Source: a virus (taxonomy: Duplodnaviria > Caudoviricetes). Taken from it: a stretch of 36,299 nucleotides of DNA. Every line of letters begins with the position of its first letter. Positions within the stretch are counted from its first letter, which is position 1. Below, in pieces: positions 1 to 36,299 of this stretch. The notes beneath the pieces were generated by a model. It made no database searches. It worked only from the letters and a program-made list of their open reading frames with translations, and had not been told where the DNA came from. The position numbers and the translations under genes were made by a program. The stretch covers positions 1-36,299 of the IMG/VR virus record IMGVR_UViG_3300037851_000010. One strand, 5' to 3'.

Positions 1-57
1 GAGTAGGAGAACGTGGGAGCCAGGGTTCACAGGGTTCACAGGGTTCTGCCTCGACAG
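1..57. repeat. Terminal direct repeat (copy 1), identical to 36243..36299; probably assembly overlap of a circular contig
   Basis: 57 nt identity between both ends; reading frame continues across the join. Confidence 0.9.
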
Positions 58-128
58 TACCTGGACCAACTGGTCCTACAGGACCAACAGGAGTAGGAGA
101 ACGTGGGAGCCAGGGTTCACAGGGTTCT
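1..128 (+). repeat. Coding tandem repeat (90-nt unit containing 9-nt CAGGGTTCA subunits) encoding GVGERGSQGSQGSQGSASTVPGPTGPTGPT
   Basis: Unit at 1..90, partial unit from 91, further copies at 36173..36299. Confidence 0.9.
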
Positions 129-575
129 GCAGGTGTGGGTGGTGCTTCAACAATAAAACTAACTGCAGATTTAGCAGCTAATACAGTAGGTACAGCAGCT
201 ATATGTACTGGTATGGCTTTAAGTGTAACTGCTGGAAGTTATTATTTTTTTAGATTTAATGTTTTATATCAAGCCGCTGTTACGACTACTGGAATTAAAC
301 TAGGGCTTACGTTCCCTGCTGTGACTAGCTTTGCAGGAACTGTAATCGCATTGAACTCTGGTGCCGCTTCTGTAGTTTACGGAAGAATAACTACCTCTGG
401 TGGATTGGTTACTGGAGCAGGAACACCAGTTGCTAACACAACATATATGGCGGAGATACTTGGCTCTATTCTTCCTTCTGCCAATGGGACTATTCAGGTA
501 ACTTATGGCACAGAGGTAGGAGGCTCAGCCGTAACTGTGAAACAAGGCTCTAACGGATTACTGTTCACTTTATGA
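1..575 (+). CDS. C-terminal part of collagen-like virion fibre/decoration protein (true start 35987, wraps the origin; ~276 aa)
   Basis: Frame of ORF 135..575 is continuous with ORF starting at ATG 35987; G-X-Y repeats followed by a small beta-rich Gly/Thr/Ala domain. Confidence 0.8.
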   Translation, partial: VGERGSQGSQGSQGSASTVPGPTGPTGPTGVGERGSQGSQGSAGVGGASTIKLTADLAANTVGTAAICTGMALSVTAGSYYFFRFNVLYQAAVTTTGIKLGLTFPAVTSFAGTVIALNSGAASVVYGRITTSGGLVTGAGTPVANTTYMAEILGSILPSANGTIQVTYGTEVGGSAVTVKQGSNGLLFTL

Positions 576-1147
576 GAATATCTTTGGGTATTGCTACAAG
601 AGGTGAAGTTTGTATTGAGACTACGATGGCTTTGATGCACCTTCTGAAAGAAACACCGCACGAGTTCCATCTTAATTTTCACAAAGGAACTTATCTCGGT
701 GATATGAGAAACGCTATGCTTGAGGAGGCTAGAGCTATGAAAGCTGATTACCTGTTCTTCGTAGATACAGACGTTATATTCCCTCCTGATGGGCTTAATA
801 GACTCTTAGCACGCAATAAGGACATTATAGGTGGAATGTATAATATGAAGGTAATTCCACCAGTTAACACGATTAAGATGGCAGATGAAAACGGAAAGAT
901 AATAGCAGTCAAAGACTTTGATGTTCCTACTAAACTATTTCAATGCTATGCAATCCCGTCCGGCTTTATGCTGATTAAACTGGATGCAATTAAAGACTTA
1001 AAGAAACCATTTAACTTCGACTACGACCAGAACGGAGAATTTATTGGTGAAGATGTGGGTTTTTGTAAAAGATGTCACGATATAGGATTGGAAATCTGGT
1101 GCGACCCGACAATAAATATAGGTCATATTGGAAGTTATGTGTATTAA
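572..1147 (+). CDS. GT-A fold (GT2-like) glycosyltransferase
   Basis: YLFFVDTDV (DxD), GEDVGFC, C-terminal IGHIG; ATGA overlap with upstream collagen gene. Confidence 0.85.
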   Translation: MRISLGIATRGEVCIETTMALMHLLKETPHEFHLNFHKGTYLGDMRNAMLEEARAMKADYLFFVDTDVIFPPDGLNRLLARNKDIIGGMYNMKVIPPVNTIKMADENGKIIAVKDFDVPTKLFQCYAIPSGFMLIKLDAIKDLKKPFNFDYDQNGEFIGEDVGFCKRCHDIGLEIWCDPTINIGHIGSYVY

Positions 1148-1148
1148 A

Positions 1149-1157
1149 TGTTATAAT
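1149..1157 (+). promoter_or_regulatory. Extended -10 promoter TGTTATAAT, probably leaderless (ATG 1164)
   Basis: TGnTATAAT followed by 6 nt then ATG. Confidence 0.65.
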
Positions 1158-1163
1158 TAAGAT

Positions 1164-1385
1164 ATGGAATTACTCAAAAGATTCTATGTAGATGAGCATA
1201 CAAGAAACGCCGTACAAGAGTTTGTCGTTCATTATCTAAGAGAGAAGTCGGCTGATATGGCTTTTAATGGTGAGAATACTAATCATATTAAATTAGCCCG
1301 TGATGTTATCAATGAGGCGTGGAATAAATTAGAACAAATATATGGCAACAAGGAAGAAGTTAAAAAGAAGAATCCAGCTAGATAA
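1164..1385 (+). CDS. Small head-module hypothetical protein
   Basis: 73-aa ORF with own promoter, upstream of scaffold. Confidence 0.7.
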   Translation: MELLKRFYVDEHTRNAVQEFVVHYLREKSADMAFNGENTNHIKLARDVINEAWNKLEQIYGNKEEVKKKNPAR

Positions 1386-1391
1386 AAAACT

Positions 1392-1535
1392 ATGAAAAAA
1401 ATTAAAAAAATAAAATTACCCAAGGTCGGATTACAAAAACCAGTCAAGAGTAGACCGAGCTTAAATATGGCTTCTGGAACAATACTACCAACTAGAATTA
1501 GAAAATATCACGAGACTAGGGGTAGATTATCGTAA
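1392..1535 (+). CDS. 47-aa highly basic microprotein (MKKIKKIKLPKVGLQKPVKSRP...)
   Basis: ATG..TAA read manually; fills the gap between genes; below ORF-track cutoff. Confidence 0.55.
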   Translation: MKKIKKIKLPKVGLQKPVKSRPSLNMASGTILPTRIRKYHETRGRLS

Positions 1536-1546
1536 GTAATATCCAG

Positions 1547-1617
1547 GCACTCTTAGGGAGTGCTTATGATGCGACTTACGCATCCAAACTAATGTCCGGC
1601 CAAGAGACTTATCTTGG
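1547..1617 (+). promoter_or_regulatory. Three tandem 6-bp hairpins with CTTA at the loops, upstream of scaffold start
   Basis: GCACTC/GAGTGC, GATGCG/CGCATC, CCAAGA/TCTTGG. Confidence 0.6.
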
Positions 1618-1625
1618 TACATAAT

Positions 1626-2153
1626 ATGGAGGAAGAACTCCAAAATGAGAATCTCAACTCTCCAAACGAGACAGAGGAAACTGTAGAAACCACCGAAGAA
1701 GCAACTGATGTTTCTGAGGATGAAGTGGCTAAGTTAAAAGAACTGAATAGAAAACTATTCGTTCGAGCAAAGACGGCAGAAGGGTTTGTGCAAAAAGATG
1801 GTAAGTGGGTTAAAAAGCCCACACCAGCACAACCCGAAGTTAAAGAGGTCCAACCTTCTCCGACCTACATCACCAAAGATGAGTACGAAGAGGGCATATT
1901 GCGGACTTCCAAAGGATATAGCGATGAGGACATAGCTGTTCTTAATACGATATCCAAAGGTAAGGGCGTTTCGATCTTACAAGCCGAGCAAGATGCAATA
2001 TTTAAATTGCACCTCGGAAACAAGTTAGAAGAAGAGCGAAAAGCCAAAGCTCAACTAGGAACGTCAAGGGGTTCTGGTAGCTCCGGGAATCAAAAGAAAC
2101 CCGAAACTCGTGAAGAACACTTGGAGATGTGGAAGCAGAAAGTGGGGCTATAA
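1626..2153 (+). CDS. Capsid scaffolding protein (putative)
   Basis: Acidic disordered N-terminus, helical/coiled-coil body, Gly/Ser linker near C-terminus, directly upstream of major capsid; ATG 1626 preferred over TTG 1614. Confidence 0.7.
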   Translation: MEEELQNENLNSPNETEETVETTEEATDVSEDEVAKLKELNRKLFVRAKTAEGFVQKDGKWVKKPTPAQPEVKEVQPSPTYITKDEYEEGILRTSKGYSDEDIAVLNTISKGKGVSILQAEQDAIFKLHLGNKLEEERKAKAQLGTSRGSGSSGNQKKPETREEHLEMWKQKVGL

Positions 2154-2160
2154 AGTTTAA

Positions 2161-3063
2161 ATGGCATTTCCTACAGGTACGCATACAGCGACCACGTTGG
2201 CTTCATTTATCCCTGAATTATGGGGACAGAGGATCAACGATTTTATGAGAAGCAAGCTCGTCATGGCTTCCTTCTTCGTAGATAGGAGTTCAGAATTAGC
2301 CGATGGTGGCGACATTCTCTATACTCCTAACATGACTGAAATGACTGCTAATGCTAAATCAGATGCAACAGCAGTAACCCTCAACTACCCTACTGACACT
2401 AAGATTACTCTTACTGTTAATCAGTGGTATGAAGTATCATTTGCGATAGAAGATCGGGATGCAGCTCAGGCTAAGAGGTCTTACTACATCCAAGAGAACT
2501 ATGCTAAGGGTGCAGGATTCGCAGCCGCCAAGAAATTGGAAGTTGCGATCGCTGCCTTGTTCCTTGGTTTCTCGCAAGTTGTTGGTTCTTCAGTAGCTTT
2601 ACTCGCAGATTCAGATATCAGAAATGCTATCGCCTATCTCGAATCAGCTAATGTTGATACCACTTCCGATTGTGCGTTCTTCGTCCATCCTAACGTTTTC
2701 TGGAAGCACTTACAGTCAATAGATAAATTCTCATTGGCTGTTAACTCACCAGTTAACGATCCGACAGCGAAGAGACCGCAAGCGACCCTATATGGTATTC
2801 CTGTATATGTAACGAGCAATATTCAGTACATTTCAGAGACAACTGGTAGAGCAAACGCATTGGCTCACAAAGACGCTATCCATTGGGCAACATCTCCTTT
2901 AGGAGCTGGCTCAGAAGGACCTTCTGTAACAGGAAGTATGGGTGTCAGAGTGCAGTCGAACTATATGCCTGATTTCCTTTCAACTCTTACAACCGCAGAT
3001 ATTCTGTATGGTGTAATAGAGAACAGAGACACTTCGGGTGTATATATGAAGTCCAGTACATAA
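2161..3063 (+). CDS. Major capsid protein (HK97 fold, P22/T7-like)
   Basis: FIPELWGQ N-terminal motif, GDILYTP, FFVHP, LYGIPVYVT, DILYG; 300 aa. Confidence 0.85.
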   Translation: MAFPTGTHTATTLASFIPELWGQRINDFMRSKLVMASFFVDRSSELADGGDILYTPNMTEMTANAKSDATAVTLNYPTDTKITLTVNQWYEVSFAIEDRDAAQAKRSYYIQENYAKGAGFAAAKKLEVAIAALFLGFSQVVGSSVALLADSDIRNAIAYLESANVDTTSDCAFFVHPNVFWKHLQSIDKFSLAVNSPVNDPTAKRPQATLYGIPVYVTSNIQYISETTGRANALAHKDAIHWATSPLGAGSEGPSVTGSMGVRVQSNYMPDFLSTLTTADILYGVIENRDTSGVYMKSST

Positions 3064-3085
3064 CGTTAAACAATGGTTTAATTGT

Positions 3086-3127
3086 CTCGATGGTTAGGAA
3101 ACAAACCTCCCAAACCATCGGGTTTGT
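3086..3127 (+). promoter_or_regulatory. Post-capsid hairpin / possible pseudoknot or attenuator
   Basis: CGATGGTT/AACCATCG stem; loop ACAAACC complementary to downstream GGTTTGT. Confidence 0.5.
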
Positions 3128-3150
3128 AGATAATTAAACTCTCTAAAAAT

Positions 3151-3459
3151 ATGGGCGGAGTAGTTATAGCTAAGGATATTAAAAAAACTAAAGAGATGAT
3201 TGACTTAGCCGGAAACGTAATAGATCCTCAAACTAAAAGAGTCATCAAGAAAGAACCTCCAGAATACATACCACCACCACCTCACGTTGTTGAGGCGTGG
3301 AAGAAAGAGAGGCAAGAAGAATCGCATTTTGCTACCACAGACGACAGGATAAACGAGATAAAGAGTTCTGGCTTGGGTGATAAAATCGAGAAAATGATAG
3401 AATCTAAAATCAATAAGTTAATCGAAGATAAAATAGAAGAAGTATTTAAGAGACTATGA
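3151..3459 (+). CDS. Hypothetical protein
   Basis: 102-aa ORF, ATGA-coupled to next gene. Confidence 0.7.
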   Translation: MGGVVIAKDIKKTKEMIDLAGNVIDPQTKRVIKKEPPEYIPPPPHVVEAWKKERQEESHFATTDDRINEIKSSGLGDKIEKMIESKINKLIEDKIEEVFKRL

Positions 3460-4523
3460 AAAAAGTATTCTTTTGTAACACGCTTATGGGCGGTTGCCAT
3501 TATGTCAGGTCGTTAATACCCATGAGGGAACTAGGGGCTGACGGTGATAAAACCTCATTAAGAACTGATAAGATAGATGACCAGACCAGAGCCAGAGCAG
3601 TTTTAGATGCTGATATTGTAGTCTTTCACAGACCTAACGATGATAGAGCTTTAGAGATTGCTAAGATATTAAAGAAGCAAGGCAAGAAGATTGTAATGGA
3701 TAATGACGATACCTATAAGGGTTTTGATTTAACTAAACTCGGTAAACTCGCAGATAAGTTCGGGCAAGTAGAAAAAGCTATTGATGTATTCGGTAAAGAA
3801 GCGGACCTAATAACTTGTTCGACTGAGTTTCTTAAACAGGAATACTCAAGATTAAATCCCAATGTAGTAGTTCTTCCTAATTGTGTTGACCCTGACGATT
3901 GGCCAGAAGAAGACGAGATACTAAGGAATAATAGCGAAAAGATTAGAATAGGATTTGTAGGTTCAGTCGGACTTCATACTGATATACAGGCGTTTATTCC
4001 AGTATTAGATTATCTAAAGACTCGCAAGGATGTTCAGCTAGTTGTTTTTGCACTTCCGGCTGACACTAAAGAATCTCATGATGTTCACAATTATTATAAG
4101 CCTGAATTTGAATTCTGGATGTCTTATAACGTAGAATGGCAACCGTTTGTGCCGATACAAGATTATGTAGAAACTCTAAATAATCTAAAGCTAGACCTTC
4201 TACTTATACCAAGATCCGATGACTACTTTAATCGTTGTAAGTCTAATCTGAAGTTCCTAGAAGCCTCGATGCTTCAGATACCTGTAGTAGCTCAGGGATT
4301 CAAAGACGGAAACTCTCCCTATCAAGATACAGAGGACTCTAAATATATGAAAGTTGTAACAGATAATTCTAAATGGTTAGAAGAAATAATACCACTAATA
4401 GAATCAAAAGAACTAAGGATAGCTCAAGGTAAGAAAGCTAGAGAGTATGTTCTATCTCGATACCAGATAAAAGATAACATTCATAAGTGGGTAGAGGCCT
4501 ATGATAACCTATTCTCCAAGTAG
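3456..4523 (+). CDS. GT-B fold (GT4-like) glycosyltransferase
   Basis: VVFHR, DNDD, DLITCSTEFL, VLPN, RIGFVGS, FNRCKSNLKFLEAS. Confidence 0.9.
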   Translation: MKKVFFCNTLMGGCHYVRSLIPMRELGADGDKTSLRTDKIDDQTRARAVLDADIVVFHRPNDDRALEIAKILKKQGKKIVMDNDDTYKGFDLTKLGKLADKFGQVEKAIDVFGKEADLITCSTEFLKQEYSRLNPNVVVLPNCVDPDDWPEEDEILRNNSEKIRIGFVGSVGLHTDIQAFIPVLDYLKTRKDVQLVVFALPADTKESHDVHNYYKPEFEFWMSYNVEWQPFVPIQDYVETLNNLKLDLLLIPRSDDYFNRCKSNLKFLEASMLQIPVVAQGFKDGNSPYQDTEDSKYMKVVTDNSKWLEEIIPLIESKELRIAQGKKAREYVLSRYQIKDNIHKWVEAYDNLFSK

Positions 4524-5043
4524 ATTTGAAAAACCACCTCACGTTCTTGATGTCCCGTCAGCGTGGAAAGGACTAGAATGGATAATTAGAGATATTTTTA
4601 TTACTTTCGGATTAAAAGGTGAAAGAGCATTAGAATTCGGTGTAGAGTTCGGTTATTCAATCGTGGCTCTATCGAACTACTTTAAAGAGATAGTTGGAGT
4701 CGATACCTTCAAGGGAGATATCCACGCTGGCACTAGCGTAGAAGGATTATATGAGGCAGTAAAAGAGGCCGTTCCTAAGAACGTCAGACTAATAGAATCA
4801 GATTATAAAGATTATAAAGACGATACTATCTATGAGTTGATTCACGTTGATATAGTCCACACATACGAAGATACATTTGCTTGCGGAGACTGGGCGTTAA
4901 ATCATTCAAAGCTAGTTTTATTCCACGATACAGAATCTTTCCCGGACGTTAAAAAAGCAGTAGACGACTTAGCTGAGAAACATAATGCAGTATTTTATAA
5001 TTATCCGCATAACAACGGATTAGGCATATTATGGAAAGATTAA
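4501..5043 (+). CDS. Class I SAM-dependent methyltransferase (Methyltransf_24-like; probable sugar O-methyltransferase)
   Basis: LEFGVEFGYS motif I, GVDTFKGD, IHVDIVHTYE, FHD. Confidence 0.85.
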   Translation: MITYSPSRFEKPPHVLDVPSAWKGLEWIIRDIFITFGLKGERALEFGVEFGYSIVALSNYFKEIVGVDTFKGDIHAGTSVEGLYEAVKEAVPKNVRLIESDYKDYKDDTIYELIHVDIVHTYEDTFACGDWALNHSKLVLFHDTESFPDVKKAVDDLAEKHNAVFYNYPHNNGLGILWKD

Positions 5044-5639
5044 CTATCGTCATACCCCATAGGATGTCGGAGGATGCTAAAATAACGCTTGATTCGCTTA
5101 AAAACGCCTCGTACAGAGACTTTAAGGTCGTAGTAGTAGCAGACCAGGGGAAGGGTGCAAATTGGGCCAGAAACGAGGGTTTTAAGAGTTGCGATACTGA
5201 GTTCGTTCTTTTTAGCGATAACGACATAAACTGGACCGATACGGGCATAGAATCAATGATTTATATGCTAGATCATTTCCCTAGAGCTTCGTATTCTTAC
5301 GGACGCTTTATAGTAGACGGAGTTATATGGGGTCATCAAGTGTTCAATCCGGTTAAACTTCTGACCGAGAATTTTGTATCAACTATGAGTATTATCCGTT
5401 CAGAAGACTTTAGATTATGCGGTGGGTTCGATGAATCTCTTGTGGGCTTTCAGGATTGGGACTTATGGCTGAATCTTTTAATCAATCACAAAAAGCGTGG
5501 AGTCTATTGTAATGAGTTAATCTTTACTACCGAACCAAGAGTAGGAATCTCCGCTCAAAGAAATAATATGGAATGTGCCAGAGTTTTAAATGATAAATAT
5601 AACCTTAAACTACCACGTTTTAACACGGGGTATCTATGA
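5031..5639 (+). CDS. GT2 glycosyltransferase
   Basis: TIVIP, GANWARNEG, FSDND, GGFDE, QDWDLW. Confidence 0.9.
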   Translation: MERLTIVIPHRMSEDAKITLDSLKNASYRDFKVVVVADQGKGANWARNEGFKSCDTEFVLFSDNDINWTDTGIESMIYMLDHFPRASYSYGRFIVDGVIWGHQVFNPVKLLTENFVSTMSIIRSEDFRLCGGFDESLVGFQDWDLWLNLLINHKKRGVYCNELIFTTEPRVGISAQRNNMECARVLNDKYNLKLPRFNTGYL

Positions 5640-6178
5640 TGCGTTTATTTATCTCAATTCACAATGACGACGAAGTTCTCTATGGGGCCTATTCGCTTTT
5701 GCGTGAAAAGCCTCTTGTTCTTATTGTTACTGATTCCTGGATTCAGCCACTTAGGGGCGATGTTGGTTGCTCGGCTGAAGAACGCAGACAGGAAACGATT
5801 AATGCGATGGCAATCCTTAAATGCCCGGTTGCTTTCCTCGGCATTAAAGACACGGAGCTTACAGAGGAACTACTCACTGAACGGCTCAAACCATTTGTCG
5901 GGAACTGGGAAGAAGTCTACGCACCAGCAATCCAGGGCGGCAATCCACAGCATGACATTGTCGGAAGAGTTGCACAAAAACTTTTCACCAATGTCCGATA
6001 TTATACGACTTACACGAAAACAGAACTCTGGACTAAAGGGGAGCGAGAAGTTATCCCTACTGAAGAAGAAAAAGTCCTTAAAACAAGAGCTTTAAACTGT
6101 TATAAGAGCCAGATAATGCTTCCTTCAACAAGGCCGCACTTCTTGGCTGTTATCGGAAAATCAGAATGGCTAATATAA
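5636..6178 (+). CDS. PIG-L/LmbE family deacetylase
   Basis: HNDDE (HPDDE-like), ERRQE, NPQH (HxDH-like), KTRALNCYKSQ. Confidence 0.85.
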   Translation: MMRLFISIHNDDEVLYGAYSLLREKPLVLIVTDSWIQPLRGDVGCSAEERRQETINAMAILKCPVAFLGIKDTELTEELLTERLKPFVGNWEEVYAPAIQGGNPQHDIVGRVAQKLFTNVRYYTTYTKTELWTKGEREVIPTEEEKVLKTRALNCYKSQIMLPSTRPHFLAVIGKSEWLI

Positions 6179-6285
6179 AATTGGGTAGACCAGAGGTGGT
6201 TAGACCATATCTAAGGCATATTCCTGGTAAAATTGGTGGTCATTGTGTACTACCGAACGCTAAATTATTAAAGGTCAGATTATGA
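6166..6285 (+). pseudogene. 39-aa remnant of a UDP-glucose/GDP-mannose-family nucleotide-sugar dehydrogenase
   Basis: MANIKLGRPEVVRPYLRHIPGKIGGHCVLPNAKLL...; GGHC catalytic motif without a Rossmann domain; stop overlaps next ATG. Confidence 0.6.
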
Positions 6286-6926
6286 GAAAGATATTTATAA
6301 CTCCTTATTTTGGCGACGCCCCATCTTGGTTTCCCGAATACAAGGAACACTTTGAGCAAACTTTAAGACCTGCCGGATACGATTGGTTATTAGATACTGA
6401 CCTTGATGGCTTTAAAAAACGGGTTAAAGATAGGTTAGGAATAGATTATTTAGGCGAATGGGGATCGGGTAAGATATGGGACTTTCGTGGTTCGCTTGGC
6501 TATTTATACTCAGACGAAATAAAGGACTACGAATGGTGGGGACACACAGACTTCGATTGCGTTTACGGTGACGTTTCTAAATGGGTCACAGACGAGTTCC
6601 TTTCTGACCTAGACGTTCACTCAAACCACAATACTTATGTTATGGGAGCGTGGAGTCTTTACAGAAACACCCCGAAAGTAAATATGCTGTTTATGGAACG
6701 CTGGGACTGGAGAAGTTTTATGGCCCGTCCTGAACCAAACGGCTGGATAGAGAATGAGTTTTCAAGAGAGCTGGAAAAGTCTGGGCTTCGTTATAAATAC
6801 ACCTTCTGGCAGGGTAATCCCTACACAACTACACCTAACTTGAAGTTTGAAAATGGGAAGCTGTATCAAGATGGACACGAAATTATGATGTTCCACTTTA
6901 GAAGGTCTAAGAAATGGCCTATATGA
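6282..6926 (+). CDS. DUF6625-like probable glycosyltransferase
   Basis: ITPYFGDAPSW and WGHTDFDCVYGD motifs (DxD). Confidence 0.7.
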   Translation: MRKIFITPYFGDAPSWFPEYKEHFEQTLRPAGYDWLLDTDLDGFKKRVKDRLGIDYLGEWGSGKIWDFRGSLGYLYSDEIKDYEWWGHTDFDCVYGDVSKWVTDEFLSDLDVHSNHNTYVMGAWSLYRNTPKVNMLFMERWDWRSFMARPEPNGWIENEFSRELEKSGLRYKYTFWQGNPYTTTPNLKFENGKLYQDGHEIMMFHFRRSKKWPI

Positions 6927-7399
6927 AAATAGTACTCTACGCTAGAAGAAATATGGGCTTAGTTGTTCTTTCATACCTAGTAGCTAAGGGTCACGAGGTT
7001 AAAGTTATATCCGACGATGAAGTAGCTGGATTAGCTCAGATGTTAAACTGTCCTGTAGTCAACTTCGACACAATGGGTGAATTTGATTTATTCATCTGCT
7101 GTCACGGGAACAAGATTATTGATAAGAAGTATCTGAATAACAAGTTTATCAACATTCATCCGTGCTTATATAAATACAAAGGACACAACCCTATTAAAAG
7201 GTATATCGAAAGCAAGGATCAGTCAGGCTCGGTTGAATCCCAGTGGATGGTCGAAGAAGTAGACGCTGGGGAAATCATACATCAGGAGTTCTTTACGACT
7301 CCCGTACTAACAACCTATGCAGAATTTTATAATATCGCTCTGCCGTATTATCTAAGGTGCATAGATAAAACTCTCAATGAAATATCCAAAAGAACATAA
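6923..7399 (+). CDS. Formyltransferase (FMT-core; probable sugar N-formyltransferase)
   Basis: FINIHP and EEVDAGEII motifs; single domain; ATG 6923 gives ATGA overlap. Confidence 0.85.
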   Translation: MKIVLYARRNMGLVVLSYLVAKGHEVKVISDDEVAGLAQMLNCPVVNFDTMGEFDLFICCHGNKIIDKKYLNNKFINIHPCLYKYKGHNPIKRYIESKDQSGSVESQWMVEEVDAGEIIHQEFFTTPVLTTYAEFYNIALPYYLRCIDKTLNEISKRT

Positions 7400-8012
7400 T
7401 CCATATCTAATTGTAGACGAATTTGAAAGGAGAATCGCTGATTGGGCTGGGGCCAAGTATGGAATAGCCGTCGAGTCTGGAACGGCTGCAATCTTTTTGA
7501 GCTTAATGTACATAAAAGAGAAGCTGGGTTGCATTGACAAGATAATGATTCCGAAGCATACCTATCCGTCGGTCCCGTGTTCAATAATCCATGCCGGAGG
7601 GAAGGTTGTATGGAGCGACAAGAAGTGGAAAGGCGAATACGAACTACAACCACTGGGCATTTGGGACTCAGCACTTCGTTTTAGAAAGGGTATGTATCAC
7701 GGGGGGTTCCAATGCCTTTCGTTCCACATCAAGAAACACCTACCTATTGGCCGGGGAGGAATGATACTTACGGACTCGCTAGAGGCCTCTAATTGGCTCA
7801 AGGTTGCACGATTCGATGGCAGACACCCTATTCCATTAAAAGACGATAATTTCACTCAATTAGGCTGGAATTGCTACATGGAGCCTTCTCAGGCCGCACG
7901 GGGGATTCAGTTGTTTGAGGTTCTAAGGAACAAGGAACTTAAAGATTTAAAAGTTGAAGAACAAAATTATCCTGACCTTAGCCGTTTCCCCATTTATCAA
8001 CAGAAAAAGTAA
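7377..8012 (+). CDS. Minimal DegT/DnrJ/EryC1/StrS sugar aminotransferase
   Basis: AVESGTAA, IPKHTYPSV, IWDSA, SFHIKKHLPIGRGGMI (PLP lysine region), GWNCYM. Confidence 0.85.
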   Translation: MKYPKEHNPYLIVDEFERRIADWAGAKYGIAVESGTAAIFLSLMYIKEKLGCIDKIMIPKHTYPSVPCSIIHAGGKVVWSDKKWKGEYELQPLGIWDSALRFRKGMYHGGFQCLSFHIKKHLPIGRGGMILTDSLEASNWLKVARFDGRHPIPLKDDNFTQLGWNCYMEPSQAARGIQLFEVLRNKELKDLKVEEQNYPDLSRFPIYQQKK

Positions 8013-8063
8013 AGACAAAATCACTAAAATGTGGTATTATATCAACAGATACTTAACAGGAGG
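8012..8063 (+). promoter_or_regulatory. Internal sigma70-like promoter plus Shine-Dalgarno for GNAT gene
   Basis: AAGACA(8012)-17-TG-G-TATTAT(8035); AGGAGG at 8058..8063. Confidence 0.55.
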
Positions 8064-8067
8064 CGTT

Positions 8068-8490
8068 ATGGAACTGCGACCTATGACAATGGAAGATGCT
8101 GATAAAATGCTGGAATGGAAAAACTATCCCGAAACTCGTATGTTCGCACTTAAATCTCACGCTGAGATTTACAGAGAAGACCATTTAAAATGGCTAGAAA
8201 AGAATATCCAGTATTTTCAAATAATCATTCATGATAACAAAGTGGCTGGGGCTATCCGTCTTGAAAACAACGAAATCTCTGTCTGGATTGATAAAGCGTT
8301 CAGAGGTATCGGGCTTGCTACCCAAGCTATTAAAGCGGTCAGCAGAGTCGGAACAATCGCTAGGATTGTTCCAGCCAATATTCCTTCCATAAAAGCATTT
8401 ATCCGATGCGGATTTGTACCCGAACAGTATGTGTCAAAACACGACCATATTCTCGGAGATACAAGTTATTATATTTTTATAAAACATTGA
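8068..8490 (+). CDS. GNAT N-acetyltransferase (PseH-like)
   Basis: LRPMTMEDADKMLEWKN, FRGIGLA (acetyl-CoA loop), NIPSIKAF; ATG 8068 after AGGAGG. Confidence 0.85.
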   Translation: MELRPMTMEDADKMLEWKNYPETRMFALKSHAEIYREDHLKWLEKNIQYFQIIIHDNKVAGAIRLENNEISVWIDKAFRGIGLATQAIKAVSRVGTIARIVPANIPSIKAFIRCGFVPEQYVSKHDHILGDTSYYIFIKH

Positions 8491-9014
8491 AAATAATACT
8501 AATCGGCTATCCAGGGTCGCAACAACTACTTCCGGCAAGCAAATACCTAACAACAAAATACTTGCCGGATTTTGATATTCATTATCTCAACTGGGCTGGA
8601 GATATAGAAGGTTGGTCTAATTTCATAGCCACCTATTTAACTCACTTGGACGACGAAAAGATAATCTTTGCTTTAGACGACTATCTTATAAACGGATTCG
8701 ATAAAGAGAAGTTTAGAGAAGCTCTCAAACTAGAACCTTGCGTGAAACTCTGTGAATCGACCCTGCAAGAGCATAAAGAATATCCAGTTACTACACAATT
8801 CACAATCTGGAACAGGGAAGAATTGATTGATCTGTTAAGTAAAACCACAACTCCGTGGGATTTTGAAATTAACGGCTCTAAACTATTTAAAGGAAAATCT
8901 AATCTGCTTACCTGTATTCACTACGACGCTCATTCAGCCCTTTCAAGTCGTTGGAAGGGGGTGAACTGGTCAGAAGTGAAACAAGAAGATTTAGAAGTAA
9001 TACAAAACATATGA
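8487..9014 (+). CDS. Probable GT-A fold glycosyltransferase
   Basis: IIFALDDYLI, IWNRE, TPWDFE; TTG 8487 overlaps upstream TGA. Confidence 0.55.
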   Translation: MKIILIGYPGSQQLLPASKYLTTKYLPDFDIHYLNWAGDIEGWSNFIATYLTHLDDEKIIFALDDYLINGFDKEKFREALKLEPCVKLCESTLQEHKEYPVTTQFTIWNREELIDLLSKTTTPWDFEINGSKLFKGKSNLLTCIHYDAHSALSSRWKGVNWSEVKQEDLEVIQNI

Positions 9015-9835
9015 AATACTTAGTTACGGGAGGGTCTGGATTCTTAGGGCAGGAGCTTATTAAGAGGATTAATGGCGAGGTCAGGGTTTTAGCTCGTAAT
9101 GAGGGAAAGCTAGTGGAACTCAAAGAGAAATTTCCTAATATTGAAATCATGACCGGAGATGTAGCCGACTCCTATACTTGTGACCGAGCAGTTAAGGATG
9201 TAGACGGAATATATCATTTAGCAGGTCAAAAACACGTAGGATTAGCAGAGGAGAATGTAAGAGAGTGCATAGATACTAATATTCCGATAGCACTTCTCGA
9301 AGCTACTCGTAAATATAAACCCAAGTTCATTATAGGAATCTCTACCGATAAAGCCGCATCGAGAAAAGGTGTCTATGGCTGTACTAAGTTTCTAATGGAG
9401 CGTCTTTTTGATGAGTATTCTAAACTGAACCCCGAAACCAAATATCGTATTGTAAGATATGGAAATGTACTTTATTCCACAGGTTCTGTGCTTTGTAAGT
9501 GGAAAGAGAAGATTAAACAAGGTGGTATTATCACCATAACTGACCCTGAGGCTACGAGGTTTTTTTGGACAGTTGACCAAGCCGTAGACCTTATATTTGA
9601 ATGTCTCAAAAAGGCCGTAGACTCAAAACCTTACGCAACTAATATGAAAGCTATGAAAATGGGTAATTTATTGCAGGCTATGATAAATAAATACGCTGAC
9701 GGTGACAGTGAATACCCAGTCGGAATTATAGGTCTTCAGCCAGGCGAAAATATGCACGAAATAATCACCGAAGACGGTATTGACTCATCACAAGCTGAAA
9801 AGTTTACTCAAGAAGAAATATATGAACTTATCTAG
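9011..9835 (+). CDS. PseB/CapD-like NDP-sugar (UDP-GlcNAc) 4,6-dehydratase (Polysacc_synt_2)
   Basis: TGGSGFLG, HLAGQKHV, ISTDKA, YGCTK, VRYGNV, TRFF, GLQPGENMHE. Confidence 0.9.
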   Translation: MKYLVTGGSGFLGQELIKRINGEVRVLARNEGKLVELKEKFPNIEIMTGDVADSYTCDRAVKDVDGIYHLAGQKHVGLAEENVRECIDTNIPIALLEATRKYKPKFIIGISTDKAASRKGVYGCTKFLMERLFDEYSKLNPETKYRIVRYGNVLYSTGSVLCKWKEKIKQGGIITITDPEATRFFWTVDQAVDLIFECLKKAVDSKPYATNMKAMKMGNLLQAMINKYADGDSEYPVGIIGLQPGENMHEIITEDGIDSSQAEKFTQEEIYELI

Positions 9836-10349
9836 CGTGACATTCGTAGGAATAACTAGAGACAAAGAATACCCGAAAGAGATTGATACCTCTTGGTTTG
9901 ATGAGGTTTTAACCGTAACTGAATGTCCGAATATCTATACACGCTATACAGAAGCCGAAAAAGCAAAGAATGATATAATTTATGTACAAGATGACGATTG
10001 TATCATAGACTATAAGGAACTCTGGAAACACTATAATGGACAGTTAACTAACGGAATGACTATGCACCACCAGATGTATTATGGGCCTACTGGAGTTACC
10101 CTAGTCGGTTGGGGGTGTTTCTTTCCTAAGACAATGCTCAAGAATATAGATAAATACATAAACAAGTATGGAAAAGACAAGCACTTGATGAGAGAAGCCG
10201 ACAGGATATTCACATTTCTAAATCAACCGCACAATACGATAATTATGGAACACCAAGACTTCAAGCCACAATATGGTCGAATGTGGAATGAAAAAGAACA
10301 TTGGGATTCTATGAGAGAAGCAATCGTAAAATTGAACTTGATTATTTAA
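9822..10349 (+). CDS. Probable GT-A fold glycosyltransferase
   Basis: IIYVQDDDCII (DxD), LVGWG, READRIF. Confidence 0.6.
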   Translation: MNLSSVTFVGITRDKEYPKEIDTSWFDEVLTVTECPNIYTRYTEAEKAKNDIIYVQDDDCIIDYKELWKHYNGQLTNGMTMHHQMYYGPTGVTLVGWGCFFPKTMLKNIDKYINKYGKDKHLMREADRIFTFLNQPHNTIIMEHQDFKPQYGRMWNEKEHWDSMREAIVKLNLII

Positions 10350-10351
10350 AA

Positions 10352-10360
10352 TGTTATAAT
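10352..10360 (+). promoter_or_regulatory. Extended -10 promoter TGTTATAAT, probably leaderless (ATG 10368)
   Basis: TGnTATAAT + 7 nt + ATG. Confidence 0.65.
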
Positions 10361-10367
10361 TAACTAT

Positions 10368-10910
10368 ATGGAAACATACCCAAGAAGGATAGTTTTACAC
10401 AACGAAAAGCTGACAAAGCTACTAAAGGAGAAGACTGAGATGATATTGGAGGGTAGAAAGATATCAGAAGACATAGATGTCCTACAGGAAGAGATGGACA
10501 GCGTAGACAAAGAGGTTCAGGCCGTAGAAGCTACAGTTCAAACTGAAGATTTAAAGGCTGAGGCTGAAGAATTGACCGTAGAATTCAACTCCGTGATGAG
10601 TAAAATGGAAGATAATCAGAAAAGACTCCGAGAGAGGATGATAGCTGTAGTTCCGCAAGAATTAAGAGATAAATACGAGCAGAAGAAGCAGAAGAAAGAA
10701 GAACTTGAAAGAGAAAGAAACAAGATAGCTCTAAAAGCCCAAAAGTGGAACGATAAGATAATACCTTTAGGCAGAAAGTTAATGAGTCCATTTATAGAAG
10801 ATGAGTTTGAAGATTACGACACGATAAGATTCGAGAATGGGGAAGTAGTGGCGACACTATTCTCTCACATAGACGATTTTAAAAAGAATTTCAGGAAGAA
10901 GCGGAAGTAG
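10368..10910 (+). CDS. Coiled-coil hypothetical protein
   Basis: E/K-rich heptad-like 180 aa. Confidence 0.75.
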   Translation: METYPRRIVLHNEKLTKLLKEKTEMILEGRKISEDIDVLQEEMDSVDKEVQAVEATVQTEDLKAEAEELTVEFNSVMSKMEDNQKRLRERMIAVVPQELRDKYEQKKQKKEELERERNKIALKAQKWNDKIIPLGRKLMSPFIEDEFEDYDTIRFENGEVVATLFSHIDDFKKNFRKKRK

Positions 10911-10921
10911 CGGATGTTTTG

Positions 10922-10963
10922 GGTAGCGACCCCCACTTTTCCGCAATGTCGGGGGTCGCTGCC
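10922..10963 (+). promoter_or_regulatory. 13-bp GC-rich hairpin with CCGC-containing loop
   Basis: GGTAGCGACCCCC/GGGGGTCGCTGCC, loop ACTTTTCCGCAATGTC; no U tract. Confidence 0.7.
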
Positions 10964-10996
10964 TTAAGGATTCTTTAGCGGAGAAGGACTAAAGAA

Positions 10997-11728
10997 GTGG
11001 CACAGTTTAGCGATACAACTAATAAGAACGGTATCATTCAGAAGATTGAATTTATTACTGGATTAGGAGATGCTGCGATTTCAGGTAATTCAACGCTCTT
11101 AAAGCAGTTTACGGGCCTAGTGAATGACTGGCTCGGAGTAATGGCCGGAGACTTATTACAGGTTGATGGACGTTACGAATGGGATGACACGAACTATACG
11201 GATCAACCGATAGCCACTTTCAGTTTAGTTGCCGACCAAGCCGGTTATTCCTTTATGGAAGACGCTAATTCAGCTCAGATTTTAGATATTACAAGGGTAG
11301 AGGTAAAGAACGCAGCCTCTGGTGATTGGATTAAATTAAGACCGATAGACCAGAGAGAGATATCTCAAGGCTACACAGAGTGGATGGAAAGCTCTGGGAT
11401 ACCGATTTATTATGATTTTATAGGGACAGTATTAACTCTTTTTCCAGCTTCAAGCTATAACTCTACAGACGGAGCTAAGGTTTGGTTTAAGAGAGAGCCT
11501 GCATATTTTGATTCAACCGACACAACTGATGAGCCGGGATTTTGCACGCCTTTTCAAAAGATTCTATGGCTTGGACCTGCTTATGATTATTCGGTGCTTA
11601 GTGGGAAGCCTAACGTAGCTTTAAGACAAGAGATTGAGCTAGAGAGAGAACGTTTACGAGAATTTTATTCAAGGCGAGGTAAATACGAGCAACCCCGATT
11701 GGTCGGGCAAGTTCGTTCTTCAAGATGA
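10997..11728 (+). CDS. Head-tail adaptor (tail tubular protein A-like), putative
   Basis: Position after head module; GIPIYY..LTLFP pattern; helical C-terminus. Confidence 0.6.
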   Translation: MAQFSDTTNKNGIIQKIEFITGLGDAAISGNSTLLKQFTGLVNDWLGVMAGDLLQVDGRYEWDDTNYTDQPIATFSLVADQAGYSFMEDANSAQILDITRVEVKNAASGDWIKLRPIDQREISQGYTEWMESSGIPIYYDFIGTVLTLFPASSYNSTDGAKVWFKREPAYFDSTDTTDEPGFCTPFQKILWLGPAYDYSVLSGKPNVALRQEIELERERLREFYSRRGKYEQPRLVGQVRSSR

Positions 11729-11901
11729 GCTTAAGTAATTTAGCCAAAACAGCAGCAACACTAGCGAATCTAGTAAAGACATCTATTAAGACCTTTCTTC
11801 TAAAAGAAGATGGGTTTTATTTATTACTTGAAACGGGTGATAGGATTAGATTAGACGGATCAGAGAATCAAATATCAAACTTAGCAAAAACATCGGCTTA
11901 A
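11725..11901 (+). CDS. 58-aa small virion/tail protein
   Basis: ATGA overlap; LLKEDGFYLLLETGDRI core flanked by (S/A)NLxKT repeats. Confidence 0.65.
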   Translation: MSLSNLAKTAATLANLVKTSIKTFLLKEDGFYLLLETGDRIRLDGSENQISNLAKTSA

Positions 11902-11917
11902 GCGGAAAGCACTAAAT

Positions 11918-13027
11918 ATGGCAGATACAAAAATTTCAGCACTCCCTACGGGTCAATTTCAGTCAACAGACTATATCCCCTATGTGGATGGTGCTTCGGG
12001 TATAACTAGAAAAGCTACTAAAGCTGATCTTAGAGGCTCTCAGGGTTCACAGGGTAGTGCTTCAACTGTCGCTGGGCCGCAAGGCTCTCAGGGTTCACAG
12101 GGTAGTGCGTCTACTGTGCCTGGTCCTCGGGGTAGTCAAGGTTCGGCTGGTATGGATGGAGCAGATGCGGTAGCTGGTAAACTTCCTTCATCTTTTGTCT
12201 CGACCACAACTCCAGTAGGGACTACATCTGTAACACTCGAAGATGTGACTAATATGTCTACTACTATAACGTTAGATGAATCAGTAGAGATAGGCGTATT
12301 TGCATCGTTTGAGATAGAAACACAGTCTGGTTCTTCTGCTTCAGTTATTGGCTTAGCGATAAGCATAGATGGCGTTGATGGGGATGTATTCGAAAGGTAT
12401 CTAAGTGGCTCTAACGACAAAGGAATAGGTGCTATTACTTACAGAAGTGCAGAACTAGCTGCAGGAACATATACTGTAAAATTAAGATTTCAAAGAGTTT
12501 CTGGAACGACAACTCCTGGGATAAATAATGCAGCGATGTTAGTAATGGCTATGCAAGGAGCTAAAGGTGAAACTGGTCCTATGGGTCCGATTGGAAATCA
12601 AGGAAGTATGGGTTCAGTTGGTAGTCAAGGTAGCCAGGGGTCAGCTTCTACGGTACCTGGACCAACTGGGGCAACTGGGGCGACTGGACCGACGGGATAT
12701 GTAGTTCCGAGAGTAACATCACAAGCAACAGCTTCAGCACCTACGCCAGATGCAGATACGACTGATGTATTCTCTCTAACAGCTCAAGGTGAAACAGCAG
12801 CTTTTGTAACTCCTTCAGGAACTCCGTCTAATAAACAGAAACTTATAATTCAGATTCTACCTACGGGTGGAAATATAAACGTAACTTGGTCTACGGGATA
12901 TACGGCTGGAGGAGTAGCTCTACCAACATCAGCAACTCAAGCTAAGAAAACTACACTAGGATTTATGTATGATACAGATAATTCCTTCAATACTTGGGTA
13001 TTGTTGGCTAAAGCAGAGCAAGCATAA
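11918..13027 (+). CDS. Collagen-like tail fibre
   Basis: MADTKISAL N-terminus; two G-X-Y blocks (GSQ/GPT) separated by a beta domain; Ser/Thr-rich. Confidence 0.8.
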   Translation: MADTKISALPTGQFQSTDYIPYVDGASGITRKATKADLRGSQGSQGSASTVAGPQGSQGSQGSASTVPGPRGSQGSAGMDGADAVAGKLPSSFVSTTTPVGTTSVTLEDVTNMSTTITLDESVEIGVFASFEIETQSGSSASVIGLAISIDGVDGDVFERYLSGSNDKGIGAITYRSAELAAGTYTVKLRFQRVSGTTTPGINNAAMLVMAMQGAKGETGPMGPIGNQGSMGSVGSQGSQGSASTVPGPTGATGATGPTGYVVPRVTSQATASAPTPDADTTDVFSLTAQGETAAFVTPSGTPSNKQKLIIQILPTGGNINVTWSTGYTAGGVALPTSATQAKKTTLGFMYDTDNSFNTWVLLAKAEQA

Positions 13028-13030
13028 AAT

Positions 13031-13729
13031 ATGGCATCAATAACTATTTATCCAGATGCTCATCCAGAATCAACTTCTGTAGATGGGTTTGAAAGAAAAG
13101 CTGGTGCAGGTGATACTTGGTCAGCATATAGGGATGCAACAGTCGGAACTCAAACGACCAATCTTGACGACGGAGCATCAGCAGGTGAAGCAATAGAAAT
13201 TGGCAGAAATAATTCTGGTTGGGAAGATTTTAGAAGAGTAATAGTTCTGTTTGACGCTTCATCTATTCCTTCTGGAGCTACAATAGACTCGGCTACATAT
13301 AGTTTTGTTGCAACTGCCAAGGGTGATAATGCTACAACTCCACAATCCATAGCTTTAGTTTCTTCAAGTCCTGCAAGTAATACAGAATTAGTAGCAGAAG
13401 ACTATGACCAGCTAGGAACTACATTATTAGCCACCGCAAAAACTATATCTTCTATAACGGCAGATTCTTCTACATATAACGATATGGCTTTAAATGCTGC
13501 TGGATTATCTTATATTCAAACGGCTATAGGTGCGAGCGGTATTATAAAACTTGGATTAAGAATGGAATCTGATAGAGCTAATTCAGAACCTAGTTTCGGT
13601 TCAGGCTCTCAGTATGCTTATGTCGGACATATCTTTGCAGACAACGGATCGTTAAAGCCTAAATTGGTAATAAATTATACTTTACCAGTAAATTCAAACT
13701 TTTTAATGTTTATGTCTCCAGATAGATAA
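13031..13729 (+). CDS. Virion accessory protein, DNRLRE/CBM-like beta-sandwich
   Basis: LFDASSIPSGATIDSAT and C-terminal KPKLVINY. Confidence 0.6.
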   Translation: MASITIYPDAHPESTSVDGFERKAGAGDTWSAYRDATVGTQTTNLDDGASAGEAIEIGRNNSGWEDFRRVIVLFDASSIPSGATIDSATYSFVATAKGDNATTPQSIALVSSSPASNTELVAEDYDQLGTTLLATAKTISSITADSSTYNDMALNAAGLSYIQTAIGASGIIKLGLRMESDRANSEPSFGSGSQYAYVGHIFADNGSLKPKLVINYTLPVNSNFLMFMSPDR

Positions 13730-13730
13730 T

Positions 13731-14255
13731 ATGAAAACCATGCATGGAAATAAAATATCAACAAAAAAATTATGGGAAAATCCAGAATACAGAGAGCATA
13801 TGAGACTTGCACATATTGGTCAGGTTGCGTGGAATAAAGGTAAAAAAACAGGGTTAGCTCCAAAGAGTGCATTTAAGAAAGGGCAAAAAGGAGCAAGATT
13901 AGGAAAGAAAAATTCGCCAGAGCATATTGAAAAAATGAGATTGGCTAGAAAGGGTAAGCTAAGTTTAAAAACAAGGGGTGCGAATAACTGGAACTGGAAG
14001 GGTGGAATAACGCCAATAAACAATCAAATTAGACACTCATTAGAATATAAACTATGGCGTGAAGCGGTTTTTAAAAGAGATAACTGGACTTGCATCTGGT
14101 GCGGTCAAAGAAGTGGTAGACTTCATGCAGATCATATCAAGCCATTCTCGCTTTATCCAGAACTACGCTTTGCACTAGATAACGGTAGAACACTTTGTAT
14201 AAATTGTCATTATAAAACAAACACTTATGGAGGAAAAAAACAAAAAACAAAATAA
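13731..14255 (+). mobile_element. Free-standing HNH homing endonuclease with NUMOD3-like basic N-terminus
   Basis: WREAVFKRDNWTCIWCG, HADHIKP, NGRTLCINCH; AWNKGKK repeats. Confidence 0.9.
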
Positions 14256-15150
14256 GGCAATCTCGGTGGTGATGATATGTAAAAACGAATCGGCCCTAAT
14301 AGAGCGAGCCTTAAAGTCCGTAGAAGGATGCGATGAGCTTATAATCTGTGATACTGGTTCAACCGACAATACCGTTGAAATAGCTAAAAAATATACTGAC
14401 AAGGTTTGCACTGAATACAAGTGGAACGCTAACTTCGCAGAGGCGAGAAACCATGCAAAATCTCATGCTACGGGGGATTGGATTTTATCGTTGGATTCGG
14501 ACGAATACCTGCACGACTTCTCAGAAGTCCGTAGAGTTGTAGAACTCGCTAAAGATTGCGTAGGAGTTATTCTACGAGGAGAACACGGCAAAGCAGACTT
14601 CAGGTTTCCAAGACTCTTTAGAAATACGCCAGACATTCAGTGGTTCGGTGCAGCACATAATCATCTGGGGGTTACTAAAGAAGGCGAAGACAAAGGAATT
14701 AACGTTTCGGGTGAGGGCGAACTTGTAGGTAACGTAACTATAACCTATGGATTCTCTCCAGCTCACGCCTTAGATCCCGACAGGACTCTTAATATACTTT
14801 TAAATGAAGTGAAAGACCCAACTAAAGTTAGAGAGATGTATTACTTGGGTAGAGAATACTGGTATAAGGGAAACTATAAAGAAGCCGCTAAATGGTTCGG
14901 AAAGCATGTTCAATCTACGAACTTCACAGCAGAAAAAGCAGACTCATTTCTTACTATGTCTAAATGTTATTCAGCTCTAGGATCTGATGATGATGCAAGA
15001 GATGCGTGCTTACAGGCAATCAATCTAAATCCTAATTTCAAAGAAGCAATAAGGTGGATGGGTCATATATCATACCCTCAGAACGCAAAGAGGTGGTATG
15101 ATTGGGCTGAATCAGCAAATAATACTAATGTTTTATTTATAAGAGAATGA
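14227..15150 (+). CDS. GT2 glycosyltransferase with C-terminal TPR repeats (protein glycosyltransferase-like)
   Basis: MICKNE, DTGSTDNT, FAEARN, LDSDE, RLFRN; YYLGREY and AINLNPN TPR motifs. Confidence 0.9.
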   Translation: MEEKNKKQNKAISVVMICKNESALIERALKSVEGCDELIICDTGSTDNTVEIAKKYTDKVCTEYKWNANFAEARNHAKSHATGDWILSLDSDEYLHDFSEVRRVVELAKDCVGVILRGEHGKADFRFPRLFRNTPDIQWFGAAHNHLGVTKEGEDKGINVSGEGELVGNVTITYGFSPAHALDPDRTLNILLNEVKDPTKVREMYYLGREYWYKGNYKEAAKWFGKHVQSTNFTAEKADSFLTMSKCYSALGSDDDARDACLQAINLNPNFKEAIRWMGHISYPQNAKRWYDWAESANNTNVLFIRE

Positions 15151-15611
15151 TTGGAATAACAGACGAACAATTACAACCGTATGTACCGAGGGAATTCGTC
15201 CCGGTGGGTTTGGAATACAGATTTACTAATCAACAGAGATACGTTCAGGTAGAAGTCTTTTCGCCAGGAACGACAGTCTCTATAGGAGACGGGGCAAAGT
15301 ATATTTATATTCCACCTCAACTCGACAATATGAAGCTTGTTTTTATACAAGGCCAGCACGTTACTGCTGGGACGACTTCAAATACTACAGAGGTTCAGGT
15401 CTATAATTTAACTAAAGCAGTTGATATGCTATCTACAGTTCTTTCAATAGATTATAACGAGTTAACTTCAGTTACCGCAGGAACGCCAGTAGTTATAAAC
15501 GATGCAAACTCTCTGATTTCAACCAATGATGTTTTAAGAGTAGACGTGGACGCAGTAACAACTGTAGCACCAAAGGGTTTAATTTTAACATTAGGATTTA
15601 GAAAACCGTGA
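15147..15611 (+). CDS. Virion structural protein (beta-rich)
   Basis: In tail module, ATGA-coupled, Thr/Val-rich. Confidence 0.55.
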   Translation: MIGITDEQLQPYVPREFVPVGLEYRFTNQQRYVQVEVFSPGTTVSIGDGAKYIYIPPQLDNMKLVFIQGQHVTAGTTSNTTEVQVYNLTKAVDMLSTVLSIDYNELTSVTAGTPVVINDANSLISTNDVLRVDVDAVTTVAPKGLILTLGFRKP

Positions 15612-16225
15612 TAACATTTGATAATTCAGAACAAGCACAGGGAGCAAACGACCTAACGTGGAGCCATACGGTGGGTTCGGGTAACAACAGATATCTTCTA
15701 ATAGGTTATGTCGGTGGAACGACAAACGGAGTAACTTATAACGGAACAGCACTTACGCTATTAGGAGAAGTATTTGAGTCTAGTGCTGGTGTTTATTATA
15801 GGCTTTATGGATTAGCTAATCCGGCAGTAGGAACGCACGATGCAGTTGTAACATCATCTGTTGCGGCAGTAAAAGTAGCTTTCTCGATATCATTAAGCGG
15901 AGTATTTGGAATAGGTAATGTAGTTACAGAACAGGTAGTAAGCTCAATAATTTCTACTGACATAGATACAACCTATCCAAGTTCATGGGTGGTAGAATTT
16001 GAGGGAACACAGAATCCGGCATCAGATTTTACACAGAACAGTAGTCAGACAGAAAGAGAAGACTTAGGCGGAACTTCTTGGAGTATAGGGTGTGCGACTA
16101 AGGCCTTTACTACGCCAGGAACGCAATCTTTACAATATACTTCGTCAGCCAACGCAGTTCAAGTTCAAATATTAGCAGAAATAATCGATGAAAAGCACCA
16201 AGCAAATAATTTAATATTTATATGA
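15608..16225 (+). CDS. Virion accessory/spike protein
   Basis: WSHTVGSGNNRYLL..GVTYNG; Ser/Thr-rich. Confidence 0.55.
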   Translation: MITFDNSEQAQGANDLTWSHTVGSGNNRYLLIGYVGGTTNGVTYNGTALTLLGEVFESSAGVYYRLYGLANPAVGTHDAVVTSSVAAVKVAFSISLSGVFGIGNVVTEQVVSSIISTDIDTTYPSSWVVEFEGTQNPASDFTQNSSQTEREDLGGTSWSIGCATKAFTTPGTQSLQYTSSANAVQVQILAEIIDEKHQANNLIFI

Positions 16226-17892
16226 AAATACTTATTCCCGGATATGGCGGTGGTCTAGCGAATTCAAAATACGCTCCTTTAGAGGAACAATCTTTTCAGA
16301 CGGCTGAAAACTTAGACGTATTTCAGCAACAGAGGATTCTGAGACCAGTAGTTAATCTGGCCTCGCAGACCTTTGATGTAGCAACAAATACTTTTAAGCC
16401 CGAATTCTTCTACAAGGCTTCTAATAACCAACTATTCTGGTTCGGATCTGATGGAAGCCAGAAGATGAGGATTTATAATCAGAACCTTTCCTCTGCACCC
16501 GGAGAGCTTGATATAACAGTAACAGGACCGCCAGTTTCTCCACTTGCTAATGATGGTTCGTCTTCTAGCTCGGCAGATAACTATGCACCTGACGCTAATA
16601 ATTTGCAGAGCTTTCATCACGTTGCGGAGTTGAATGGATATCTACTTTTCTGGAGTGCTACTAAACTTTCGAGAATAACTCTTGGTGGAACACCCTCTAC
16701 GAGTAGCACTTGGGCCGAGAATCCTTTTACATTCAGCGTAACGGCTAATACGGGGCATCCGATATTTACGCACCAAGGATTAAGGAAAGTTTTTATCGCA
16801 GTAGATAACGTGCTTTACTCTTTTGATTCGACAACTATAGCAGGCTCAGCCGTTCCAACGACAGCTCTTACACTCGACCCTGCTTATGTTATTAAGAGCA
16901 TAACTTCAAGTGGTAGATTCGTAGTCTTGGGATGTATATCAAAGAGAGATACGACTACATCTAAACTATTCATATACGATGGTTCTGCGACTACAGTTGA
17001 TGATATAATAGATATAGGAGACTATGGACTTCAGGCAGTTAGAAACGTGAACGGAATACTCAACGTCCTTTGCACAAATGTAGTTATGGGAGTTCCGGGC
17101 GGATATACAAGAGTTTACCTAGTGAACGGAAATTCAGTAGTTCTTGGAGATGAAATAATTATAACTCCTGGCACACCCACATACGCCGCTAATAAAGGTA
17201 GTAGATTGATTGGTATGATAGACGATGCTTCAGTAGATGTGTGGGGTGATAGATTGATTTGGGCTTACAGGGGAAGAATATCGGGTCCCGATGTTTCTTT
17301 CTTAAACATAACAAATGGAATCTACGCTTATGGGAAGTTTGAATCTAATCAGCCGAGAATCATAACTCTCTTAAACACGCCTACTACCTCAGCCGCAGGA
17401 TATTCATTTACTTGCGTGAGAGTTATAGAGGGCTATATTTACGCAGCGTTCAACAATCAAACCAACTGGTATATCGAAACTCAGGCTTCTAACTCTACTT
17501 GGGGTGCAAGAGATTCTTCTGGGGTCTATGAATCAAACGTCTTTACTCTAAATAGTGGTAATATGGGCAAGATAAGTAAAATCACACTATTCCATGACCC
17601 ACTTCCAGCTTCGTGTGGATTTACAGTTCAGGTAAAGCATTACGGACACTATACGAGAGGCTCATCAATCCCAGTAGAAGATTCGTACGCAACAGTTTAC
17701 GGACCAGAGGGTAATTCATCTACTTCAGGAATGAGCCAATCTACTCAATATACAACCTATACAGTATTAGAAGACCCGAATGTATTTAAGAAAGCTAGAT
17801 TCGCACAGATAAAAATACTATTTGATGAAGTAAATGGTGTAGATGCTCCGGGCATCGTATTTCCTATTCTTATCGAAACAGAAGAAAAATGA
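16222..17892 (+). CDS. Tail nozzle / DNA-stabilisation protein (putative)
   Basis: N-terminal YGGGL..ENLD pattern; beta-propeller-like 556 aa; precedes ejection genes. Confidence 0.6.
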   Translation: MKILIPGYGGGLANSKYAPLEEQSFQTAENLDVFQQQRILRPVVNLASQTFDVATNTFKPEFFYKASNNQLFWFGSDGSQKMRIYNQNLSSAPGELDITVTGPPVSPLANDGSSSSSADNYAPDANNLQSFHHVAELNGYLLFWSATKLSRITLGGTPSTSSTWAENPFTFSVTANTGHPIFTHQGLRKVFIAVDNVLYSFDSTTIAGSAVPTTALTLDPAYVIKSITSSGRFVVLGCISKRDTTTSKLFIYDGSATTVDDIIDIGDYGLQAVRNVNGILNVLCTNVVMGVPGGYTRVYLVNGNSVVLGDEIIITPGTPTYAANKGSRLIGMIDDASVDVWGDRLIWAYRGRISGPDVSFLNITNGIYAYGKFESNQPRIITLLNTPTTSAAGYSFTCVRVIEGYIYAAFNNQTNWYIETQASNSTWGARDSSGVYESNVFTLNSGNMGKISKITLFHDPLPASCGFTVQVKHYGHYTRGSSIPVEDSYATVYGPEGNSSTSGMSQSTQYTTYTVLEDPNVFKKARFAQIKILFDEVNGVDAPGIVFPILIETEEK

Positions 17893-17898
17893 TATAAT
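17890..17898 (+). promoter_or_regulatory. Extended -10 promoter TGATATAAT upstream of ejection genes
   Basis: TGnTATAAT; predicted start ~17905, next to AGCGG. Confidence 0.55.
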
Positions 17899-17922
17899 TA
17901 ACTAAAGCGGATAAAAAAAACT

Positions 17923-19509
17923 ATGGCAGATCCACTATTTTACAAGCAAGGAACAGATGTCTATAAGCTAGAAGGAAATTATGCACCATATAAACTCAAC
18001 CAAGAGCAGTTTCAAGGATATGGAATCAACTATGATTTATTAGGCGAAGGACAACAAGCGGCTAAAGGGCTTAATTTAGTAAGAGACACCGAAACTAAAC
18101 AATTCATAGCAGGCGGTGGAGTTTTGGGTCAGCCAAATGCAGCCGTAAATGCAGGGATTACTTTACCAGTTAAATCTGAAGTTCCCGTTACGACACTAGA
18201 GAATCCCATTACAAGAGCGGATCTAAATAATATTTACGCATATAATCAAGCTAACCTTCAAAAGCAATACGAAGACCAATTAGCACAACAGAATCAGTTA
18301 TTTGAACAAACGCTTGCGAAGATGCAACTTACTCCAGAAGAGAAGTTAGCCCAGGAGAGGCTATTAGGACTGCAACAATTACAGACGCAAGCCATACAAA
18401 GAGTCCAAGAGAGACCACTTGAAGGAGCAACATTGAGAAGTGGTATGGAATCCGAGATTCAAAACATAGCTTCTGGGAATACAAGAGAATCGTTAGTTAA
18501 TCTAAGGCAGCAGACTTTTGAGGCAGAAAGGCTCAATCTTTTGACGACACAAAGACGGCAAGAGCTGGAATCTTTAAAGATGCAATTAGAGCAGGGGAAT
18601 ATCAATACCGATAACTTGTTTAAATACCAACAGCTTAACCAGGAGATGCAGAGTGAATATCTTGATAGAATAGAACAGCTAAATACAAACGCCAGAACCG
18701 CTTTAGGAACAATATTAGATAGATTTAAAGGTTTAACGCTAGACAGTCTAAGCCCTGAGAATTTGAATTTAATAACTACTATAGCTCAGCAAGCAGGTAT
18801 TCCTTTCGATATATTAAGAGACGGAATGAAGGTTGTTGCAGACCAGATTAAAGCCCAGCAAGACCTTAATAGATATCAGGCAGAGACAAGTAGGATAAAC
18901 GCCACAAGAACTGGCGGAGGTAATACCGACCAATTATATTCAGGCTTAAGCACGCCAACCGCTACGGCAGTAAGGTCAAAGGTCAGTAAGTTTTCAACCG
19001 AACCAGCAGTACAGAATTTTGCAACAATACAGAGTGGTTACAACTTTGCTAAATCTTTAAGCTCGACAACTAAGAATCCCGCAGATGATCAAGCGTTAAT
19101 ATACTCTCTAGCGAAAGCCCTAGACCCCGGTTCAGTAGTTAGGGAGGGTGAATATGCAACGGCTCAGAAATACTCCCAATCTTGGATTCAGGCTTATGGT
19201 AAGGGCGTAGAACAGGCGTTGGCCGGAACTGGATTCTTATCTGAGACTGCAAGGAATAATATAAAGAAAACTATTGAGCAGAAGTATCTATCAGAGAAAA
19301 AGACTTACGACAACCTATACAATAATTATACGGCAGGTATAAACGCTTTAACTGGTAGAAATGATGGAAATCAATTCCTTGTAGATTATGTAACGCCTAT
19401 ATCAGTAACAGACTTTGTAAATACTTCAATTAACGAAATAACACCCCCTACTACAGAAACTAAATCCACTGGTGCGTGGACGAATTTCTGGAACTGGCTT
19501 TCAACATAA
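17923..19509 (+). CDS. Internal virion / DNA ejection protein (putative)
   Basis: Q-rich helical region, LDPGSVVREGEY motif, position. Confidence 0.6.
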   Translation: MADPLFYKQGTDVYKLEGNYAPYKLNQEQFQGYGINYDLLGEGQQAAKGLNLVRDTETKQFIAGGGVLGQPNAAVNAGITLPVKSEVPVTTLENPITRADLNNIYAYNQANLQKQYEDQLAQQNQLFEQTLAKMQLTPEEKLAQERLLGLQQLQTQAIQRVQERPLEGATLRSGMESEIQNIASGNTRESLVNLRQQTFEAERLNLLTTQRRQELESLKMQLEQGNINTDNLFKYQQLNQEMQSEYLDRIEQLNTNARTALGTILDRFKGLTLDSLSPENLNLITTIAQQAGIPFDILRDGMKVVADQIKAQQDLNRYQAETSRINATRTGGGNTDQLYSGLSTPTATAVRSKVSKFSTEPAVQNFATIQSGYNFAKSLSSTTKNPADDQALIYSLAKALDPGSVVREGEYATAQKYSQSWIQAYGKGVEQALAGTGFLSETARNNIKKTIEQKYLSEKKTYDNLYNNYTAGINALTGRNDGNQFLVDYVTPISVTDFVNTSINEITPPTTETKSTGAWTNFWNWLST

Positions 19510-20963
19510 TGTATTTAACAAAAGACCAACTTAAAAATATAGTTTCAAAAAAGCCAGCCAGCATAACAGAACAGCAAGTAGTAGAAGAACTTATAAAACA
19601 GGGTCATACTTTTGAAGGGATAGAAAATGTCCCGGTTTCGGCACGAGCTACACTTGAACCAAAAGCGGAGATACAACCAACTCAAAATCCACTCGCTAAA
19701 GTAGGGGAGTTTATAGGTGAGGCTTCAGGATTAACTGGAACGCTTAAGGCAGTAGGTGGTGCCGCAAGTGGTAGTGAGGTTGCATCACGTTCTATAGGAT
19801 TTTCTAATCAAGCCAATCAACTAATAGACGAAGCCAAGAAGTTACCTACGGGAGATCCTAGAAAGAAACAATTATTATTACAAGCTCAAAAGATCTCATC
19901 GGGTGCAGCCAAGGGAGCTGAGCAATTCATAGAGAGAAGCCCTACGGTAGCTCAGGCGGCAGGGAGTATGGGTAAATTAGGTTTAACGGTTGCTACACTG
20001 GGAACTCCCGGCGTAGCTTCAGGCATAAAGGGTGCAGTAGGGGTGGGTGCAAGAGTAGTAGAAGGTGGTATATTGGGTGCATTATTCCAAGTAACCGATA
20101 ATCTAGAAAACAAAAGAGATGTAGGCACGAACGTAAAACTAGCGGCTGGAATCGGTGCGACAATACCGTTGGCTGGTGCCGCTATAAGCAAGGGTAAACA
20201 ATTACTACAGAAATCTGGAGAGAAAATTCAGTATTCAGTTATTAAGCCAAGTGCGGCAGATATAAGGGACGGATTTGATATTAAGAATGTTAAGAAATAT
20301 AATCTTGGCGGTTCGTTAGGAGAGACAGCTCATAAGACACAGGATAAACTAGATGACTTGACCAAACAACTTCAAGAGAGAGTTAATAGAACCGATGTCG
20401 CTGTGGACTTAAACGATGTATATGAAAAAACTATTAAAGATTTAATAGGTAATAAATCTAAAAATTTCGGCAACATAAATTCCACAAAGAGGGTATTAAC
20501 AAACCTACAAGGAGAAATAGAAGAAGTATCAACTAATGGATTGGTAGATTTAGCAGAGTCTCAGGCTATTAAACAAGCCGCAGGTCTAAAGGGTTCTTGG
20601 GTGTATGGTTCTGCTGATCCAGACGCTTCGGCAGTAGAAAAAGTCTATACGGCATTTTATCGCCAACTTAAAGAGGAGATAGAGAAGAAAGCACCGGCTG
20701 GAGTTCAGGAAATCAATAAGCAGATTTCTGAATTGATACCTATTATGAACGCTACAATCAGAAGAATACCAGTAGCCGAAAGGAACGCAGTGTTGAGCTT
20801 AACCGATGTAATAAATCTTGGTGTAACCGCAGTCCATCCTTCTGGTGCAGCACTATTAGCCATTAACAAATTATCTAAGAGTGGAAGGGTGGGCAACTTA
20901 TTATCTAAACTAGAAGCGATTAAACCAGCCACAAATATCGGAAAGAGAATATTTGGACGTTAA
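19509..20963 (+). CDS. Internal virion / DNA ejection protein (putative)
   Basis: G/A-rich hydrophobic helices; TAATG overlap gives start 19509. Confidence 0.6.
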   Translation: MYLTKDQLKNIVSKKPASITEQQVVEELIKQGHTFEGIENVPVSARATLEPKAEIQPTQNPLAKVGEFIGEASGLTGTLKAVGGAASGSEVASRSIGFSNQANQLIDEAKKLPTGDPRKKQLLLQAQKISSGAAKGAEQFIERSPTVAQAAGSMGKLGLTVATLGTPGVASGIKGAVGVGARVVEGGILGALFQVTDNLENKRDVGTNVKLAAGIGATIPLAGAAISKGKQLLQKSGEKIQYSVIKPSAADIRDGFDIKNVKKYNLGGSLGETAHKTQDKLDDLTKQLQERVNRTDVAVDLNDVYEKTIKDLIGNKSKNFGNINSTKRVLTNLQGEIEEVSTNGLVDLAESQAIKQAAGLKGSWVYGSADPDASAVEKVYTAFYRQLKEEIEKKAPAGVQEINKQISELIPIMNATIRRIPVAERNAVLSLTDVINLGVTAVHPSGAALLAINKLSKSGRVGNLLSKLEAIKPATNIGKRIFGR

Positions 20964-21034
20964 TAGTTCCAGTCAGATAGATTCCAAGAGATTGTAGCAA
21001 TAATTAAAATTGCTAATATGATAAACATAATCAT
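20960..21034 (-). CDS. 24-aa antisense single-pass membrane peptide MIMFIILAILIIATISWNLSDWNY
   Basis: Fills the gap exactly; preceded on the minus strand by TGTTATCAT + 6 nt. Confidence 0.5.
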   Translation of the reverse strand: MIMFIILAILIIATISWNLSDWNY

Positions 21035-21040
21035 ACTAAT

Positions 21041-21457
21041 ATGATAACAGATTTCCTAAGAAAAGTAAATGGCGGTGCAAATCCTTTTATAGAGGCTGTT
21101 AAGGGTACTCATCAAGCAATAGGTGAAATGACTCCTTTTAAACAAATAAGAGAAGCACAACCAAAGACGCAAGAAGAAGCCCTGAAAATGGGTATGATTA
21201 AAGTCGGAAATGCAACTATAGATCCGAACTTCGTAGGTTCACTTAGCAAGACTGGAGCTAAAATGGTGGGCGGATATTTAAGAGGAAACTCACCAATAAT
21301 TCAAGCATTAAAAACTAAAATATCGAAGGCTTTAACTGGCAACAGATTACACCCTAATAGTGAGGCTCTTATGGATATAGTGCTTAAATTAGACGAAGAA
21401 CTAATACCAGCGTCTTTATTTGACGAAGCTAATAAATTACTTAAGAAACTCAGATGA
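21041..21457 (+). CDS. Hypothetical protein
   Basis: 138-aa ORF, ATGA-coupled to next gene. Confidence 0.6.
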   Translation: MITDFLRKVNGGANPFIEAVKGTHQAIGEMTPFKQIREAQPKTQEEALKMGMIKVGNATIDPNFVGSLSKTGAKMVGGYLRGNSPIIQALKTKISKALTGNRLHPNSEALMDIVLKLDEELIPASLFDEANKLLKKLR

Positions 21458-21684
21458 AACACACAATCTCTCCAGATAAGTTCGATGGAATCATAAGTTT
21501 AATAGAAGAACGTTTTAAGGATGTCTTCGAAAAGCTTGAAAGAATAGAAGGTCAGACTACTCGAACTAACGGCAGGGTTACGGTCTTAGAAAACTGGAAG
21601 AATGTTTCTGTTGGAGCTATAGGTGTCGTTTCAGCCGTAGTTGTGCCTGTTTTATTATACTTAGTTTACATACACATAGGCTAG
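21454..21684 (+). CDS. Small coiled-coil + C-terminal TM protein (holin-like/XhlA-like)
   Basis: TNGRVTVLENWK then hydrophobic segment; in lysis module. Confidence 0.65.
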   Translation: MKHTISPDKFDGIISLIEERFKDVFEKLERIEGQTTRTNGRVTVLENWKNVSVGAIGVVSAVVVPVLLYLVYIHIG

Positions 21685-21754
21685 GGGGCATCGTTTGAGT
21701 CCAACGTTTGCGGAGAATAGCTCCAATAGCAGTAACTAGGATGTCCCCCTAAAT

Positions 21755-21874
21755 ATGAACTACGAAAAAGAACAACTTAGAGAACAGCAATCTATCGATA
21801 GGTGGATGATGATAAACACGATTTTCACAATTCTTACGGGAATAGCAACTTTAATCATAGCTTTCTTTAAATGA
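21755..21874 (+). CDS. 39-aa membrane peptide (lysis accessory)
   Basis: MNYEKEQLREQQSIDRWMMINTIFTILTGIATLIIAFFK; ATGA overlap with endolysin. Confidence 0.6.
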   Translation: MNYEKEQLREQQSIDRWMMINTIFTILTGIATLIIAFFK

Positions 21875-22506
21875 AACTTCTTTCTCCTTTAAAATGGGGA
21901 ACTTCAAGAACTGGGTGGCACCACGAGTTAAAATCCTTAGAAGATCTATTTAAATGTCAGACTCAAGGATTTGGGGCTAATCCTGAAATGTATGCAAGGT
22001 TCGGAATTGAAGGACATAACGGATTAGATTTCGCTCTTGAAAACGGAGACCCTATTTACGCTTCACACGATGGAACGGCCTCAGCTCAGATAAATGATAT
22101 GGCCGGAAAAGGGGTTGTTATTACGGGCAAGGAATGTAAGACAATTTATTGGCACCTCAATGATTTCGTAAAACCACTCTGGTCTGGCTGGGAAGTTAAA
22201 GCAGGGGACTTGATTGGACACGGAGACAATACAGGATTTTCAACTGGCCCACATCTACACTTCGGACTTAAATTATTAGATTCTAACGGCAATGTATTAA
22301 ATAGAGACAACGGCTTTGACGGAGCAGTTGACCCTACGCAATATATTGTATGGGGCATGACAGAACAAGAAGTAAAAGATTTATACGCTTTGGCTTTCTA
22401 TCGCCTGCCCGATGTAGGTGAATTAAGCTATTGGGTCGGGAAGGAGTTGGCTACCTTCTTAAAAACGGCCATTAAAGATCGTGGTAATTTTCTTTTAAAT
22501 ATATGA
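21871..22506 (+). CDS. M23 family peptidase endolysin
   Basis: HNGLD, IYASHDG, YWHL, NTGFSTGPHLHF. Confidence 0.92.
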   Translation: MKLLSPLKWGTSRTGWHHELKSLEDLFKCQTQGFGANPEMYARFGIEGHNGLDFALENGDPIYASHDGTASAQINDMAGKGVVITGKECKTIYWHLNDFVKPLWSGWEVKAGDLIGHGDNTGFSTGPHLHFGLKLLDSNGNVLNRDNGFDGAVDPTQYIVWGMTEQEVKDLYALAFYRLPDVGELSYWVGKELATFLKTAIKDRGNFLLNI

Positions 22507-22682
22507 GTAAAAATATAAAACAATGGTATAAGTCTAAAACAGTCTGGATTGCTATTATTCAGTTTGTTTTAGGGGGAGTAATTTCGATGACTCAGATATA
22601 TCCTGAAGTTGGCTGGGTGTTTATGATAAAATCGATGCTCGATGTTTCGCTTCGATTCTTAACCTACGAAGAAATAAAGTAG
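22503..22682 (+). CDS. Holin (putative, 59 aa)
   Basis: KQWYKSKTVW motif and two hydrophobic segments; ATGA overlap. Confidence 0.7.
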   Translation: MSKNIKQWYKSKTVWIAIIQFVLGGVISMTQIYPEVGWVFMIKSMLDVSLRFLTYEEIK

Positions 22683-22684
22683 TA

Positions 22685-22713
22685 TTGAAATTTTAGACGT
22701 TTCGTGATAGACT
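22685..22713 (+). promoter_or_regulatory. Sigma70-like promoter for CHAP gene
   Basis: TTGAAA-17-TG-A-TAGACT. Confidence 0.6.
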
Positions 22714-22721
22714 TAACCTAT

Positions 22722-22745
22722 AAGGTGTTCTTCGGAACACTTTTT
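22722..22745 (+). terminator. Intrinsic terminator with cUUCGg loop ending lysis operon
   Basis: GTGTTC-TTCG-GAACAC-TTTTT. Confidence 0.75.
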
Positions 22746-22781
22746 AGTTTACAATTTAGAAAACTCTAATCTTATTACCAT

Positions 22782-23207
22782 ATTAAGAAACAGCTTGCGT
22801 TCATTCTGGCCCTAGTAGGAGTGGCTATTCCAGTAATAGCCGATACTCCAAAACTGCCAGAAATACGCCAAAGTGATACTTTTATATCCGAAAGGTATGT
22901 CCTATATGCCCCTGTAACGCTTGAAAATGGCTTGGGCGAAGAGTTTAGTGGTAACTGCGTGATGTACGTCAAATATCGTATGAATCGCTTAAATGAGGCT
23001 TGGGGAGTGGCTAAATATATCAAGCCCACGTCAGATCCTTATATTGGTGGTGCAGTTCTAACGAATGAAGGTAGGTTCGGCCACGTTGCATATATTACTG
23101 ACATCAAAGACGATACTCTATTTTTAATTGAAGCTAACTTTATACCAAATAAGATTTCCACCAGAAGTCTGTCTTTAGATGATCCAGTAATAAGAGGTTT
23201 TAAATAA
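22782..23207 (+). CDS. Secreted CHAP-domain amidase/peptidase; probable ATT start
   Basis: GNCVMYV, GHVAYI, IEANF; in-frame IKKQLAFILALVGVAIPVIA signal peptide upstream of GTG 22821. Confidence 0.8.
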   Translation: MKKQLAFILALVGVAIPVIADTPKLPEIRQSDTFISERYVLYAPVTLENGLGEEFSGNCVMYVKYRMNRLNEAWGVAKYIKPTSDPYIGGAVLTNEGRFGHVAYITDIKDDTLFLIEANFIPNKISTRSLSLDDPVIRGFK

Positions 23208-23212
23208 CGACT

Positions 23213-23236
23213 AAACCGCCAGAGTTGGCGGTTTTT
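23213..23236. terminator. Intrinsic terminator between convergent genes
   Basis: AAACCGCCA-GAGT-TGGCGGTTTTT. Confidence 0.8.
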
Positions 23237-23352
23237 GTCTCTCAGCCGGAGATAAGCTCGGATGACTCTATATAAAAATTATAGTAGGTAGTTCATCGCT
23301 TTTATATCTCTTATGCTGATTTCCAAGATATCCGAGCAATCGCTGGACTATC

Positions 23353-24120
23353 CTAGATTGAAACGTGTATATCGTGTTTCTTCTTACCTTCTAATCTAAC
23401 TCTTGGCGAGCCTAGTTTTGTTGGGGCCATCATTCCTTTCTCGGCATACGAATCATTCCATTCTAAATAAGAACCGCAATCTACATACCAGATTCTTCTT
23501 TTAAGAACTTCTTTTGACTGTATGGACGGGTAATAAACGTCTTGTGGTGCAACTGCTAACTGGTGATTATGCGAACCAAAATAGACATCGATTCCTTCGA
23601 CTATGTCTCTGAGTTTTGTTACTCGGTTTAGTTTTCCTCCGATAGTTCCTCCTCCTCCAGTAGTGTGATGAAAATATAAAAAGTAATTTTGTTTCCACCC
23701 CCCGTGTTTTCCAAGACTAGGTTTTCCGACTTTAACTCTAACTACGGCAGACCATTTACAGTAAGGGATATTTAAAGACAAACAAAGATATTGCATCGGA
23801 CTGACTCCGAACATATCTAGCATACGAGCTTCGTGATTTCCATCTGTGGCTCCGATAATTTGAGAAGCGTAGGGTCTAAATAAATCTATAGCCGCTTGAT
23901 ATTCGTCCGTATTAGTAGAGAAGGGGTCTGTTTTAGAAATACGAGAAGCAACATTAAATATATCTCCATTTAAAAATATCCTAGCATTGGGTCTTTCTTT
24001 AACCCAGTCAAGATAGCCCATTAAAATACTTTTCTTAAAAGCCTTATCTCCTAGATGCAGGTCTCCAATCGGAATGATATATGCTTTATCTTCCGGAATC
24101 TCACATTCTAAGTATTGCAT
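23353..24120 (-). CDS. Calcineurin-like metallophosphoesterase
   Basis: GDLH, NGD, GNHE, FHH, SHNH motifs. Confidence 0.9.
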   Translation of the reverse strand: MQYLECEIPEDKAYIIPIGDLHLGDKAFKKSILMGYLDWVKERPNARIFLNGDIFNVASRISKTDPFSTNTDEYQAAIDLFRPYASQIIGATDGNHEARMLDMFGVSPMQYLCLSLNIPYCKWSAVVRVKVGKPSLGKHGGWKQNYFLYFHHTTGGGGTIGGKLNRVTKLRDIVEGIDVYFGSHNHQLAVAPQDVYYPSIQSKEVLKRRIWYVDCGSYLEWNDSYAEKGMMAPTKLGSPRVRLEGKKKHDIHVSI

Positions 24121-24201
24121 TTAAAATTGTGAGGGCTTCGGGCCTACGGACATACGCCGTCATCGCTTATGTTGTGCTAGAAACCTTCAGCCCTCATAAC
24201 A

Positions 24202-24230
24202 AGTATAACACACTTTTTACATTTTGTCAG
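24202..24230 (-). promoter_or_regulatory. Leftward sigma70-like promoter
   Basis: Minus strand CTGACA-17-TG-T-TATACT. Confidence 0.65.
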
Positions 24231-24321
24231 TTGAGAATGTTGATATACTTGATATAATATACATACGATAACTAACCCTTATCGAATGTACCAAGACCTC
24301 CTGCGTTGGGAGGTTTTTGGT
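24231..24321 (+). ncRNA. Candidate ~57-nt small RNA with own promoter and terminator
   Basis: TTGAGA-16-TG-A-TATAAT; hairpin CGATAA/TTATCG; terminator-like GACCTCC/GGAGGTTTTT. Confidence 0.4.
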
Positions 24322-24332
24322 TAGATCAGGGG

Positions 24333-24377
24333 CTGTGCATAACTCTACTTGCAGTAAAATAGGGACTATGATATAAT
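24333..24377 (+). promoter_or_regulatory. Main early promoter with adjacent DnaA-box
   Basis: TGTGCATAA (=TTATGCACA) at 24334; TTGCAG-17-TG-A-TATAAT. Confidence 0.7.
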
Positions 24378-24498
24378 TAGGGTATAAGCTGGAGATAGGG
24401 AGAAAGCACACTTATCTATAGGCCCCACATATTTACATAAAAACGGCCTCAAGTGATAAGGCAAATATCCCTTCTCCGGCAATAATTAACAAAATACT

Positions 24499-25011
24499 AT
24501 GTGTACAAAATATAGTGTATGCGGAATCAATCACCCGAAGATACCTAAGTGGAAGACATCTAAGAGGTTAAGAAATCGAAAAGGTCAATTTGATAGAAAC
24601 AGATGGCTTATAAGAAATCTACTAATAGGTATTAGTATTTATGCGATATCAGTAATAGGAGTAAATACAATAATAGGTTGGGCGAAGAGTTTTGAAGACG
24701 TCTTCGTGGTCGGAGAAGCTAAAGCAGAGTTAACGTGGCAACAGGAAGTTCACCTATTACTTCTAAATTCCGGGATAGATATAGCTTTAGCAGATAGAAT
24801 TATACAGAGAGAAAGTTGGTGGGATTATACGAACACTCACATAAACAAAGATGGAACTAGAGACAGAGGATTATGGATGTTCCACGAAGTATATCACGCA
24901 GAAGTCTCAGACGAATGTGCTTATGATCCGATTTGTTCAACTAAAGAAGCTATCCGAGTCTGGAAGGCTAGAGGCCCTCAAGAATGGACGGCTTATCAAT
25001 ATGTTAAATAA
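24499..25011 (+). CDS. Membrane-anchored SLT/lysozyme-like transglycosylase
   Basis: TM segment then IIQRES (catalytic ES), DRGLWMF (GLxQ-like), EWTAY. Confidence 0.75.
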   Translation: MCTKYSVCGINHPKIPKWKTSKRLRNRKGQFDRNRWLIRNLLIGISIYAISVIGVNTIIGWAKSFEDVFVVGEAKAELTWQQEVHLLLLNSGIDIALADRIIQRESWWDYTNTHINKDGTRDRGLWMFHEVYHAEVSDECAYDPICSTKEAIRVWKARGPQEWTAYQYVK

Positions 25012-25210
25012 GAAATTTTTTAAGGACAAAGGACGTGAAGGTTCAGAAAAAAGATGGGGCAAATTGAAGAATGAAAGAAAAGCCCTTATTGTAGAAGTAT
25101 CAAAATGGGTCGATAAAGATATATTAGACCTCATACAAGCTAAGTTAAAGAATGAGGATATAATAAAGTTATTGAAATATTGGTCAAAAAATAAAAATGG
25201 AAAAGAATAA
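25001..25210 (+). CDS. Small basic protein (MLNKKFFKDKGREGSEKRWG...)
   Basis: Internal ATG of ORF 24851..25210, overlapping upstream stop. Confidence 0.55.
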   Translation: MLNKKFFKDKGREGSEKRWGKLKNERKALIVEVSKWVDKDILDLIQAKLKNEDIIKLLKYWSKNKNGKE

Positions 25211-25400
25211 AAAACGCTATACATTCACTAGAACAGTTACTATCAGATATACATTCGAGGTTGATGCCTATGATCGGGAAAAGGCGACAGAGGAGTTCGC
25301 TGATATGAGAAACAGCGATGCGGTGGGTAAGCAAGTAATAGATAATGAATCTAATTTCGTAGGAGCGGAGTTAATTCACGATGAAGAAGATGAATTATAA
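25197..25400 (+). CDS. Hypothetical protein
   Basis: 67-aa overlapping ORF. Confidence 0.6.
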   Translation: MEKNKKRYTFTRTVTIRYTFEVDAYDREKATEEFADMRNSDAVGKQVIDNESNFVGAELIHDEEDEL

Positions 25401-26208
25401 ATTCGACAGTAAAATCCACTTACATCTTTTAGACGGCAAGCCATTAACTGGGACTTCAAGTATCGGAGATGTATTAGCAAAGCCTCTTACTTGGTGGGCC
25501 TCTGGATTAGCTTGTAAGGAGTTAGGTTGGTTGAACCCTAAACTCTCGAGTAAAGAAGATAGACTCTCAAATGCGAAAGCTATGTTAGCAACGTTTCCGA
25601 CAATGACTGCCGAAAGCTACTTAGACTTACTCGATAGGGCTTATAAGGCTCACTCAGTTAAGTTAAAAGATTCAGCCAAGTCTGGAACCGACTTACACGC
25701 TGAACTGGAAAGATATGTAAAATATGTCATGCGAACTTCAAAAGAAGATTATGAGCCTTTATTTGATGGGATGAAGTTCGATTCTAAGATAAAGCTATTC
25801 ATTGAGTGGGCCGAAAATAATGTCAAACATTTCATAGCTTCAGAAGCACACTGTTTTGACGAGGAATTATGGGTCGGAGGAATAGTTGATTGCGTAGCTG
25901 AGTTAAATGACGGGAAGATTGCGGTAATAGATTTTAAGAGTGCTAAAGAAGCATATCCGACTCACTTCTTACAAACCGCCGGATATACAATTCAGATTGA
26001 GAAGAACGGACTCTTTTCAGAGGACGGAGAACATTCTAAAACTCTTAATAAGCCAATCGAGGTTTTAATAGTAGTTCCTTTCGGAGCTGAGAAAGTCGAA
26101 CCTCAAATCCGATTGGACGTAGAATCATATAAATCAGGCTTCAGGAGTGCTGTAAATCTTTATAGGCTACTGGGCTTAGAAAAACAAAATGCAAGTTCAA
26201 ATAACTAA
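25381..26208 (+). CDS. PD-(D/E)xK (Cas4/RecB-like) exonuclease
   Basis: GTDLH, GIVDCV, IDFKS, QTAGY. Confidence 0.85.
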   Translation: MKKMNYKFDSKIHLHLLDGKPLTGTSSIGDVLAKPLTWWASGLACKELGWLNPKLSSKEDRLSNAKAMLATFPTMTAESYLDLLDRAYKAHSVKLKDSAKSGTDLHAELERYVKYVMRTSKEDYEPLFDGMKFDSKIKLFIEWAENNVKHFIASEAHCFDEELWVGGIVDCVAELNDGKIAVIDFKSAKEAYPTHFLQTAGYTIQIEKNGLFSEDGEHSKTLNKPIEVLIVVPFGAEKVEPQIRLDVESYKSGFRSAVNLYRLLGLEKQNASSNN

Positions 26209-26548
26209 GATAGTCAGGAAGACGGTAGACAAAGACAATAAGCCCCTCGTAACAAGAGACGGCAGACCTTATACAAGGGTCGCAATACAGACCAAAGAAC
26301 ACGGGGCAAAGTATCTATCAGGCTTTGAGAATTTCACCAACAAGAATTGGAAGGAAGGAGACCTTGTAGAGATTGAAGTCGAAGAAAAGGGCGAATACCT
26401 CAACTTCAAGAATCTTTCTCAAACAGACAAGCTCTGGAACGCCTACAATGACCTTTTAAAGAGAGTCGTGAAGATGGAACAAGTTTTGACTAAGGGTTCA
26501 GTTCCTGTCGATGAAATTGTAGAAGATAATGACGAATTACCATTTTAA
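26189..26548 (+). CDS. Single-stranded DNA-binding protein (putative)
   Basis: OB-fold-like body and acidic DNDELPF tail. Confidence 0.7.
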   Translation: MQVQITKIVRKTVDKDNKPLVTRDGRPYTRVAIQTKEHGAKYLSGFENFTNKNWKEGDLVEIEVEEKGEYLNFKNLSQTDKLWNAYNDLLKRVVKMEQVLTKGSVPVDEIVEDNDELPF

Positions 26549-26895
26549 TGGATAAAGATTTATACATCCAAATTACTAACAAGACACGGGCGTTGATTGC
26601 GGAGTCACCCTCCGCACCGCCCGGAAGGTTAAGTGAGATACTGGTCGAACTCACTTCTCTCTCTGCTACACTTTCGGAAGCATTAGATGATATACTTGTA
26701 TTTAAACCCGAAAGACTTATAGATTTGAAACAGGAACTAAAAACCGTAAAAGAAGCTGAATGGGCGTGGAAGAACGAACAGCTCGGTAAACAAGAGGTCT
26801 ATCTAAGAGGATGGCTTTTAAGAATCAAGGAAAACAAATCAGCCATTAAATCCCGTCTGCAGATCTTACATGATGAGGCATACGGCCAGTACTAA
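26548..26895 (+). CDS. Hypothetical helical protein
   Basis: TAATG-coupled 115 aa. Confidence 0.65.
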   Translation: MDKDLYIQITNKTRALIAESPSAPPGRLSEILVELTSLSATLSEALDDILVFKPERLIDLKQELKTVKEAEWAWKNEQLGKQEVYLRGWLLRIKENKSAIKSRLQILHDEAYGQY

Positions 26896-27074
26896 TGAAA
26901 TCTAAAGAATACGAAAATCAAACCTACTTCTTTGAGACTAAGAAAGAGGCCGATGAGTTTACTGAACGAAGAAACAAGATTTATACTAATAAGCGAAGGT
27001 GGATAGTTTTAGAAAATAGAGTTAAATTAGGACTTAATTATGAGGTGATTCACATCTCGCAACTAATACTATGA
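26895..27074 (+). CDS. 59-aa hypothetical protein
   Basis: TAATG and ATGA overlaps on both sides. Confidence 0.6.
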   Translation: MKSKEYENQTYFFETKKEADEFTERRNKIYTNKRRWIVLENRVKLGLNYEVIHISQLIL

Positions 27075-27361
27075 TAAAAATACGTGAGCCATTCTACTCA
27101 GCCGGAAAGAAGTACCAGTGGCCCTATAAACCCATAGGACTCGGAATCAATCATAAACACTTCTCCGAACCTGAATTAAGAGTCCAAGTAGGAGATGATC
27201 CGTCAGTCTATGTCCTAGAAACCTCTAAAGCTATCGAAGTCATCAAGACCTATAATTCAATCCACTATACAGGGAGTACGAAGCTTGGAGTTGTGCCATT
27301 CGAACTATTCAGAAAAGTTATAAACAGCTCCCCTTTGCAAGAGACCTTAAAAATGCTATAA
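27071..27361 (+). CDS. Hypothetical protein
   Basis: 96-aa coupled ORF. Confidence 0.65.
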   Translation: MIKIREPFYSAGKKYQWPYKPIGLGINHKHFSEPELRVQVGDDPSVYVLETSKAIEVIKTYNSIHYTGSTKLGVVPFELFRKVINSSPLQETLKML

Positions 27362-27362
27362 T
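27317..27362 (+). promoter_or_regulatory. Replication-operon promoter with DnaA-box-like site
   Basis: GTTATAAACAGC; TTGCAA-16-TG-C-TATAAT. Confidence 0.65.
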
Positions 27363-27394
27363 TAAGTATGTTCAAAATCGTAATGACAATTAGT

Positions 27395-27486
27395 GTTTGT
27401 CAGCAGCAGGGAGTAGTATCTTCACCGCAAGGTGAGTGGCTAATTACGAGCCATGAACAGGATACTGCTCCCTTTTGCTTGTAAAC
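27395..27486 (+). ncRNA. Three-way-junction structured leader upstream of replication initiator
   Basis: 13-bp closing stem enclosing a GCAA-tetraloop hairpin and a 6-bp hairpin. Confidence 0.6.
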
Positions 27487-27510
27487 TTATGAGATTATTA
27501 AAAAGACCTT

Positions 27511-28221
27511 ATGTCAAAAAAACGCTATATAGATACTAAATTTTGGAGTGATAACTACGTCACCAACCTTGACCCATTAGAACGGTATCTGTTTCTTTAT
27601 CTAATTTCTAATGAGCATACCAGTTTGTGTGGTGTATACGAGATTCCTTTGCGTATAATGACATTTGAATCTGGCCTTGATGGACAGGCCTTATCGAATA
27701 TACTTACACGCTTTGAAAAGGATGATAAAGTAGTATACCGTGATGGGTGGATTCTTATAAAGAATTTCATAAAGAACCAAGTATTAAATCCTTCTGTGAT
27801 AGAGGGTATTTATAGGGAAATAGAGGATATTCCCCCTGCCTTAAAGGGTCTTATTAATACAGACTGTATACAGACTGGTAGCACACTGGGTACAGATAAG
27901 TTAGGTAAGGTTAAGTATAGTAAGGTTAAGTTAAATAAAGAATATAATGAAAAATTTGAAAAATTCTGGACTGAATATCCCAATAAGGTGGCTAAGAAGA
28001 AAGCACTTGATTCCTTTAGTAGGATTGACCCGAAACTGTTTGACGCTATAATGGCCGGGCTTGCTAAATGGAAGTTATCGGCTCAGTGGCAAAAAGACGG
28101 TGGTCAATTTATACCTCACCCGACTACTTGGCTCAATCAGGAGAGGTGGAATGACGAAGTTAAAATTAATAAATCTAACCTCTTACGAGGAGATTCAACA
28201 AAATATGACAAATACAATTAG
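27511..28221 (+). CDS. Phage replication initiator (replisome organiser)
   Basis: RYIDTKFWSD N-terminal wHTH-like region; FWTEYPNKVAK and PHPTTWLNQERW C-terminal domain; followed by DnaC. Confidence 0.8.
   Translation: MSKKRYIDTKFWSDNYVTNLDPLERYLFLYLISNEHTSLCGVYEIPLRIMTFESGLDGQALSNILTRFEKDDKVVYRDGWILIKNFIKNQVLNPSVIEGIYREIEDIPPALKGLINTDCIQTGSTLGTDKLGKVKYSKVKLNKEYNEKFEKFWTEYPNKVAKKKALDSFSRIDPKLFDAIMAGLAKWKLSAQWQKDGGQFIPHPTTWLNQERWNDEVKINKSNLLRGDSTKYDKYN
27857..27940 (+). repeat. Iteron-like and 5-nt periodic repeats (putative origin within rep)
   Basis: ATACAGACTG x2 plus degenerate copies; TAAGG/TTAAG periodic tract. Confidence 0.5.
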
Positions 28222-28783
28222 TTTTGAAGAAGGTTTCAAAGACTGGTTTTATAAAAATATACCTAAAAGATTTTCAAGTATAAATAATAAAGATATACCA
28301 GATAGTATAAATTTAGATATTCTTGATAATAATAAGGGTCTGTATATATGGGGAGACTGTGGAGTTGGAAAAACTCACGTCGCTTATGCAATATTTGCTA
28401 AACTATCTTATAAGTATTTTAAAGATAATGGTGGCTCTAGTAATTATTGGACTTCTACTATTGGGTTCTGGCATTGGCAGGAAATACTAAGACTATTAAG
28501 ACCGTCGTCTGATCCTAAAAAAGAATCTTGGACAGTAAAAGAAGATTTTAACCCTAAGATATTGATTATAGATGACCTAGGCTCAGAGAAAGCAACAGAC
28601 TGGTCTATAGAACAGATGTATTATTTAATAAATCTTAGATACGAGAATATGAAGCCATTAGTAATTACTAGCAATTTTTCGTTAAAAGAATTAGGAGAAA
28701 AAGTTGGCGACCGGATACCAAGTAGAATCGCTGAAATGTGTGAGGTTATAAAATTAAAAGGTAAAGACCGTAGAATAAAATGA
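28205..28783 (+). CDS. DnaC/IstB-like AAA+ helicase loader
   Basis: GDCGVGKT Walker A, IIDDLG Walker B, ITSN, RIPSRI, GKDRR. Confidence 0.9.
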   Translation: MTNTISFEEGFKDWFYKNIPKRFSSINNKDIPDSINLDILDNNKGLYIWGDCGVGKTHVAYAIFAKLSYKYFKDNGGSSNYWTSTIGFWHWQEILRLLRPSSDPKKESWTVKEDFNPKILIIDDLGSEKATDWSIEQMYYLINLRYENMKPLVITSNFSLKELGEKVGDRIPSRIAEMCEVIKLKGKDRRIK

Positions 28784-28950
28784 AATATCCAAAACCAATT
28801 AGTCTAAAGGGTCTCTGTAACTGGACTCACCCTAAGACTGAGTGTGCCTATTGTGGTCGATGGTATAGATCAACATCTAAATTCTGTCCGAGATGTAAAA
28901 AACCTAATGAAGATAGAGAATTTAGACACCCATTTCAATATCCGATATGA
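28780..28950 (+). CDS. 56-aa zinc-ribbon protein
   Basis: CAYC and CPRC; ATGA overlaps both sides. Confidence 0.65.
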   Translation: MKYPKPISLKGLCNWTHPKTECAYCGRWYRSTSKFCPRCKKPNEDREFRHPFQYPI

Positions 28951-29339
28951 AGCGTAAAAAAACAAAATCAATAAGTAAGTTAAAGAAGGAAGCTTGGGCC
29001 ATTTTCTCTGGGTGGATTAGAAACCGAGATAATTATACTTGCTATACCTGCGGAACTAAATATCTACCCGATGAAGGTTATAAAATGCACGCTGGACACT
29101 TTGTGCCGAGAATACACAACGCAACCTTTTTAGACGAGATGAATGTCCACGCTCAATGTTATGTCTGTAATATAATCAAGAAAGGAAACGCTGGCGAATA
29201 TGCTTATAGATTGATCAAAGAATACGGAAAAGAAGCTTTCGAAAATTTAGTAAAACGTGGCCGGACAAAGAAAAGTTTTCAACCTAAGGAGCTAGAAGAA
29301 TTAAAACAAAAATATGCTCTCACCCCACCAAATAATTAA
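28947..29339 (+). CDS. ninG: NinG/Rap-like recombination endonuclease
   Basis: FSGWIRNRD, CYTCG, HAGHF, NVHAQCYVCN, GN. Confidence 0.85.
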   Translation: MKRKKTKSISKLKKEAWAIFSGWIRNRDNYTCYTCGTKYLPDEGYKMHAGHFVPRIHNATFLDEMNVHAQCYVCNIIKKGNAGEYAYRLIKEYGKEAFENLVKRGRTKKSFQPKELEELKQKYALTPPNN

Positions 29340-29598
29340 CCTCGCTGAATCCTTCATCAACGAAGAACTAAGCGAGAAAGGCACGGAGGGAAGGATAATT
29401 ATGAAGCCCACTATCTACGCCCACGAACACGCCTACGGAGTTAAACTATTCTCCCAATGGCTCTTAAAGAATAACTACGACGTAATCAAGACCAAAGAGA
29501 TAGAACCCCTCCCCTTAATGGAAAGAATCAACCCCAATGTAAGAGTAGAGGTCTTGTGGAATAAGGTTAATGAGTTAATAAATAAAATAAAATTGTAA
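29314..29598 (+). CDS. Hypothetical protein
   Basis: 94-aa ORF. Confidence 0.6.
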   Translation: MLSPHQIINLAESFINEELSEKGTEGRIIMKPTIYAHEHAYGVKLFSQWLLKNNYDVIKTKEIEPLPLMERINPNVRVEVLWNKVNELINKIKL

Positions 29599-29683
29599 GG
29601 AGAATAATCTAAATACCCTCTGCCTTAGGTATAACATAAAGATTAATAGGAAAAGAGAGTATTGGATAAATTACTTTATCAAA

Positions 29684-30223
29684 ATGAATAAAAAATATCG
29701 GCTTACAAAAAATAAAAAGAAATGGTGCGGAATAACTCTCTACCAGATAGAGGCAACCGCTTCATTCGGTCTAGTAGTGAAAGGAGAACTCGGAGGATAT
29801 ATTGAGAAGGAAGCAAACCTATCGCAAGGGGGCAATGCGTGGGTGTATGACAATGCGAGGGTGTATGGCGATGCGAGGGTGTCTGGCGATGCGAGGGTGT
29901 ATGGCGATGCGAGGGTGTCTGGCAATGCGTGGGTGTCTGGCGATGCGTGGGTGTATGGCGATGCGAGGGTGTCTGGCGATGCGTGGGTGTCTGGCAATGC
30001 GAGGGTGTCTGGCAAACTAAAACTTCTAGCAGGTTTCTTTTTCGGAATCCGCTATCACAAAGAAGAAATAAAGTTTACAAAGATAGATAATGATTATGAA
30101 CTGATTTACAAAGGATATGCTAAGTTCGGAGAAGAAGATGAAAAGAAAACTGAACTATTAAAGAAAGCTGACGAGTTGATTGTAAAAGCCGAGGAATTAA
30201 AATCAGAAGCGAATAAACTATAG
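29684..30223 (+). CDS. Hexapeptide-repeat (left-handed beta-helix) phage protein
   Basis: LYQIEA..GELGGYIE N-terminus; about 10 x [DN]A[RW]V[YS]G. Confidence 0.85.
   Translation: MNKKYRLTKNKKKWCGITLYQIEATASFGLVVKGELGGYIEKEANLSQGGNAWVYDNARVYGDARVSGDARVYGDARVSGNAWVSGDAWVYGDARVSGDAWVSGNARVSGKLKLLAGFFFGIRYHKEEIKFTKIDNDYELIYKGYAKFGEEDEKKTELLKKADELIVKAEELKSEANKL
29830..30014 (+). repeat. 18-nt coding tandem repeat
   Basis: GGC(G/A)ATGCG(A/T)GGGTGT(A/C)T units. Confidence 0.9.
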
Positions 30224-30253
30224 CCCCATGCAACTAACAAACTAAGAAATAAT

Positions 30254-30361
30254 ATGAAAACTAACTGTTGTAAAAAATGTTTTGAGAATGAACCAAGATA
30301 TCCAATGTGTCTTGACCCCCAATGTCCCTGTCATCAGCCAGTAAAGGAAGCAAAAAAATAA
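30254..30361 (+). CDS. 35-aa Cys-rich microprotein
   Basis: MKTNCCKKC...CLDPQCPCHQPVKEAKK. Confidence 0.5.
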   Translation: MKTNCCKKCFENEPRYPMCLDPQCPCHQPVKEAKK

Positions 30362-30373
30362 TAATAACCTAAT

Positions 30374-30625
30374 ATGAAAAATATATTTATATTTTGGATA
30401 ATGTGGCAACTAATAGTGATTGGCTGGACTGTCGCAGATATGCACAATAAGATAGTGAGCGGAACTTATAACTGCACAAGGCATTGGAACTTAGGCCACC
30501 ATGTAATAATTCCTCGTTGGAAACTTGCCGTAATGCCATTAGCTTTATTTATACCTGGTGAGAATATTAGTGAATCTGATAAATACTGCCAAGACCAACT
30601 ACAAGAGCATCATAAAGTTAAATAA
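30374..30625 (+). CDS. Small membrane protein
   Basis: Hydrophobic N-terminus. Confidence 0.6.
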   Translation: MKNIFIFWIMWQLIVIGWTVADMHNKIVSGTYNCTRHWNLGHHVIIPRWKLAVMPLALFIPGENISESDKYCQDQLQEHHKVK

Positions 30626-30630
30626 CCTAT

Positions 30631-31062
30631 ATGACTAACAATAACCAGTGTGAATGTGACAGAGATTATCCTCACGAACATCTAAAAGATGGTGGAGTTG
30701 ATATTAGCCAGTCAGAGCTAGGACAAAAATTAAGAGGTGTGTTAGACCACCCAGTAAAGGAAGCCGATTGGATTGAGAGATTCAACGAGGAGTTTACTGC
30801 CACAGACCTGACTAAAAATCCAGAGCTATACCTAAAGGTGCAAGACTTTATCCGCAACCTCTTAAAATCAGACCGCCAGCGTATAGCCGAGGAGGTGGGG
30901 AAGATGAAGAAAGAAACTACTCATCGATGGTGTGATGCTTATAATAATCACAATCAGCTCATAGATAAAGCTGGGTATTGCCGAGATGAGGTAGATTCTG
31001 ATAACAGGATAGAGGGTTACAACCAAGCCCTTAAAGACATAGAAGAAATCATAACCCCCTAA
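30631..31062 (+). CDS. Hypothetical protein
   Basis: WIERF and C-terminal GYNQAL motifs typical of small phage accessory ORFs. Confidence 0.65.
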   Translation: MTNNNQCECDRDYPHEHLKDGGVDISQSELGQKLRGVLDHPVKEADWIERFNEEFTATDLTKNPELYLKVQDFIRNLLKSDRQRIAEEVGKMKKETTHRWCDAYNNHNQLIDKAGYCRDEVDSDNRIEGYNQALKDIEEIITP

Positions 31063-31071
31063 GTAAAAGAG

Positions 31072-31383
31072 ATGATAGAGAATCCAACAAAAGAACAAAT
31101 AGAAGAATACCTAGCTAAAATAAAGTGGTCATTAAGACACCATGGTTGCGAACACTATTACTTCTACAATCATAAAAATAAATGTGTAGGAATGTATCTT
31201 TTATTTCCAAAAACTGATGCCAGAATATGCTTAGATGGCAAGGACTGGAAAACCCCTTCATTCACATTTTACTTAAAAGAAGTAGTTATGGAATTATTAG
31301 AAAATAGAAAACCCGATTGTGTCAGTTTCAGAGGAAAAAACGACAAAAGCATATTTATTCTTTGCCCTAATTATGATAACTAA
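31072..31383 (+). CDS. Hypothetical protein
   Basis: 103-aa ORF flanked by 13-bp direct repeats. Confidence 0.6.
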   Translation: MIENPTKEQIEEYLAKIKWSLRHHGCEHYYFYNHKNKCVGMYLLFPKTDARICLDGKDWKTPSFTFYLKEVVMELLENRKPDCVSFRGKNDKSIFILCPNYDN

Positions 31384-31395
31384 CCCCTAAGTAAA

Positions 31396-31809
31396 ATGAA
31401 AATAAACGAAGGTAGTAGCGAGATAACAACGACAGCATCAAGTTATATAAGGATTGAGGAGCTGAGAGAGCTTTTAATCAGGTTTGACGGAATTGAAGGA
31501 ACATATCCAGAGCATAGTTACGAAGGACAAGCAGTTTGGAGTTTTATTAATAGGGAATTAAATCTTAACCAACCAAGCAGGGATAGGAATGACGAAATTA
31601 GAGAAATAGAGGCTAAATGTTCGCATAGTTTTCCAGAAGATAAAGGTTTTGGTCAATGGATACGCTGTATAAAGTGCGGACAAATGAGGGATAGCGAGAT
31701 ATATAAACGTGAGAGACTTAAACAAGACAAAAGGAAGTCCCAAGAGATATTAGAGCAAATAGATAAACAATATGAAAAACATACAGGAGAAGAAGATAAA
31801 ATCATATAA
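31396..31809 (+). CDS. Hypothetical protein with Zn-binding motif
   Basis: CSHSF...CIKCG. Confidence 0.6.
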   Translation: MKINEGSSEITTTASSYIRIEELRELLIRFDGIEGTYPEHSYEGQAVWSFINRELNLNQPSRDRNDEIREIEAKCSHSFPEDKGFGQWIRCIKCGQMRDSEIYKRERLKQDKRKSQEILEQIDKQYEKHTGEEDKII

Positions 31810-31893
31810 GATTATCTTAGATTCATAGATGAAGAAAGACCACAGGAGAGTGGTGGTGGTGTATTTACAATGCGAGGACTGTCTGAAACCTTT

Positions 31894-31919
31894 GCCGGAG
31901 TGATCCCCGGCTTTTATTT
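31894..31919 (+). terminator. Possible intrinsic terminator ending early region
   Basis: GCCGG/CCGGC stem followed by TTTTATTT. Confidence 0.5.
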
Positions 31920-31931
31920 AAGAGTAAAAAA

Positions 31932-31940
31932 TGTTATAAT
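31932..31940 (+). promoter_or_regulatory. Extended -10 promoter TGTTATAAT, probably leaderless (ATG 31948)
   Basis: TGnTATAAT + 7 nt + ATG. Confidence 0.65.
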
Positions 31941-31947
31941 AGGTTAT

Positions 31948-32304
31948 ATGGCTGACACTCAAACAGCAGGTGGGGGCAGGGACGAGCAGGGAAGATGGAT
32001 TCCTGGTGTAAGTGGCAACCCAGAAGGTACTAAACCTTGGCCCGAAGAAAAAAAGCTAATGAAACGAGCCATAAAGGAAATAGTTGAAGAATACAAAGAT
32101 AACCTCGCCAATGCTTTACCCAAGATAGAGCCAGTAATCATAGAAAAGGCTATTAAGGGCGATATGGTAGCTATAAAAGAAATACACGAAAGGGTAATAG
32201 GTAAATCATCAGATGATAAACCTATAGATGTCGTGCATAAAGTTCTGGTTGAATTTGTAAATGGAAAACCCGATAATAAAAATACAGATACCGGAGGAAT
32301 TTAA
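31948..32304 (+). CDS. Terminase small subunit-like protein (DUF5681-like)
   Basis: PGVSGNPEG, KAIKGDMVAIKEIHERVIGK; immediately upstream of TerL. Confidence 0.7.
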   Translation: MADTQTAGGGRDEQGRWIPGVSGNPEGTKPWPEEKKLMKRAIKEIVEEYKDNLANALPKIEPVIIEKAIKGDMVAIKEIHERVIGKSSDDKPIDVVHKVLVEFVNGKPDNKNTDTGGI

Positions 32305-33499
32305 ACGGCTATTTGATCCTGACTGGCGTGAAGCGGCTATCTGGGGTGGTAGATATTCTTTAAAGTCTCACACGGTAGCACGAGTTTTGCTTATAAGAGC
32401 AAGGGAAAAGAAAATGAGAATAGGGTGCTTTAGAGAATTTCAGAATTCAATAGCAGAAAGCTCGCACCAATTACTATCGGACTTAATTAAGCAGTATCGT
32501 TTAACAGACTTTAACGTAACGGACAAATCAATCGTAAACAGGATAAACGGATCGGACTTTCTTTTTAAGGGCTTATGGAATAATGAGCAGTCTATTAAAT
32601 CAATCGAAGGTATAGACATCGCTTGGGTAGAAGAAGCTCAGACAATCTCAAAAGAGAGTTTAGAGGTTCTGACGCCGACAGTCCGTAAGGACGGCTCACA
32701 GATAATCTACACCTATAACAGATTCACCGAAGATGATCCTATCCATATGAGATTAGTTGTTGATGGCAGACCTAATACTTTAAAAATTAATGTTAATTAC
32801 GATGTTGCTCTTAAATACGGCTGGCTTCCTAAAGTAATCCTAGACGAGATAGAGGATGACAAGGTGAATCGTCCCATACTCTATAAGCATAAATGGCTAG
32901 GTGAACCAACAACAGCAGAACGTAAAATCTATAAAGATTGGAACATTATCGAAGAAATCCCACACGAAGCCAGATTAGAGAGATATGGAGTAGATTTTGG
33001 ATATACCAACGATCCGACAACTATCATAGCCCTCTACTACTACAACGGAGGATACATTCTTGATGAGATAACCTTTCAGCGAGGTCTCAAGAACAACCAA
33101 ATAGCCGATATTCTAAAGAACATCCCGGAAGCAATCGTAGTAGCCGACTCAGCCGAACCCAAGAGCATAGACGAAATCCGTGAGCATGGAATCAACATCA
33201 TTCCAACTATGAAAGGTAGGGACTCGGTCCTAAACGGTATCAATAAAGTCCAGCAACAGAGAATTTCAATCACTAAAAGGTCTGTAAATATCATAAAAGA
33301 GTATCGCAACTATTTGTTTAAAACTGATAAAAATGGTAAGATTAGTAATGAACCCGATGAAGGATTTGATCACACGATGGATGCTATAAGATATGCAATA
33401 ACATCAATGGGTCCGCTAATAGGACTCGATGAGCAAGTCCGTGAAGCCAGAGAAAGGGCTAGAGCTAGGCGGATAATTTTAAAAAACAATGCTCGATAG
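32261..33499 (+). CDS. terL: Terminase large subunit, PBSX family
   Basis: GGRYSLKS Walker A, WVEEA Walker B, GVDFG, ADSAEP, DHTMDAIRY. Confidence 0.95.
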   Translation: MENPIIKIQIPEEFKRLFDPDWREAAIWGGRYSLKSHTVARVLLIRAREKKMRIGCFREFQNSIAESSHQLLSDLIKQYRLTDFNVTDKSIVNRINGSDFLFKGLWNNEQSIKSIEGIDIAWVEEAQTISKESLEVLTPTVRKDGSQIIYTYNRFTEDDPIHMRLVVDGRPNTLKINVNYDVALKYGWLPKVILDEIEDDKVNRPILYKHKWLGEPTTAERKIYKDWNIIEEIPHEARLERYGVDFGYTNDPTTIIALYYYNGGYILDEITFQRGLKNNQIADILKNIPEAIVVADSAEPKSIDEIREHGINIIPTMKGRDSVLNGINKVQQQRISITKRSVNIIKEYRNYLFKTDKNGKISNEPDEGFDHTMDAIRYAITSMGPLIGLDEQVREARERARARRIILKNNAR

Positions 33500-33516
33500 C
33501 GGTATCGAGTAAGTAA

Positions 33517-35283
33517 GTGAAAGATATTTATACAGAGTTAGTGGGTCTTGAGGAAACCTACAAAACTGGGTCTATCGATATAGTAGATGGCCTGCCTTTT
33601 AATCAGAACAATTTAATAAAGACTATCGAATTTTACACTAACTCATCCTACCTAAACGGTGAGAAAGACGAACTCGGAAGAGATAAGCCTTTTCATAACA
33701 TTGTAAACGCCAACGTAGATATAGCTATTGTAGCTACAGACATAGATACAAAAGACATAAAGATTATGTCAAAAGACACAGGAATGAAGGGGTTTGTTAA
33801 ATCTTTCTTACTTACGAAGGAAGCTGAGCTATGGATGAGAGAAGTAAACTTCTCCAAGACATTAAACGAAATGGGTGAGTGCCGAGCTAGGTATGGTGGG
33901 CTTTTAGTTAAGAAGTGTATAGAAGGTGACCAAGTAAGGGTCGGAGTAGTCCAGTGGAAGAATGTATTTACAGATGCCTCTGATATCCTAAACAACCCGA
34001 TAGTAGAAGTTCACTACTTTACACCGAGTCAGTTGCAAGACAAATCAGATGTGTGGGATAACACCGATGAGGCTATCAAGCTATTCAAAAAGACTGATAA
34101 GAAAATTAAGGTTTATGAGATTCACGGAATGTTCCCTGAGCCATATCTAAAAGGAGATTTTTCAGATAGTGATAGTAAGTATACACAACAAGTTCATGTT
34201 TTAGCTTGTGCTGGAAAGAAATGGGTAGAGTTATTCAAAGACGAGGAGAAAGAAAATCCTTATAAATATCTAACCTGGAAATATGTGTCTGGTAGAGCAT
34301 TAGGTCGCGGAGTCGTAGAAGAAGGAATGGAAGCACAGGTATGGACTAATGACTCAGTGATGGCCGAAAGAGATATAATGGCATTATCTGGTAAACTTCT
34401 CTTACAGACTGCCTCAAAGAAATACAACGGAAGAAACGCTTTAAATGAGGTTGTTACGGGAACAATACTTGAAACAGAAGATAATAGGCCCATTACACAG
34501 GTAGATTTAACTCCAAGAACAATCCCGGTATTTGAATCTCTAGTAGACAGATGGCAGAAACAGTTTGATAGAAGCACGTCAATAACAGATTCATTAAGAG
34601 GTGAAACGCCTCCATCCGGGCAGGCATATAGACTGTCGGCTTTAGTAACTCAGCAATCAGCTTCTTCGTTTGATTATCGCAGAGAAGAGATGGGTATATT
34701 TATTAAAGAGATATTTTACGATTGGATTCTGCCACACTTATCAAAGAGGCTAAAGAAGAAGCATACACTAGATGCAGAATTTACATTAGAAGAATTAGCT
34801 TTTATAGACGAATCTTATGTGAACTACTTGACTATGAAAGAATTAGAAAAAGCTAATAAGGAAGGACGTGGGTTAGATATAATACAGATACAAGCAGAAA
34901 TGGCTAATGCCAAAGAGAAAATGACCAAGACAAAAGCCCGAAGATTCTTACAGATTCCAGAAGGTTACTTAGATGGTAAATATACAGTTGATATCGTCAC
35001 TACCGGCGAACAGATGAATAAGACTGCAACGCTTGAATCGCTTTCGAATATATTAACAGTCGTAGCTCAGAATCCGATGGTTCTACAAGATTCAGTATTA
35101 AGAGAAGTATTCGGAAGAATTGTGGAGATATCAGGATTAGGAATTAGCCCTGTTCAGTTGATGGCTAAACCTCAGCAGATGATGCAACAGCAACAGCAAG
35201 GACCGCAGGGTCAGATGGTGCAACCACAGAGTACATCGAGCCTACCTAACCCACAAGAAGTAGCACCAGAGGCACAACAATAA
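33517..35283 (+). CDS. Portal protein
   Basis: 588 aa directly after TerL; GRGVVE; Q-rich C-terminal tail. Confidence 0.8.
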   Translation: MKDIYTELVGLEETYKTGSIDIVDGLPFNQNNLIKTIEFYTNSSYLNGEKDELGRDKPFHNIVNANVDIAIVATDIDTKDIKIMSKDTGMKGFVKSFLLTKEAELWMREVNFSKTLNEMGECRARYGGLLVKKCIEGDQVRVGVVQWKNVFTDASDILNNPIVEVHYFTPSQLQDKSDVWDNTDEAIKLFKKTDKKIKVYEIHGMFPEPYLKGDFSDSDSKYTQQVHVLACAGKKWVELFKDEEKENPYKYLTWKYVSGRALGRGVVEEGMEAQVWTNDSVMAERDIMALSGKLLLQTASKKYNGRNALNEVVTGTILETEDNRPITQVDLTPRTIPVFESLVDRWQKQFDRSTSITDSLRGETPPSGQAYRLSALVTQQSASSFDYRREEMGIFIKEIFYDWILPHLSKRLKKKHTLDAEFTLEELAFIDESYVNYLTMKELEKANKEGRGLDIIQIQAEMANAKEKMTKTKARRFLQIPEGYLDGKYTVDIVTTGEQMNKTATLESLSNILTVVAQNPMVLQDSVLREVFGRIVEISGLGISPVQLMAKPQQMMQQQQQGPQGQMVQPQSTSSLPNPQEVAPEAQQ

Positions 35284-35987
35284 TGATTGATTCTAAAAGA
35301 TTAAACAGATTTATTCTTAATAAGAAGGATGCAAAATTCCGAGAGCTTGTTAGTATCGCTGACGCATTTACGAAGTTAGCTAAAGAGAAAATACCATCAG
35401 ATGCAGAGCTTAATAAGCTAATATTAACTGATCCCGAATTAGCCGAGCATATACAAATTATAAGAATATCTGATGCTATTAATAAGATATCTAAAACTGA
35501 CTTAAAAGGAGAGAAAGGAGATCGAGGTGAACCGGGTAGAGATGGAATAGACGGGGCGGATGGTCGGAATGGTGAGTCGATTGTTGGCCCACAAGGACCA
35601 CAAGGTATTCCGGGAATTAACGGCAAGAATGGTAGAGATGGTAAGCAAGGTCCTAGAGGGGAGAGAGGTCCAGCAGGATTAGATGGTAATGACGGAAAAG
35701 ATGGCAGAGATGGTAAAGACGGAATAGACGGAAAAGATGGTTCACCCGACACGCCAGAACAGATATACAAAAAGCTATCTGAACTTAAAGGCGAAGATAG
35801 AATGATTAGTAATTCTGAACTTGAGCAAGTTATTAGAGTTTTAGACCAAAGGAGCTACTTTAGTATGAACAAGGCAGCTTCTTCGCTTTCATCAACGAGG
35901 ATATTATCTGAGGTAGTAACATCAGATACAACAGTTACTATCCTTGTTAATGGAGTTGCTTATAAACTTTTAGCAAAATCAATATAA
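35283..35987 (+). CDS. Collagen triple-helix repeat protein (charged GxD type)
   Basis: KGEKGDRGEPGRDG...GKDGSPDT. Confidence 0.85.
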   Translation: MIDSKRLNRFILNKKDAKFRELVSIADAFTKLAKEKIPSDAELNKLILTDPELAEHIQIIRISDAINKISKTDLKGEKGDRGEPGRDGIDGADGRNGESIVGPQGPQGIPGINGKNGRDGKQGPRGERGPAGLDGNDGKDGRDGKDGIDGKDGSPDTPEQIYKKLSELKGEDRMISNSELEQVIRVLDQRSYFSMNKAASSLSSTRILSEVVTSDTTVTILVNGVAYKLLAKSI

Positions 35988-36299
35988 TGGCATTAAGACA
36001 AGTATTATTATATGGGGATGTTGAAGAATATAATCAAACTGAAGAGGATGCTTTAGCTTTAACGTTAGATGTAAGAAATGCAGGGAAGATAATTTATAAT
36101 ACTACACTTGATAAAACTCGTATATGGAATGGAACTGCTTTCGCAACAACAACTGCTGGTGGTAGTGGAGTTCAGGGTTCACAGGGTTCACAGGGTTCTG
36201 CCTCGACAGTACCTGGACCAACTGGTCCTACAGGACCAACAGGAGTAGGAGAACGTGGGAGCCAGGGTTCACAGGGTTCACAGGGTTCTGCCTCGACAG
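35987..36299 (+). CDS. N-terminal part of collagen-like fibre (continues at 58..575)
   Basis: TAATG overlap; open to window end; IIYNTT..WNG then GSQ/GPT repeats. Confidence 0.8.
   Translation, partial: MALRQVLLYGDVEEYNQTEEDALALTLDVRNAGKIIYNTTLDKTRIWNGTAFATTTAGGSGVQGSQGSQGSASTVPGPTGPTGPTGVGERGSQGSQGSQGSAST
36243..36299. repeat. Terminal direct repeat (copy 2)
   Basis: Identical to 1..57. Confidence 0.9.

Follow-up and report, generated by a model that had tools for sequence, protein, structure and literature searches.

Layout of the locus

The window, meaning the whole stretch of 36,299 nucleotides that was analysed, is the near-complete 36-kb genome of a small, podovirus-like phage from freshwater. 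Twelve glyco-genes occupy positions 3456-10349, flanked by the capsid and head-tail adaptor genes, and two further glycosyltransferase (GT) genes (572 and 14227) are found among the fibre genes. The features are as follows.

572..1147, +, probable GT-A-like glycosyltransferase, GT572 (weak Pfam GT matches; phrog_1574)
1148..1159, +, extended -10-like motif ATGHTATAATWA, where the scaffold-capsid-cassette transcript is predicted to begin
2161..3063, +, major capsid protein, candidate acceptor (phrog_267, E 7e-19)
3456..4523, +, core GT4 (GT-B), predicted priming transferase (phrog_7162, E 6e-37; below the Pfam cut-off)
4501..5043, +, SAM methyltransferase, optional (Methyltransf_24)
5031..5639, +, GT2 glycosyltransferase (PF00535, PF10111)
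5636..6178, +, PIG-L family de-N-acetylase (PF02585)
6166..6285, +, short UDP-sugar dehydrogenase remnant, 39 aa, GGHC motif
6282..6926, +, DUF6625 protein, possible GT (PF20330, E 3.5e-22)
6914..7399, +, N-formyltransferase, catalytic domain only, optional (PF00551, Formyl_trans_N)
7377..8012, +, mini-DegT PLP aminotransferase, 211 aa (DegT, Pfam)
8068..8490 (ATG start 8068), +, GNAT N-acetyltransferase, weakly PseH-like (Pfam, NCBIfam)
8487..9014, +, conserved cassette protein, GT-A-like lead, DDY motif
9011..9835 (ATG start 9011), +, UDP-GlcNAc 4,6-dehydratase, PseB/FlaA1 type (Polysacc_synt_2; TDK and YxxxK motifs)
9822..10349, +, predicted GT-A-fold glycosyltransferase, EXTL/GT64-like (AF2 pLDDT 95)
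10997..11728, +, head-tail adaptor (SU10_adaptor, below cut-off; synteny)
11918..13027, +, collagen-like fibre protein, candidate acceptor (25% Ser+Thr)
14227..15150, +, GT2-TPR glycosyltransferase, predicted protein-acting (GT2+TPR, Pfam)

Annotation with Pfam, PHROG and NCBIfam, together with fold comparison, gave most of the identities proposed in a preliminary description of this DNA. All the glyco-genes it listed were found, in the order it gave and on the + strand, with overlaps mostly of 4-23 nt, and their share of the genome, which it put at about 23%, was reproduced (8,394 nt over three stretches, 23%). Of its up to seven GTs, four are firm and the other three probable. The 39-aa reading frame that it called a dehydrogenase remnant does resemble the tail of the short UDP-sugar dehydrogenases of relatives (scores 69-88, equalled by 0 of 500 shuffles). 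That the DegT protein has half the normal length had been overlooked. Adaptor, fibre and HNH genes, which are not glyco-genes, also lie inside the 3456-15150 span, and GT572 adjoins a Ser/Thr-rich collagen fibre gene that crosses the contig join.

The reported lack of flippase, membrane GT and base-modification enzymes was borne out. Scanning 56 ORFs with PHROG, and the window with Pfam, detected neither flippase, base-modification enzyme nor integrase, and the glyco-enzymes have no hydrophobic stretch of membrane length (maximum 19-residue KD 1.38). No membrane flippase and membrane GT of the GtrABC type were found; the sole GtrB-like match in the PHROG scan, on GT2-TPR, was weak (E 4e-4).

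The ATGHTATAATWA motif is present in 5 copies versus 0.04 expected, and the copy that follows the one at 1148 is at 10351, immediately past the cassette. A hairpin at about 3085-3125, 3' of the capsid gene, may reduce read-through. Sigma-70 and terminator scans of the window stayed at chance level. SD-like motifs were seen at only 2 of the 29 starts, pointing to an SD-poor host; Patescibacteria and Bacteroidota are such groups. Searches of 401 genomes from the G001 phylum and 401 from the G003 phylum did not find the capsid.

A glycosyltransferase gene fixed behind the capsid gene

GT4 lies behind the capsid gene in all 42 informative loci, and the reciprocal count gave 70 of 70, the two sets overlapping in some contigs. 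The placing of the cluster beside structural genes, which mattered to the preliminary description, thus holds in relatives. IMG/VR contains 365 GT4 loci and, by sequence comparison, GT4 is a core gene of the clade. More distant homologs (24-26% identity) stand beside primase and polymerase in a Stephanstirmvirinae phage, and one Arthrobacter phage is among the GT4 matches (24% identity). Our literature search, which mostly covered papers outside subscription, turned up no account of the clade, of the capsid-GT4 locus or of the short DegT.

In virion glycosylation of the Corndog/Che8 type, the acceptor Ser/Thr is expected at the C-terminus of the subunit. All 38 capsids compared here keep S/T298, but 8 S/T columns in total are invariant, and the C-terminal Ser is not distinctive.

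Other glycosyltransferases and fibre genes

The closest PDB matches of GT2-TPR are GmaR (E 5e-20) and SunS (E 1.5e-11), which glycosylate protein or peptide. In the fibre protein at 11918..13027, 15 of 24 Gly-X-Y triplets contain Ser/Thr. A homolog of GT572 is located immediately behind the capsid gene of Microcystis phage Mel-JY34; actinophages are absent among the matches to GT2-TPR or GT572.

The model of ORF 9822 has a predicted GT-A fold and superimposes on EXTL3 (Z 12.6, rmsd 2.9, 162 aligned). ORF 8487 had no Pfam match (0/56 members), and its one lead, from the Atlas, was GT2-like (0.91, 25% of members). PDB sequence searches with the profiles of both gave nothing significant. The DUF6625 protein, whose sequence has a DxD-like motif, is a possible GT.

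A half-size aminotransferase

The mini-DegT has 1,719 short relatives of 196-228 aa. A scan of viral data with a single DegT sequence gave no match; an alignment query did find the relatives. The protein is of fold-type I and retains the PLP-binding Asp (D97) and the Schiff-base Lys (K120). Among 120 aligned mini-DegTs, SxHxxK is found in 120 and DxAL in 119, GEGG in none and GRGG in 114, and GxNxY, in place of the canonical GxNxR, in all 120.

It resembles the DegT/DnrJ/EryC1/StrS enzymes (perosamine synthase, PseC, WlaRG; Z about 20, rmsd about 3, about 200 aligned), sharing with them the PLP Asp and Lys and the predicted dimer. Unlike them, it has neither the N-terminal arm nor one internal segment, retains little of the small domain and has altered motifs: of the full two-domain chain, which spans about 360-400 aa and carries GEGG and GxNxR, about 45% is missing. 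Judged by its sequence, it is a reduced subfamily and not a canonical DegT member. Because of the lost chain and the changes of GEGG to GRGG and GxNxR to GxNxY, its chemistry may differ.

The mini-DegT nevertheless looks active, given the conserved SxHxxK and DxAL motifs, an N-acyltransferase gene next to it at 19 of the 20 close loci, and a predicted homodimer. The dimer scored 0.80 versus 0.58 for the best control (pLDDT 93; contacts agreeing at 96%). It passed a mark that 20 of 30 solved pairs also attained, as did 1 of 23 monomers, although it may have done so through likeness to solved DegT dimers. A decayed gene was ruled out by the 1,719 short relatives and the retained Asp and Lys. A purely viral family was ruled out as well, as 7 loci were found in GTDB genomes, two of which (L080, L084), with RmlA/RmlC or Wzm/Wzt as neighbours, are clearly cellular polysaccharide loci. 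No PseB-like gene occurs within 3.5 kb in 5 of 12 close mini-DegT loci.

An exchangeable cassette

The right border of the cassette is conserved and consists of the adaptor gene and ORF 10368. The cassette itself is missing in 46 of 71 distinct loci, which still carry GT4. Where present, it is of a PseB/DegT type, as here, or of a GT11/GT17/Gmd type, and cassettes have apparently been swapped between capsid lineages, GT4 travelling with them. The gene order seen here recurs in L010, L100, L171 and L175, with formyltransferase, methyltransferase (missing from L010 and L175) and dehydrogenase being optional among sister cassettes. Natural fusions were observed: DegT-GNAT (L200 and L201), GT2TPR-PIG-L in other lineages, and PseB-8487-9822.

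Phages that are not related to this one have the same or related enzymes in their head modules: between portal and capsid (L052, L094), after capsid (L053, L095), between head genes and adaptor (L056), and in MW202801 and Mel-JY34. L090 and L094 have a dehydratase cassette and no mini-DegT. In L051/L179 and L207, mini-DegT cassettes of the formyltransferase type are flanked by helicase and terminase, and in the stretches viewed, the glyco-clusters of S-SCSM2R and of the cultured phage immuto_2-6A, inside which a mini-DegT is found, are outside structural modules.

The predicted sugar

The dehydratase is related to FlaA1/PseB (E 3e-34) and has an SDR fold with TDK and YxxxK motifs. PseB is its top NCBIfam match, at 147 bits, which is below the equivalog cut-off and silent on C5 inversion. 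An anthrose-like sugar had been proposed; since the dehydratase is of the UDP-GlcNAc 4,6-dehydratase type, the predicted sugar is instead a 2,4-diamino-2,4,6-trideoxyhexose (bacillosamine/altrosamine type). Nor is the system self-contained as suggested: no nucleotidyltransferase was found, so donors must be host-supplied. For the suggested N-formyl and O-methyl decoration the genes do exist, but both are dispensable in sister cassettes, and the formyltransferase alternates with GNAT in relatives.

Probable target of the glycosylation

From the gene content, folds, motifs, synteny and cassette variation observed, we infer the activities, acceptor and sugar of the following scheme. The phage probably glycosylates its own virion, with GT4 priming the capsid and the cassette making and attaching a rare amino sugar. 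The dehydratase would convert host UDP-GlcNAc to a 4-keto-6-deoxy sugar, which the dimeric mini-DegT would aminate and GNAT (or the formyltransferase) acylate, giving a bacillosamine/altrosamine-type sugar. GT2, 9822, 8487 and DUF6625 would lengthen the chain, PIG-L and the methyltransferase would tailor it, and GT2-TPR and GT572 would act on the Ser/Thr-rich fibres. This proposal draws on the GT4-capsid linkage, the related enzymes in head modules of unrelated phages, the Corndog precedent (below), the nearness of GT2-TPR to GmaR and SunS, the lack of membrane components and of a ThyS homolog, the immuto_2-6A DNA composition and the active-looking mini-DegT. The virion target of the preliminary description is thereby the best-supported part of it.

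The evidence on the acceptor is all indirect, and several observations count against virion glycosylation: the GT4 homologs by primase and polymerase, the mini-DegT cassettes outside structural modules (L051/L179, L207, immuto_2-6A, S-SCSM2R), the altered and shortened mini-DegT, the mini-DegT loci without a PseB-like gene and the converse L090/L094, one broken gene in the window's cassette, and the hairpin 3' of the capsid gene.

Alternatively, the enzymes might remodel host glycans or proteins (LPS, S-layer or pilin precursors, cytoplasmic defence proteins) for superinfection exclusion or counter-defence. Similar cyanophage clusters have been so read (PMC12801897), mini-DegT does occur in the few cellular polysaccharide loci, and soluble GTs could feed host lipid-linked pathways. 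We regard this as unlikely, because membrane, flippase, priming phospho-transferase and integrase genes were not found, the late position behind the capsid gene is invariant, and GT4 so often occurs without the cassette.

It seems quite improbable that only the core GT4, perhaps with GT2-TPR, glycosylates the virion while the cassette is a passenger or its pathway partly dead here. Most relatives do without the cassette, the dehydrogenase is a remnant and enzymes are shortened, yet gene order is kept in four further loci, catalytic motifs are intact, fusions exist and GT4 travels with the cassette.

ThyS homologs were found in 0 of 21 records (control positive in 10/14). Tet_JBP also gave 0 of 21, with a control that stayed silent, and the PHROG and Pfam scans of the window had no match to a hydroxyl-handle enzyme of either kind. 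Hypermodification of phage DNA with sugars against restriction is very unlikely: phage GT-A and GT-B enzymes can glycosylate DNA (10.1101/2023.12.21.572611), a DNA base has been proposed as the substrate of the phage formyltransferase DpdN and distant GT4 homologs lie near replication genes, but no hydroxyl-handle enzyme or phage DNA polymerase was found, clusters described in the available text of the same source depend on 5mC dioxygenase or ThyS, and the DNA section on immuto_2-6A reports dA, dC, dT and formyl-preQ1 only (10.1101/2023.04.13.536721).

A possible, though somewhat doubtful, extension of virion glycosylation is a phage capsid "serotype" locus, in which a universal priming GT4 is combined with glycan cassettes recombined like bacterial O-antigen loci. 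Its virus-adapted half-size enzymes (mini-DegT, mini UDP-sugar dehydrogenase) would have shed nucleotide-holding parts, possibly tailoring sugars after transfer onto the particle.

Comparison with known systems and significance

Freeman et al. 2023 reportedly described virion glycosylation in mycobacteriophages Corndog, Che8 and Myrna. In the literature found, as far as its available text goes, such glycosylation is shown in tailed phages for a few mycobacteriophages only, these three among them (PMC12363180, PMC11256854, PMC12619734). In Corndog, whose virion proteins are reported to be glycosylated (PMC12363180), portal and protease flank three GT genes and one for an O-methyltransferase (PMC4351075). 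The present phage likewise encodes soluble GTs and a methyltransferase in the head operon, and the capsid, a reported acceptor there, is a candidate here. Unlike those three, it carries genes for an amino-sugar pathway, its GT4 keeps a fixed place behind the capsid gene, and its cassette varies across the clade.

Megavirinae have fibril glycosylation clusters, among them the UDP-diNAcBac pathway Ma467/Ma465/Ma466 of Moumouvirus australiensis (PMC10117803). They too combine a short 4,6-dehydratase (278 aa, 274 here) with aminotransferase, N-acetyltransferase and GTs in clade-specific clusters. However, those are giant viruses of eukaryotes that supply their own UDP-GlcNAc and have aminotransferases of full length (352-388 aa), whereas here a 36-kb tailed phage has a 211-aa aminotransferase and a GNAT. 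Cyanophage S-SCSM2R and Flavobacterium phage immuto_2-6A have the same short DegT among GTs (38% and 43% identity). S-SCSM2R genes were labelled "cell wall synthesis" and "antibiotic synthesis", and ORF305 was published as an AHBA-synthase-family antibiotic gene, its short length and any virion link going unmentioned in the available part of that paper (PMC12801897).

The 1,719-member mini-DegT family offers a compact enzyme to characterise, and the cultured phages immuto_2-6A, S-SCSM2R and Mel-JY34 make the question testable now. If virion glycosylation is true, glycan coats would be a common, selected trait of small phages, in a widespread aquatic clade with 365 GT4 loci, and many so-called auxiliary metabolic genes would need reassignment; under the "serotype" proposal, many phage "LPS/cell-wall/antibiotic" auxiliary genes would be virion-coat genes. 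The coat would possibly bear on adsorption, decay, grazing or evasion of capsid-sensing defences.

Capsid-linked glyco-genes in a short-tailed phage

The preliminary description had proposed a glycosylation gene cluster, and this was borne out: twelve coupled glyco-ORFs occupy positions 3456–10349, and further glycosyltransferase (GT) genes lie at 572 (GT572) and 14227 (GT2-TPR), the whole amounting to 23% of the window genome. The run opens with the GT gene GT4 and continues as a cassette of glyco-genes. The product of ORF 9822 was modelled with a GT-A fold (pLDDT 95), closest to exostosin-like GlcNAc transferases (Z 12.6), ORF 8487 is a lead for another GT, and the DUF6625 protein is a possible one. 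The motif ATGHTATAATWA is present in five copies in the window, versus 0.04 expected. Since one copy precedes the scaffold-capsid genes and the next comes directly after the cassette, the cassette may share a transcript with the capsid, as this spacing suggests. Most relatives have two conserved, unassigned genes (3151–3459 and 10368–10910 in the window) next to GT4 or the cassette; their products could be decoration proteins, assembly proteins or acceptors.

Landmark genes of the window
32261, terminase (Pfam/PHROG scans)
33517, portal-sized protein
2161, capsid
3456–4523, + strand, GT4
7377–8012, + strand, mini-DegT, a PLP aminotransferase
10997, adaptor

Collagen fibres, lysins and a DnaC-type replication module are also encoded, and Pfam/PHROG scans gave no match to an integrase or a DNA polymerase among the window ORFs. 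Read from its sequence, the phage is short-tailed. The window comes from a freshwater metagenome run as one virus record, which is categorised as carrying direct terminal repeats. CheckV rated its completeness at only 60%, and its ends fall within a 90-nt collagen repeat. Little of the genome is likely to be missing, because size and gene order agree with those of 35–39 kb relatives rated complete. A fibre gene containing collagen repeats (GSQ/GPT) crosses the contig join (35987–36299 plus 1–575), where the repeat number is uncertain. Along with GT572 and the collagen gene at 35283, this gene makes up an insertion that separates portal from scaffold and that the relative L171 does not have. 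A YdcK beta-solenoid protein with 18-nt repeats lies at 29684–30223, and the sole long minus-strand gene (23353–24120) encodes a calcineurin-like metallophosphoesterase.

Apparent exchange of cassettes behind the capsid gene

Among 50 capsid loci, 42 had at least 1 kb of downstream DNA, and in all 42 GT4 was found 174–946 nt downstream of the capsid gene. Conversely, 365 GT4 loci were found, the best 80 of which were fetched and the 73 new ones examined; the capsid gene was upstream in 70/70 of those with enough upstream DNA. Seventy-one loci differing in GT4 sequence could be classified: the adaptor module directly followed GT4 in 46, and 25 had extra genes. The window type of cassette (PseB/DegT) was present in L010, L100, L171, L176 and L206, and partially in L098 and L101. 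The other type comprises short GT11s (180–200 aa), GT17, DUF3431, GDP-mannose dehydratase (Gmd), a full-length DegT and a cytidylyltransferase; it was seen in L033, L040, L042, L043, L107, L113, L143, L164 and L166, two such cassettes including a SET-domain protein.

In the GT4 tree (FastTree), seven of eight window-type members, including the window, form one supported group with a single other-type locus. In contrast, the capsid tree (FastTree) scatters them, requiring four changes, with L010 and L098/L176 nested among cassette-free phages. This discordance suggests that GT4 and cassette have been exchanged as a unit just behind the capsid gene. HNH-type genes lie in or near glyco-cassettes (window 13731–14255; L010:8323, L042:12043, L052:8460) and possibly drive the exchange. 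Inserts split the capsid gene in several relatives (L001:5270–6924, L037, L048, L049, L127, L134, L170), which suggests introns or homing elements; in L037 an HNH gene lies within the split gene.

A half-size aminotransferase and the predicted sugar

Mini-DegT, at 211 aa, is about half a DegT. A search restricted to proteins of 116–370 aa gave 1,719 relatives, the best 120 of which measure 196–228 aa; viral members make up 89–100% of its three closest Atlas clusters. The model (pLDDT 93) matched sugar aminotransferases at Z about 20, its residues 4–211 covering about 25–330 of theirs; mini-DegT lacks the N-terminal arm, most of the small domain and an internal segment ahead of the PLP Asp. D97 and K120 are kept in 67/67 sequences. 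Where perosamine synthase has GEGG and GxNxR, mini-DegT carries GRGG and GxNxY, and DxAL replaces the usual DegT motif, DxAQ. A homodimer was predicted (0.80 vs 0.58 for the best control), a pass for which likeness to solved dimers may account.

A GNAT or formyltransferase gene lay within 1.3 kb of mini-DegT in 19/20 close loci with room, versus 4/25 distant loci, where acyltransferases were detected with the window's enzymes only. Because of this adjacency and of mini-DegT-GNAT fusions in L200 and L201, mini-DegT probably forms an amine for subsequent acylation. The cassette dehydratase best matched FlaA1/PseB and has intact catalytic motifs. Like L204, the window cassette is of a hybrid kind, with a GNAT as well as a formyltransferase; most sisters have one of the two. 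As formyltransferase-type cassettes often have no dehydratase, their keto-sugar may be supplied by the host.

The UDP-sugar dehydrogenase of sister cassettes is likewise short (228–253 aa): it stops shortly past the GGHC motif and so lacks the C-terminal domain, which in canonical enzymes binds UDP. Part loss in this enzyme and in mini-DegT could reflect genome economy, or activity on sugars already transferred. Elsewhere, mini-DegT adjoins a radical SAM enzyme among GTs (L086:9709–16462, which is cyanophage S-SCSM2R ORF302–310; L059; L063), with an amidinotransferase also beside it in S-SCSM2R; such loci possibly oxidise, aminate and amidinate a sugar, rather than make an antibiotic.

Likely acceptor

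A virion target is favoured by the capsid-GT4 linkage, invariant among informative loci, by related cassettes within head modules of unrelated phages, and by GT2-TPR (14227–15150), which is closest to GmaR and SunS and sits among Ser/Thr-rich fibre genes. The mycobacteriophage Corndog offers a precedent in the parts of the reports available (PMC4351075, PMC12363180). Two observations speak against a virion target: several related clusters are located away from the structural modules, and mini-DegT is also present in some polysaccharide loci of cellular genomes. A host-surface target is disfavoured, as no membrane parts turned up in the glyco-system. Modification of phage DNA fits poorly with the lack of ThyS in 21 records searched and with Flavobacterium phage immuto_2-6A, whose DNA nucleosides, as listed in the available part of a report (10.1101/2023.04.13.536721), bear no sugar although it has a mini-DegT cluster. 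A TET search gave 0/21, with the positive control silent.

In the literature searched, two things are new: a capsid-GT4 locus that extends across a clade and has exchangeable cassettes, and a half-size DegT family. Annotations in the supplements of the phage papers could bear on this. We take the glyco-gene set to be a real, conserved system. A 4,6-dehydratase, an aminotransferase and an acyltransferase form the established route to 2,4-diacylamido-2,4,6-trideoxyhexoses, and the window cassette holds a similar enzyme set. According to the available part of PMC10117803, Moumouvirus australiensis uses this route for its fibrils. The system would resemble mycobacteriophage virion glycosylation in its workings, as a candidate member of that class, combined with an amino-sugar pathway of the giant-virus type.

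Follow-up and report, generated by a model that had tools for sequence, protein, structure and literature searches.

The window analysed here is the whole 36,299-nucleotide stretch of a tailed phage genome, and the features described below lie on its plus strand. An open reading frame at 10368..10910, conserved directly upstream of the adaptor gene, encodes a 180-aa coiled-coil protein of unknown function; fold comparison of this product gave no match, and the only match of its profile in 401 Patescibacteria genomes was the centre of the search itself. An extended -10 promoter-like box (10352..10360) lies 7 nt before its ATG and is also found in L058, a relative at 75-83% protein identity, and the leaderless transcript predicted from this box would carry a hairpin that stands behind the stop codon. 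This candidate regulatory hairpin (10921..10964) has a 13-16 bp stem (arms 10922-10934 and 10951-10963) and a 12-nt loop (10938..10949) with the seed UUUCCGC; in L058 the loop is identical and the stem sequence is replaced. The fold is strong (z -5.8), and the loop, as the sequence-only reading had noted, is complementary to AGCGG. An upstream partner site for the loop (5 bp) is formed by AGCGG over the TAG stop of the same reading frame (10909..10913), which is kept in L058. No U run, the feature of an intrinsic terminator, follows position 10964 in this phage or L058, and such a run is present after the hairpin in some relatives (L291, L299). The sequencing runs listed as containing this DNA included no RNA run; three small-share DNA runs gave no reads on 10600-12100, and a fourth may be the source of the sequence.

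The four AGCGG sites that had been claimed upstream of morphogenesis genes (10977, 11901, 17906 and 33498) were all located; the starts at 10997 (GTG), 11918, 17923 and 33517 (GTG) follow their ends after 15, 12, 12 and 14 nt, in agreement with the spacing given for them. The first lies in a small adaptor-leader hairpin (10972..10988) with a 5-bp stem and an AGCGGAG loop (AGCGG at 10977-10981). The gene behind it (10997..11728) encodes a podovirus head-tail adaptor according to Foldseek matches to podophage portal-tail chains (E 1e-7), among them the SU10 tail; a Pfam SU10_adaptor match falls below the cut-off, and the annotated phage collection gave no match. The leader of the collagen-repeat fibre gene (11918..13027), a target in this lineage, holds a hairpin at 11896..11910 with AGCGG (11901-11905) in the loop, which overlaps the stop codon of a 58-aa reading frame and, as had been said, is weaker than the portal one (z +0.7 by itself). 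The portal-leader hairpin (33492..33509) overlaps the terminase stop codon, carries AGCGG (33498-33502) in its loop and folds in the way that had been described (z -2.85), and two of its seven stem pairs are altered on both sides across three genomes. The portal gene itself (33517..35283) is assigned on its position after terL, its size and family synteny, with weak profile support. At the remaining site (17890..17910 in all), an extended -10 box (17890-17898) precedes AGCGG (17906-17910), which coincides with the predicted start of a transcript, in front of a 528-aa 'ejection protein' (17923..19509), which is named by gene position only and for which a weak atlas lead points to DNA-transfer proteins. 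A fifth AGCGG (25364..25368) lies 12 nt 5' of an uncertain possible start of the exonuclease gene at 25381. The small hairpin in the adaptor leader had been overlooked by the sequence-only reading, as had the 10909 site, the overlap of sites 10909, 11901 and 33498 with stop codons of upstream genes, and the coincidence of 17906 with a predicted transcript start.

Within this genome AGCGG is not enriched overall (30 occurrences against 35 expected), but at 12-15 nt before a start it is found at 5 of 57 curated starts against 0.11 expected, which is the top score of all 5-mer and window combinations. After correction for the choice of motif, random-position sets yield a hit as good as the four sites in 1.8% of cases and shuffled-leader sets do so in 33%, and the single-genome enrichment is for that reason modest and suggestive only (corrected p 0.02-0.33). 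These values count in favour of chance, with a 5-mer picked post hoc in AT-rich leaders and partly fixed by stop codons, as does the overlap of three of the sites with such codons. The case for AGCGG as a candidate signal is carried by its conservation rather than by enrichment in one genome. In L058 all four testable non-coding sites (10909, 10977, 11901 and 33498) are retained, compared with one of four other alignable AGCGG and 21.6% of aligned 5-mers overall. This conservation, together with the family-wide pattern described below, makes chance highly improbable and largely refutes it for the adaptor, portal and fibre sites; 17906 and 25364 stand outside that argument. 

The fibre-leader site is common to this phage and L058 only, and the hairpin of this lineage is covered by these two genomes. 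Lineage searches found no further members with the portal alone and three distant loci with the adaptor alone; in a portal alignment search L001 was the only close match, and 12 matches to a DNA pattern included none with this architecture on inspection. The L001-type portal site reads AACGG. A further proposed member of the set, AGTGG near the capsid gene, is present at 2141 and ends 15 nt 5' of the capsid ATG, but it is part of the coding sequence of the scaffold gene, and neither L058 nor L001 has it; it was rejected as a target, though weak G-U pairing with the loop is possible (rank 4 of 53).

Leaders in this phage mostly lack a Shine-Dalgarno sequence (present in 6 of 57), which would suit a non-canonical ribosome-recruitment signal pairing with host rRNA, and one of 27 Patescibacteria 16S tails has the variant ACCGCC. 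The other 26 tails, in what is a sample of the phylum rather than of a known host, read canonical ACCUCC and none reads CCGCU; furthermore, the motif is found before only 5 of 57 genes, its spacing is long (12-15 nt here, 7-27 nt in relatives), and it varies by phage lineage along with a phage-encoded complement. Recruitment of ribosomes by AGCGG is therefore very improbable, and the earlier statement that the motif is not a canonical Shine-Dalgarno sequence is borne out; nor is it a variant of that sequence. The helix-45 region of 16S rRNA holds GCGGAUG, and some tails also hold the L058 fibre sequence; the match was treated as coincidence, as it is not kept at the sites of this phage. The proposed CsrA-like GGA loop fits poorly: the portal site, which reads GCGGU, and many targets in the family lack GGA, and CsrA was found in 5 of 101 Patescibacteria genomes; no CsrA match was found among the 57 proteins of the window. 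Several other candidates were rejected. Stop-codon readthrough at TAG-CGG is at odds with the reading frames: at the fibre and 10909 sites this phage and L058 differ in the frame of the next gene, and readthrough at the portal would meet a stop. A short reading frame from 10914 runs for 17 codons in this phage but for 6 in L058, and no TAnnnT stands at the proper place for a -10 element of leaderless mRNAs.

In 14 distinct genomes of the family, a hairpin behind the pre-adaptor gene exposes the complement of the leader motif of that genome's own portal and adaptor genes. Blind ranking of 11-61 leaders per genome against the exposed segment, in the 16 distinct genomes with a long spacer hairpin, placed the adaptor leader in the top four in 13 of 16 and the portal leader in 10 of 15; the failures were G165, G172 and G162, joined for the portal by this phage and L294. 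The six seed types fit their own leaders best (permutation rank 1/720 for the adaptor and 2/720 for the portal). When the longest complement between hairpin and leader was picked without regard to structure, no more than 1 nt of it was base-paired within the hairpin in 13 of 16 genomes, where it occupied either an apical loop or a bulge of 6-8 nt. The pairing on the sense strand includes 53 G-U pairs against 7 A-C mismatches, and the sense strand folds better than the antisense strand in 12 of 14 genomes; the G-U pairs point to an element that would act as sense-strand RNA, and an antisense decoy hairpin was rejected on the same ground. In addition, the seed is absent from the 200 nt upstream of the portal in 13 of 13 genomes, which argues for one source with several targets. 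The comparison with relatives that had been suggested as a check thus found the leader motif kept in L058 and patterned across the family, and hairpin, leader motifs, conservation, complementarity and joint change were all computed directly. What had been called a regulon holds for the portal and adaptor, its conserved core, and not for the capsid, with the fibre shared only with L058. The element is missing in most family members, 43 of 64 new loci having no spacer, and a scan for the CCACAAC-type pattern gave 29 matches, namely five known members and 24 without the family gene and with weak folds.

Joint change inside a genome is also expected if one DNA-binding phage regulator reads all the sites as an operator in either direction, the hairpin being a terminator or stabiliser with a chance inverted site in its loop. 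This would account for the A/T swaps tolerated beside GCGG, some seeds resemble the DnaA-box consensus, and in other clades of the family a DNA box stands 10-13 nt upstream of the portal and adaptor -10. However, the distance of the sites to a -10 box or start is not fixed, the inverted site is unpaired in those 13 hairpins, including in bulges that a terminator would not require, and no inverted site lies close to the portal promoter. The G-U excess on the sense strand also speaks against an operator, as does this phage, which like L058 and G158 has no -10 box near the sites. A DNA operator is accordingly rather unlikely.

A second protein-based explanation is that a phage or host RNA-binding protein reads the (U)AGCGG leader loops, and that the large hairpin either competes with the protein or only hides or displays, in cis, the two sites beside it. 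It draws on the small covarying hairpin loops in which the motif is placed, and on the pairing in this phage. Whereas the adaptor leader has the best seed match among 53 leaders (9 bp) and the fibre leader the second best, the portal site forms only four G-C pairs with the loop (rank 11 of 53); among all 52 plus-strand GCGG sites, the portal ranks 38 and the ejection site 39. The portal leader pairs better with the seeds of other lineages than with its own, and every site of this lineage sets an A opposite a loop A, an invariant base that is unable to pair and that, like the 4-bp match, fits a protein better. The weak portal pairing therefore leaves a protein reader some weight. Against it, the 11 of 14 genomes with a -10 box between hairpin and adaptor target keep 6-9 bp of complementarity, which tracks the target, and no candidate protein is both confined to and common among the hairpin-bearing genomes; for CsrA itself, its rarity and the GGA-less portal site count further. 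On balance a protein reader seems unlikely, if worth keeping in mind.

The joint change of hairpin and leaders across lineages points instead to a likely RNA switch on virion-protein synthesis. Of the three options originally offered, it is the trans-acting phage RNA that gains support, the 10922 loop and the leader motifs being conserved together and changing together across the family. The AGCGG sites are thus rather likely to be targets of the phage hairpin loop, a putative RNA-RNA riboregulator of portal and adaptor translation and, here, of the fibre as well. The hairpin RNA would form the 3' end of the transcript of ORF 10368 or of the head operon, and it may pair with the leaders by loop-loop contact without Hfq, which was not found in 101 genomes searched. 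At the adaptor leader it could act in cis, as a pseudoknot competing with the 10909 site beneath the terminating ribosome, and at the portal it would have to act in trans or across 5-14 kb.

Target leaders carry more structure than control leaders, with a median opening cost of 5.7 against 2.9 kcal/mol, and in modelled folds blocking the target makes the start region cheaper to open in all 21 leaders from 11 relatives. The portal and adaptor genes of these relatives are each preceded by a promoter of their own, and the models predict that pairing would unfold a leader hairpin that hides the start codon and so turn translation on. Activation is predicted most clearly for the adaptor leaders of G164 and G165 and for the portal leader of G164. 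In this phage the same models leave the start region closed (portal +2.5, fibre +1.4, ejection +1.0), and likewise in L058. We give activation an even chance here, repression a lesser but considerable one, and an effect on RNA stability or processing a small one. More tentatively, the hairpin might be an Hfq-free, re-codable address, in which a seed of 7-9 nt, placed where the head operon ends, would unlock translation of the portal and the docking adaptor and couple both rings to each other and to completed head-operon transcription, in hosts that barely use Shine-Dalgarno sequences; it may even belong to a broader, as yet undescribed class of 'anti-leader' RNAs by which tailed phages would time their assembly.

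Few cases have been described in which a phage's own base-pairing RNA sets the amounts of virion proteins, and our literature search found none for portal or adaptor genes or for Patescibacteria phages, and no paper on this hairpin and leader system. Across the family, at least three different leader designs bring about co-regulation of portal and adaptor, suggesting that this point of control is under strong selection. The six natural seed and target pairs offer a ready-made specificity matrix for a direct test and could serve as orthogonal, chaperone-free translational switches.

Among known regulators, CsrA/RsmA operators present GGA in hairpin loops, and they resemble the leaders described here in having a short purine-rich motif in a hairpin loop by the start codon; here, in contrast, the portal site and many relatives have no GGA, and the motif changes in step with a complementary RNA loop. 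The c4 and P4 CI RNAs use exposed loops to recognise short complementary stretches in transcripts of the same phage, much as is proposed here. They are tRNA-like immunity RNAs released by processing, and they repress antirepressor or replication genes, whereas the targets here are virion genes. The window has no tRNA-like gene and its context is one of virion genes rather than an immunity region, and neither the window nor seven relatives match any Rfam family, such as RF01695, the entry for the P1/P7 c4 antisense RNA (PMC2864571). In Staphylococcus aureus, a short motif in the 3' UTR of icaR reaches back to the 5' end of the mRNA and pairs around the translation start, and the hairpin could pair likewise with the portal leader 5-14 kb upstream; the icaR motif binds the Shine-Dalgarno sequence, represses, recruits RNase III and serves a single-gene mRNA (PMC3868564). 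Here the motif is lineage-specific, is no Shine-Dalgarno sequence and recurs before several genes, and for most relatives pairing is predicted to open the leader. IsrK, an RNA encoded by the Salmonella prophage Gifsy-1, base-pairs in trans with an mRNA of the phage and loosens a helix that conceals the ribosome-binding site, which switches translation on; a comparable freeing of the start region is predicted in the 11 relatives, though not for the portal, fibre or ejection leaders of this phage. IsrK arises at the 5' end of the very transcript that it targets, pairs along an extended stretch and controls an antiterminator (PMC4825925). The present element differs in being a 3'-located hairpin with a 4-9 nt seed for several virion-gene leaders without Shine-Dalgarno sequences. 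The features that it shares with the IsrK and icaR types are an exposed seed complementary to leaders, if weakly so at the portal site of this phage, partners that change jointly and a structure on the transcribed strand.

The AGCGG words that the sequence-only reading had placed before four morphogenesis genes are all found at the positions and spacings it gave, namely at 10977 (15 nt before the adaptor start), 11901 (12 nt, fibre), 17906 (12 nt, "ejection") and 33498 (14 nt, portal). The portal label is based on position, size and synteny, the ejection label on gene position together with a weak atlas lead. Counted over the whole window, the 5-mer shows no enrichment. Its occurrence 12–15 nt upstream of 5 of 57 starts, against 0.11 expected, agrees with the claim that such spacing is unlikely by chance, but once free choice of 5-mer and window is allowed, a hit with four sites turns up in 1.8% of the sets with random positions and in 33% of those with shuffled leaders, which weakens that claim. 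The AGTGG word proposed as a capsid site falls within the last scaffold codons and is missing from the closest relatives, L058 and L001, hence it is better regarded as the end of the scaffold coding sequence.

L058, which shares 79% identity with the window in the portal, 75–77% in the adaptor and 81% in the capsid, keeps AGCGG at all four non-coding sites, one each in the leaders of portal, adaptor and fibre and one at 10909, which overlaps the stop codon of ORF 10368, the gene upstream of the adaptor; of the other alignable AGCGG sites it keeps one of four, and of all aligned 5-mers 21.6%. The long hairpin behind that stop (10921–10964) has an identical 12-nt loop (10938–10949) in L058 on a different stem, and the small adaptor-leader hairpin retains its 5-bp stem and AGCGGAG loop even though the stem bases have changed. 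The portal hairpin is present in three genomes with both sides altered in two of seven pairs, a change that, on three rows, is not significant against shuffles (59/500) and lies above all slid controls; in L001 the portal loop reads AACGG.

Queries with the capsid, terminase, portal, adaptor and ORF 10368 gathered about 300 related loci. The 64 new ORF 10368 loci comprise 43 with an abutting adaptor, three without a called adaptor, two duplicates and 16 with distinct spacers, and eight of these spacers contain a long hairpin with an unpaired segment (the seed) complementary to a motif (the target) before the adaptor start. Adding the window, L058 and four loci found earlier gives 14 distinct genomes with six seed types: UUUCCGC facing GCGGA (window and L058), CCACAAC facing GUUGUGG (six genomes), CCGCAAC facing GUUGCGG (two), CCGCAG facing UGCGG (one), UGCAAC facing GUUGCA (two) and CAGCGAC facing GUCG (one). 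The CCGCAA core also occurs in the window's loop. Wherever the portal start is covered, it is preceded by the motif of the same genome; in non-window lineages it did not turn up upstream of any recognisable fibre or ejection gene, save one partial match in L002. In L002 (7500–7545), a long hairpin stem pairs a CCGCUA with a UAGCGG stretch, the loop and target words of the window, which is a possible evolutionary link. The element is scattered on the adaptor tree, where well-supported branches force at least five changes, and therefore it has been either lost often or exchanged.

Seed–target matching was examined in 17 records, consisting of the 14 genomes, two further genomes with long spacers, G172 and G162, both of which proved misses, and G167, which nearly duplicates G164 and was left out of the counts; excluded were spacers of other designs and two that carry an inserted open reading frame. 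When all called leaders were ranked blindly against the exposed segment, the adaptor came in the top four in 13 of 16 cases and the portal in 10 of 15, with G165, G172 and G162 missed for both genes, and the window (11 of 53) and L294 (6 of 16) for the portal besides. When seeds and leaders were cross-paired, each seed type being represented by a single genome, the cognate assignment ranked first of 720 for the adaptor and second of 720 for the portal, the L294 and G165 seeds being set by hand and one of G166's exposed segments being picked. A motif expression built from these same hairpin cases matches 13 of 80 portal leaders (three belonging to other designs) and 17 of 88 adaptor leaders, versus 2 of 117 capsid, 2 of 101 terminase and none of 80 scaffold leaders.

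Joint change of seed and target would also be expected of a DNA operator, and it is insufficient by itself to argue against one; the exposure and strand tests do so. The longest exact complement common to hairpin and leaders, picked without regard to structure, is unpaired in 13 of 16 cases, and the sense-strand stems contain 53 G-U pairs and seven A-C mismatches, as compared to 21 G-U pairs in antisense folds, although this count is biased by construction towards the folded strand. An operator is an unlikely reading. Recognition of the leader motif by a protein is somewhat less improbable, yet still unlikely. CsrA, the type of regulator suggested earlier, was found in five of 101 Patescibacteria genomes searched and Hfq in none of the 101. 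An unusual ribosome-recruitment signal finds no counterpart in the 16S tails, since 26 of 27 tails read from 30 Patescibacteria loci, a phylum sample standing in for the host, are canonical and none carries CCGCU. The remaining tail, from L221, has ACCGCC in place of ACCUCC.

RNA–RNA gating by the hairpin is thus the explanation we favour as probable. In 11 of the 14 genomes, the exceptions being the window, L058 and G158, the hairpin is separated from the adaptor target by a -10 box. The portal lies 5.4–13.7 kb upstream of the hairpin on the same strand, the window's distance crossing the circular junction. Target leaders have a median predicted opening cost of 5.7 kcal/mol, versus 2.9 in control leaders. 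Blocking the target is predicted to lower this cost (median change over target leaders -1.8, versus -0.3 in 214 controls, the rows not being phylogenetically independent), and it does so in all 21 leaders of the 11 own-promoter genomes. In several of these genomes the target forms the 5' arm of a hairpin closing 2–5 nt before the ATG. Seed pairing in these relatives would unmask the start codon and activate translation. The mechanistic picture modelled for the window phage is weaker. Its seed pairs over 9 bp at the adaptor, 8 bp at the fibre, 5 bp at the ejection and 4 bp at the portal site, with an A opposite the loop A at every site, and the portal and ejection sites rank 38 and 39 among 52 GCGG sites. 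Opening of the start region on target blocking is not predicted for its portal, fibre and ejection leaders. The adaptor site could form a pseudoknot with the hairpin loop, for which the 10909 site at the stop codon further upstream would compete.

Other loci use different leaders before portal and adaptor. In a second design, a -10 box is followed by a hairpin of 3–4 bp whose 5-nt loop is rich in purines (CCG, five purines, CGG; covarying stems) and a terminator-like hairpin with a U tract directly before the ATG (L030:7379 and 12790; L021:5025 and 10443; also L024, L029, L045, L190, L188, L070, L016 and L017). It occurs exactly twice within the 20.9 kb of L030 and resembles a boxB-type antitermination site. 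In a third, a CCGACCA box, likely a phage activator site, stands upstream of the -10 box of leaderless portal and adaptor mRNAs, at a distance of 13 nt or, in L042, 10 nt (L033:6031, 9302 and 18968; also L094, L113, L042, L043 and L050). Paired sequences resembling the DnaA-box consensus upstream of both promoters in L266 are perhaps a fourth.

The record itself (36.3 kb, 39% G+C, 57-nt terminal repeat) encodes terminase, portal, scaffold, major capsid, a glycosylation cluster, collagen-repeat fibres and a head–tail adaptor, whose model matches podophage portal–tail chains (E 1e-7). A Patescibacteria host is likely, because two capsid relatives (70–71%) sit on short contigs in Saccharibacteria genome bins. 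An SD-like word occurs in just 6 of the 57 curated leaders. In several genes an extended -10 box precedes the ATG by 6–7 nt; boxes of this kind close to the ATG at 1149, 10352, 27354 and 31932, frequent in relatives, suggest leaderless mRNAs. Between capsid and adaptor, a cluster of about 11 genes (3456–10349; glycosyltransferase, methyl-, formyl-, amino- and acetyltransferase, epimerase), mostly common to the window and L058, possibly serves virion glycosylation. Portal and ORF 1164 are separated by about 2 kb (35283–36299 and 1–1147) holding collagen-repeat genes plus one other gene; L058 and L001 have none there. The repeats contain the 57-nt terminal repeat, therefore the circular junction of this record, rated 60% complete, may be an assembly artefact. 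Upstream of the scaffold gene, a structured leader with a short conserved motif and a covarying stem (1590–1625; L058:8700–8747; also L060 and L072) is a candidate site of scaffold autoregulation. Several close relatives (L001:5518, L058:9300–9997, L057, L072, L037, L011) have a capsid gene that is interrupted at differing places, near residues 18, 72–75 or 212, by candidate self-splicing introns or homing elements.

To conclude, there is good comparative support that the hairpin and its motifs constitute a real, conserved and undescribed phage RNA element. Rfam gave no match in the window or seven relatives, and no description of the hairpin was found in the literature covered. The 10,006 structured RNAs predicted in PMC10690425 on the basis of viral collections may include the hairpin, without an assigned function. 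Activation by unmasking has been shown for IsrK (PMC4825925), and the leader hairpins predicted here in several of the relatives have such an anatomy. Judged from its sequence, the element resembles known base-pairing riboregulators in its putative working and belongs to none of those compared.
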